Shown here piece by piece: positions 1 to 64,000 of a stretch of 64,000 bases of DNA. The position numbers and the translations under genes are program-made. A model generated the notes under the pieces. It had not been told where the DNA came from, did not search any database, and worked only from the letters and a program-made list of their open reading frames with translations. Source of the DNA: Eledone cirrhosa (taxonomy: Eukaryota); contig OZ024742.1 of the NCBI GenBank assembly GCA_964016885.1, positions 363,072,001 through 363,136,000 on the forward strand, read 5' to 3'. Position 1 is the first letter of the stretch, and every line of letters starts with the position of its first letter.

Positions 1-3000
1 ACGTACCTACTAACTACACAGACCTACTAACTACACAGACCTAGTAACTACTCAGACCTACTAACTACACAGACCTACTAACTACACAGACCTACTAACT
101 ACACAGACCTACTAACTACGCAGACCTACTAACTACTCAGACCTACTAACTACACAGACCTACTAACTACACAGACCTACTAACTACTCAGACCTACTAA
201 CTACACAGATCTACTAACTACACAGAGCTGCTAACTACACGTACCTACTAACTACACAGACTTACTAACTACACAGACCTAGTAAATACTCAGACCTACT
301 AACTACACAGACCTACTAACTACACAGACCTACTAACTACTCAGACCTACTAACTACACAGACCTACTAACTACACAGATCTACTAACTACTCAGACCTA
401 CTAACTACACAGACCTGCTAACTACACAGAACTGCTAACTACGCAGACATACTAACTAGACAGACATGCTAACTACCCAGACCTGCTAACTAGACAGATC
501 TGCTAACTACACAGACCTGCTAACTACACAGATCTGCTAACTACACAGACCTACTAACTACACAGACCTACTAACTACACAGACCTACTAACTACACAGA
601 CCTACTAACTACAGAAAACCTACTAATTAGACAGACCTGCTAACTACACAGACCTAGTAACAACACAGACCTACTAAATACACAGATCTACTAACTACAC
701 AGACTTACTAACTACACAGACCTACTAACTACACAGACCTGCTAACTACATATACCTGCTAACTACACAGACCTACTAACTACACAGAGCTGCTAACTAC
801 ACATACCTGCTAACTACACGGACATGCTAACTACACAGACCTACTAACTACACAGAGCTGCTAACTACACAGACCTGCTAACTACACAGACCTGCTAACT
901 ACACAGACCTACTAACTACACAGACCTACTAACTACACAGAGCTGCTAACTACACATACCTGCTAACTACACAGACCTACTAACTACACAGAGCTGCTAA
1001 CTACACTTACTTGCTAACTACACAGACCTGCTAACTACACAGACATGCTAACTACACAGATCTACTAACTACACAGACCTACTAACTACACTGACCTACT
1101 AACTACGCAGACCTGCTAAGTAAACAGACCTACTAACTATACAGAGCTACTAACTACACAGATATACTTACTACACAGACCTACTAACTACACAGATCTA
1201 CTAACTACACAGACCTGCTAACTACACAGACCTGCTAACTACACAGATCTGCTATCTACACAGACCTACTAACTACACAGACCTAGTAACTACACAGACC
1301 TGCTAACTACACAGACCTACTAACTAGACAGACCTACTAACTACACAGACCTCCTAACTACACAGACCTGATAACTTCACATACCTACTAACTACACAGA
1401 CCTACTAACTACAAAGACCTGCTAACTACACAGACCTGCTAACTACACAGACCTACTAACTACACAGACCTAGTAACTACACAGTCCTACTAACTACACA
1501 GATCTACTAACTAAACAGACATACTAACTACACAGACCTGCTAACTACACAGACCTGCTAACAACCTGCTAACTACACAGACCTACTAACTACACAGAAC
1601 TACCAACTACACAGAGCTGCTAACTACACATACCTGCTAACTACACAGACCTACTGACTACACAGAGCTGCTAACTACACTTACTTGCTAACTACACAGA
1701 CCTGCTAACTACACAGACCTGCTAACTACACATACCTGCTAACTACACAGACCTACTAACTACACAGAGCTGCTAACTACACTTACATGCTAACTACACA
1801 GACCTGCTAACTACACAGACCTGCTAACTACACTTACTTGCTAACTACACAGACCTACTAACTACAGAGACCTACTAACTACACAGATCTATTAACTACA
1901 CAGACCTGCTAACTAAACAGACCTACTAACTATACAGACCTACTAACTACACAGATATACTTACTACACAGACCTACTAACTACACAGATCTACTAACTA
2001 CACAGACCTGCTAACTACACAGACCTGCTAACTACACAGATCTGCTATCTACACAGACCTACTAACTACACAGACATAGTAACTACACAGACCTGCTAAC
2101 TACACAGACCTACTAACTAGACAGACCTACTAACTACACAAACCTCCTAACTACACAGACCTGATAACTTCACATACCTACTAACTACACAGACCTGCTA
2201 ACTACACAGACCTGCTAACTACACAGACCTGCTAACTACACAGACCTGCTAACAACCTGCTAACTACACAGACCTACTAACTACACAGAACTACTAACTA
2301 CACAGACCTGCTAACTACACAGTCCTGCTAACTACACAGACCTACTAACTGCAGAGATCTGCTAACTACACAGACCTACTAACTACACAGACCTACTAAC
2401 TACACAGACCTACTAACTACTCAGACCTACTAACTACACAGACCTACTAACTACACAGACCTACTAACTACTCAGACCTACTAACTACACAGATCTACTA
2501 ACTACACAGAGCTGCTAACTACACATACCTACTAACTACACAGACCTACTAACTACACAGACCTAGTAACTACTCAGACCTACTAACTACACAGACCTAC
2601 TAACTACACAGACCTACTAACTACTCAGACCTACTAACTACACAGACCTACTAACTACACAGATCTACTAACTACTCAGACCTACTAACTACACAGACCT
2701 GCTAACTACACAGAACTGCTAACTAGACAGATCTGCTAACTACACAGACCTACTAACTACACAGACCTACTAACTACACAGACCTACTAACTACACAGAC
2801 CTACTAACTACAGAAAACCTACTAATTAGACAGACCTGCTAACTACACAGACCTAGTAACAACACAGACCTACTAAATACACAGATCTACTAACTACACA
2901 GACTTACTAACTACACAGACCTACTAACTACACAGACCTGCTAACTACACATACCTGCTAACTACACAGACCTACTAACTACACAGAGCTGCTAACTACA

Positions 3001-6000
3001 CATACCTGCTAACTACACAGACCTGCTAACTACACAGACCTACTAACTACACAGAGCTGCTAACTACACAGACCTGCTAACTACACAGACCTGCTAACTA
3101 CACAGACCTACTAACTACACAGACCTACTAACTACACAGAGCTGCTAACTACACATACCTGCTAACTACACAGACCTACTAACTACACAGAGCTGCTAAC
3201 TACACTTACTTGCTAACTACACAGACATGCTAACTACACAGACCTGCTAACTACACATACCTGCTAACTACACAGACCTACTAACTACACAGAGCTGCTA
3301 ACTACACTTACTTGCTAACTACACAGACCTGCTAACTACACAGACCTGCTAACTACACAGACCTACTAACTACACAGACCTACTAACTACACAGACCTGC
3401 TAACTACACAGATCTACTAACTAATCAGATATAGTAACTACACAGACCTACTAACTACACAGACCTGCTAACTACACAGACCTGATAACTTCACATACCT
3501 GCTAACTACACAGATCGGCTAACTACACAGACCTACTAACTACACAGACCTGCTAACTACACAGACCAGCTAACTACACAGATCTACGAACTACACAGAC
3601 CTACTAATTACACAGACTTACTAACTACACAGACCTACTAACTACACAGACCTACTAACTACACAGACTTACCAACTAGACAGACCTGCTAACTACACAG
3701 ACCTTCTAACTACACAGACGTGTTAACACTGACCTGCTAAGTACACAGACGCACTACCTACACAGACCTACTAACTATACAGACCTACTAACTACAGAGA
3801 CCTTCTAACTACACAGACGTGTTAACACTGACCTGGTAACTACACAGACCTGCTACCTACACAGTCCTGCTAACTACACAGACCTACTAACTACACAGAC
3901 CTGCTAACCACACAGACCTACTAACTATACAGACCTACTAACTACAGAGACCTGCTAGCTATACAGATCTACTAACTACACAGATCTACTAACTACACAG
4001 ACCCACTAACTACACATACCTACTAACTACACAGAGCTGCTAACTACACATACCTGCTAACTACACAGACCTACTAACTACACAGACCTACTAACTACAC
4101 AGATCTACTAACTACACAGACCTACTAACTACTCTGACCTACTAACAATACAGACCTGCTAACTACACAGACCTACTAACTACCCAGGCCTAGTAACTAC
4201 ACAGATCTACTAACTAAACAGACATACTAACTACACAGACCTGCTAACTACACAGACCTGTTAACTACACAGAACTACTAACTACACAGACCTGCTAACT
4301 ACACAGAGCTGATAACTACAGAACCTGCTAACTACACAGACCTACTAACTACACAGACCTACTAACTACACAGACCTATTAACTACACAGACCTGCTAAC
4401 TACACAGACCTGCTAACTACACAGATCTACTAAATACACAGACTTACTAATTACACAGACCTGCTAACTACACAGACCTACACACTACACAGACCTGCTA
4501 ACTACACAGACCTGTTAACTATAGAGACCTACTAACTACACAGGCCTAGTAACTACACAGACCTACTAACTACACAGATCTACTAACTAAACAGACATAC
4601 TAATTACAAAACCTGCTAACTACACAGTCCTGCTAACTACAGAGATCTACTAACTGCAGAGATCTGCCAACTACACAGATCTGCTCACTGCACAGATCTG
4701 CTAACTACACAGACCTACTAACTACACAGAACTACTAACTACACAGACCTGTTAACTACATAGACCTGCTAACTAGACAGACTTGTAAACTACACAGACC
4801 TGGTAACTACAGAACCTGCTAACTACACAGACCTACTAACTACACAGACCTACTAACTACACAGACCTCCTAACTACACAAACCTGCTAACTACACAGAC
4901 CGACAAACTACACAGACCTACTAACTACACAGATCAACTAACTACACAGAGCTACTAACTACTCAGATCTCCTAATTACACAGACCTGCTAACTACACAG
5001 ACCTACTAATTTCACAACCTACTAACTACACAGACCTACTAACTACACAGATCTACTAAATACACAGACTTACTAATTACACAGACCTGCTAACTACACA
5101 GACCTACACACTACACAGACCTGCTAACTACCTAGACCTGCTAACTACACAGACCTGCTAACTACACAGATCTACGAACTACACAGACCTACTAATTACA
5201 CAACCTACTAACTACACATACCTACTAAATACACAGATCTACTAACTAGACACACCTGCTAACTACACATACCTGATAACTACACAGACCTGCTAACTAC
5301 ACAGACCTACTAACTACACAGACCTACTAACTACACATACCTACTAACTACACAGACCTGCTATCTACACAGACCTACTAATTACACAACCTACTAACTA
5401 CACATACCTACTAACTACACAAATCTACTAACTAGACACACCTGCTAACTACACAGACCTGCTAACTACACAGACCTACTAATTTCACAATCTACTAACT
5501 ACACATACCTGATAACTACACAGACCTGCTAACTACACAGACGCACTAATTACACAGACATGCTAACTACACAGACCTACTAACTATACAGACCTACTAA
5601 CTACACAGACCTACTAACTACACAGAGCTGCTAACTACACAGACCTACTAACTCTACAGATCTACTAACTACACAGATCTACTAACTACACAGAGCTGCT
5701 AACTACACATACCTGCTAACTACACAGACCTGCTAACTAGACAGACTTGTAAACTACACAGACCTGGTAACTACAGAACCTGCTAACTACACAGACCTAC
5801 TCAGTACACAGACCTACTAACTACACATACCTGATAACTACACAGACCTGCTAACTACACAGATCTACTAACTACACAGACCTACTAACTACACAGACCT
5901 GTTAACTACACAGACCGAAAACTACACAGACCTACTAACTACACAGATCAACTAACTACACAGACCTACTAATTACACAACCTACTAGCTACACAGACCT

Positions 6001-9000
6001 ACTAAATACACAGACGTACTTACTACACAGACCTGCTAACTACACAGCCCTACTAACTACACAGATATACTTACTACACAGACCTACTAACTACACAGAT
6101 CTACTAACTAGACACACCTCCTAACTACACAGACCTGCTAACTACGCAGACCTACTAATTTCACAACCTACTAACTACACATACCTGATAACTACACAGA
6201 CCTACTAACTACACAGACCTACTAACTACACAGACCTGCTAACTACACAGACCTACTAACTATACAGATCTACAAACTACACAGATCTACTAACTACACA
6301 GACCTACTAACTACACAGATCTACTAACTAAACAGATATAGTAACTACACAGACATACTACCTACACAGACCTGCTAACTACACAGACCTGATAACTTCA
6401 CATACCTGCTAACTACACAGATCGGCTAACTACACAGACCTACTAACTACACAGATCTGCTAACTACACAGACCAGCTAACTACACGGATCTACGAACTA
6501 CACAGACCTACTAATTACACAGACTTACTAACTACACAGACCTACTAACTACACAGACTTACCAACTAGACAGACCTGCTAACTACACAGACCTTCTAAC
6601 TACACAGACGTGTTAACACTAACCTGGTAACTACACAGACCTGCTACCTACGCAGTCCTGCTAACTACACAGACCTTCTAACTACACAGACCTGCTAACC
6701 ACACAGACCTACTAACTATACAGACCTACTAACTACAGAGACCTGCTAGCTATACAGATCTACTAACTACACAGATCTACTAACTACACAGACCCGCTAA
6801 CTACACATACCTACTAACTACACAGAGCTGCTAACTACACATACCTGCTAACTACACAGACCTACTAACTACACAGACCTACTAACTACACAGATCTACT
6901 AACTACACAGACCTACTAACTACTCTGACCTACTAACAATACAGACCTGCTAACTACACAGACCTACTAACTACCCAGGCCTAGTAACTACACAGATCTA
7001 CTAACTAAACAGACATACTAACTACACAGAACTGCTAACTACACAGACCTGTTAACTATAGAGACCTACTAACTACACAGGCCTAGTAACTACACAGACC
7101 TACTAACTACACAGATCTACTAACTAAACAGACATACTAACTACAAAGACCTGCTAACTACACAGTCCTGCTACCTACACAGTCCTGCTAACTACAGAGA
7201 CCTACTAACTGCAGAGATCTGCCAACTACACAGATCTGCTAACTGCACAGATCTGCTAACTACACATAACTACTAACTACACAGACCTGCTAACTACACA
7301 GAGCTGGTAACTACAGAACCTGCTAACTACACAGACCTACTAACTACACAGACCTACTAACTATACAGACCTACTAACTACAGAGACCTTCTAACTACAC
7401 AGACGTGTTAACACTGACCTGGTAACTACACAGAACTACTAACTACACAGACCTGCTAACTACACAGAGCTGGTAACTACAGAACCTGCTAACTACACAG
7501 ACCTACTAACTACACAGACCTACTAACTACACAGATCTACTAACTACACAGATCTACTAACTAAACAGACATACTAACTACACAGACCTGCTAACTACAC
7601 AGACCTATTAACTACACAGACCTGCTAACTACACAGACCTGCTAACTACACAGATCTACTAAATACACAGACTTACTAATTACACAGACCTGCTACCTAC
7701 ACAGACCTACACACTACACAGACCTGCTAACTACACAGACCTGTTAACTATAGAGACCTACTAACTACACAGGCCTAGTAACTACACAGACCTACTAACT
7801 ACACAGATCTACTAACTAAACAGACATACTAACTACAAAAACCTGCTAACTACACAGTCCTGCTAACTACAGAGACCTACTAACTGCAGAGATCTGCCAA
7901 CTACACAGATCTGCTAACTGCACAGATCTGCTAACTACACAGACCTACTAACTACACAGAACTACTAACTACACAGAGCTGCTAACTACATAGACCTGCT
8001 AACTAGACAGACTTGTAAACTACACAGACCTGGTAACTACAGAACCTGCTAACTACACAGACCTACTAACTACACAGACCTACTAACTACACAGACCTCC
8101 TAACTACACAAACCTGCTAACTACACAGACCGACAAACTACACAGACCGACAAACTACACAGACCTACTAACTACACAAATCAACTAACTACACAGAGCT
8201 ACTAACTACTCAGATCTCCTAATTACACAGACCTGCTAACTACACAGACCTACTAATTACACAACCTACTAACTACACAGACCTACTAACTACACAGATC
8301 TACTAAATACACAGACTTACTAATTACACAGACCTGCTAACTACACAGACCTACACACTACACAGACCTGCTAACTACACAGACCTGCTAACTACACAGA
8401 CCTGCTAACTACACAGATCTACGAACTACACAGACCTACTAATTACACAACCTACTTACTACACAGACCTACTAACTACACAGATCTACTAACTAGACAC
8501 ACCTGCTAACTACACATACCTGATAACTACACAGACCTACTAACTATACAGATCTACTAACTACACAGATCTACTAACTACACAGACCTGCTAACTACAC
8601 ATACCTACTAACTACACAGAGCTGCTAACTACACATACCTGCTAACTACACAGACCTACCTAACTAGACAGACTTGTAAACTACACAGACATGGTAACTA
8701 CAGAACCTGCTAACTACACAGACCTACTAAGTACACAGACCTACTAACTACACAGACCTGCTAACTACACAGACCTGCTAACTACATAGACCTACTAACT
8801 ACACAGATCAACTAACTACACAGACCTACTAACCGCTCAGATCTCCTAACTACACAGACCTGCTATCTACACAGACCTACTAATTACACAACCTACTAAC
8901 TACACAGACCTACTAACTACACAAATCTACTAAATACACAGACGTACTTATTACACAGACCTGCTAACTACACAGCCCTACTAACTACACAGATATACTA

Positions 9001-12000
9001 AGTAGACACAACTGCTAACTACACAGACCTGCTAACTACGCAGACCTACTAATTTCACAACCTACTAACTACACATACCTGAGAACTACACAGACCTGCT
9101 AACTACACAGACCTAATAACTACACAGACCTACTAACTACACAGACCTGCTAACTACACAGACCTACTAACTATACAGATCTACTAACTACACAGATCTA
9201 CTAACTACACAGACCTGCTAACTACACATACCTACTAACTACACAGAAATGCTAACTACACGTACCTGCTAACTACACAGACCTAGTAATTACACAGACC
9301 TAGTAATTACACAGACCTGCTAACTACACAAACATGCTAACTATACAGACCTGCTAACTACACAGACCTACTAACTTGACAGACCTACTAACTACACAGA
9401 CCTGCTAACTACACAGATCGGCTAACTACACAGACCTACTAACTACACAGACCAGCTAACTACACAGATCTACGAACTACACAGACCTACTAATTACACA
9501 GACTTACTAACTACACAGACCTACTAACTACACAGATCTACTAACTACACAGACTTACCAACTAGACAGACCTGCTAACTACACAGACGCACTAATTACA
9601 CAGACATGCTAACTACACAGATCTGCTAACTACACAGATCTACGAACTACACAGACCTACTAACTACACAGACCTACTAATTACACAGACCTGCTAACTA
9701 CACAGAGCTGCTAACTACACAGACCTGCTAACTACACAGAGCGACAAACTACACATACCTACTAACTACACAGAGCTGCTAACTACACAGACCTGATAAC
9801 TACACATACCTACTAACTACACAGAGCTGCTAACTACACATACCTGGTAACTACACAGAACTGCTAACTAGCCAGACTTGTAAACTACACAGACCTGATA
9901 ACTACAGATCCTGCTAACTACACAGACCTACTAACTACACAGACCTACTAACTTCACATACCTGCTAACTACACAGACCTGCTAACTACACAGACCTGCT
10001 AATTACACAGACAGAAAACTACACAGACCTACTAACTACACAGATGTACTAAATACAAAGACGTACTTATTACACAGACCTACTAACTACACAGCCCTAC
10101 TAACTACACAGATATACTTACTACACAGACCTACTAACTACACAGATCTACTAACTAGACACACCTGCTAACTACACAGACCTGCTAACTACACAGACAT
10201 ACTAACTAGACAGACCTACTAACTACACAGATCTACTAACTACACAGACCTGCTAACTACACATACCTACTAACTACACAGACATGCTAACTACACAGAC
10301 CTGCTAACTACACAGAACTACAAACTACACAGACCTGCTAACTACACAGATCTACTAACTACACAGACCTGCTAACTACACAGATCTACGAACTACAAAG
10401 ACCTACTAACTACACAGATCTACTAACTACACAGACCTGCTAACTACACAGATCTACTAACTACACAGACCTGCTAACTACACAGATCTACTAACTACAC
10501 AGACCTGCTAAATACACAGATCTACAAACTACACAGACCTACTAACTACACAGATCTACTAACTACACAGACCTACTTACTACACAGATCTACTAACTAC
10601 ACAGACCTGCTAACTACACAGATCTATTAACTACACAGACCGACAAACTACACAGACCAATAACTACACAGATCAACTAACTACTCAGACCTACTAACTA
10701 CACAGACCTGCTAACTACACAGACCTACTAACTACACAGACCTCCTAACTACACAGACCTGCTAACTACACAGACCTGCTAACTACATAGACCTACTAAC
10801 TACACAGATCAACTAACTACACAGACCTACTAACTGCTCAGATCTCCTAACTACACAGTCCTGCTATCTACACAGACCTACTAATTACACAACCTACTAA
10901 CTACACAGACCTACTAACTACACAAATCTACTAAATACACAGACGTACTTATTACACAGACCTGCTAACTACTCAGCCCTACTAACTACACAGATATACT
11001 TACTACACAGACCTACTAACTACACAGATCTACTAAATAGACACACCTGCTAACTACACAGACCTGCTAACTATGCAGACCTACTAATTTCACAACCTAC
11101 TAACTACACATACCTGATAACTACACAGACCTGCTAACTACACAGACCTACTAACTACACAGACCTACTAACTACACAGACCTGCTAACTACACAGACCT
11201 ACTAACTATACAGATCTACTAACTACACAGATCTACTAACTACACAGACCTGCTAACTACACATACCTACTAACTACACAGACATGCTAACTACACGTAC
11301 CTGCTAACTACACAGACCTAGTAATTACACAGACCTAGTAATTACACAGACCTGCTAACTACACAAACATGCTAACTATACAGACCTGCTAACTACACAG
11401 ACCTACTAACTTGACAGACCTACTAACTACACAGACCTGCTAACTACACAGATCGGCTAACTACACAGACCTACTAACTACACAGACCAGCTAACTACAC
11501 AGATCTACGAACTACACAGACCTACTAATTACACAGACTTACTAACTACACAAATCTACTAACTACACAGATCTACTAACTACACAGACTTACCAACTAG
11601 ACAGACCTGCTAACTACACAGACGCACTAATTACACAGACATGCTAACTACACAGATCTGCTAACTACACAGATCTACGAACTACACAGACCTACTAACT
11701 ACACAGACCTACTAATTACACAGACATGCTAACTACACAGAGCTGCTAACTACACAGACCTGCTAACTACACAGAGCGACAAACTACACAGACCTTCCTA
11801 ACTACACAGACCTACTAACTACACACACCTACTAATTACACAGACCTGCTAACTACACAGACATACTAACTATACAGACCTACTAACTACAGAGACCTGC
11901 TAACTACACATACCTACTAACTACACAGAGCTGCTAACTACACAGACCTGATAACTACACATACCTACTAACTACACAGAGCTGCTAACTACACATACCT

Positions 12001-15000
12001 GCTAACTACGCAGAACTGCTAACTAGCCAGACTTGTAAACTACACAGACCTGATAACTACAGAACCTGCTAACTACACAGACCTACTAACTACACAGACC
12101 TACTAACTACACATACCTGCTAACTACACAGACCTGCTAACTACACAGACCTGCTAACTACACAGACCGAAAACTACACAGACCTACTAACTACACAGAT
12201 CTACTAAATACAAAGACGTACTTATTACACAGACCTACTAACTACACAGCCCTACTAACTACACAGATATACTTACTACACAGACCTACTAACTACACAG
12301 ATCTACTAACTAGACACACCTGCTAACTACACAGACCTGCTAACTACACAGACATACTAACTAGACAGACCTACTAACTACACAGATCTACTAACTACAC
12401 AGACCTGCTAACTACACATACCTACTAACTACACAGACATGCTAACTACACAGACCTGCTAACTACACAGAACTACAAACTACACAGACCTGCTAACTAC
12501 ACAGATCTACTAACTACACAGACCTGCTAACTACACAGATCTACTAACTACACAGACCTGCTAAATACACAGATCTACAATCTACACAGACCTACTAACT
12601 ACACAGATCTACTAACTACACAGACCTACTTACTACACAGATCTACTAACTACACAGACCTGCTAACTACACAGATCTATTAACTACACAGACCGACAAA
12701 CTACACAGAACAATAACTACACAGATCAACTAACTACTCAGACCTACTAACTACACAGACCTGCTAACTACACAGACCTACTAACTACACAGACCTCCTA
12801 ACTACACAGACCTCCTAACTACACAGACCTGCTAACTACATAGACCTACTAACTACACAGATCATCTAACTACACAGACCTACTTACTGCTCAGATCTCC
12901 TAACTACACAGACCTGCTATCTACACAGACCTACTAATTACACAACCTACTAACTACACAGACCTACTAACTACACAAATCTACTAAATACACAGACGTA
13001 CTTATTACACAGACCTGCTAACTACACAGCCCTACTAACTACACAGATATACTTACTACACAGACCTACTAACTACACAGATCTACTAACTAGACACACC
13101 TGCTAACTACACAGACCTGCTAACTACGCAGACCTACTAATTTCACAACCTACTAACTACACATACCTGATAACTACACAGACCTGCTAACTACACAGAC
13201 CTACTAACTACACAGACCTACTAACTACACAGACCTGCTAACTACACAGACCTACTAACTATACAGATCTACTAACTACACAGATCTACTAACTACACAG
13301 ACCTGCTAACTACACATACCTACTAACTATACAGACATGCTAACTACACGTACCTGCTAACTACACAGACCTAGTAATTACACAGACCTAGTAATTACAC
13401 AGACCTGCTAACTACACAAACATGCTAACTATACAGACCTGCTAACTACACAGACCTACTAACTTGACAGACCTACTAACTACACAGACCTGCTAACTAC
13501 ACAGATCGGCTAACTACACAGACCTACTAACTACACAGACCAGCTAACTACATAGATCTACGAACTACACGGAACTACTAATTACACAGACTTACTAACT
13601 ACACAGGCCTACTAACTACACAGATCTACTAACTACACAGACTTACCAACTAGACAGACCTGCTAACTACACAGACGCACTAATTACACAGACATGCTAA
13701 CTACACAGATCTGCTAACTACACAGATCTACGAACTACACAGACCTACTAATTACACAGACCTGCTAACTACACAGAGCTGCTAACTACACAGACCTGCT
13801 AACTACACAGAGCGACAAACTACACAGACCTACTAACTACACAGACCTACTAACTACACACACCTACCAATTACACAGACCTGCTAACTACACAGACATA
13901 CTAACTATACAGACCTACTAACTACAGAGACCTGCTAACTACACATACCTACTAACTACACAGAGCTGCTAACTACACAGACCTGATAACTACACATACC
14001 TACTAACTACACACAGCTGCTAACTACACATACCTGCTAACTACACAGAACTGCTAACTAGCCAGACTTGTAAACTACACAGACCTGGTAACTACAGAAC
14101 CTGCTAACTACACAGACCTACTAACTACACAGAGCTACTAACTACACATACCTGCTAACTACACAGACCTGCTAACTACACAGACCTGCTAACTACACAG
14201 ACCGAAAACTACACAAACCTACTAACTACACAGATCTACTAAATACAAAGACGTACTTATTACACAGACCTACTAACTACACAGCCCTACTAACTACACA
14301 GATATACTTACTACACAGACCTACTAACTACACAGATCTACTAACTAGACACACCTGCTAACTACACAGACCTGCTAACTACACAGACATACTAACTAGA
14401 CAGACCTACTAACCACAGAGATCTACTAACTACACAGACCTGCTAACTACACATACCTACTAACTACACAGACATGCTAACTACACAGACCTGCTATCTA
14501 CACAGAACTACAAACTACACAGACCTGCTAACTACACAGATCTACTAACTACACAGACCTGCTAACTACACAGATCTACGAACTACAAAGACCTACTAAC
14601 TACACAGATCTACAAACTACACAGACCTGCTAACTACACAGATCTACTAACTACACAGACCTGCTAACTACACAGATCTACTAACTACACAGACCTGCTA
14701 AATACACAGATCTACAAACTACACAGACCTACTAACTACACGGATCTACTAACTACACAGACCTACTTACTACACAGATCTACTAACTACACAGACCTGC
14801 TAACTACACAGATCTATTAACTACACAGACCGACAAACTACACAGACCAATAACTACACAGATCAACTAACTACTCAGACCTACTAACTACACAGACCTG
14901 CTAACTACACAGACCTACTAACTACAAAGACCTCCTAACTACACAGACCTGATAACTTCACATACCTGCTAACTACACAGACCTACTAACTACACAGATC

Positions 15001-18000
15001 AACTAACTACACAGACCTGCTAACTACACAGACCTACTAATTACACAACCTACTAACTACACAGACCTACTAAGTACACAGATCTACTAAATACACAGAC
15101 TTACTAATTACACAGACATACTAACTACACAACCCTACTAACTACACAGATCTACTAACTGGAAAAAAGCCTGCTAACTACACAGACCTGCTAACTACAC
15201 AGACCTGTTAATTACACATACCTGATAACTACACAGTCCTGCTAACTACACAGTCCTACTAACTACACAGACCTACTAACCTCACAGACCTGCTAACTAC
15301 ACAGATCTACTAACTAGACAGACCTACTTACTACACAGATCTGGTAACTACACAAACCTGCTAACTACACAGACCTACTAACTACACAGACCTAGTAACT
15401 ACACAGACCTACTAACTACACAGATCTACTAACTAAACAGACATAGTAACTACACAGACCTGCTAACTACACAGACCTGCTAACTACACAGACCTGCTAA
15501 CTACACAGACCTGCTAACTACACAGACCTACTAACTTGACAGACCTACTAACTACACAGACCTGCTCACTACACAGACCTGATAACTTCACATACCTGCT
15601 AACTACACAGATCGGCTAACTACACAGACCTGCTAACTACACAGACCTGCTAACTACACAGATCTACGAACTACACAGACCTACTAATTACACAGACTTA
15701 CTAACTACACAGACCTACTAACTACACAGATCTACTAACTACACAGACTTACCAACTAGACAGACCTGCTAACTACACAGACCTTCTAACTACACAGACA
15801 TGTTAACACTGACCTGCTAAGTACACAGACCTACTAACTATACAGACCTACTAACTGCAGAGACCTGCTAGCTATACAGATCTGCTAACTACACAGACTT
15901 GCTAACTACACATACCTACTAACTACACAGAGCTGCTAACTACACATACCTGCTAACTACACAGATCGGCAAACTACACAGACCTACTAACTACACAGAT
16001 GTACTAACTGGAAAAAAACCTGCTAACTACACAGACCTGCTAACTACACAGACCTGCTAACTACAAAGACCTACTAACTATACAGACCTACTAACTACAC
16101 AGATCTACTAACTACACAGACCTGCTAACTACACATACCTACTAACTACACAGACATGCTAACTACACAGACCTGCTAACTACACAGAACTACAAACTAC
16201 ACAGACCTGCTAACTACACAGAACTACAAACTACACAGACCTACTAACTACACAGACCTGCTAACTACACAGATCGGCTAACTACACAGACCTACTAACT
16301 ACACAGACCAGCTAACTACACAGATCTACGAACTACACAGACCTACTAATTACACAGACTTACTAACTACACAAATCTACTAACTACACAGATCTACTAA
16401 CTACACAGACTTACCAACTAGACAGACCTGCTAACTACACAGACGCACTAATTACACAGACATGCTAACTACACAGATCTGCTAACCACACAGATCTACG
16501 AACTACACAGACCTACTAACTACACAGACCTACTAATTACACAGACCTGCTAACTACACAGAGTTGCTAACTACACAGACCTGCTAACTACAAAGAGCGA
16601 CAAACTACACAGACCTACTAACTACACAGACCTACTAACTACACACACCTACTAATTACACAGACCTGCTAACTACACAGACATACTAACTATACAGACC
16701 TACTAACTACAGAGACCTGCTAACTACACATACCTACTAACTACACAGAGCTGCTAACTACACAGACCTGATAACTACACATACCTACTAACTACACAGA
16801 GCTGCTAACTACACATACCTGCTAACTACGCAGAACTGCTAACTAGCCAGACTTGTAAACTACACAGACCTGATAACTACAGAACCTGCTAACTACACAG
16901 ACCTACTAACTACACAGACCTACTAACTACACATACCTGCTAACTACACAGACCTGCTAACTACACAGACCTGCTAACTACACAGACCGAAAACTACACA
17001 GACCTACTAACTACATAGATCTACTAAATACAAAGACGTACTTATTACACAGACCTACTAACTACACAGCCCTACTAACTACACAGATATACTTACTACA
17101 CAGACCTACTAACTACACAGATCTACTAACTAGACACACCTGCTAACTACACAGACCTGCTAACTACACAGACATACTAACTAGACAGACCTACTAACTA
17201 CACAGATCTACTAACTACACAGACCTGCTAACTACACATACCTACTAACTACACAGACATGCTAACTACACAGACCTGCTAACTACACAGAACTACAAAC
17301 TACACAGACCTGCTAACTACACAGATCTACTAACTACACAGACCTGCTAACTACACAGATCTACGAACTACAAAGACCTACTAACTACACAGATCTACTA
17401 ACTACACAGACCTGCTAACTACACAGATCTACTAACTACACAGACCTGCTAACTACACAGATCTACTAACTACACAGACCTGCTAAATACACAGATCTAC
17501 AAACTACACAGACCTACTAACTACACAGAGCTACTAACTACACAGACCTACTTACTACACAGATCTACTAACTACACAGACCTGCTAACTACACAGATCT
17601 ATTAACTACACAGACCGACAAACTACACAGAACAATAACTACACAGATCAACTAACTACTCAGACCTACTAACTACACAGACCTGCTAACTACACAGACC
17701 TACTAACTACACAGACCTCCTAACTACACAGACCTGCTAACTACATAGACCTACTAACTACACAGATCATCTAACTACACAGACCTACTTACTGCTCAGA
17801 TCTCCTAACTACACAGACCTGCTATCTACACAGACCTACTAATTACACAACCTACTAACTACACAGACCTACTAACTACACAAATCTACTAAATACACAG
17901 ACGTACTTATTACACAGACCTGCTAACTACACAGCCCTGCTAACTACACAGATATACTTACTACACAGACCTACTAACTACACAGATCTACTAACTAGAC

Positions 18001-21000
18001 ACACCTGCTAACTACACAGACCTGCTAACTACGCAGACCTACTAATTTCACAACCTACTAACTACACATACCTGATAACTACACAGACCTGCTAACTACA
18101 CAGACCTACTAACTACACAGACCTACTAACTACACAGACCTGCTAACTACACAGACCTACTAACTATACAGATCTACTAACTACACAGATCTACTAACTA
18201 CACAGACCTGCTAACTACACATACCTACTAACTACACAGACATGCTAACTACACGTACCTGCTAACTACACAGACCTAGTAATTACACAGACCTAGTAAT
18301 TACACAGACCTGCTAACTACACAAACATGCTAACTATACAGACCTGCTAACTACACAGACCTACTAACTTGACAGACCTACTAACTACACAGACCTGCTA
18401 ACTACACAGATCGGCTAACTACACAGACCTACTAACTACACAGACCAGCTAACTACACAGATCTACGAACTACACAGACCTACTAATTACACAGACTTAC
18501 TAACTACACAGACCTACTAACTACACAGATCTACTAACTACACAGACTTACCAACTAGACACACCTGCTAACTACACAGACGCACTAATTACACAGACAT
18601 GCTAACTACACAGATCTGCTAACTACACAGATCTACGAACTACACAGACCTACTAACTACACAGACCTACTAATTACACAGACCTGCTAACTACACAGAG
18701 CTGCTAACTACACAGACCTGCTAACTACACAGAGCGACAAACTACACAGACCTACTAACTACACAGACCTACTAACTACACACACCTACTAATTACACAG
18801 ACCTGCTAACTACACAGACATACTAACTATACAGACCTACTAACTACAGAGACCTGCTAACTACACATACCTACTAACTACACAGAGCTGCTAACTACAC
18901 AGACCTGATAACTACACATACCTACTAACTACACAGAGCTGCTAACTACACATACCTGCTAACTACGCAGAACTGCTAACTAGCCAGACTTGTAAACTAC
19001 ACAGACCTGATAACTACAGAACCTGCTAACTACACAGACCTACTAACTACACAGACCTACTAACTACACATACCTGCTAACTACACAGACCTGCTAACTA
19101 CACAGACCTGCTAACTACACAGACCGAAAACTACACAGACCTACTAACTACACAGATCTACTAAATACAAAGACGTACTTATTACACAGACCTACTAACT
19201 ACACAGCCCTACTAACTACACAGATATACTTACTACACAGACCTACTAACTACACAGATCTACTAACTAGACACACCTGCTAACTACACAGACCTGCTAA
19301 CTACACAGACATACTAACTAGACAGACCTACTAACTACACAGATCTACTAAATACACAGACTTACTAATTACACAGACATACTAACTACACAACCCTACT
19401 AACTACACAGATCTACTAACTGGAAAAAAGCCTGCTAACTACACAGACCTGCTAACTACACAGACCTGTTAATTACACATACCTGATAACTACACAGTCC
19501 TGCTAACTACACAGTCCTACTAACTACACAGACCTACTAACTACACAGACCTGCTAACTACACAGATCTACTAACTAGACAGACCTACTTACTACACAGA
19601 TCTGGTAACTACACAAACCTGCTAACTACACAGACCTACTAACTACACAGACCTACTAACTCCACAGATCTACTAACTAAACAGACATAGTAACTACACA
19701 GACCTGCTAACTACACAGACCTGCTAACTACACAGACCTGCTAACTACACAGACCTGCTAACTACACAGACCTACTAACTTGACAGACCTACTAACTACA
19801 CAGACCTGCTCACTACACAGACCTGATAACTTCACATACCTGCTAACTACACAGATCGGCTAACTACACAGACCTGCTAACTACACAGACCTGCTAACTA
19901 CACAGACTTACCAACTAGACAGACCTGCTAACTACACAGACCTTCTAACTACACAGACATGTTAACACTGACCTGCTAACTACACATACCTGCTAACTAC
20001 ACAGATCGGCAAACTACACAGACCTACTAACTACACAGATGTACTAACTGGAAAAAAACCTGCTAACTACACAGACCTGCTAACTACACAGACCTGTTAA
20101 TTACACATACCTGATAACTACACAGACCTACTAACTACACAGATCTACTAACTAGACACACCTGCTAACTACACAGACCTGCTAACTACACAGACCTACT
20201 AACTATACAGATCTACTAACTACACAGATCTACTAACTACACAGACCTGCTAACTACACATACCTACTAACTACACAGACATGCTAACTACACAGACCTG
20301 CTAACTACACAGAACTACAAACTACACAGACCTGCTAACTACACAGAACTACAAACTACACAGACCTACTAACTACACAGACCTGCTAACTACACAGATC
20401 GGCTAACTACACAGACCTACTAACTACACAGACCAGCTAACTACACAGATCTACGAACTACACAGACCTACTAATTACACAGACTTACTAACTACACAAA
20501 TCTACTAACTACACAGATCTACTAACTACACAGACTTACCAACTAGACAGACCTGCTAACTACACAGACGCACTAATTACACAGACATGCTAACTACACA
20601 GATCTGCTAACTACACAGATCTACGAACTACACAGACCTACTAACTACACAGACCTACTAATTACACAGACCTGCTAACTACACAGACCTGCTAACTACA
20701 CAGAGCGACAAACTACACAGACCTACTAACTACACAGACCTACTAACTACACACACCTACTAATTACACAGACCTGCTAACTACACAGACATACTAACTA
20801 TACAGACCTACTAACTACAGAGACCTGCTAACTACACATACCTACTAACTACACAGAGCTGCTAACTACACAGACCTGATAACTACACATACCTACTAAC
20901 TACACAGAGCTGCTAACTACACATACCTGCTAACTACGCAGAACTGCTAACTAGCCAGACTTGTAAACTACACAGACATGATAACTACAGAACCTGCTAA

Positions 21001-24000
21001 CTACACAGACCTACTAACTACACAGACCTACTAACTACACATACCTGCTAACTACACAGACCTGCTAACTACACAGACCTGCTAACTACACAGACCGAAA
21101 ACTACAAAGACCTACTAACTACACAGATCTACTAACTACAGAGACCTGCTAACTACACAGATCTACTAACTACACAGACCTGCTAAATACACAGATCTAC
21201 AAACTACACAGACCTACTAACTACACAGGTCTACTAACTACACAGACCTACTTACTACACAGATCTACTAACTAGACAGAACTGCTAACTACAAAGATCT
21301 ATTAACTACACAGACCGACAAACTACACAGACCAATAACTACACAGATCAACTAACTACACAGACCTCCTAACTACACAGACCTGATAACTTCACATACC
21401 TGCTAACTACACAGATCAACTAACTACACAGACCTACTAACTACTCAGATCTCCTAACTACACAGACCTGCTAACTACACAGACCTACTAATTACACAAC
21501 CTACTAACTACACAGACCTACTAAGTACACAGATCTACTAAATACACAGACTTACTAATTACACAGACATACTAACTACACAACCCTACTAACTACACAC
21601 ATATACTTACTACACAGACCTACTAACTACACAGATCTACTAACTGGAAAAAAGCCTGCTAACTACACAGACCTGCTAACTACACAGACCTGTTAATTAC
21701 ACATACCTGATAACTACACATATCTGCTAACTACACAGTCCTACTAACTACACAGACCTACTAACTACACAGACCTGCTAACTACACAGATCTACTAACT
21801 AGACAGACCTACTTACTACACAGATCTGGTAACTACACATACCTCCTAACTACACAGACCTGCTAACTACACAGATCTACTAACTACACAGACCTACTAA
21901 CTACTCAGACGTACTAACAATACAGACCTGCTAACTACACAGACCTAGTAACTACACAGAACTGCTAACTACACAGACCTACTAACTACACAGACCTAGT
22001 AACTACACAGACCTACTAACTACACAGATTTACTAACTAAACAGACATAGTAACTACACAGACCTGCTAACTACACAGACCTGCTAACTACACAGACATA
22101 CTAACTACACAGCCCTACTAACTACACAGACCTGCTAACTACACAGACCTGCTAACTACACAGACCTGATAACTTCACATACCTGCTAACTACACAGATC
22201 GGAAAACTACACAGACCTACTATCTACACAGACCTACTAACTACGCAGACCTTCTAACTACACAGACCTACTAACTACACAGACCTGCTAACTACACAGA
22301 CCTGCTAACTACACAGACCTGCTAACTACACAGACCTACAAACTACACATACCTACTAACTACACAGATCAACTAACTACACAGACCTACTAACTACTCA
22401 AATCTTCTAACTACACAGACCTACTAACTACACAGACCTATTAACTACACAGTCCTGCTAACTACACAGACCTGCTAAATACACAGACCTACAAACTACA
22501 CAGACCTGCTAACTACACAGCCCTACTAATTACACAGACCTACTAACTACACGGACCTGCTAACTACACAGATCTACAAATTACACAGACCTACTAACTA
22601 CACAGCCCTACTAACTACACATATATACTAACTACACATATCTGCTAACTACACAGACCTACTAACTACAAAAACCTACTAACTACACAGACCTGCTAAC
22701 TACACAGATCTACTAAGTACACAGACCTGCTAACTACACAGACCTACTAAGTACACAGATCTATTAACTACACAGACCTATAAAATACACAGACATACTA
22801 ACTACACAGATCTACTAACTACACAGATCTGCTAACTACACAGACCTACTAACTACAGAGACCTGCTAACGACATAGACCTATAAACTTGACAGACCTGC
22901 TAACTACACAGACATGCTAAGTTTACAGATCTACTAACTACACAGACCTACTAACTACAAAGACATACTAACTACAGAGACCTGATAACGACACAGACCT
23001 ACCACCTACACGGATCTACTAACTACACAGACTTGCTAACTACACAGACCTACTAAGTACACAGATCTATTAACTACACAGACCCGCTAACTACACAGAT
23101 CTGCTAACTACACAGACCTGCTAACTACACAGACCTACTAACTACACAGATCTACTAACTACACAGACCTACTAACTACAAAGACATACTAACTACAGAG
23201 ACCTGCTAACGACACAGACCTACTAATTACACGTACCTACTACCTACACAGACCTGAAAACTACACATACCTGCTAACTACACAGACCAACTAATTACAC
23301 AGACCAGCTAACTACATAGATCTACTAACTACAAAGTTCTACTAACTACACAGACCTGCTAACTACACAGACCTGCTAACTACACAGACCTACTAACTAC
23401 ACATACCTACTAACAACACATCCCTACTAACTACACAGACCTACTAACTACATAGACCTGCTATCTACACAGACCTACTAACTACACAGATCTGCTATCC
23501 ACACAGACCTACTAACTACACAGACCAGATAATTACACATGTATTCTAACTACACAGATCTACTAACTACACAGCCCTACTAACTGCACAGACCTGCTAA
23601 GTACACAGACCTGTTAACCCTGACCTGCTAAGTACACAGACCTACTAATTACACAGACCTAGTAACTACACAGATCTACTAACTACACAGACTTACTAAC
23701 TACACAGACCTGCTAACTACACAGACCTGCTAACTACACAGATCTACAAAGTACACATACCTACTAACTACACAGATCTACTAACTACACAGATCTACTA
23801 ACTACACAGACCTGCTAACTACACAGATCTACAAAGTACACAGCCCTACTAACTACACATACCTACTAACTGCACATACCTGCTAACTACACAGACCTGC
23901 TAACTACACAGACCTGCTAACTACACAGACCAACTAACTTGATAGACCTACTAACTACACAGACCTACTAACTACACAGACCTCCTAACTACACAGACCT

Positions 24001-27000
24001 GATAACTTCACATACCTGATAACTACACAGATCTACTAACTACACAGACCTGCTAACTACATAGATCTACAAAGTACACAGATCTACTAACTACACAGAC
24101 CTACTAACTACACATACCTACTAACTACACAGACCTGCTAACTACAGAGACCTGCTAACTACACAGAGCTGCTAAGTACACAGACCTACAAACTAAACAT
24201 ACCTACTAACTACACCGACCTGCTAACTACACAGCCCTACTAAGTACACAGATCTATTAACTACACAGACCTATAAAATACACAGACATACTAACTACAC
24301 AGATCTACTAACTACACAGATCTGCTAACTACACAGACCTACTAACTACAGAGATCTGCTAACGACACAGACCTATAAACTTGACAGACCTGCTAACTAC
24401 ACAGACATGCTAAGTTTACAGATCTACTAACTACACAGACCTACTAACTACAAAGACATACTAACTACAGAGACCTGCTAACGACACAGACCTACTAATT
24501 ACACGTACCTACTACCTACACAGACCTGAAAACTACACAGACCTGCTAACTACACAGACCAACTAATTACACAGACCAGCTAACTACATAGATCTACTAA
24601 CTACACAGATCTACTACCTACACAGACCTACAAACTACACAGACCTGCTAACTACACAGACCTGCTAACTACACAGACCTGCTAACTACATAGACCTGCT
24701 AACTACACAGACATACTAACTACAGATAACTACTAACTGCACGGACCTACTAACTCCACAGACCTGCTAACTACACAGACCTACTAACTACACAGACCTG
24801 CTAACTAAAAAGACCTGCTAACTACACATACCTACTAACTACACAGACCTGCTAACTAAACAGACCCGCTAACTACACAGACCTACTAAATACACAGAGC
24901 TATTATTTACACAGACTTACTTACTACACAGGCCTGCTAACTACACAGACCTACTAATTACACAGACCTACTAACTACACAGCCCTACTAACTACACAAA
25001 CCTGCTAACTACACAGCCCTGCTAACTACACAAACCTGCTAACTACACAGCCCTGCTAACTACACAGACCTGCTAACTACAGAGTACAACAAACTACACA
25101 GACCTACTAACTACTCAGATCTCCTAACTACACAGACCTGCTAAATACACAGACCTGCTAACTACACAGAGCTACTAACTTGACAGACCAACTACCTACA
25201 CAGACCTGCTAACTACACAGACCTAACTACACGGACCTGATAACTTCACATCTCTGCTAACTACACAGACCTACTATCTACACAGACCTGCTAACTACAC
25301 AGACCTTCTAACTACACAGATCTACTAACTACACAGAGCTACTAACTACACAGACCTGCTAACTACACAGACCTCCTAACAACACAGACCTGCTAACTAC
25401 ACAGCCCTTCTAATTACACAGACCTACTAACTACACAGACCTACTAACTACACAGACCTACTAACTACACAGATCTACTAACTACACAGACTTACTAACT
25501 ACACAGGCCTGCTAACTACACAGATGTGCTAACTACACAGACGTGTTAACACTGACCTGCTAAGTACACAGACCTACTAATTATAGATCTACTAACTACA
25601 CAGATCTGCTAACTACACAAACCTGCTAACTACACAGACGTGTTAACACTAACCTGCTAACTACACAGACCTACTAATTACACAGACCTACTAACTACAC
25701 AGACCTACTAACTTGACAGACCTACTAACTACACAGATCTACTAACTACACAGACCTACTAACTACACAGACCGGATAATTACACGTACCTACTACCTAC
25801 ACAGATCTGCTAACTATACAGACCTACAAACTACAGATAACTACTAACTACACAGATCTACTAACTACACAGACCTACTAACTACAGATAACTACTAACT
25901 ACACAGACCTACTAACTACACAGATCTACTAACTACAGATAACTACTAACTACACAGACCTACTAACTACACAGACCTACTAATTACAGAGAACTGCTAA
26001 CTACACAGACCTACTAATTACACAGACCTACTAACTAAACAGCCCTACTAACTACACATATATACTAACTACACAGACTTGCTAACTACACAGACCTGTT
26101 AACTACACATACCTGCTAACTACACAGACCTGCTAACTACACGGACCTACTAACTACACAAACCTACTAACTACACAGACCAGCTAATTACACAGACCTG
26201 ATAACTTCACAGACCTACTAACTACACAAATCTGCTAACTATACATACCTGCTAATTACACAGACCTGATAACTTCACATACCTGCTAACTACACAGACC
26301 TGCTAACAAAACAGACCTACTAACTACACAGAACTATAAACTACACATAACTAACTAACTACAAAGACCTACTAACTACACATATCTACTAACTACACAG
26401 TCCTACTAACTACACAAACCTGCTACGTTTACAGACCTACTAACTACACAGACCTGCTAACTACACAGACCTACTAAGTACACAGATCTGCTAACTACAC
26501 AGACCTACTAACTACACAAACCTGCTACGTTTACAGACCTACTAACTACACAGACCTGCTCACTACACGGACCTACTAACTACACAGACCTGCTACGTTT
26601 ACAGACCTACTAACTACAAAGACATACTGACTAGAGAGACCTGCTAACTCCACAGACCTACTAACTACACATACCTACTAACTACAAAGTTCTACTAACT
26701 ACACAGACCTGCTAACTACACAGACCTGCTAACTACACAGACCTACTAACTACACATACCTACTAACAACACATCCCTACTAACTACACAGACCTACTAA
26801 CTACATAGACCTGCTATCTACACAGACCTACTAACTACACAGATCTGCTAACCACACAGACCTACTAACTACACAGACCAGATAATTACACATGTATTCT
26901 AACTACACAGACCTACTAACTACACAGCCCTACTAACTGCACAGACCTGCTAAGTACACAGACCTGTTAACCCTGACCTGCTAAGTACACAGACCTACTA

Positions 27001-30000
27001 ATTACACAGACCTAGTAACTACACAGATCTACTAACTACACAGACTTACTAACTACACAGACCTGCTAACTACACAGACCTGCTAACTACACAGATCTAC
27101 AAAGTACACATACCTACTAACTACACAGATCTACTAACTACACAGATCTACTAACTACACAGACCTGCTAACTACACAGATCTACAAAGTACACAGCCCT
27201 ACTAACTACACATACCTACTAACTGCACAGACCTGCTAACTACACAGACCTGCTAACTACACAGACCTGCTAACTACACAGACCAACTAACTTGATAGAC
27301 CTACTAACTACACAGACCTGCTAACTACACCGACCTCCTAACTACACAGACCTGATAACTTCACATACCTGATAACTACACAGATCTACTAACTACACAG
27401 ACCTGCTAACTACATAGATCTACAAAGTACACAGATCTACTAACTACACAGACCTACTAACTACACATACCCACTAACTACACAGACCTGCTAACTACAG
27501 AGACCTGCTAACTACACAGAGCTGCTAAGTACACAGACCTACAAACTAAACATACCTACTAACTACACCGACCTGCTAACTACACAGCCCTACTAATTAC
27601 ACAGACCTACTAACTACACAGACCTGCTAACTACACAGCCCTACTAATTACACAGACCTACTAACTACACATACCTACTAACTACACAGATCTACTAACT
27701 ACACAGACCTACTAACTACACAGACCTGCTAACTACACAGACGTGTTAACACTGACCTGCTAAATACACAGACTTACTAAGTACACAGACCTACTAACTA
27801 CACAGCCCTACTAACTACACATATATACTAACTACACAGACCTACTAACTACACAGATCTACTAACTACACTTACCTGCTAAATTACACAGACTTGCTAA
27901 CTAAACATACCTGCTAACTACACAGACCTGCTAACTACACAGACCTACTAACTACACATATCTACTAACTACACTTATCTACTAACTATACAGACCAGCT
28001 AACTACACGTACCTACTAACTACACAGAATTACTAACTACACAGACCTGATAACTACACAGACCTGCTAACTACACAGCCCTACTAATTACACAGACCTA
28101 CTAACTACACATACCTACTAACTACACAGACCTACTAACTACACAGACCTGCTAACTACACAGACGTGTTAACACTGACCTGCTAAATACACAGACCTAC
28201 TAACTACACAGACCTACTAACTACACAGATCTACTAACTACACATACCTGCTAACTACACAAACCTGCTAAGTACACAGACCTGCTAACTACACATAACT
28301 ACTAACTACACAGACCTGATAACTACACAGACCTGCTAACTACACAAACCTACAAACTACACAGCCCTGCTAACTACACAGACCTACTAACTATACAGTT
28401 CTACTAACTACACAGACCTGCTAACTACACAGACCTTCTTACTACACAGACCTACTAACTACATAGACCTACTAACTACACAGACCTACTAACTACACAG
28501 ACCTGCTAACTACACAGACCTACTAACTACACATACCTACTAACTACACAGACCTACTAACTACACAGACCTACTAACTACACAGACGTGTTAACACTGA
28601 CCTGCTAAATACACAACCTACTAATTACACAGACCTACTAACTACACAGCCCTACTAACTACACATATATACTAACTACACAGACCTACTAACTACACAG
28701 ATCTACTAACTACACATACCTGCTAACTACACAAACCTGCTAAGTACACAGACCTGCTAACTACACTTATCTACTAACTATACAGACCAGCTAACTACAC
28801 GTACCTACTAACTACACAGAATTACTAACTACACAGACCTGATAACTACACAGACCTGCTAACTACACAAACCTACAAACTACACAGCCCTGCTAACTAC
28901 ACAGACCTACTAACTACACAGACCTGCTAACTACACAGACCTGCTAACTACACAGACCTACTAACTTCACAGATCTACTAACTACACAGACTTACTAACT
29001 ACCCATACCTGCTAACTACACAGACCTACTAACTACACTGGCCTGCTAACAACACAGACCTGCTAACTACACAGACCTGCTAACTACACAGACCTGCTAA
29101 CTACACAGACCTGCTAACTACACAGAGCTGCTAACTACACAGACCTACTAACTACACAGACCTGCTAACTACACAGACCTACTAACTACACAGACCTACT
29201 AACTACACAGACCTGCTAACTACACATACCTGCTAACTACACAGAGCTGCTAACTACACAGACCTACTAACTACACTGACCTGCTAACTACACAGACCTG
29301 CTATCTACACAGACCTACTAACTACACAGACCTGTTAACTACACAGACCTGCTAACTACACAGAGCTGCTAACTACACAGACCTACTAACTACACAGACC
29401 TGCTAACTACACAGACCTGCTAACTACACAGACCTACTAACTACAAAGACCTACTAACTACACAGACCTACTAACTACACAGACCTGCTAACTACACAGA
29501 CCTACTAACTACAAAGACCTACTAACTACACAGACCTACTAACTACACAGACCTGCTATCTACACATACCTACTAACTACAAATAACTGCTAAATACACA
29601 GACCTACTAAGTACATAGACCTGCTAACTACTCAGACCTACTAAATACACAGACCTACTAACTACACAGACCTGTTAACTACATAGACCTACTAACTACT
29701 CAGACCTACTAACTACACACACCTGCTAACTACACATGCCTACTAACTACACAGACATGCTAACTACACATGTCTACTAACTACACAGACCTGCTAACTA
29801 TACAAGTCTACTAACTACACAGACCTGCTAACTAGACAGACCTACTAACTGAACAGACCTGCTAACTACACAGACCTACTAACTACACAGACCTACTAAC
29901 TACACAGTCCTACTAACTACACAGATGTACTAACTACACAGACCTGCTCTCTCCACATACCTGCTAACTACAGAGACCTGGTAACTATACAGACCTGCTA

Positions 30001-30075
30001 ACTACACAGACCTGCTAACTACACAGACCTGATAACTACACAGACCTACTAACTACACAGACCTGCTAACTACTC
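1..30075. repeat. 17-bp tandem satellite, consensus GACCT(A/G)CTAACTACACA, about 1770 copies, running off the window start
   Basis: Period read directly (e.g. GACCTACTAACTACACA at 21-37). TAA on + and TAG on - recur in all frames, so it is non-coding. The array ends abruptly at ...CTAACTACTCT AAATAG (~30075). Confidence 0.98.
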
Positions 30076-30289
30076 TAAATAGAAACGAGTTTATGTCGTC
30101 ACGTTTCAACCACTAATGATTACAACCATCCATCAAAGAACACTTCGTATAAATAAATATATATCTATATATATATCTATCTATCTATATATATATATAC
30201 AGTTGATGACAGTTAATGTGTGATGCTGAAAGCGTCCGTATGCAGTAGGCCGTTAGAGCACTCGATGCTCTTACAGAGCAGAGTATAAT

Positions 30290-30540
30290 GTCACGTAAGA
30301 CACGGAGAATCAGTGGTGCGACGAATTAAAATTTATTAGACATATTACAATCGTTTCTCTGGCGACCACCTAGAGGCACCATCGATACGATAATCGACCG
30401 TAGCCCTGAAATCGCAAGATCCTTAGATACGTCATGATCATCGCATCGATCGTGCCTTGAGCTGGTCGCCAGAGACACGATTGTAATATGTCTAATAAAT
30501 TTTAATTCGTCGCACCAATGATTGCCTGTTTCTTTTGTGA
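30290..30540. repeat. Foldback inverted repeat with ~100-bp arms, next to (TA)n
   Basis: TGGTGCGACGAATTAAAATTTATTAGACATATTACAATCG (~30314-30353) is mirrored by CGATTGTAATATGTCTAATAAATTTTAATTCGTCGCACCA (~30478-30517). Looser pairing extends both ways. Confidence 0.85.
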
Positions 30541-30579
30541 TATATATATATATATATATATATATAGATAGATAGATAT

Positions 30580-31253
30580 CAGTGATCTTCCAACCATCAT
30601 CACTTTATTCATATGTAACCCATTTGCAACTCCGCAGCACGTTTATTCTCATATTTACACATATTTTTTCTCCCGTTGTGACCCGTCTATTTCGTTCTTA
30701 CTGCTTCCTCTTTCTCTGTATCTTTACGCTCTCTAACAGTCACTCTCTCTGTTAGCCTCTTTCTCACCCTTCACTCACTCACTCTCTGTTACTACTTCTT
30801 CTCCTCCTCCTCCTTCTTCCCGTTTTACCTGTGCGTAATTCTTTTCTTTCGCACCCTTGGTCAGGAAGGTCGCTTTTTTTCTCTCTCTCTCTCTCGTCTA
30901 CGATTTCACAAAACTTATGTTTACCGAATTCACAGACTAGACCCCTTCTTCCTCCCGTTAGACCTGTGCGAAATTCCTTCCTTGCTCACATTTCAACCAG
31001 GTTTGATGGTCTTTATTCTCTCTCGTTCACGATTTCACCGAACTTATATTCATAGAAATTTTTGGACTTGACTCGCTCTTCCTCACATTTCGTTGCTTCA
31101 CCATCTTTGTTTGTTTACACTCTCGCTGTTCCCTTTATTTACATGTCCCAACGACTTTCTTTAGCCGCTGCTCGCACCAACCGGAGGTATATGGTCTTTA
31201 AAGCGAAGAAATACCGATGATGGTTGGAAGATCAATGATGAAGGACCACTTTA

Positions 31254-31260
<7 letters not shown>
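30580..31260. mobile_element. Probable PLE pseudo-LTR fragment with a short terminal inversion and a direct repeat
   Basis: TGATCTTCCAACCATCATC (30583) is the reverse complement of GATGATGGTTGGAAGATCA (~31216). CACTTTATTCATAT occurs at both ends. The 3' end is paralogous to 33713-33775. Both ends adjoin (TA)n. Confidence 0.5.
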
Positions 31261-31340
<80 letters not shown>

Positions 31341-31513
31341 TAAAATAACAGATTAAAGTTTAAGCAAAGAACCGCTGCTTTCACCCTTAACGGGATCTTC
31401 TGAAACTATTAAAGTCAATCTGTGAACCCAGAATTGAATATTTCAAAAAAACGTTGCAACCGGAGGAAGACAGGAAGACGATACTTTGGTTCGTGGAAAC
31501 GTTCCTTGGCAAA

Positions 31514-31765
31514 GAACGGGAAAAAACGAAGATAATACGTCATTATTTGGAGCGGTGGAAAACAATTACACGCAAAGACAAAACCACATTTATGGTATAA
31601 AAGATGTCGTAGACAAATATTCTATTAGGTGGTTCATAGAGCTGTTCTCAGGCAATGAACGGAAAAAACGAAGATAATACGTCATATGTGGAGCGAGGAG
31701 AACATTTGCACGCAAAGACAAAACAACGTAAATGGTATAACTGAAGTCGTAGACTAAAATTCTAA
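31514..31765. repeat. Imperfect ~143-bp tandem duplication downstream of the PLE ORF
   Basis: GAAAAAACGAAGATAATACGTCAT...CACGCAAAGACAAAAC...GTCGTAGAC appears twice. Confidence 0.75.
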
Positions 31766-32042
31766 CTCGGAAACCGAATGATTCTCCGCTTCAGAGTTAA
31801 GAATAAAGTAAATAAAATACAGAGGTAATTGAAATTAAATAAATACCTACACGCATCCATATACGTATATACACAAGCATACGCGAAAACACTCGCCATA
31901 GGTATACAAATACACGCACGTACACAAAAAACAAACAAAAAAAATCAACCCCCACGCACATACAGAACCCACTCAACGCTTGTACCCGCACGCATACGAA
32001 AGTATACACCAAATACACACAAATATATATATAAATATATTA

Positions 32043-32074
<32 letters not shown>

Positions 32075-32458
32075 ATGTGTATACATGTAATTAAATAAAC
32101 GTATATAAATACGTATATAACAAGCGCACACACATACCTACAAGTAAATACACATATGTTCGGAGACGTACGTCAACCAAAACACGAAGTACACATATAC
32201 ACACACCCTACATACGTACAAACCCGCATACTCACACAGACGCAAAACTCACGTATACACATAACGAAAAGCATATGTACCAGAATATATAATATATACG
32301 CCATAACACATGCAATCAAATATACGTATGAGGAAGTATACGTACTTTTATAAAACATACAGGTAATATATACTTACCTATACAAATAAGTAATGGTATA
32401 AACATAACATATAATTAGCTACCACATCAAGACGTAAAATATTCGCGTATAGTTCGTA

Positions 32459-33250
32459 CTATCCGTTAGGGTATAATGTGGGGCTGTAATACAGGAAAGT
32501 TTTGTGCAATTTATGTTTACAAGCCGAAATTGCCTCAGATTTTTTGTTTAAGATGTGGTCTTTGGCGTAGAGTATTTCCAGAGCCTCAGCGGCGCAGAGG
32601 TCACATGGTCTTTTATTTCCGTTATAAGATCTAGCCCTAGCAAGGATCTCTCAGTGTAACTTAAATTGGGTATGGTTGTCTTTTAGACTCCAGATATAAG
32701 CTGAAAGTGACGTCATATTCCTTCTTAAAGGGTAACGAAAAGAATGGGTATGCATGTAAAGATGCTGCTTGAATCTATTGGCGGTTAAACCTATGTAGGC
32801 CCTACGGGACGTGGGTGTTTCAACCTTACATTTGTAGACAATGTAACACTAGAGAGGCATTTCCCGGATAGAGGGCAGTCAACCCGATTCCTACAATTAC
32901 AGTTAGTATTAACTACAGGGTTGCACGTGTTCCTACGGCTAGGTAGTTTAGATAAATTTGAAGCTGTGATGTTATGTGCAAGGTTAGGTGTCATAGAGTA
33001 AGAAATTTTAATAGTATTTCTATTAAAAACTTACTATATTTATGTGTAGGGGGGAATGCACCATAATAAGGGAGAAAAAGATCTTAGCTAATGGTGTGGC
33101 CACCTCCATATTATATGGTGGGTTATACCATATAATGCGTCGGGATCTATTTCTTCTAGGTCTATTCTCGTACTCTGTATATGCTACCTTATTGACAAAT
33201 CCACTCCGAGATAGATCTTCATTGTAATATGTGGAATGATCGTTGATTTG
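32459..33250 (-). pseudogene. Penelope-like retroelement C-terminus (linker plus GIY-YIG endonuclease), Naiad-like, with frameshifts and a nonsense codon
   Basis: Joined minus-strand frames read RRIIWYNPPY...NRNTIKISYSMTPNL...CNCRNRVDCPLSGKCL...YIGLTANRFKQHLYMHTHSF...TSLSAYIWSLK...KLH*EIL...CDLCAAE...LNKKSEAISACKH. The CxCx5C linker is what I recall for Naiad-clade PLEs. Confidence 0.88.
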
Positions 33251-33320
33251 CTCTACGGTTAATATATATTTATCCTTATCGAGCCCTCTTTGGATTTTAG
33301 TCTTCAAACTTATTATTACT

Positions 33321-33390
<70 letters not shown>

Positions 33391-33840
33391 ATGTATATGT
33401 ATATATTTCGCCTCCTCTGTCGTGTCAGTTAACTCTTCCTTACACTTCCACTCACTCACTCACTGTTTCTCCTCTCCTCACTCCACCCCGTTCGTAACGA
33501 AAGCAATTTCTCTCTTTCTTACATTGCATTCGTTTGCGAAAGGTCTTTTTTCTAAGCGCTCATATATTCACCTAGCTTACGCTAACAGAATAACTATGAA
33601 GCTTGTTTCCTTCCTCTACGGTTAGCTCTACTCTTTGTTGTTTTCCTGTCTCACTCGCTTTACGCGTTTTAATTGTCCTAATAACTTAATTTAGTTATTA
33701 TTGCACCGACGTGAGGTATATGATTTTTAATGCAATGAAATATCTATGATCGTCGGCAAATCACTGATGAGGGACTTATTTTATTACATGTTATCCATGT
33801 GCTACCAGCAGTATTTTTCTCCCCATTTTATCATATATAT

Positions 33841-34915
33841 ACAAAGAGAAGTGTGTTACACAGTGAGATGTGTGTAAAGAATTATTACGAGTGGTTTTAC
33901 CGTTACTGTATAGGAAACAACATCTACAGGTTAGCAATTAAATAGAAAAAAAACCAATTCAGAATCAAATCTCTGGATTAGAGTTTTAAATCACAAACGT
34001 TATAACTATATTTTGCTGATACAAATCTCGTTCGTTTCACCACCTATATGTGAAGTATATCAGGTCACAGGATCCTCAGTCAGAAAATGCGAGCACTGAA
34101 CACTACACATCTAACCTCATGAATAGAGGGATTGCTAATAGACACGCTGGCCAGAGTGGGCGAAATCACGTGCTATTTGCATCAAATAACGACTCTCATG
34201 GATTGGGGAAGACGCTAGATTTTTACACACATCTCACTGTGTAACACACTTCTCTTTGTGTAATATATACTTGCATTTGAGCTCAGAAGGACATTCTCTA
34301 TCCTCCCTTGAGCTAATTCTATTATTATTATTACAGTGAACTGCGGAATACTCTTAATTCCGATCTTTGTATACTTAATGAGCTCCAAATTGTTGAGCTA
34401 ATAAATTCGAATGGTTGGGCTGCACTTTCTAGCGTCTTCCCCAATCCATGAGAGACGTTATTTGATGCAAATAACACGTGATTTCGCCCACTCTGGCCAG
34501 CGTGTCTATTAGCAATCTCTCTATCCATGAGGTTAGATGTGTAGTGTTCAGTGCTCGCATTTTCTGACTGAGGATCCTGTGACCTGATATACTTCACATA
34601 TAGGTGGTGAAACGAACGAGATTTGTATCAGCAAAATATAGTTATAACGTTTGTGATTTAAAACTCTAATCCAGAGATTTGATTCTGAATTGTTTTTTTT
34701 CTATTTAATTGCTAACCTGTAGATGTTGTTTCCTATACAGTAACGGTAAAACCACTCGTAATAATTCTTTACACACATCTCACTGTGTAACACACTTCTC
34801 TTTGTGTAATATATACTTGCATTTGAGCTCAGAAGGACATTCTCTATCCTTCCTTGAGCTAATTCTATTATTATTATTACAGTGAACTGCGGAATACTCT
34901 TAATTCCGATCTTTG
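33841..34915. mobile_element. PLE-type rearranged repeat: ~380-bp near-perfect inverted arms (33841-34219 and 34428-34805) plus a ~150-bp direct repeat (34222-34373 and 34768-34918)
   Basis: The near-identical ORFs 34050+ and 34597- are mirror images. The arms were compared by eye. Inverted plus direct partial pLTR copies are typical of PLE insertions. Confidence 0.75.
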
Positions 34916-35193
34916 TATATATATATATAAACGGAAAAAATGAAACGAAATTTCATTTCGCACTCTTAGTACGGCTGTTACTTAAATATAAGTATGTAGA
35001 CGTACATACATATATGTATACAGACGTACAGTAGTATGTATATATATATACATACATGCACACATATATATATGTACGTATGGATTCACCGAACATTTAT
35101 TATAATGCTCGGTGTGTTTGTAAACAAACATTCCGTATTAAGCCGTAGTGTCCAGCAACCATCGTTGCTCGTTTGTTCAACACTGACAAAGGA

Positions 35194-35236
35194 ACGCTGT
35201 ACTAGTTTCAAGCTTATTAGCTATCGTCCGCAACGT
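35194..35236 (-). ncRNA. Minimal type I hammerhead ribozyme with a core mutation (CGGACGA)
   Basis: Minus strand reads ACGTTG-CGGACGA-TAGCT AATA AGCTT-GAAA-CTAG-TA-CAGCGT. Stem I is intact and the CUGA core is mutated. Confidence 0.6.
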
Positions 35237-35598
35237 ATACCTTCCTGCCAGATTGTTGAACGTATATACTTATCTTATGCATATTAACGACTGAGTAGCC
35301 CAATTTGCATATCGAGTGGGTTAATCGGCCGGGTGCACCGAAAACGATAAACGGAAAAAATGAAACGAAATTTCATTTTCCACTCTTAGTACGGCTGTTA
35401 CTAAAATATAAGTATGTACACGTACATACATATATGTATACAGACGTACAGTAGTATGTATCTATATATACATACATGCACACATATATATATGTACGTA
35501 TGGATTCACCGAACATTTATTATAATGCAAATTGGGCTACTCAGTCGTTAATATGCATAAGGTAAGTATATACGTTCAACAATCTGGCAGGAAGTTAT

Positions 35599-35641
35599 AC
35601 GTTACTGACGATAGCTAATAAGCTTGAAACTAGTACAGCGT
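35599..35641 (+). ncRNA. Minimal type I hammerhead ribozyme
   Basis: ACGTTA-CTGACGA-TAGCT AATA AGCTT-GAAA-CTAG-TA-CAGCGT has CUGANGA and GAAA cores, an AGCT/AGCT stem II, a palindromic ACTAGT stem III and a GUA cleavage triplet. There is one A-C mismatch at the base of stem I. Confidence 0.72.
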
Positions 35642-35871
35642 TCCTTTGTCAGTGTTGAACAAAAGAGCAACGATGGTTGCTGGACACTACGGCTTAATAC
35701 GGGATGTTTGTTTACAAACACACCGAGCATTATAATAAATGTTCGGTGAATCCATACGTACATATATATATGTGTGCATGTATGTATATATATATACACA
35801 CTACTGTACGTCTGTATACATATATGTATGTACGTCTACATACTTATATATATATATTTATATATATATAC

Positions 35872-35942
<71 letters not shown>

Positions 35943-36108
35943 AGATCAAAAGATGGTTAAAGGAGTTCAATATATTTTATTATGCGCATTTCAAAAACAA
36001 ACATCATCAAACAATAATATTTGTGTTTTCATCAGATAAAACAGGAGAACATGATATGAAGGCTAAAAAAACACTTGTTGATAGTGCAGTTTTAAATCAA
36101 CATATCAC

Positions 36109-36142
<34 letters not shown>

Positions 36143-36268
36143 ATATATACATACAGAAGTCTGATGTGCTTCTGATTTCAGAGTCAGGCAAGATCGATTC
36201 AGATCGAATGAACCTTCGCGAAACGTGCGTCACACCTGAATAAACGTAATGAAAATTTGACACCTCGT

Positions 36269-36325
<57 letters not shown>

Positions 36326-36782
36326 TGTATGTGTATGTGGGTGTGCGTGTGTTTTAAGAGAGAGGGGGAGAGAGAATGAAGGACGGAGAGAGAGAGAGAG
36401 AGGGGGGGGTAGATAGAGAGAGAAGTGGATATTTAGAACAATACTTTAAACATACATAGCCTTCAGTCCACGCGATCTGTTCACTGTTTTATCAACTGTA
36501 TTCTCTCTTCATGTTACTCTTCACTTCATTGTAAGGAAATCATTTTTTCCAATTTTTATATTTATTTGTAAACATAGATTATGAAGAACAATAACTTTAT
36601 GGAGCATGTTAATATGAATTAGAATAAGTCAGTGGTTCTTTAAACATGCCTCATGGCATCGCATGTAATTGTGTGGGAAAATCGAGGTTTGCGGTATTTG
36701 TTATACAATCATGTTTGATTCACATAAAAGATGTGTGTAGATTGAAATCGAAGGATATTTGTATTTCACTTTATAACTGAAG

Positions 36783-36985
36783 ACGTTAGCCTAGTGATAA
36801 GGATGTTGGACTTACGATCATAATGTCGTCGGTTCGATTCCTGGGCTCCGGTTGTGTGTTGTGTTCTTTTGCAAAACACTTCATTTCACATTGCTCCAGT
36901 ATACTCAGCTGAAAACGTGTACCAGAAATAGCTGGGGGTTTAACCCTGCGATGGACCGGTGTCCTGTCCAGGGGGGAGTCTTATA
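36783..36985 (+). mobile_element. tRNA-derived SINE with a CORE-like central part
   Basis: A-box-like TAGCCTAGTGATAAGG and B-box GGTTCGATTCC (36831), then GCAAAACACTTCATTTCAC and CCCTGCGATGGACCGGTGTCCTGTCCAGGGGG, segments recalled from CORE- and V-type SINEs. Confidence 0.7.
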
Positions 36986-37273
36986 CTCCCAGGTACTTAA
37001 GCCAGAATTTATATTAGACCCAGGGTTTTGACAGAATTTATATTAGACTTAAACATTGTAACTGATGTGTTTCTCATATTTGATCATTCGGATATAAGTA
37101 GTTGGAAGGTCGGCGTTCTACTGCAACTCCTGGTTGAGTGCACCTAAAGACCTTATGTTCGACGTTTGGAATATGGGCAATGCCATTCTTTCTTTCAGAG
37201 GGAAAAAGAGCAGAAACAAAGTAGAAAAGACATAATTTAAGTGAAAATGTGCAAGAGAGATAGATGGACAGAC

Positions 37274-37314
<41 letters not shown>

Positions 37315-37315
37315 T

Positions 37316-38220
37316 CTTTCTTTATTTCCACAGGGGCGTACAAAAATGACGTGACGGCGGGGTTTTACATAAAATGTTTAACAATGATAAATAACAATAA
37401 ACTATATAAAAATATAACAATTGAAATCCCCATTGGAAGGGGGGGGGGGGGTGATGCTACTGCGGGGTTGTTTTACACCCCGTGGATAGAACAACCCTCG
37501 ACACCAGGAACACGTTTTGTTGGTGTTCCCGTCTTCCCTCTGCTTATCTTCCTCAACCTACAGGTTTATATACATAGAAGGCCCATTCACCCCGGACATT
37601 TTCGCCACATTCACCCACCTTTCAGCAAATTTACTGGGGTGTAGCACCTTTCTCTCCACTCTCACCTTCCTTCTGAAGTGATACTTAAAGAATGGGATAA
37701 GTTGTTGTCCGGAGAGAAAGGTACTTGCCCTCAGTCCTTTTAACCTCGTCCACCATATTACCTCTTTCGCCATAGCCACCAGACAGAGGAAGACCGCCTC
37801 TCCTTCATTCTTAAATGAAGGCGGCGGCGTGATCCTCACGATGGACTCGGCTGACAACTGGATACGTCCCACACGTGACAGTAGCTGTTCGACATAATTC
37901 CACAGGTCGGTCACCCCTGGGCACTGAACAATTGCATGCAGAACGGTTTCGTGTCCTGCTCACATCTTGGACAGGTCCTTTTGGCAGGATCTATGCCAGC
38001 GCGTCCGTGCCTGTAGATTTTGTATCGAACTGCTAGAGCTCCTCGGTAGCACTGCCAGGTCAGAGACCTCTGGAAGTTATCCATTGGCCCTGGACGGAAA
38101 GTCCTCCCGAACAGACTAGCCAGTTCGTATTCCTCGATGCCTAGAGTTTCCCCGAGAACGTCGAAGTGGAGTCTCAGCTGATTCCCGTTTCCGCTTTGTA
38201 GAGGGCTGTGGACGCCTGAA
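37316..38220 (-). mobile_element. 5'-truncated, frameshifted Tx1/L1-clade LINE (ORF2 C-terminus plus 3'UTR)
   Basis: ORF 37558-37914 is a clear paralogue of the C-terminus of the 489-aa ORF (DLWxYVEQLLSRVG...MAKEVxWWTRLKGLR). The minus-strand 3' end AATAAAGAAAG is followed by (TATC)n. Confidence 0.88.
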
Positions 38221-38253
38221 TGCAGATAGATGGATAGATATGTAGATAGATAG

Positions 38254-40047
38254 ATTTCTTTTATTTGCCACTAGGGCATCAAAAGTGGGACAAGTACAAA
38301 GGGGGGAGTTTACACAAAAAGGCGTCCTCAATAAGGAGGAGGCAATAACAAAATATAAAAATAAAATAAGATATAACAAAAAATAAAATTTTTAACAAAA
38401 TCCTCAATAGAGAGGAGGCGCCTTGGGGGGTCGCACACACCCCCGAAAAAAGTGTGCAACCCTTCTCCTCAGGAGCACAGAGAAGGGGTGCTCCCTTGGT
38501 CTTTCATCTTCCTCACCTATAGTCTGATGTAGAGTGAAGACCCATTCACACGGGCCATTCTCGCCACTTTCACCCATCTTTCATAGAAACGGCTGGGGTG
38601 CAGCACCTCTCTCTCCATCCTGATCCTTCTTCCGAAATGATATCGGAAGAAACGGACCAGTTGTTGGCCAGAGAGAAAGGTGCCCGACCTCAGTCCTTTC
38701 AGACGCGTCCACCATACAACCTCTTTCGCCATGGCTATTACGCACAGAAACACCGCCTCTGCTTCATCTTTGAAGGGGGGAGGCGGCTTGATCATTACAA
38801 TAGACTCGGTGGTCAACCGCATCGGTCCCACCCTTGACAGCAGTTGTTCGACATAGCCCCACAGATCGGCTACGCCCGAGCAGTGTACTAATGCGTGTGC
38901 AACGGTTTCCTCGTCGCACACGCATCTGGGACAGATCTTTTTGGCGGGGTCCCTACCCGGGCGCCCGTGTCTGTAGAGCCTTTCTCGAACGGGTAAAGCC
39001 CCTCGGTAGCACTGCCAGGCCAGGGACTTCTGGAAGTTGTCCATAGGTCCCGGGCTGAATGTCCTACCGAACAGGCTGGCCAGTTCGTCCTCCTCCATGT
39101 CTAGGGCTTCTCCGAGGGCGTCGTCGCACCTGCTGCGCACCAGCCCTCTATAGAATGTTGCGGTGGAGTCTCCACTGATAACCGGATCCGCCTGCCAGAG
39201 GGCGGTGAGCGCCTGGGCACACTCAGTGTGCCAGGCGCCCAGTTTTCTCGGTCTTTGCTTGACCCAGGATTGCAGCTCGGTGAGTGAGACGAGTCTGGGA
39301 AAGGTTCGTCTCACAAACGAGGCCCACACCGGTTGTCCGGTGAGGAATACGTAGAGGTGCCGTAGCCTTAATGCGTGTTTACGCATCATTAGCCACGGCA
39401 TCCCCAGCCCTCCTTTCGAAGGGTGTTGACAGCAGATGGATCTCCTCACCATAGGAGCCCGCCTCTTCCAAAGGAATTGGAAGAGCGCGCGCTCCATCTT
39501 GGTGAGGGTTTCCCTTGGGCAGGGCACTACGGTCAGGCGGTAGTAGATGACGGACGCTATGTAGGTGTTCGCCACCTCCGCCCGACCTTTCAGGGATAGT
39601 TTGCAACTGGCCCACTTCTGGGTCACTGCAAACACCCTGTTCGTAACCTCCGCCCAGTTTTTCTCCACCTGGAGGTCCGGTCCGAACCAGACCCCGAGCA
39701 ACTTCACCGGGCCCTCCGTCCAGCGTCCGACGACGCTATCGGAGGGCATCGGTCTGCCCCTCCACGTGCCGAGTTGCAAACCGATCGACTTGTCCCGGTT
39801 CAGCTTAGCCCCTGTGAACTTTTCGTACTCCTCCAGTAAGGTGCCGACCGCCTCGATTTCGGAGGCCGTCGACACCATTACTGTCACGTCATCGGCGTAG
39901 GCCGACACCGCTTTCCGCAATCCCGGTTCCAAAGGGATGCCCTGCAACAACTCCAACTTCCGCAGTAGTGGCTCGAGAGTCAACACATACAGAAGGGAGG
40001 AGAGAGGGCACCCTTGTCGGATGGACCGCGCGATTTTGAACGGGGTG
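38254..40047 (-). mobile_element. 5'-truncated Tx1/L1-clade LINE
   Basis: Contains the RT ORF and a 3'UTR ending in AATAAAAGAA. Both ends abut (GATA)n. Confidence 0.92.
38517..40046 (-). CDS. Non-LTR retrotransposon ORF2 fragment: reverse transcriptase C-half plus zf-RVT-type cysteine motif
   Basis: The frame stays open upstream of the called start (PFKIARSIRQGCPLSSLLYVLTLEP). It contains AYADD, GAKLNRDKS, LLGVWF, LSLKGRAEVANT, GGLG and CPRC...ETVAHALVHC. There is no native start codon. Confidence 0.93.
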   Translation of the reverse strand, partial: TPFKIARSIRQGCPLSSLLYVLTLEPLLRKLELLQGIPLEPGLRKAVSAYADDVTVMVSTASEIEAVGTLLEEYEKFTGAKLNRDKSIGLQLGTWRGRPMPSDSVVGRWTEGPVKLLGVWFGPDLQVEKNWAEVTNRVFAVTQKWASCKLSLKGRAEVANTYIASVIYYRLTVVPCPRETLTKMERALFQFLWKRRAPMVRRSICCQHPSKGGLGMPWLMMRKHALRLRHLYVFLTGQPVWASFVRRTFPRLVSLTELQSWVKQRPRKLGAWHTECAQALTALWQADPVISGDSTATFYRGLVRSRCDDALGEALDMEEDELASLFGRTFSPGPMDNFQKSLAWQCYRGALPVRERLYRHGRPGRDPAKKICPRCVCDEETVAHALVHCSGVADLWGYVEQLLSRVGPMRLTTESIVMIKPPPPFKDEAEAVFLCVIAMAKEVVWWTRLKGLRSGTFLSGQQLVRFFRYHFGRRIRMEREVLHPSRFYERWVKVARMARVNGSSLYIRL

Positions 40048-40084
40048 TAGATAGATAGTTAGATAGGTAGATATCTGGAGAGAG

Positions 40085-40170
<86 letters not shown>
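40048..40170. repeat. (GATA)n followed by (GA)n microsatellite
   Basis: Read directly from the sequence. Confidence 0.95.
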
Positions 40171-40172
<2 letters not shown>

Positions 40173-40683
40173 ACAAAGAGAGAGGTGAAATATTTATTTT
40201 AAACTAAAATAGTTTAGTGTTGTGGTAATTCTAGTAGCAGATTTTACTGAAATTATGTTCCTCTCAATAGGTAGAGTATCGTTGGAACTTCACAATCTCT
40301 TATTAAACCATATTTTGTCATATTGAACTTCTCTGTGTCCGATAATACTTTACTCAGGAAAATATGAATGACATCACCAGCATCACATTAAACCTTATAG
40401 TTAACTATAGTTCTAATATTTCTCAAGTACTAAGCCATATATTTGATGATTTCAGAGTAAATATTATATATTCAAAGCTACGGCGTGATACCATTTCAAA
40501 GATTCTGAACTGACATTTTGGTGTGTGCTACAATAGATCAAATACACCAGAGTGCACACGAAAGGGAACTTAGATTATAATTTATTGTTAACTGTATATA
40601 ATATTTGTAAACACACTTGGTCTTATCACCATTACAGTGTGTTATATATATCAAACTTGCAGTGTATTATTTAGGCCACAAAA

Positions 40684-41055
40684 AGGGTGGATTGCCGGCA
40701 TCGGTAGAGCGTCGCACAAAATGACTTGTGTCATACATCTACGGCGCTTTACGTTCTGATGTAAGCTTTGCCTTTCATCCTTACGAGGTCGATAAAATAA
40801 TACAAAATTAATGCACTCTCGTCGATTTAATCGACTTTCCCCCCTCAAAATGGTTGGCTTTGTGCTTGGATTGGCAGTATCGGTAGAGGGACGGACGCCA
40901 TGCTTTGACGAATAGAGTTACGGCCCTTGCCATTCTGAGTTCAAATCCCGCCGAGGTTAACTTTGCCTTTCGTCCTTACGGGGTCGATAAAATAAAGTAC
41001 CAGTAATACACTGGAATAATTGCTGGCCTTGTGCCAAAAGTATAAACAATTATTA
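40684..41055 (+). mobile_element. Two adjacent tRNA-derived SINE copies (40684-40867 degenerate, 40868-41055 better preserved)
   Basis: A box TGGCAGTATCGGTAGA, B box GAGTTCAAATCCC and the body motif TTGCCTTTCRTCCTTACGGGGTCGATAAAATAAAGTACCAG, which recurs across the window. Ends in an ATTATT tail. Confidence 0.88.
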
Positions 41056-41430
41056 AGACCACAAGTATTAGAGTAATTGACCCGAAGTAATTCTTCAGAT
41101 TTCTGCATTCTTTGTTTAAAATACTGCTATGGTTAACGTTACCTTTCATTGTTTCAAAGTCTGTAAATTGATTATTTAGGGCGGAGGATTGTGGGAAAAG
41201 TGAATGGGTTTAAAGTGTTACTTAATGGTATCAAACTTTTGCTTTCTGACATCGTAACTGATGCCAACATATATTATTCTGTGTCATTGCCATGGACATT
41301 ATCAGAGTTGCAATGAGCTAATGTTTTGTCCTCAAACAATTGTTTATTGGCCTTATCCTTGGAGACGAACTTTCTGATACAGACATAGGGAGACCCCACA
41401 TTTTATTAGTAAACTTTCAATAAGGGTGAT

Positions 41431-41817
41431 GTTTGGTAAAACCATTGAAACATTAGGCAAGATGCTTTGTAGCATTTTTCCCTTCTTCTGAGTTCTAATA
41501 CCACCGAAGTCAACTCTGTCTTCTATTCTCCGGGGTTGATAAATTAAAGTATCAGTAAAGTGAATTAGTGGGTATAATTGACCTCCCACCTCCAGAAATA
41601 ATCGACATCTTCCTAAGTTAGAAACCATTATTTTGCAGTACCCGCCAAGGTTAACTTTGCCTTTCATCCTTACGGGGTCGAAAAAATAAAGTACCAGTAA
41701 TACACTGGGTACTTGCTGGCCTTGTGCCAAAAGTAGAAACAATTATTTTGCAGTACCAGTAAGGCACTGGGTAATTGCTGGCCTTGTGCCTAAAGTAGAA
41801 ACAATTATTTTGCAGTA
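41431..41817 (+). mobile_element. SINE cluster: an old degenerate copy plus a 5'-truncated younger copy with a duplicated 3' end
   Basis: Same body motif at ~41657. ATTATTTTGCAGTA repeats at ~41627, 41742 and 41804. Confidence 0.8.
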
Positions 41818-42355
41818 TATTACTAACCTTATAGTAGGTTTTCAAATTAACAATTTCTACATAATCTCACGGTGCATTAATGAACAATCTTATTGACAGA
41901 TACGATACATTATTAAAGTATTTCCTTAATTCGATCTCATCTGAACTCAGTTTAATAAAACATTTTCTCTTTGAATACACGTCTTTGATGAAGAAATTCT
42001 TTGTTCATTTTGAAGTAAATAGATATTTAAAGTTAACACTGTTATTGTAATTAATTTGCTTATATCCGAAGTACATAAACATTAAATGGCTAAAACGTGT
42101 CGGCAGTCAATTAACAAGATGTTTGGAGTGTATAAATGTTGATTACTATTTATTAGCCAGTGTGTGTGTGTATGCGTGATGTGTGGGTGTGGTTGGGGGT
42201 GGGGGTGTAAGTGTGTGTGTATGTGTGTGTATAATTTTGTATAAGTAACTATGTCGCTCCTCCACTTTCTCTCTCTGGTTCTATATATCAGCCCCTTCTT
42301 ACACACACTGTTTTGAATATGTATGTATTTGTGCACACACACACACACACACATA

Positions 42356-42435
<80 letters not shown>

Positions 42436-42549
42436 AGTGTGTGTGTGTGTGGATGTGTGTATCAATGAGACAAGTAAAATGAGTCAATAGAACATTTAGA
42501 TTAATGTTAATAGTTATAAAAAACATAAGAATAATAATAAAATGATGAT

Positions 42550-45500
42550 GTGAATGAGTAGGAAAGTGAGAAAGTTGAGAAATACCAGGAAACTATGGAT
42601 AATTAGACATGTAGAAGTGGTACCGACTGTGGTTGGTACACTGGGAGTAGTTGGTAGGTTAGACATGTAGAAGTGGTACCGACTGTGGTTGGTACACTGG
42701 GAGTAGTTGGTAGGTTAGACATGTAGAAGTGGTACCGACTGTGTTTGGTGTACTGGGAGTAGTTAGTAGGTTAGACATGTAGAAGTGGTACCGACTGTGG
42801 TTGGTACACTGGAAGTAGTTAGTAGGTTAGACATGTAGAAGTGGTACCGACTGTGGTTGGTACACTGGAAGTAGTTAGTAGGTTACACATGTAGAAGTGG
42901 TACCGACTGTGGTTGGTACACTGGGAGTAGTTGGTAGGTTAGACATGTAGAAGTGGTACCGACTGTGTTTGGTGTACTGGGAGTAGTTAGTAGGTTAGAC
43001 ATGTAGAAGTGGTACCGACTGTGGTTGGTACACTGGGAGTAGTTGGTAGATTAGACATGTAGAAGTGGTACCGACTGTGGTTGGTACACTGGGAGTAGTT
43101 GGTAGGTTAGACATGTAGAAGTGGTACCGACTGTGTTTGGTGTACTGGGAGTAGTTAGTAGGTTAGACATGTAGAAGTGGTACCGACTGTGGTTGGTACA
43201 CTGGAAGTAGTTAGTAGGTTAGACATGTAGAAGTGGTACCGACTGTGGTTGGTACACTGGAAGTAGTTAGTAGGTTAGACATGTAGAAGTGGTACCGACT
43301 GTGGTTGGTACACTGGGAGTAGTTGGTAGGTTAGACATGTAGAAGTGGTACCGACTGTGTTTGGTGTACTGGGAGTAGTTAGTAGGTTAGACATGTAGAA
43401 GTGGTACCGACTGTGGTTGGTACACTGGGAGTAGTTGGTAGGTTAGACATGTAGAAGTGGTACCGACTGTGTTTGGTGTACTGGGAGTAGTTAGTAGGTT
43501 AGACATGTAGACGTGGTACCGACTGTGGTTGGTACACTGGGAGTAGTTGGTAGGTTAGACATGTAGAAGTGGTACCGACTGTGTTTGGTGTACTGGGAGT
43601 AGTTAGTAGGTTAGACATGTAGAAGTGGTACCGACTGTGGTTGGTACACTGGAAGTAGTTAGTAGGTTAGACATGTAGAAGTGGTACCGACTGTGGTTGG
43701 TACACTGGAAGTAGTTAGTAGGTTACACATGTAGAAGTGGTACCGACTGTGGTTGGTACACTGGAAGTAGTTAGTAGGTTAGACATGTAGTAGTGGTACC
43801 GACTGTGGTTGGTGTACTGGGTGTAGTTAGTAGGTTACACATGTAGTAGTGGTACCGATTGTGGTTGGTGTACTGGGTGTAGTTAGTAGGTTACACATGT
43901 AGTAGTGGTACCGACTGTGGTTGGTGTACTGGGTGTAGTTAGTAGGTTAGACATGTAGTAGTGGTACCGACTGTGGTTGGTGTACTGGGTGAAGTTAGTA
44001 GGTTAGACATGTAGTAGTGGTACCGATTGTGGTTGGTGTACTGTGTGTAGTTAGTAGGGTAGACATGTAGTAGTGGTACCGACTGTGGTTGGTGTACTGG
44101 ATGTAGTTAGTAGGTTAGACATATAGTAGTGGTACCGACTGTGGTTGGTGTACTGGGAGTAGTTGGTAGGTTAGACATGTAGTAGTGGTACCGACTGTGG
44201 TTGGTGTACTGGGTGTAGTTAGTAGGTTAGACATGTAGTAGTGTTACCGACTGTGGTTGGTGTACTGGGTGTAGTTAGTAGGTTAGACATGTAGTGGTGG
44301 TACCGACTGTGGTCGGTGTATTAGGAGTAGTTAGTAGGTTAGACATGTAGTAGTGGTACCGACTGTGGTTGGTGTACTGGGTGTAGTTAGTAGGTTAGAC
44401 ATGTAGTAGTGGTACCGACTGTGGTTGGTGTACTGGGAGTAGTTAGTAGGTTAGACATGTAGTAGTGGTACCGACTGTGGTTGGTGTACTGGGTGTAGTT
44501 AGTAGGTTAGACATGTAGTAGTGGTACCGACTGTGGTTGGTGTACTGGGTGTAGTTAGTAGGTTAGACATGTAGTAGTGGTACCGACTGTGGTTGGTGTA
44601 CTGGGTGTAGTTAGTAGGTTAGACATGTAGTAGTGGTACCGATTGTGGTTGGTGTACTGGGTGTAGGTAGTAGGTTAGACATGTAGTAGTGGTACCGACT
44701 GTGGTTGGTGTACTGGGTGTAGTTAGTAGGTTAGACATGTAGTAGTGGTACCGACTGTGGTTGGTGTACTGTGTGTAGTTAATAGGTTAGACATGTAGTA
44801 GTGGTACCGATTGTGGTTGGTGTACTGGGTGTAGTTAGTAGGTTAGACATGTAGTAGTGGTACGACTGTGGATGGTGTACTAGGAGTAGTTAGTAGTTTA
44901 GACATGTAGTAGTGGTACCGACTGTGGTTGGTGTACTAGGAGTAGTTAGTAGTTTAGACATGTAGAAGTGCTACCAATTGTGGTTGGTGTACTGGAAGTA
45001 GTTAGTTGGTTAGACATCTAGAAGTGGAACCATGTGTGGTCGGTGTACTGGGGTAGTTATTAGCTTAGACATGTAGTAGTGGTGCGATTATGCTTGGTGT
45101 ACTGGTAGTAGTTAGAAGGATACACATGTAGTAGTGGTACCGACTGTGGTTGGTGTACTGGGAATAGTTAGTAGATTAGACATGTAGTAGTGGTACCGAC
45201 TGTGGTTGGTGTACTAGGAGTAGTTATTAGGTTAGACATGTAGTAGTGGTATAATGTGTGGTTGGTTTACTAGGAGTAGTTAGTAGGTTAGACATGTAGA
45301 AGTGGTACCGATGTGGTTGGGCTACTGGGAGTAGTTAGTAAGTTAGACATGTAGTAGTTGTACCGACTGTGGTAGGTACAGTGGGAGTAATTACTAGGTT
45401 ACACATGTAGAAGTGGTATCGGCTGTGGTTGGTGTACTAGGACTAGTTAGTAGGTTATTCATGTAGAAGTGGTACCATGTGTGGTTGGTGTACTGGGAGT

Positions 45501-48500
45501 AGTTAGTAGGTTAGATATGTAGAAGTGTTACCGACTGTGGTTGGTACACTGGGAGTAGTTAGTAGGTTAGACATGTAGTAGTGGTACCGACTGTGGTTAG
45601 TGTACTGGGAGTAGTTAGTAGGTTAGACATGTAGAAGTGGTACCGACTGTGGTTGGTACACTAGGATTAGTTAGTAGGTTCGACATGTAGTAGTTGCATC
45701 GACTGTAGTTAGTGTACTGGGTGTATTTAGTAGGATAGACATGTAGAAGTGGTACCGATTGTGGTTGGTGTACTAGGAGTAGTTGGTAGGTTAGACATGT
45801 AGAAGTGGTACCGACTGTGGTTGGTACACTGGGAGTAGTTAGTAGGTTAGACATGTAGAAGTGGTACCGACTCTGGTTGGTACACTGGGAGTAGTTAGTA
45901 GGATAGACATGTAGAAGTGGTACCGACTGTGGTTAGTGTACTGGGAGTAGTTAGTAGGATAGACATGTAGAAGTGGTACCGACTGTGGTTGGTACACTGG
46001 GAGTAGTTAGTAGGTTAGACATGTAGAAGTGGTACCGACTGTGGTTGGTGTACTGGGAGTAGTTAGTAGGGTAGACATGTAGAAGTGGTACCGACTGTGG
46101 TTGGTGTACTGGGAGTAGTTAGTAGGTTAGACATGTAGAAGTGGTACCGACTGTGGTTAGTGTACTGGGAGTAGTTAGTAGGATAGACATGTAGAAGTGG
46201 TACCGACTGTGGTTAGTGTACTGGGAGTAGTTAGTAGGATAGACATGTAGAAGTGGTACCGTCTGTGGTTGGTACACTGTGAGTAGTTAGTAGGTTAGAC
46301 ATGTAGAAGTGGTACCGACTGTGGTTAGTGTACTGGGAGTAGTTAGTAGGATAGACATGTAGTAGTGGTACCAACTCTGGTTGGTGTATTAGGAGTAGTT
46401 AGTAGGTTAGACATGTAGTAGTGGTACCGACTGTGGTCGGTGTATTAGGAGTAGTTAGTAGGTTACATATGTAGTAGTTGTACCGACTGTGGTTGGTGTA
46501 CTGGGAGTAGTTAGTAGGTTAGACATGTAGTAGTGGTACCGACTGTGGTTGGTGTACTGGGAGTAGTTGGTAGGTTAGACATGTAGTAGTGGTACTGACT
46601 GTGGTTGGTGTATTAGGAGTAGTTAGTAGGTTACATATGTAGTAGTGGTACCGACTGTGGTTGGTGTACTAGGAGTAGTTAGTAGGTTAGACATGTAGTA
46701 GTGGTACCGACTGTGGTTGGTGTACTAGGAGTAGTTATTAGGTTAGACATGTAGTAGTGGTATAATGTGTGGTTGGTGTACTAGGAGTAGTTAGTAGGTT
46801 AGACATGTAGAAGTGGTACCAATTGTGGTTGGGCTACTGGGAGTAGTTAGTAAATTAGACATGTAGTAGTTGTACCGACTGTGGTAGGTACAGTGGGAGT
46901 AATTACTAGGTTACACATGTAGAAGTGGTATCGGCTGTGGTTGGTGTACTAGGACTAGTTAGTAGGTTATTCATGTAGAAGTGGTACCATGTGTGGTTGG
47001 TGTACTGGGAGTAGTTAGTAGGTTAGATATGTAGAAGTGGTACCGACTGTGGTAATTACACTAGGATTAGTTAGTAGGTTAGACATGTAGTAGTGGCATC
47101 GACTGTGGTTAGTGTACTTGGTGTATTTAGTAGGATAGACATGTAGAAGTGGTACCGATTGTGGTTGGTGTACTAGGTGTAGTTGGTAGGTTAGACATGT
47201 AGAAGTGGTACCGACTGTGGTTGGTACACTGGGAGTAGTTAGTAGGTTAGACATGTAGTAGTGGTACCGACTGTGGTTGGTACACTGGGAGTAGTTAGTA
47301 GGTTAGACATGTAGAAGTGGTACCGACTGTGGTTGGTACACTGGGAGTAGTTAGTAGGTTAGACATGTAGAAGTGGTACCGACTCTGGTTGGTACACTGG
47401 GAGTAGTTAGTAGGATAGACATGTAGAAGTGGTACCGACTGTGGTTAGTGTACTGGGAGTAGTTAGTAGGATAGACATGTAGAAGTGGTACCGACTGTGG
47501 TTGGTGTACTGGGAGTAGTTAGTAGGGTAGACATGTAGAAGTGGTACCGACTGTGGTTGGTACACTGGGAGTAGTTAGTAGGGTAGACATGTAGAAGTGG
47601 TACCGACTCTGGTTAGTGTACTGGGAGTAGTTAGTAGGATAGACATGTAGAAGTGGTACCGACTGTGGTTGGTGTACTGGGAGTAGTTGGTAGGTTAGAT
47701 ATGTAGAAGTGGTACTGACTGTGGTTGGTGTACTGTGAGTAGTTAGTAGGTTAGACATGTAGTAGTGGTACCAATTGTGGTTGGTGTACTGGGAATAGTT
47801 AGTAGGTTAGACATGTAGTAGTGGTACCGACTGTGGTTGATACACTGTGAGTAGTTAGTAGGTTAGACATGTAGTAGTGGTACCGACTGTGGTTAGTGTA
47901 CTAGGAATAGTTAGTAGGTTACATATGTAGAAGTGGTACCGACTGTGGTTGGTACACTGGGAGTAGTTGGTAGGTTAGACATGTAGAAGTGGTACCGACT
48001 GTGGTTGGTGTACTGGGAGTAGTTAGTAGGTTAGACATGTAGAAGTGGTACCGACTGTGGTTGGTACACTGGGAGTAGTTAGTAGGTTAGACATGTAGAA
48101 GTGGTACCGACTGTGGTTGGTACACTGGGTGTAGTTAGTAGGTTACACATGTAGTAGTGGTACCGACTATGGTTGGTGTACTGGGAGTAGTTGGTAGGGT
48201 AGACATGTAGAAGTGGTACCGACTGTGGTTGGTGTACTGGGTGTAGTTGGTAGGGTAGACATGTAGAAGTGGTACCGACTGTGGTTGGTGTACTGGGAAT
48301 AGTTAGTAGGTTAGACATGTAGTAGTGGTACCGACTGTGGTCGGTGTATTAGGAGTAGTTAGTAGGTTAGACATGTAGAAGTGGTACCAATTGTGGTTGG
48401 TGTACTGGGAATAGTTAGTAGGTTAGACATGTAGTAGTGGTACCGACTGTGGTTAGTGTACTAGGAATAGTTAGTAGGTTACATATGTAGTAGTGGTACC

Positions 48501-51008
48501 GACTGTGGTTGGTGTACTGCTAGTAGTTAGTAGGTTAGACATGTAGAAGTGATACCGACAGTGATTGGTATACTAGGAGTATTTAGTATGTTAGACATGT
48601 AGTATGGGTACCGACTGTGGTTGGTACACTGGGAGTAGTTAGTAGGTTAGACATGTAGAAGTGGCACCGACTGTGGTTGGTGTACTGGGTGTAGTTAGTA
48701 GGTTAGACATGTAGTAGTGGTACCGACTGTGGTTGGTACACTGGGAGTAGTTAGTAGGTTAGATATGTAGAAGTGGTACCGACTGTGGTTGGTACACTGG
48801 GAGTAGTTGGTAGGTTAGACATGTAGTAGTGGTACCGACTGTGGTTAGTGTACTAGGAATAGTTAGTACTTTAGACATCTAGAAGTGGTACCCACTGTTG
48901 TTGGTGTACTGGGAGTAGTTAGTAGGTTAGACATGTAGAAGTGGTACTGACTGTGGTTGGTGTACTAGGAGTAGTTAGTAGGTTAGACATGTAGAAGTGG
49001 TACCGACTGTGGTTGGTACACTGGGAGTAGTTGGTAGGTTAGACATGTAGTAGTGGTACCAATTGTGGTTGGTGTACTGGGAATAGTTAGTAGGTTAGAC
49101 ATGTAGTAGTGGTACCGACTGTGGTTAGTGTACTAGGAATAGTTAGTAGGTTACATATGTAGAAGTGGTACCGACTGTGGTTGGTACACTGGGAGTAGTT
49201 GGTAGGTTAGACATGTAGTAGTGGTACCGACTGTGGTTAGTGTACTAGGAATAGTTAGTACTTTAGACATCTAGAAGTGGTACCCACTGTTGTTGGTGTA
49301 CTGGGAGTAGTTAGTAGGTTAGACATGTAGAAGTGTTACCGACTGTGGTTGGTACACTGGGAGTAGTTAGTAGGTTAGACATGTAGAAGTGGTACCGACT
49401 GTGGTTGGTGTACTGGGAGTAGTTGGTAGGTTAGACATGTAGAAGTGGTACCGACTGTGGTTAGTACACTGGGAGTAGTTGGTAGGTTAGACATGTAGAG
49501 GTGGTAGCGACTGTGGTTGGTGTACTAGGAGTAGTTAGTAGGTTAGACATGTAGTAGTGGTACCGACTGTGGTTGGTACACTGGGAGTAGTAATCAGGTT
49601 AGGCATATAGTATTTGTATCATTTGTGGTTGGTACACTGGGAGTAGTTGGTAGGTTAGACATGTAGAAGTGGTACCGACTGTGGTTAGTACACTGGGAGT
49701 AGTTGGTAGGTTAGACATGTAGTAGTGGTACCGACTGTGGTTGGTACACTGGGAGTAGTTAGTAGGTTAGACATGTAGAACTGCTACCGACTGTGGTTGG
49801 TGTACTGGGAGTAGTTAGTAAGTTTCACATGTAGTAGTTGTACCGACTGTGGTTGGTGTACTGGGAGTAGTTAGTAGGTTAGACATGTAGTAGTGGTACC
49901 GACTGTGGTTGGTGTACAGGGAGTAGTTAGTAGGTTAGACATGTAGTAGAGGTACCGACTGTGGTTGGTGTACTGAGAGTAGTTAGTAGGTTAGTCATGT
50001 AGAAGTGGTACCGACTGTGGTTGGTACACTGGGAGTAGTTAGTAGGTTAGACATGTAGTAGTGGTACCGCCTGTGGTTGGTGTACTGGGAGTAGTTGGTA
50101 GGTTAGACTTGTAGAAGTGGTACCGAATGTGGTTGGTGTACTAGGGGTAGTTAGTACTTTAGACATCTAGAAGTGGTACCCACTGTGGTTGGTACACTGG
50201 GAGTAGTTAGTAGGTTAGACATGTAGTATTGGTACCGACTCTGGTTGGTACACTGGGAGTAGTTAGTAGGTTAGACATGTAGACGTGGTACCGACTGTGG
50301 TTGGTGTACTTGGAGTAGTTATTAGGTTAGGCATATAGTATTTGTACCAATTGTGGTTGGTACACTGGGAGTAGTTAGTAGGTTAGACATGTAGAAGTGT
50401 TACCGACTGTGGTTGGTACACTAGGATTAGTTAGTAGGTTAGACATGTAGTAGTGGTACCAATTGTGGTTGGTGTAATATGAGTAGTTAGTTGGTTAGAC
50501 ATGTGGAAGTGATACCGACTGTGATTGGTATACTAGGAGTATTTAGTAGGTTAAACATGTAGTAGTGGTACCGACTGTGGTTGGTGTACTGGGAGTAGTT
50601 AGTAGGTTAGACAGGTAGAAGTGTTACCGACTGTGGTTGGTGTACTAGGAGTAGTTAGTAGGTTAGACATGTAGTAGTGGTACCACTTGTGGTTGGTGTT
50701 CTAGGAGTAGTTAGTAGGTTAGACATGTAGAAGTGCTACCGACTGTGGTTGGTGTACTAGGAGTTGTAAGTAGAAGTTTTGATGCAAGGATTGAGAATTA
50801 CAAGCTGGATAGGATTGTTGTAGAAAACAGCCATGTTGGGAACAGCAAAGATTCTAAGGTGGTTTTGGGAAATTTGAAGGAGAAGAAAAAACCGAAAGGA
50901 CCTTTGGTTTTTGGTTATGTCTCGCTATCTTGGCATAGAATCGTTATAACATCTTCCAGAGCAAATTACAATTCGAAGACAGACAACAACAAGAACAAGA
51001 ATAATAAT
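42550..51008 (+). mobile_element. 3' fragment of an R4/Dong-type (RLE) non-LTR retrotransposon interrupted by its own satellite expansion
   Basis: Left flank translates VNE*ESEKVEKYQ / KLWIIRHVEVVPTVVGTLGVV. Right flank translates VLPTVVGVLGVVSRSFDARIE / IGLL*KTAMLGTAKILR, then a 3'UTR and a CAA/AAT tail. (AAT)n also lies on the left. Confidence 0.8.
42603..50765. repeat. 56-bp tandem satellite, about 145 copies: TTAGACATGTAG(A/T)AGTGGTACCGACTGTGGTTGGTRYACTGGGAGTAGTTAGTAGG
   Basis: Period of 56 read directly. Most monomers carry one GGTACC and one ACATGT site. Confidence 0.98.
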
Positions 51009-51218
51009 GTTTTCTTATACAGGCACAAGGCCAGCAATTTTTGGGGAAGGGAAGGTCGATCAACTCGACCCCAGTGCATGACTGGTACTTTATTTTATCG
51101 ACCCCGTAAGGATGAAATGCAAAGTTAACCTCGGCATGGTTTGAGCTTAGACCGTAAAGGGACGTAACTATGCTGGAAATCATGGCGTCCGACCCTCTAC
51201 CGATACTGCCAATCCACC
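51009..51218 (-). mobile_element. tRNA-derived SINE, inserted at the AAT tail of the R4-like element
   Basis: Reverse complement of the family motif (CTGGTACTTTATTTTATCGACCCCGTAAGGATGAAA) and of the head (CTCTACCGATACTGCCAATCC). Confidence 0.88.
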
Positions 51219-51535
51219 AATAATAAGGATGATGATGATGATAATAATTTCTTTCGTATACTAAAAAGCGCGTCATTAAGATGAGACATTACATCGATAA
51301 GTTACAAAATGCCGGTGATGTTTACATAGAAATGATAAAATTGCTAACATAAATAAATTACAAACAAGTTTACACCGAGAGCTAAATACCTAATGTCTAA
51401 TATATATGTTAGGAATAGCAGAGATCCTCAACAACATTGACCACCAAGGGTGTGTGCCATCTTCCACACTATCATTGATGATTCATTCGTAAATGACATC
51501 ATGAGATAATATTATAACCCATCTTCCTATCATAG

Positions 51536-51600
51536 ATGAAAGCATTACCTGTAGGAGGTAAACAGCTAAAGACAGCAGCAGGATTTCTTGAAGATCAAAG
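51536..51600 (+). CDS. Candidate host-gene exon, product unknown (MKALPVGGKQLKTAAGFLEDQ)
   Basis: Pyrimidine-rich acceptor CCCATCTTCCTATCATAG, an open frame and donor AAG|GTATTA. No homology recognised. Confidence 0.3.
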
Positions 51601-51852
51601 GTATTAAAATATTAGAGAAACATATATTTTCAATTTACATATAGCATATTGGTTTAATGCCTCGACTGTAGTGAAAGAAAATATACATAACATGAATCAT
51701 CGTATAGCCGTGAAATATCAAATTTCCCTATATATTTATATATACACATACACGCACATACACATGTACATGTGCATATATATATATTTGTGTGTGTGTG
51801 TATATATATATATATGTATATATATGTATATATAAATTTAGCTTCCTTTATT

Positions 51853-51907
51853 ACTGCTATATATATTTCGGTGACAGCCATCTTTGGCTGTGACCTCTTC
51901 AGGCAGT
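51853..51907 (-). ncRNA. Type I hammerhead ribozyme with an intact core
   Basis: Minus strand reads ACTGC-CTGAAGA-GGTCACAGCCA AAGA TGGCTGTCACC-GAAA-TATATA-TA-GCAGT: 5-bp stem I, 10/11-bp stem II with the core-proximal G-C pair, palindromic stem III and an AUA triplet. Confidence 0.85.
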
Positions 51908-52016
51908 CCGAATTAGTGTGGTATAGACAAGTACATATGTTATTGAGGTGTATAATTTTGTCAATACTCTGATATGCCCAGTTCCTGGTTGGGTTGGTAT
52001 TTTACTTTATCTTACA

Positions 52017-52894
52017 CTAGCAGTAAAGCCCGGCGTTGCTCGGGGTCGCTCAGTAGCTGTGTTAAAGTTACAATGTTAAGTTTCTTTTTTGGCTTAAAAA
52101 CTGTAGTGTCTACTGTGCAGACTTGCATGTGGTGTTTTTGATTAATATTCCCTCAACCAACAATATGCCTTATGAAGTTAAGAAAACATAACGATAACCC
52201 GAATGTTATAACAAAAGAGGATGTTGGGGATAAAAACTGCACTGGTTATTTATTAACAAAGATCGAAAATGTAAACACTGCAACGCAGAGAAAAACATTA
52301 GCGTAACCAAATTATCAGTTATGTCTGTCTGCACGCCTATATCACCTCTCTGCACGACTGTCTGTCTGCACGCCTATATCACCTCTCTGCACGACTGTCT
52401 GTCTGCACGCCTATATCACCTCTCTGCACGACTGTCTGTCTGCACGACTGTCTGTCTGCACGCCTAACGACGAAATATTTGCTTGTTTTACGTAGTCTTT
52501 AAATAGACTTGTTTTCAAGTAAAAATATTGTTTTAAAATGCTTTTAAATGGAAATGAAACAAAACGGAAGCTTAGTGTTCGAACATATGAATTTTGCAGG
52601 TCAATATTTTGCTGGCTCGACAACTGTTAAAGCCAGCGTAATTTTTTACGTAAGACGCTCAATGTAAACAGAACAAAGGGAAATAACTGATAACTTACGC
52701 TCAAAAATCGATACATTATATTCGATTTCGTCACATAGGGTGGGTCAATTTGAAATATTTTTTTTTCCGATGTCTTCGCTAGGGCTCAATGTACAAGTAT
52801 AGCAATTTCGGTGCAATTCCGTGAGAGATTCTAAGAGGAGATGTGTGCCAAAAATCGATAGACAGACAGACAACCACAGTTTTATATATATAGA
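52017..52894 (-). mobile_element. Non-autonomous Helitron
   Basis: The minus strand starts with TC and ends with CTAG. It sits between A and T with no TSD and has a subterminal hairpin CCCGAGC-AAC-GCCGGG ~8 nt before CTAG. The empty site is visible in the paralogue at ~63167-63180. Confidence 0.85.
52322..52466. repeat. 37-bp minisatellite (3 copies plus partials) inside the Helitron
   Basis: TGTCTGTCTGCACGCCTATATCACCTCTCTGCACGAC at 52322, 52359 and 52396. Confidence 0.92.
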
Positions 52895-52983
52895 TTACTC
52901 CGGAGTAACCAAACCAACCTTCGCACTTCGTCGAGTGCTCCAGGCTGCATACTGAGGTGTTGGTATACAACCAACATATACTC

Positions 52984-53263
<280 letters not shown>

Positions 53264-53270
53264 CAAAAAG

Positions 53271-53364
53271 TATGACCCCGACGCCAGAGCTCAAGCCGTT
53301 TCGACGGCTATTTCAGTCCAGAAATAGCCGTCGAAACGGCTTGAGCTCTGCCGTCGGGATCATA
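53271..53364. repeat. GC-rich hairpin with 44-bp arms (42/44 match) and a 6-nt loop
   Basis: 53271-53314 pairs with 53321-53364. Confidence 0.92.
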
Positions 53365-53452
53365 TTCTTTCCTATTTCCCACTCTACTACCCTAAGTATT
53401 AAGTACTCTGGTGCGTTATGGTCCATCTGGTTCCTTACCATATTTCCTTTGT

Positions 53453-53501
<49 letters not shown>

Positions 53502-54699
53502 ATGTATGTATATCTATATATATATATACGTACACGCGTATATGATTTAATGGTGAAACGAATTCATCCAAGCACACACACACACACACATATATACGCA
53601 TACACCCACACATATAATTATATATTTAAATAGAAGTTCTTATTAAACAAATACATACACACATATAATAATATGCTCTTAGAATAGTTCTTATATTTAT
53701 ATGAATATTCATATTTTTACAGTCACACACACACTTGTTATTTTACATTCACACACAAAATCAGACACACATGTGAATACACACACACATATACAGGCTC
53801 ACGCGTACAGACACTCGGATGCACACATACACACACACACGCACATACATATATATAATTGCGTTAAATTATTAAATACATTGAAAGTATATCTTTATGT
53901 CCAGTTAATCAGCTTCTTGTGAAATTATATAATCTCATTAAAGTATTTAAAACGGTTGCTACACAAGAAAATAACATATATCATATATAATATGTCAGCT
54001 ATAAAACTCGAAACCATTTTAAGTTTGCATTATTAACGTCACTGCTTTTATAAAGTAAGTTTTCTATAATAAATTTTATTAATAAAAAGCTGTCTTAGAC
54101 CGAAATGAGCTGTTAGGTTTTAGAACACAATTGGCAAATATAATGCAATGAACGAAAGGATTGGACTGCCGTCAGTTTCGACGCTGTATGCCACAGTTAT
54201 TCGATCAACGGAACCACTTTCCAATGAAATATATGTTTAAGTGGCTGCAAATTTCAAAAGCATGTGTAGCCTTAATGTAAATTTAAGTGTGATCTAGCAT
54301 GGCACATTGTATGACAAAATTTGTCCTTTAACGTATATATACAGTCCATCTGAAGGGTTTCCATACTGTTTCCCTCTACACAATTTCACCCTGGAGTCTT
54401 AGGAGGGGAATTCCAAGACTAAGTTAAGTGTCATGTGACCATGGGGTCGCTCTGAGCGATCGATCGACCTCGAGTCCTAATAATGGTGAAGGGAACTTCT
54501 TAAATATTCTGCGATGCCTCATCAACATGAACTCAAATAGAGTTACAGATAATTGGTAGACACGTAGTCATGGGTCTCACCTGAATAGGTTTACATGGCT
54601 TCCTAAGAAATCGTACTTCACAGGAGATTTCACAGGTGACCCTCATTCGCGTCGACTATGATTTCATTTTTTTACGATAATATCATTAAGCGATTTATG

Positions 54700-54790
<91 letters not shown>

Positions 54791-54817
54791 GTGAGAAAGA
54801 GATATAGAATGAGAACC

Positions 54818-54968
54818 GATTGCAGTACCAGGCTACTACTTTTTTATCGACCTCGAATGGATAAATGGCAAAGTTGACCTGGGTGGGATCTGAACTCAAA
54901 GAGCAGAAATTGGAAACGAATATTGCAATGCATCCTATCCGAGGTTCTAGCGACGCTGCCAATTCACT
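54818..54968 (-). mobile_element. Degenerate tRNA-derived SINE
   Basis: TTTTATCGACCTCGAATGGATAAATGGCAAAGTTGACCT and GATCTGAACTC match the reverse complement of the family. Confidence 0.7.
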
Positions 54969-55029
54969 GCCATTGAGAACCAAGTGTAGACCTATAATTG
55001 CTGTATTTACATTTTAGGACTTTTTATCG

Positions 55030-55200
55030 GCAAAGCCAACTGGCCGAAGACTCAGGGGAAGACTCCGAGCAACATGGATAACATCCATTAGCTCGGATCA
55101 GTTGGAGACATGTGTGTCAGATATGACCCATTGGAAGGTGTGTGTTTGTGGACTCGTCCCCCACGGCACTCTCAGGAGTATTGTGAGCGAAGAAGAAAGT
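55030..55200 (+). mobile_element. Short 3' fragment of an RTE-like LINE
   Basis: Translates KPTGRRLRGRLRATWITSI, resembling the GxRxRGRPxxxW motif at RTE ORF ends. Ends in GAAGAAGAA. Confidence 0.5.
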
Positions 55201-55644
55201 GTAATAAACAAAATAATCTAGTTCTATAAGACTTGCAACTGTCTATCATATGTAAATATTTAACATCGTTTCTCTATGTCAGTATAAAAGTCTCAGATGT
55301 ATGCTACTTAAGTTTGGTTCTGTAGTAAGTCAAAATAACCTGAAATCTAAACCATTTAAATACTTGCACTATTGTAAATGAGATACAATGTTACCCTGGC
55401 GAGTGTTGTTTTATAATGCACCTGAGGTCGTAAACAATTATTAGTAGGATATCTCCTCAGAAGACACGTGCGGAGATCTCGGCGAATACGGATATATAGG
55501 TAATAACATATGTGGATAAGAGAAGCGAGTTCCAAAAAGGGTTCCTCACATACATACACCATATATACATACATACATGCATTCATATATACATACATAT
55601 ACATACATATACATACATATACATACATATACATACATTCATAT

Positions 55645-55935
55645 ATGGTGGCTGCAAACTCGTTTTCGAGTACGGCCACTACTTTATATCCATGTAGGAG
55701 AACCCCTACTGATGCGCTGAACAAGTGTGCCTTTTTAGTCCAGCCAGCGACTTGAAAACTCTGGTACAAACACTACACTTGTCACAATTATTGACACCTA
55801 GTGCTGGGCCCATGGTACCATATGACGACAAGTGCAGAGAGATCTCCAGATATAAAGCAATGCCTGTGCCGTGAAGCTTTTATAGTGAGCAAAGGCACTG
55901 CACAAAGCCAGACCCACTCTCTTAACCAAGATGAT
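55645..55935 (-). mobile_element. Probable LINE 3' end with a C2H2-like zinc finger, embedded in (TACA)n
   Basis: 55777-55706 translates CSVCTRVFKSLAGLKRHTCSAHQ*. The upstream frame is broken and both sides are ATGT-type microsatellite. Confidence 0.5.
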
Positions 55936-56181
55936 ATTTATATATACATACATACATATATACATACATTCATATATACATACATTCATATATACATACA
56001 TTCATATATAAATACATACATACATACATACGTACACATATATACACGTATACACACATACATATAGACACACATACATACACACATACACACATGCATT
56101 CATACGTACATACACATACATACACACATAAATACACACATAAATACATATATTCATACATAAATATATACATACATACAT

Positions 56182-56223
<42 letters not shown>

Positions 56224-56498
56224 ATACATGCATGCGAAAATTAGGCTAATCAGTTCATGCATGTATTTGAGAATAATATTTATTGTTAGCAGTTCCAGTG
56301 GGTAGCAATGGAGAGAATACACAGTCTCGATAAGGAGCAAACACTCCGAAACAATTGCCCACTGTTCAGCTCAGCTACCGCTGAAACAAAACGATGACGT
56401 TGGTTGTCTAAAAAGCACACATGGTGTTTGTGAAGCTGTTTGCCTCCAAATAAACCGAATATAAATAATATTATATTATTATAATAGTATTATTATTG

Positions 56499-56543
<45 letters not shown>

Positions 56544-56930
56544 GGTATCCACAGTAAGTTGTGGGGTCTATTCTGCATGAAGAACTCGATGTAATCCATA
56601 TGTTGAAAATGTTGTAAGTTAAGATAAATCTCAGAAAACAATAAAACATTAAAAGGAAAACAGAGTCATAATATAAGTTAAAACAATGAAATAAAAAATC
56701 AAGTCATTAGAGATATACTTCACTGCTTTACGATCGTTTATAGACGATGATAATACATTGGATCTATACCCAGTAATTGATCTATGTAAGGTTAGTTAGA
56801 AACTATCAAATAAAGAGAATATTTACTTATATGCATATCACCAGCTGTTTTCAAAAGTAATAATAATTTTATTCAATAATGATTTTATTCAGAATTAGTA
56901 GTGTGTTAGTATCCTGTCTTTATTTGCACT

Positions 56931-57281
56931 ATGTCTACTACAGACTCCAACAAAACATATATAGGATCTACATCAAACACATTTAAGAAAAGATTTTACG
57001 CACACTCTAGTAGTTTTAACAATACTAAACTAGTTAACACCACATCTTTAGCTGAAGCGGTAAATAATTATAAAAAGGAAAAAATAGATTTCAAGTTATC
57101 GTGGAACACGATTCTACAAAGAACTCCATATCTTGGGAACAGAAGTGAATGCGGATTATGTTCAGGGAAGATCTTAGATATTACTAAATCTAAGGACGAT
57201 TTATTAAATAAAAGACAGGAATTAATCATAGTTTGTAATCACCGTATACGAAGGACATTTAAATACTATAAACCTAATTAA
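56931..57281 (+). pseudogene. GIY-YIG endonuclease fragment of a Naiad-like PLE
   Basis: KTYIGSTSNTFKKRFYAHSSSF...TTSLAE...KLSW...CGLC...LLNKRQELIIVCNH is collinear with the 32459-32800 domain. Confidence 0.85.
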
Positions 57282-57298
57282 ATACTATAAACCTAATT

Positions 57299-57560
57299 AA
57301 ATATTCTAAATAGCAACTCACTATAATTCCATATAGGATAACATTTATTAGAACCTCTTTCCCCTAATTATATGTATTCATACTTATCTTTTGCCTTTTA
57401 ATGTTTTAGCTTCCTTAGATTTATGCATTTAATATTCTAAATAGCAACTCACTATAATTCCATATAGGATAACATTTATAAGAACCTCTTTCCCCTAATT
57501 ATATGTATTCATACTTATCTTATGCCTTTTAATGTTTTAGCTTCCTTAGATTTATGCATT
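57299..57560. repeat. 131-bp tandem duplication in the PLE 3' region
   Basis: ATATTCTAAATAGCAACTCACTATA starts at 57301 and 57432. Confidence 0.92.
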
Positions 57561-57711
57561 AATGACTTAAGGCAATAGAATAGACAACCACCCGTAATTG
57601 CATGAGTATATATATATCTATGTATGATATGGAGATATATTTATGTATGTGTATGTATGTATGTATGTATGTATGTGTATGTATGTGTGTATATGTATTC
57701 ATGTATGTGTA

Positions 57712-57770
<59 letters not shown>

Positions 57771-58105
57771 TTATGTGATTATGTGCATGCGTGTAGATAT
57801 GCATTTAGATTTGCATCTATATGTGCGTATATATATTTTGACTCGATATCAATTTAACTGTACCTCTCTCTATATATATAGTGTGGGTATATACATATTA
57901 TAATCCATGAAATTTATGAGTTTTAACTATGCCAACATGTATTTATCTGTATTTGATTATTTATACATAAACATACCTGATAGTATTTTAGAGTGTATCA
58001 TATACTATATTATGCTAATTGCAATTTACCACACAGCACTATATTGTGCTGGTTAAGTTGTATATTATCCCATTACTGTACTTCATTATCTTATTATAAT
58101 TTTCA

Positions 58106-58216
58106 AAGTCAATCCCGCCGAGGTTGACTTTGCCTTTCATCCTTACGGGGTCGATAAAATAAAGTACCAGTAATGAACTGGGTTATTGTCGGCCTTGTGC
58201 CTAAAGTAGAAACAAT
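58106..58216 (+). mobile_element. 5'-truncated SINE with a ~21-bp target-site duplication, nested in the PLE
   Basis: ATTATCTTATTATAATTTTCA at 58085-58105 and 58215-58235 flanks the family motif. Confidence 0.88.
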
Positions 58217-58765
58217 TATCTTATTATAATTTTCATCTTTTAATATAATATCTTTCCTAGCCATAACCTTAATTTATATTCACCATACAACTCAACACAA
58301 CACTAATCACCATTTATTTTGACATTCCTTTTAAATTCACTATACAAGATACATTTAACTATCAGTTTGACATTCCCTTTTCTCCTAATAGATTTTTATG
58401 CCAAATCTACTATTAGCACCCTTCAACCATTCCTTTCAAAGGGTCATGACCTCAACTTTCCATCTTAACACCATAAGGAAAAAAACAATTTGATTCGTTG
58501 ATTCTTCAACTACCTCCAAATAAGGACATGATACTAACACACTACTAATTCTGAATAAAATCATTATTGAATAAAATTATTATTGCTTTTGAAAAGAGCT
58601 GGTGATATGCATGTAAGTAAATATTCTCTTTATTTGATAGTTTGTAACTAAACTTACATAGATCAATTACTGGGTATAGATACAATGTATTATCATCATC
58701 TAGAAACGATCGTAAAGCAGTGAAGTATATCTCTAATGACTTGATTTTTTATTTCATTGTTTTAA

Positions 58766-58800
<35 letters not shown>

Positions 58801-58810
58801 ATTATTTTAG

Positions 58811-58947
58811 GTTGTATACCAATGGGTAGAACTGCTGGTTCCGATTAATAATGATGATTCAATAATTATAGCACTCGACGCTATGGAATTCATCATGGAA
58901 TTCATCCATCGTAGATGTGGTATCCCTTGCCTAGTGCAGGCACGAAG
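58811..58947 (+). CDS. Candidate internal host-gene exon (137 bp), product unknown
   Basis: Acceptor ATTTTAG|, strong donor AAG|GTAAGT and a single fully open frame: VVYQWVELLVPINNDDSIIIALDAMEFIMEFIHRRCGIPCLVQAR. Confidence 0.5.
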
Positions 58948-59423
58948 GTAAGTATTCATTAAAAACAACAGAACGCCGGACTGGAAACTTTCTGTAGAAT
59001 TTTAACTCTGCGAAAACATTATACACATTTCGATGGCAGAGGTTCATCATCCGATTATGATGCAAGACTTCGGCGATTTCACCAGGTGTTAATTTTAGAG
59101 TAAAAAACATGGGCTCAACCATAAAACCAACTCTTTCTTTTTATCCCTAATTCTCTCTCTCTCACTTTCCTTATATCTATATATATATATATATGGGTGT
59201 GTGTGTGTGTGTCGGTAAATATGTGTGTGAATATGTGTGCCTGCGTTTGTGTATGTGTATATATGTGTATATACGCGTTTGATGTTTGTGTTTATCGTTT
59301 CTCTCCGTACTGTAACGTAATAGTTGTCCTATTCCCTACCAGGCATGGAATAGGACACACCCTCAAGTCGATATGATCAGGTGAATGTACTGCTAGAGCA
59401 TGGCCCCAATAAAACAATATATT

Positions 59424-60040
59424 TGTGTGTGTGAGTTTTGTAGCGTGTGTGTGCTTATGTGTGAGTGTGTGTGTGGATGTATGTGCTTATGTGTGTGTGT
59501 GTGTGTGGATGTCTGTGTTTATATGTGAGTGTGTGTGTGTGTGTGTGGATGTCTGTGATTATGTGTGTGTGTGTGTGTGGATGTCTGTGCTTATGTGTGT
59601 GTGTGTGTGTGTTGAAGGAAGCAACAGAGAGGAAGATTTCTGAATTAAAGGAGATCACGCAGACACACACACACACACATACACATACACATCCAAACAG
59701 ACTTATACACACACCCAAACAAACAGACAGACATAATGACACGCACACACATACACACAGACAAACAAACAGACACACTAACACACATACACACAGACAG
59801 ATACACTCACACGCACACACATACACACACCCAAACAAACATACACACTCACAAGCGCACTCATACACACACCCAAACAAACAGACACACTCACACACAC
59901 ACCCAAACAAACAGACACACGCACGCACATACACACACGCAAATAAACAGTCACATATACACACACAAACAAACAGACACACTCACACGCACACACATAT
60001 ACACACCCAAACAAACAGACACACTCACACACACACACAG
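59424..60040. repeat. Degenerate (GT)n block followed by a degenerate (CA)n block
   Basis: Read directly. A ~50-bp unique spacer lies at 59612-59662. Confidence 0.9.
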
Positions 60041-60340
60041 TTTACAGTGTTTAAAGTGAATGGTTGCATGCAGAGTAGCTTTCTATGTAATTATTCAGCT
60101 TATATACTGTCTATTTATATAGCCATTTACTTCACAGACGTTTGTCTCAGACTGAGGTTTATAGAAATCCGTATTAATGTGATTTCTATTTTGTTTTACT
60201 TCGGTTTTTGTTGTTTCACTAACGTCAAGATCTTAGTATAGAAACATACACGTGATCCTTGATTACTTGGCCAAATATATCAGGTATGAAGATCAAGTTA
60301 ATTGTAGGCTCGAAACTATTAAAGTTTCTATTAGTTGATT

Positions 60341-60730
60341 TATGTGGAATGGCAGACTCGTTAGAACGTCAGACAAAATACTTTGCAATCTTTAATCACA
60401 AATTCTTTACGTTCTGTGTTCAAATAACATCTCCGTCATCTGGCCGTGCTCTTGTAATAGGGTCGATTTAAATCGACTCTCTCCTTCACCCAAATTGTCA
60501 GCCTTGTGCCTAAATCAAAACACATTATTATTATCTGAAACCGTGGTGGATTGGCAGTATCGGTAGAGGGTTTGTCGCCATGCTTTCCAGCATAGTTACG
60601 TCCCTTTACGATCTGAGTTCAAATCCCGCCGAGGTTTACTTTGCCTTTCATCCTTACGGGGTCGATAAAATAAAGTACCAGTAATGCACTGGATAATTGC
60701 TGGCCTTGTGCCTAAAGTAGAAACAATTAT
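60341..60730 (+). mobile_element. Two SINE copies (60341-60533 degenerate, 60545-60730 near full length)
   Basis: A box TGGCAGTATCGGTAGA, B box GAGTTCAAATCCC and the family body motif. Confidence 0.88.
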
Positions 60731-60870
60731 TTGAGGGGCAATGACAACCCTTGTGGTTAATAAAGAAACCATTATTTGAGGGGCAATGACAACCCTTGTG
60801 GTTAATAAAGAAACCATTATTTGAGGGGCAATGAAAACCCTTGTGGTTAATAAAGAAAACATTATTTGAG
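60726..60870. repeat. 45-bp minisatellite (3 copies plus a partial) at a SINE tail
   Basis: ATTATTTGAGGGGCAATGACAACCCTTGTGGTTAATAAAGAAACC at 60726, 60771 and 60816. Confidence 0.92.
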
Positions 60871-61426
60871 GTGAATGGATTGAGAGAACGGTTAAAGCGG
60901 TGGTTTTAAAGCCGCCATGTTCAACTTTACCTCAGTTTATTACAATCCCGATAAAATTAAGTAACATTCACTTATTGGTTCCCACATAATCAGCTTTCTT
61001 CTCCCCAAATCGTTGCCGAAACACCTACCTACTTTCTACAATCAAAGAGTGTACGGCCACCCGCAACAATGGGCTCCACAATCTAGGCTGACTCTTTCGG
61101 CTTATCTAAATTGGCATCCTCCAGTCTTTCAAATTCTGACCCTTGGGACCCTCAGGCAACATCTACCTGAGTGTTTCCACTCTAAAGAGACAGAACAAGT
61201 AAATCGAAGAAGAGATGGGATGAACCGTTATGGATTGTATGTGTGGTGGATCTCCGTCATTTCCTACGATGAGTGTTCCAATTGTTCTCACAACAGAAGA
61301 GTCTACCTATGTGATAAATTAACCTGTAAGTGGCTGAGTATTCCACAGACAGAAGCACCTTAATTTAGTTTTCAATGAGATTCATGGTGGCACAATAATT
61401 GACAAGGCTGTCTTTTGAAATACAAT

Positions 61427-61925
61427 TACTCTCGAGTCTTGAATAATACCCTCCCCCCTCCCCGCCGGCCCCTCTTAATAAATCTTCGGATTTTCCACTA
61501 CTCCCCCTTTCTTATTAAATTTTGCTAATCTATCTCCGGCGAAAATTTATTAAGATGTAGCATTTCTGTGAAAATTAATTATTTTAGACATTAAAAAAAA
61601 ACATTATACATGACAAAAATAACTTTACAAGAAATCCCATACTTTATAAAATAAATAGGATGTGTTGGGGTCTCAGTATGTAAACTAAACGACTAATTCT
61701 GGTTTTTATAAAAATCAAATCAGACAACGTAGAAAAATTATCGATTTTCCATCCACGCCCTACTTATTCCAAACCCTCCACTTATTCCAAACCCCTGCAA
61801 ATCCTGCCGAGTTTAACATTGCCTTTCATCCTTACAGGGTCGATAAAACAAAGTACCAGTAATTCACTGGAATAATTGCTGGGCTTGTGCCAAAAGTAGA
61901 AACAATTATTGGGAACCTGAGAGTA
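61427..61925. mobile_element. Possible MITE with imperfect TIRs, interrupted by a SINE at ~61797-61910
   Basis: Left end TACTCTCGAGTCTTGAATAA versus the right-end reverse complement TACTCTCAGGTTCCCAATAA. Internal repeats CTTATTCCAAACCC. Confidence 0.45.
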
Positions 61926-62507
61926 TCACTTTATTTCCAGTTGAGGGGGGCAAAGTGAAATGGAGTATTTTCCTCAAGGATATATCGCCCCTCCAGCAAT
62001 CGAACTCTTGGGACTAAAGTTATGAATAAAACCCCTTAAGCACTAAAGCACACGTCAATACATATTCTACGTATAAGTATTTCAAACGAAGCAATGAGAT
62101 TGTTTCTAGTTTGATATAAAGTGAAGCTGGCTAAGCGTGTTTGAAATTCATGATATATTGAAATAGGAAATCAATATATAAGAGAAGGATACAGTGATGG
62201 CTGACAATCGAAGTGCTTTAAGCAGTTCTACTTAAAAGGGCTTTTGCTGTCACGTGGCTGTTAAAATCCTAGTGGAAATAATAGTGAATCTATCAAGTAT
62301 TTCTCATAGATTCCCCGTCATTTCAATATAAACGGACAAGAGAGGGGAGGAAGGAGTGACTGTTGATTGTTCAACTTTGACACCTAACAACTAAAATCTA
62401 TGACCAACACTCAACATTTTAACCTAACTCACAAACTTAAGCATAATCAACTTTACTGATTTTAACGTCAGCTATTTGTTACTTAGAACACTCCACTACC
62501 GCCACCA

Positions 62508-62538
62508 CTCCTCCTCCTCCTCCTCCTCCTCCTCCTGA

Positions 62539-62598
<60 letters not shown>
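62508..62598. repeat. (CCT)n and (CTA)n microsatellites
   Basis: Read directly from the sequence. Confidence 0.95.
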
Positions 62599-62777
62599 AC
62601 TTCATCTTAGAACTCTATACTTAAGAAAGGTGGAGTAAAGTGATTCTCTACATATTATTGTCCTTAAATATAGAGTAGAATGTTCAATGATGCTCTTACA
62701 GGGCTTAACTAGTAACATCCCATCTCTCCCTCACCACTTTCTCTCTTTTTGTATGTGTATATATATAAATATGTGTG

Positions 62778-62824
<47 letters not shown>

Positions 62825-62868
62825 AAGTTAAATAAAAGTCAAATGATTAAAATTTAGCTTCGTTTGTT

Positions 62869-62921
62869 ACTGCTATATATTTCAGTGACAGCCATCTTTG
62901 GTTGTGACCTCTTCAGGCAGT
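62869..62921 (-). ncRNA. Type I hammerhead ribozyme, slightly degenerate copy
   Basis: ACTGC-CTGAAGA-GGTCACAACCA AAGA TGGCTGTCACT-GAAA-TATA-TA-GCAGT. Confidence 0.7.
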
Positions 62922-63063
62922 TTGAATTAGTATGGTATAGACAAGTACATATGTTGTTTAGGTGTATAATATTGTCAATACTCGGATATGCCCAGTTCCT
63001 TGTTGGGTTGTTAATTCACTGAGGAACTGGAGTCTTATGACTCCAGTTCCTCAGTGAATTCAA

Positions 63064-63118
63064 ACTGCCTGAAGAGGTCACAGCCAAAGATGGCTGTCAC
63101 TGAAATATATATAGCAGT
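63064..63118 (+). ncRNA. Type I hammerhead ribozyme
   Basis: ACTGC-CTGAAGA-GGTCACAGCCA AAGA TGGCTGTCACT-GAAA-TATATA-TA-GCAGT, with G-U in place of G-C at the base of stem II. Confidence 0.78.
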
Positions 63119-63470
63119 AATAAACGAAGCTAAATTTTAATCATTTGACTTTTATTTAACTTTATTTTACACTACTCCGGAGTAACCAAACCAACCTGCG
63201 CACTTCGTCGAGTGCTCCAGCCTGCATACTGAAGTGTTGGTATACAACCAACATAAACTCAAAATCTCTCTCTCTATATATATATATATGCAGGTATGGA
63301 CATAGAATAAAGAATGCAAATGCAAAAGATATTGTTGACAATTAGTCTTTTACCTTAGAATTATTTAAATGTCCTTAATTTTCGAGATAATATCTCTTCT
63401 TCGGAGGGAAGTAAATCGCTTGCCAAGTCATGCTGACAGGAAATGGTATACAGGAAATGGCTTTATTATA

Positions 63471-63501
<31 letters not shown>

Positions 63502-63680
63502 TTTCATTAGTTAAGCAAAACAAGACCACAAATTTCTCAAGGAAAATATTATTAAAAGATTGTCAACATAGTTTTAGTTTAATGTAAGGAATGTAAAGAA
63601 TAATAATGATAATACTAATAATGTCAGTTTACAATTGTTTCACTACTCCATATAATGTTTCTGGATCAAATGATTATAGA

Positions 63681-63756
63681 CGGGGGTCGATAAAATAAAG
63701 TACCAGTAATGTACTGGATAATTGCTGGCCTTATGCCAAAAGTAGAAACAATTATT
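63681..63756 (+). mobile_element. SINE 3' fragment
   Basis: GGGGTCGATAAAATAAAGTACCAGTAATG...AAAGTAGAAACAATTATT. Confidence 0.85.
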
Positions 63757-64000
63757 GATCTGGTTCAGTTGAAGATAATTAACTTAGGTAAATTGGAGCA
63801 GCTCATCAGAACTTCAAAATGAATATAAATTAAAGTAAAGAAAGAAGATTACATGAATGTAATGTTTCATATAATGGTATTTCACTATGGTGTCCTGGGT
63901 ATATCTATTGTCTGCTATAGGCGAGCAATATTCTTCTGTTGAGGCTGCATTATGTGAGATCTGCCTATGGGTAACAAGATAGCAGCCAAAGGACATATTT

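Follow-up and report, generated by a model that had tools for sequence, protein, structure and literature searches.

The window, by which we mean the whole stretch of DNA that was analysed (64,000 bp), holds two satellite arrays, one with a unit of 17 bp and the other with a unit of 56 bp, and the second of these is enclosed by sequence of a mobile element. The features are as follows.

1..30073 (monomers at 5-30073), minus strand: 17-bp satellite array, 1775 monomers, extending past the window start
42527..42538, plus strand: left copy of a 12-bp, TAA-rich target-site duplication (TSD), a direct repeat
42539..42602, plus strand: 5' remnant of the truncated element, adjoining the first 56-mer unit, with a putative family resemblance to Dong/R4
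42603..50774, plus strand: tandem array of 146 units, of which 142 measure 56 bp and 4 measure 55 bp, very probably an amplified segment of the element
43779..44842, plus strand: homogeneous block of 19 units, 16 of them with a T variant that lengthens the match to the 17-mer to 15 bp
50719..50774, plus strand: terminal unit, differing from the array consensus at 5 of 56 letters; those at 50736 and 50768 are nearly private to the locus
50775..50996, plus strand: 3' part of the element, a decayed coding end and tail, with diverged relatives in contigs and reads of the species
50997..51008, plus strand: right copy of the 12-bp TSD, identical to 42527-42538

Wrap-around alignment resolved the 17-bp array into 1775 monomers that keep a single orientation throughout 5-30073. 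The monomers differ from their consensus by 7-9%, evenly along the 30 kb, with a diversity (pi) of 0.156, and variants shared at offsets of 2-9 kb reveal internal duplications on the kilobase scale. Column 13 of the monomer is dimorphic, with T in 56% and C in 42% (738 of 1775). T13 monomers are marginally more diverged than C13 monomers (0.065 vs 0.059), a difference too small for use. The array runs past the start of the window with its G-rich strand toward that side and in one orientation, as might a telomerase-type or subtelomeric repeat whose likeness to the 56-mer is incidental. However, the evenly spread divergence and the duplications at 2-9 kb indicate recombinational amplification, and we hold a telomeric nature to be extremely improbable.

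Elsewhere in the window, an open frame of 513 codons at 38517-40058 (minus strand) matches RVT_1 and zf-RVT, and its best animal-named match, at 60% identity, belongs to Argonauta hians. The SINE and microsatellite landscape of the window is one that we take to be octopus-like, and both observations suggest an octopod host. Rfam gave 0 matches across 30074-64000. The 17-mer was found in one indexed public run (share 0.23), with one species label, and the 56-mer is in that run too, which does not imply absence elsewhere. Metagenome scans for the 17-mer dimer and for the 56-mer pattern returned 0 loci each, a result that is uninformative for animal repeats.

The 56-bp array and its element flanks

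The two copies of the TSD frame the element at 42539-50996, and the same 12-mer has a single further occurrence in the window, at 63596. Element sequence adjoins the array on both sides, about 64 bp of it upstream and about 220 bp downstream. Because it runs on from both array ends, we place the origin of the array within the element, and the intact flanks suggest that this locus may be the birthplace of the 56-mer. What remains of the element amounts to about 280 bp plus one unit, with no reverse transcriptase left in this copy, and its length suggests that the copy is 5'-truncated.

The translated flanks and unit carry a C-terminal residue pattern that is, we believe, like that of Dong/R4 proteins. 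Protein searches with the short, decayed element end gave no true match to the restriction-like endonuclease end of R4-clade proteins, the three hits being repeat proteins. Other traits of Dong/R4 elements were seen, namely insertion at TAA repeats, in the form of the TAA-rich 12-mer at both ends, a TSD around a 5'-truncated copy, and dispersed relatives whose 3' part looks protein-coding. We consider it probable that the element belongs to Dong/R4.

Public data were compared with positions 50700-51010 at 80% likeness, which gave 153 contigs and 55, 60, and 24 reads from three RAD runs, under the same species label. One contig matches the locus itself across 305 bases with 2 differences, at a depth of 5.95. 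Relatives of the 3' flank are far more abundant, with a summed contig depth of up to 243 vs 5.95 for the locus contig. They differ from it by 12-14 letters in 71-79 bases (17-19%) among the four pieces listed, and up to 19 contigs differ at a single place within 50807-50885. Of the 11 differences listed for 50809-50874, one reading frame makes 6 synonymous (against an expected fraction of 0.21; p 0.014), and the other two frames have 3 and 2 synonymous differences among the same 11. These results show that the 3' end of the element is a dispersed, coding-like repeat in the matching species. The original prediction had suggested that the core shared by the two satellites is native retrotransposon coding sequence, on the ground of its synonymous relation to the terminal unit. 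That relation holds as claimed, and a position inside retrotransposon-like coding sequence is better supported by the TSD and by the dispersed 3' flank with its synonymous excess than by the synonymy.

The 56-mer itself reached a summed depth of up to 73,570, about 12,400 times that of the locus contig, vs 146 units here; this is a rough measure and not a copy number. Joints at which the sequence goes back by 56 bp were present in all three RAD runs (15, 14, and 4 reads), and some other contigs leave the 56-bp unit into a different 3' continuation. Hence the 56-mer forms a family of high copy number, with its unit placed inside element sequence. It has been amplified beyond this locus and its unit is collinear with part of the element, the two marks of a transposon-derived satellite, and we are confident that it originated from the element.

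The same data bear on the letters of the array. At 50768 (column 50), the array letter accounts for 3493.4 of 3499.3 of the contig depth and for 42 of 42 RAD reads, so the terminal unit has a letter here that is private to the locus, and this unit is ruled out as the exact parent. Column 46 carries C in array reads elsewhere (454.6 of 3548.5 of contig depth, or 13%, and 14 of 45 RAD reads) and in 0 of the 146 units here. The depth without the array letter at 50765 is 97.7, and that of contigs continuing beyond 50777 is 91.8; from these similar depths, element copies at large probably lack the array letter at 50765.

The word shared by the two satellites

The two satellites had been described as sharing a 15-bp core in opposite orientation. 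Both arrays exist and the exact 15-mer is present in each, in 339 of 1775 17-mers (minus strand) and in 13 of 146 56-mers, 11 of these at 43779-44850. However, from consensus to consensus the exact circular match is only 13 bp, and when the 17-mer is taken in its C form (42%) it shrinks to 8 bp. The exact 13-mer occurs in 387 of the 1775 17-mers and in 71 of the 146 56-mers. The 15-bp form was also said to dominate around 43800-44850, and the T variant responsible for it is indeed carried by 16 of the 19 units of the homogeneous block, although it is a minority across the array (22 of 146). Diversity is 0.109 in the whole 56-mer array and 0.041 in the T block, and both values lie below the 0.156 of the 17-mer array, which argues that the 17-mer did not come from the T block as it is now. 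The 15-bp form of the match cannot therefore reflect descent from the present T block.

A GAG variant, noted earlier in both arrays, is present in both (13 of 1775 and 49 of 146). It is, however, background in the 17-mer. The underlying T>A change was counted in 42 of 1775 17-mers, 11 of which are monomers with a 14-bp deletion, and it is no commoner there than T>A at columns 6 and 10 (41 and 35). The variant is hence uninformative, and we rejected it as a shared derived character.

How far the 13-bp match exceeds chance was estimated with composition-matched shuffles. A match of at least 13 bp was reached by 7, 170, and 1093 of 100,000 shuffled 56-mers when mono-, di-, and trinucleotides, respectively, were preserved (p 7e-5, 2e-3, and 1e-2). 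The 13-bp run together with full cover of the 17-mer by two blocks was reached by 2, 19, and 135 of 30,000 shuffles, and among 25,334 stretches of 56 bp taken from non-array DNA and circularised, none reached 11 bp. Shuffling the 17-mer itself is degenerate, with 300 and 36 distinct arrangements, and the pair of repeats had been selected out of a very large scan. The chance estimate that the prediction called for thus places the match beyond simple chance, although p is about 0.011 with trinucleotides kept. In other words, the match exceeds simple chance, but not overwhelmingly, once the low complexity of the units and the breadth of the scan are considered.

These figures have to be weighed against a coincidence, in which the 56-mer is element-derived, the 17-mer arose independently from a microsatellite of GTA/CA type, and two G/T-rich units of low complexity match by chance. 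The strand compositions of the two repeats are nearly equal (G 0.32/0.35, T 0.39/0.32, C 0.09/0.10), p rises to 0.011 with trinucleotides preserved, and the window is rich in microsatellites, for example the TAC tract at 62539. Several deletion routes from one unit to the other can moreover be drawn, which is itself, we think, a sign of low complexity. On the other hand, the lower-order shuffles give p of 7e-5 to 2e-3, the higher-order nulls retain the words of the core itself, and none of the local windows attains 11 bp. In addition, the rest of the 17-mer bases are also present as a single block in the 56-mer, and the arrays are 12.5 kb apart. We judge coincidence to be somewhat unlikely, though it carries real weight.

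The shared word might also have been favoured in both satellites as a single protein-binding box, a motif recognised by a protein much as the CENP-B box is. The existence of the shared word speaks for this, and nothing more does. In the 56-mer, the core varies by 5.1% per column vs 7.1% in the rest (p 0.98), and in the 17-mer by 10.1% vs 7.1%, with the most variable column of the 17-mer lying inside it. The proposed binding motif is left unsupported, since the core has no extra conservation in either array, and we regard it as very unlikely.

A possible origin of the 17-mer in the 56-mer

The bare element appears to share just 8-9 bases with the 17-mer, and the full 13 require array letters and the unit junction. 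Since the full match thus apparently exists in the array form and not in the bare element, we prefer the reading in which the 17-mer descends from the 56-mer, and give it a probability of about one half. The timing permits it, as the element stands 17-19% from its relatives and the 17-mers 7-9% from their consensus.

The derivation put forward in the original prediction is plausible and unproven. The window contains no monomers of intermediate period and no 56/17 junctions, no 56-mer words of at least 10 bp outside the core occur in the 17-mer array, and the junction word of the 17-mer has 0 occurrences in the 56-mer array vs 382 in its own. Nor was a 17-mer junction seen among the 21 of 60 loose ends listed. 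Polymorphisms are not common to the arrays either, with C at column 13/53 in 738 of 1775 vs 1 of 146 and G at column 11/51 in 16 of 1775 vs 24 of 146. By the measures used for a satellite superfamily, similarity goes beyond chance (p 7e-5 to 0.011), and junctions, intermediates, and shared polymorphisms left no trace in the data examined, as coincidence would have it.

Several candidates were discarded. A putative 19-bp intermediate proved to be a substitution within a normal monomer, and an element-like flank at the boundary of the 17-mer array was equalled in score by 2181 of 5000 shuffles. A route that combines two commoner A variants of the 17-mer was dropped, as these occur together in only 10 junctions vs 274 and 128 singly. 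Four 17-mers with A4 and C6 resemble the C46 form of the 56-mer; they are possibly copies of one or two events and were not counted.

Transfer in the other direction was weighed as well. Ectopic conversion, via the 8-9 bases shared with the element, could have let an older 17-mer overwrite the last part of the 56-bp unit, or both repeats could have arisen separately from copies of the same LINE. Consistent with this, columns 47, 50, and 56 of the array differ from those of the terminal unit, each time toward the 17-mer, and diversity is higher in the 17-mer array. However, the terminal letter at column 50 is private, which marks decay of an edge unit rather than a change of the array toward the 17-mer, the form of the 17-mer with C, at 42%, is found in just 1 of the 146 units, and arrays elsewhere hold a letter at column 46 that is not that of the 17-mer. 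Given the C at column 46, the 56-mer family also includes forms less like the 17-mer, which is what a stepwise path from 56 to 17 would predict. Stepwise change of the 56-mer followed by deletion to 17 bp fits better than the copying of a 17-mer patch into the unit, and we consider such a transfer, or a separate origin from the LINE, unlikely.

Under descent from the 56-mer, events could have run as follows. The element would have entered a TAA tract by target-primed reverse transcription. A 56-bp segment near the end of its coding region may then have been duplicated by slippage or unequal exchange, and the unit would have spread as a satellite. Point changes and the new unit junction would have finished the 13-bp word. 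Finally, a deletion product may have seeded the 17-mer, the 17 bases of which can all be covered by two exact blocks that lie collinearly in the 56-mer consensus. The shared word would require no function on this reading.

In summary, the 56-mer is tandemly amplified inside what is likely a broken retrotransposon, and the nearby 17-mer is possibly its shortened descendant. Put in full, the mobile element around the 56-bp array is truncated and likely a Dong/R4 LINE, and the 17-mer is likely a deletion product of the 56-mer that was amplified separately; we rate this combined statement at about even odds. It is rather doubtful that the window records the whole three-step pedigree, that is, the birthplace of a genome-wide 56-bp satellite in the coding end of a Dong/R4 element with its TSD, and a second-generation 17-bp satellite 12.5 kb away. 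The birth of new satellite monomers is usually deduced from partial homology. A unit with both parental flanks, an intact TSD, and possibly a shorter daughter would, if true, offer a datable and polarised case. If the link to the 17-mer is due to chance, an ordinary transposon-derived satellite is left.

Comparison with known systems

Satellites derived from transposons are already well known. In the open-licence literature, supplements such as the repeat library of PMC13282606 aside, we came across neither of these two repeats, no satellite derived from Dong, and no satellite study for the group of the host. Among LINE-derived satellites, chicken HinfI comes from ORF II of CR1, PROsat and the common cetacean satellite come from L1, and the 18HT satellite comes from HeT-A/TART (PMC9659126). 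As here, a tandem unit of a non-LTR retrotransposon was amplified as a satellite; unlike in those cases, both element flanks and a TSD enclose the array of 146 units, with a possible shorter daughter satellite. Dong is an element of the R4 lineage whose 5' junction follows TAA repeats (PMC3774820), and coleoids carry abundant Dong-R4 elements, with recent activity in Octopus vulgaris (PMC8967140, PMC13282606). Our element is alike in its TAA-repeat junction, likely in its host group and, we believe, in its C-terminal residue pattern, and it differs in that only about 280 bp and one unit are left, with no reverse transcriptase and no database match.

Arrays born in retrotransposons are known from plants too. 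The CRM1TR and CRM4TR arrays of maize arose in retrotransposons (PMC3648361), satellites of Lathyrus are retrotransposon-derived (PMC7004042), and deletion and gene conversion have been proposed as the mechanism (PMC3648361, PMC7004042). The origin is likewise within a retrotransposon, but the parents there are LTR elements (in maize, the LTR/UTR), whereas here the source is likely the coding end of a non-LTR element in an animal host. Closer in host, the limpet PcH-Sat has been suggested to derive from a Nin-SINE (PMC11121367); it is, like the 56-mer, a molluscan satellite from a retroelement, and differs in its SINE parent and gastropod host.

Internal structure of the two tandem arrays

In the 17-bp satellite array (1-30073), segmental duplications were found at offsets of, for example, 2053, 3353, 4905 and 6958 bp, and the middle of the array was slightly less homogeneous than either end. 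The two commonest variants of the 17-mer lie at monomer columns 13 and 16. Both are synonymous third-position changes if read in the frame of the mobile element that encloses the 56-bp tandem repeat, a synonymy that is probably due to chance. Within the 56-bp array, a block of variant units at 45232-45790 recurs about 1.5 kb downstream, at 46743-47190, and the unit itself has a weak internal period of 18 bp (24/56 matches).

Inverted, duplicated and dispersed repeats

30284-30395 and 30436-30548: inverted repeat, 113 bp, arms 86% identical
about 40760-41050, 41640-41817, 51020-51225, 58100-58220: SINE-like repeat, many copies of one kind (by eye)
about 60540-60720, 61790-61910, 63680-63760: further copies of the same kind (by eye)
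51860-51990 and 62840-63190: dispersed repeat, related sequence in both places (by eye)

The 113-bp inverted repeat sits ~200 bp from the boundary of the 17-mer array. Large nested duplications, both inverted and direct, were seen by eye at about 33840-35830, where one example is a 19-bp dimer common to 34225 and 34771. The tail of the SINE-like repeat forms a 62-bp tandem dimer at 41690-41817, and one SINE-like copy directly follows the right copy of the element's target-site duplication. The dispersed repeat showed, by eye, an inverted arrangement around 63020-63060.

LINE fragments and their microsatellite borders

38517-40058, minus strand: LINE fragment, 513 codons without a stop, RVT_1 and zf-RVT matches

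A decayed second copy lies next to it at about 37320-38200 (by eye). AGAT-type microsatellites border both copies, which suggests that the target of this LINE is a microsatellite. Among the animal-named matches of the 38517-40058 fragment, the top one was from Argonauta hians, at 60% identity.

Follow-up and report, generated by a model that had tools for sequence, protein, structure and literature searches.

Satellite arrays built from transposable elements are already known, and several described systems lie close to the one reported here. In the Lathyrus sativus genome, satellites derived from Ogre elements occur, according to the cited sections of Vondrak et al. (PMC7004042), as short tandem arrays in dispersed retrotransposon copies that have lengthened in one genome compartment, with all stages visible. 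In Drosophila simulans, an Rsp-like satellite invaded clusters of the 1.688 satellite, for which the cited part of Sproul et al. (PMC7403614) proposes interlocus gene conversion or circular DNA. Satellites related to LINE open reading frames (ORFs) include, as named in the cited passages of PMC9659126, chicken HinfI (CR1), Phodopus PROsat (L1 ORF2), seal Pvc20 and the cetacean common satellite. Elements of the R4/Dong clade are described in the relevant sections of PMC7998251, PMC4640811 and PMC10294476 as having a single ORF with reverse transcriptase (RT) and a C-terminal restriction-like endonuclease, and a TAA-type target; their N-terminus is given in the cited part of PMC7998251 as a diverged SANT/Myb-like domain without N-terminal zinc fingers.

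Here we describe a 56-bp satellite in the window (a 64,000-nucleotide stretch of the Eledone cirrhosa genome) whose junction recurs inside many copies of one LINE. The explanation we prefer, and to which we give about an even chance, is that one duplication arose elsewhere, spread among old LINE copies by ectopic gene conversion and then expanded locally.

Structure of the array and its flanks

The array occupies 42,603-50,773 on the forward strand as 146 head-to-tail units of 56 bp, each a 59-bp slice of LINE coding region minus 3 bp (TRF on the window: period 56, 146.0 copies, 89% matches). When the array was cut into units, 147 segments resulted (141 of 56 bp, four of 55 bp and two of 54 bp), the final one being flank sequence. 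In the register of the parent LINE the units run from 42,605 to about 50,779, with the parent's 59-bp tail retained in the last unit only. Exact internal repeats of at least 200 bp recur at offsets of 7, 15 and 27 units, and therefore the array grew locally; expansion to 146 units inside this insertion is thus supported, in line with the original prediction of an approximately 145-fold amplification within one insertion. That prediction had also taken the slice to be 56 bp long: its origin in the endonuclease region stands, but the slice measures 59 bp in the parent and 56 bp here. With many kilobases of head-to-tail units and local higher-order duplication, the array is a satellite or minisatellite. 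Because 56 and 59 both break the reading frame, its product is non-coding, and we put forward no function for it.

A target-like AAT/ATG microsatellite run (42,530-42,549) forms the 5' junction of the insertion and is followed by the left LINE flank (42,550-42,604), which belongs to the endonuclease region just past the catalytic motif. The copy is 5'-truncated at 42,550, family contigs and reads continuing upstream of that point, and the flank has lost 20 bp at a CAGGA direct repeat near 42,586-42,590. To the right of the array lie the remainder of the ORF (50,780-50,877, stop codon at 50,875-50,877), with an 8-bp deletion and one internal stop, the 3' UTR (50,878-50,971) and a decayed AAC/AAT tail from about 50,972 to 51,008 that comprises the element 3' end and target microsatellite, all on the forward strand. 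No target-site duplication was seen at the window insertion. Left flank and unit 1 are collinear with an array-free genomic copy, L017 (102 of 114 columns identical), as are the last unit and right flank (214 of 271), and both pieces align to the L017 protein (E 2e-9 and 7e-9). The proposal that flanks and monomer come from one element is borne out by this collinearity, as are the TAA-type repeats expected on either side; the translations originally quoted are present, but are spread over different frames because of the 20-bp and 8-bp deletions.

Two other repeats neighbour the insertion. A 17-bp satellite of about 30.6 kb (5-30,073, minus strand) extends about 540 bp beyond the start of the window and has a 15-bp word in common with the 56-bp unit, of which it is possibly a second-generation derivative. 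In a first shuffle test, on the less similar common form only, the observed match was reached in 87 and 426 of 3000 shuffles, which is not significant; in a second, chosen after the first result and covering both common forms, the observed 15 and 13 bases were reached in 1 and 2 of 2000 shuffles. The 17-bp satellite was rejected as a second LINE-flanked array, having a LINE flank at neither end. An antisense dispersed repeat of about 210 bp (51,009-51,225, minus strand), which we take to be SINE-like, lies in the same microsatellite as the LINE tail and has seven further partial matches in the window; ARAGORN found no tRNA.

The parent element

Sequence comparison supports the derivation of the unit from the C-terminal restriction-like endonuclease region of an R4/Dong-type LINE. 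Copies of the family, on which the domains were assessed since the window fragment begins past the catalytic motif, have one ORF with RT, a CCHC knuckle and a C-terminal restriction-like endonuclease. The 154-aa C-terminus of one copy (P0001) is 63% identical to an 1136-aa protein with RVT_1 and zf-RVT, residues 1 to 1136 of which are matched by four genomic copies. The best relatives of solved structure are R2 proteins (E 9e-42 by profile, 0.09 for the endonuclease part alone, for which Pfam has no model). No N-terminal zinc-finger or Myb Pfam match was found in the seven relatives scanned, six of them full-length, and for residues 35-130 of one relative the best named Atlas match was Myb_Rap1 at 0.85, a lead only. 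AAT-type runs lie on both sides of the window insertion, as for (TAA)n insertion, and 28 of 60 LINE 3' ends (strict pattern) have at least two AAT-type triplets within the next 45 bases, a count with no background control. Of the R4/Dong-type parent originally proposed, the domain layout and target agree, while R4/Dong membership itself is a fit consistent with them.

This single-ORF RT and endonuclease family survives as old, mostly 5'-truncated copies about 15% apart, in which slices of 24, 44, 73, 119 and 129 bp have been duplicated. The two further slices that were tested form single-locus arrays (44 bp, 24 of 24 matches; 73 bp, 174 of 174), and in-place birth of arrays is therefore routine here: taken alone, the amplification of a transposable-element slice at a single locus is commonplace in this genome and has published precedents.

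The same junction elsewhere in the genome

Genome-wide mapping of the monomer, a check suggested with the original prediction, found other arrays: the identical junction occurs at a minimum of 24 loci (the window and at least 23 others) on 13 chromosomes, inside the same LINE, with both LINE flanks retained at 19 of the 24. A genome search with the junction pattern gave 1432 exact matches and its reversed control none, so the pattern is not due to chance. Arrays range from about 1.3 units to about 58 kb, with C2 carrying one of about 47 kb and C18 one of about 58 kb, an expansion from 2 to about 1000 units per locus. A candidate inversion is also present on C18. The 56-bp junction was also found on short contigs of three organism labels, mostly with fewer than 31 letters on one side; none of these covers the window's unique left flank. 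Among the public runs listed as carrying the sequence, none was RNA.

The original prediction held that the birthplace of the satellite is preserved in this insertion; the other arrays would then descend from it. The flanks are indeed collinear and in register and the array did grow locally, but the same repeat lies inside at least 23 other copies of the LINE, so the window is likely not the birthplace. Its array consists solely of the 56-bp form, with derived letters and no 59-bp internal unit, and this form is derived, since C9 and C21 carry 59-bp arrays closer to the parent. The flank alleles of the window copy are not shared by other loci, and among 15 array flanks measured as distance from the commonest letters of the LINE family its right flank shows the strongest decay (0.187 against 0.068-0.129 in the others). 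Variant polarity leaves the birthplace reading largely refuted; it is not supported and we consider it very improbable.

Alternatively, the 59-bp duplication may have arisen repeatedly in recombination-rich regions through alike slice ends, the arrays being born in place and their units equalised by later exchange. Offset 59 in the parent is identical at 9-12 of 22 letters and purine/pyrimidine-concordant at 20-21 of 22 in five of five copies, yet lies outside the six best offsets by identity in each of them. A 2-unit seed at C1:1.38 Mb, outside the reach of the script pattern and read from the sequence itself, has parent-like letters and lacks the shared derived ones, and a 31-unit array in the chromosome interior at C1:217 Mb has the same 59-bp register with another crossover; both fit independent origins, as does the frequent duplication of slices in the family. 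Against this, one crossover is common to 24 loci and another is found at a single locus, the two other slices tested never recur, and derived letters are present even in arrays of 2-3 units. We regard recurrent origin as unlikely.

Units, flanks and chromosomal position

Window units have identical twins on four or five other chromosomes: of 135 window units, 31 have an identical 48-base twin on C1, 30 on C2, 24 on C18 and 17 on C25. Unit distance between loci (0.09-0.12) equals that within the window (0.106), while the window right flank is 74-79% identical to those of twin-bearing loci; the units thus appear younger than the flanks, although units could also stay similar from locus to locus if unmutated ones were amplified preferentially. 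Flanks of array copies are as far apart (0.177 and 0.142) as those of any copies (0.151 and 0.150).

These patterns bear on a third possibility, which we hold to be somewhat unlikely: a source element already carrying at least two units retrotransposed, as in the Ogre-type route, and its arrays then lengthened at their new sites, with partial homogenisation between loci. Such transposition is favoured by the varying 5' ends of array loci and by their AAT tails, by three arrays that start within the array without a left flank, one of them directly after a microsatellite run, and by left-flank alleles confined to array copies (-71 in 7 of 17 against 0 of 35, -244 in 5 of 11 against 0 of 32, with an RT-hit comparison set biased toward long copies near one query). 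However, all four combinations of these two alleles occur, array-copy flanks have no universal allele in common even though their units share several derived letters, and both right-flank haplotypes are found among array copies; two arrays are also missing the 3' flank, which shows that deletion is enough to strip an array of a flank. AU tests leave a single clade of array-bearing copies unrejected (p 0.152 for the right flank, 0.103 for the left), on trees from 200-300-base flanks that resolve little, with stars on only 2 of 47 and 1 of 36 inner branches. The trees exclude 9 right and 12 left flanks of insufficient length, as well as L003 and L060, which are near-duplicates.

Position speaks against the transposed source as well. 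An array-blind sample showed the junction in 5 of its 9 distal or small-chromosome copies and in none of its 22 interior copies (p 7e-4); when near-identical pairs are counted once, the figures are 4 of 8 and 0 of 21 (p 0.003). This holds although the majority of ordinary LINE copies are interior. Copying between old copies is shown by the top three of 2522 right-flank pairs (100%, 100% and 95% identity; median 85%): all are same-chromosome neighbours 1-2 Mb apart, two of these pairs array-bearing, and homology in the three is limited to the element, with none in the outer flanks.

Three further candidates were rejected. An origin of the shared A>G alleles by A-to-I editing is at odds with 65 of 132 changes following G, a context disfavoured by ADAR, and with the same excess in array-free copies. 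Segmental duplication would have left outer-flank homology, of which none was found beyond dispersed repeats in the 15 pairs compared, and a hairpin cause is suggestive at most (z about -2.2 in two window dimers, -1.1 and +1.6 in two parent copies).

A model of spread and growth

Under our preferred explanation, the RT and endonuclease family first radiated, leaving the old, mostly truncated copies now seen, one of which would have gained a 59-bp tandem duplication. Breaks in other copies, mainly at chromosome ends and on small chromosomes, would then have been repaired off array-bearing copies, with strand invasion in flank or unit and copying of several units, and this would have moved the junction and later variants (the 3-bp loss to 56 bp, point variants) between loci. 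Each seed finally grew locally, probably by unequal exchange or slippage. The array likely reached the window copy in this way, the shared LINE flanks serving as landing homology. Array gain by conversion is inferred, no locus having been seen in both empty and filled state, and both the unrejected single clade and the three arrays beginning mid-array, as a truncated retrocopy would, count against it. More speculatively, and with slightly less confidence, we propose a 'homing' satellite, cut from LINE coding sequence, that colonises dead array-free copies by homology-directed repair (about half of those at chromosome ends and on small chromosomes, none in large-chromosome interiors), uses these fossils as landing pads and may have spawned the 17-bp satellite.

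The arrival of a satellite on new chromosomes is usually inferred once flanks are gone. In the present case a single junction is found in about two dozen LINE copies that are homologous and can be dated separately, in arrays of 2 to about 1000 units, with array-free copies and single-locus arrays of other slices alongside for comparison, and seeding and growth are tied to chromosome compartment. Seed transposition, ectopic conversion and recurrent origin are therefore directly separable with population or sister-species assemblies.

Comparison with known systems

The parent resembles R4/Dong elements as characterised in the cited sections of PMC7998251, PMC4640811 and PMC10294476 in its single ORF, RT and C-terminal endonuclease and TAA-type target, with the Myb-like N-terminus no more than a lead; of the element, the window contains just some 270 bp, from a copy that is dead and truncated, and the clade is putatively assigned by features. 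Like the LINE-ORF-related satellites, ours resembles the coding or 3' part of a LINE, but those are described in the cited passages of PMC9659126 as satellite-LINE sequence similarities, whereas here the arrays lie in register inside copies of their parent, a LINE of the restriction-like-endonuclease type. With the Ogre satellites it has in common short in-element arrays expanded to long ones in one compartment; theirs, as the cited sections of PMC7004042 have it, are located in the 3' UTR of an LTR element, move when it transposes and lengthen in primary constrictions, whereas here the slice is non-LTR coding sequence, short seeds too are confined to distal or small-chromosome sites, and we favour spread after insertion. 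The Rsp-like satellite is similar in that many loci show the same type of junction, with seeding proposed through homology to a repeat resident at the recipient sites, but its landing sites, in the cited part of PMC7403614, are an older satellite on one chromosome, whereas ours are LINE copies scattered over 13 chromosomes, and the landing sequence is itself the source of the satellite.

Structure of the array and its host LINE copy

An 8-kb array predicted within the endonuclease coding region of an R4/Dong-type LINE (a 56-bp slice, ~145-fold) was confirmed: a 56-bp unit is repeated 146.0 times with 89% matches at 42603-50773 (TRF), and both flanks and end units align to the array-free copy L017. 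In separate alignments, L017 shares 102 of 114 columns with the left flank and unit 1, where the flank has lost 20 bp at a CAGGA repeat; for the last unit joined to the right flank the figure is 214 of 271, with 8 bp missing. The quoted peptide fragments are present, but in different frames. The LINE copy begins at 42550, directly behind an AAT/ATG run, and is 5′-truncated, because family contigs and reads run upstream past this position; its last part is a decayed AAC/AAT tail, followed by an antisense repeat that we take to be SINE-like (51009-51225). At many other loci too, such a repeat is often found within the AAT tail directly behind the LINE 3′ end, which suggests a common microsatellite target. 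Exact repeats of ≥200 bp at offsets of 7, 15 and 27 units within the array show local block duplication.

The parent family

The genome measures 3.0 Gb; the window lies on chromosome C3, with 16 Mb between it and the end of the contig, and the right flank of the array matches a dispersed family at 73-79% identity among the 40 places listed. The C-terminal 154 residues of one copy match 153 longer proteins, of which the best full-length relative (1136 aa, 63% identity) carries RVT_1 and zf-RVT and aligns with four genomic copies over residues 1-1136. R2 structures rank first for a 23-protein profile, and the N-terminus gives at most a Myb-like lead. By the features in PMC7998251, the parent element behaves like and probably belongs to R4/Dong, a clade treated in PMC4640811 and, according to PMC10294476, almost exclusively cephalopod among the molluscs analysed. 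Copies differ by ~8.5% from the commonest letters and by ~15% from each other, and are therefore old. Elsewhere in the window, a GC-rich fragment of another RT-encoding element (~37500-40040, minus strand; weak tblastn match at 39195-40037, E 4e-5) probably belongs to a different LINE clade.

One junction at many loci

The 56-bp junction had 1432 exact genome matches against 0 for a control, and the 59-bp form had 535 at ≤2 mismatches. Loci were found by end-specific patterns and stretches fetched from the genome, and the census is a lower bound (100 of the 535 59-bp matches were listed). The window is not the only site of the monomer, as the same junction occurs at at least 24 loci, window included: C1 0.2 and 1.38 Mb; C2 11.4 (~47 kb), 12.4 and 16.8 Mb; C3 363.1 Mb (the window); C8 7.4 Mb; C9 2.5, 14.3 and 15.4 Mb; C10 40.0 Mb; C11 33.7 and 35.6 Mb; C17 11.7 Mb; C18 13.4 Mb (~58 kb, one block inverted); C20 34.7 Mb; C21 10.4, 21.9 and 23.9 Mb; C23 6.6, 19.9 and 23.8 Mb; and C25 25.9 and 26.1 Mb. 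Arrays range from ~1.3 to ~1000 units, with both LINE flanks in 19, the left absent in 3 and the right absent in 2. The inverted block on C18 (L061:4369-6961, 13.41 Mb) comprises ~45 units, and the 58-kb array there also shows 72/128-bp periods bearing a 16-bp sub-repeat.

Recurrent origin of the slice duplication, a reading we consider rather unlikely, would draw on a weak end-to-end likeness of the slice at offset 59, a parent-like seed at C1 1.38 Mb, and an array at C1 217 Mb, counted apart from the 24, which has the same 59-bp register with its crossover shifted by a few bases.

In array-free copies the unit measures 59 bp and contains three CpG sites. Arrays on C9 and C21 retain 59-bp units with the parent's tail; in others the tail shows an A-to-T change, or 3 bp have been lost to leave 56 bp. 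The heads of first units and the tails of last units mostly resemble the parent and vary between loci, whereas internal units have derived letters in common. No internal unit of the window is 59 bp, and 138 of its 142 spacings are 56, which makes it a derived member and an unlikely source. The parent-like arrays on C9 and C21 speak against the original prediction that its insertion was the satellite's unique birthplace, which we consider extremely improbable.

Arrays from other slices

Arrays have also formed from further slices of this LINE, of 24, 44, 73, 119 and 129 bp, among them the 44-bp 3′ UTR slice at C1 18.2 Mb (L009), 22/24-bp slices at C23 8.98 Mb (L007), and the 129-bp and 119-bp slices in L066 and L067 (C23). 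All 24 matches of the 44-bp slice fall at one locus and all 174 of the 73-bp slice in one 16-kb C9 array, so in-place birth from a LINE slice is routine in this genome; what stands out is that a single junction has spread to 24 sites. A single LINE copy at C9 14.27-14.29 Mb (L057/L157/L158) carries both an array of 35 units from the 59-bp slice and ~16 kb of the 73-bp slice, the latter resembling by eye the region after the RT domain.

A 17-bp satellite on the minus strand (window 5-30073, continuing to L111:9459 in an adjoining stretch; ~30.6 kb) lies 12.5 kb left of the 56-bp array, inverted relative to it, and is single-locus among the matches listed (100 of 102, all in the window). A 15-base word occurs in it 339 times and in the 56-bp array 13 times, a sharing reached in 1 of 2000 shuffles; a first shuffle test on the other common form of the 17-mer was not significant. 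The satellite has no LINE flanks. Derivation from the 56-mer, which would make it a second-generation satellite, is plausible.

Chromosomal position

None of 23 array loci lay >20 Mb from the ends of chromosomes >100 Mb, against 31 of 36 RT-hit copies, a biased set, in a comparison omitting three unplaced hits, one array copy and the C1 217 Mb array. In an array-blind sample (a 28-base motif; 36 matches at 32 places, one unplaced place omitted), 5 of the 9 copies in distal positions or on small chromosomes had the junction, and none of the 22 interior copies did (p 7e-4). Merging near-identical pairs gave p 0.003, and dropping two interior copies whose truncation falls within the slice gave p 0.001. 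We assume that distal and small-chromosome regions recombine more. By eye, unrelated 20-160-bp tandem arrays are also denser in such stretches (L051-L070, L131-L138, L157-L161) than in interior ones (L071-L109).

Mechanism of spread

Array copies are no closer to one another in their flanks (0.177 and 0.142) than other copies (0.151 and 0.150); a shared-allele permutation on these flanks gave p 0.21 and 0.10, the best near-diagnostic allele reached 5 of 11 array copies, and both right-flank haplotypes occur among them. Retrotransposition of a seeded source element to these sites, to which we accord a minor share of belief, fits three arrays that begin inside the array, one of them after a microsatellite, and one array-specific left-flank allele set; AU tests did not reject a single clade of array copies (p 0.152, 0.103). 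A pair of left-flank alleles specific to array copies is seen in all four combinations.

Between loci, units resemble each other far more than flanks do. Of 135 window units, 31 had an identical 48-base twin on C1, 30 on C2, 24 on C18 and 17 on C25, loci to which the array's right flank in the window is only 74-79% alike; C23 and C9 had twins of 6 units each, and no twin occurred at the remaining 12 of the 18 loci compared. All the models require exchange between loci. The three most alike of 2522 right-flank pairs (75 copies) are same-chromosome neighbours 1-2 Mb apart with different outer flanks, showing element-limited copying long after the radiation, from which we infer conversion: a C11 array pair (L059/L060; 7 and 5 units with unlike 5′ ends, 99% identical on either side), a C3 pair free of arrays (L002/L003; 219.96 and 218.63 Mb, identical 5′ end position, unrelated outer flanks) and a C9 array pair (93-95%). 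Further candidate pairs lie at C2 271.5/272.0 and C4 365.0/368.3. Exchange may also have created new array loci; entry of arrays into existing LINE copies by conversion is the reading we favour, at about even odds. The AT-to-GC change rate, shared alleles included, is 0.058 in array-copy flanks and 0.037 in array-free copies of the interior, a difference expected from GC-biased conversion.

Comparison with known systems

A literature search, outside which most subscription papers and supplements fell, found neither this repeat nor a satellite derived from R4/Dong, nor any account of a satellite spreading into dispersed LINE copies; the unit may already be in supplementary repeat libraries or Repbase/Dfam. 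For Ogre elements, satellites have been described as growing from arrays within the retrotransposon (PMC7004042), LINE-ORF-related satellites have been catalogued (PMC9659126), and interlocus conversion has been proposed for the spread of one junction in Rsp-like (PMC7403614).
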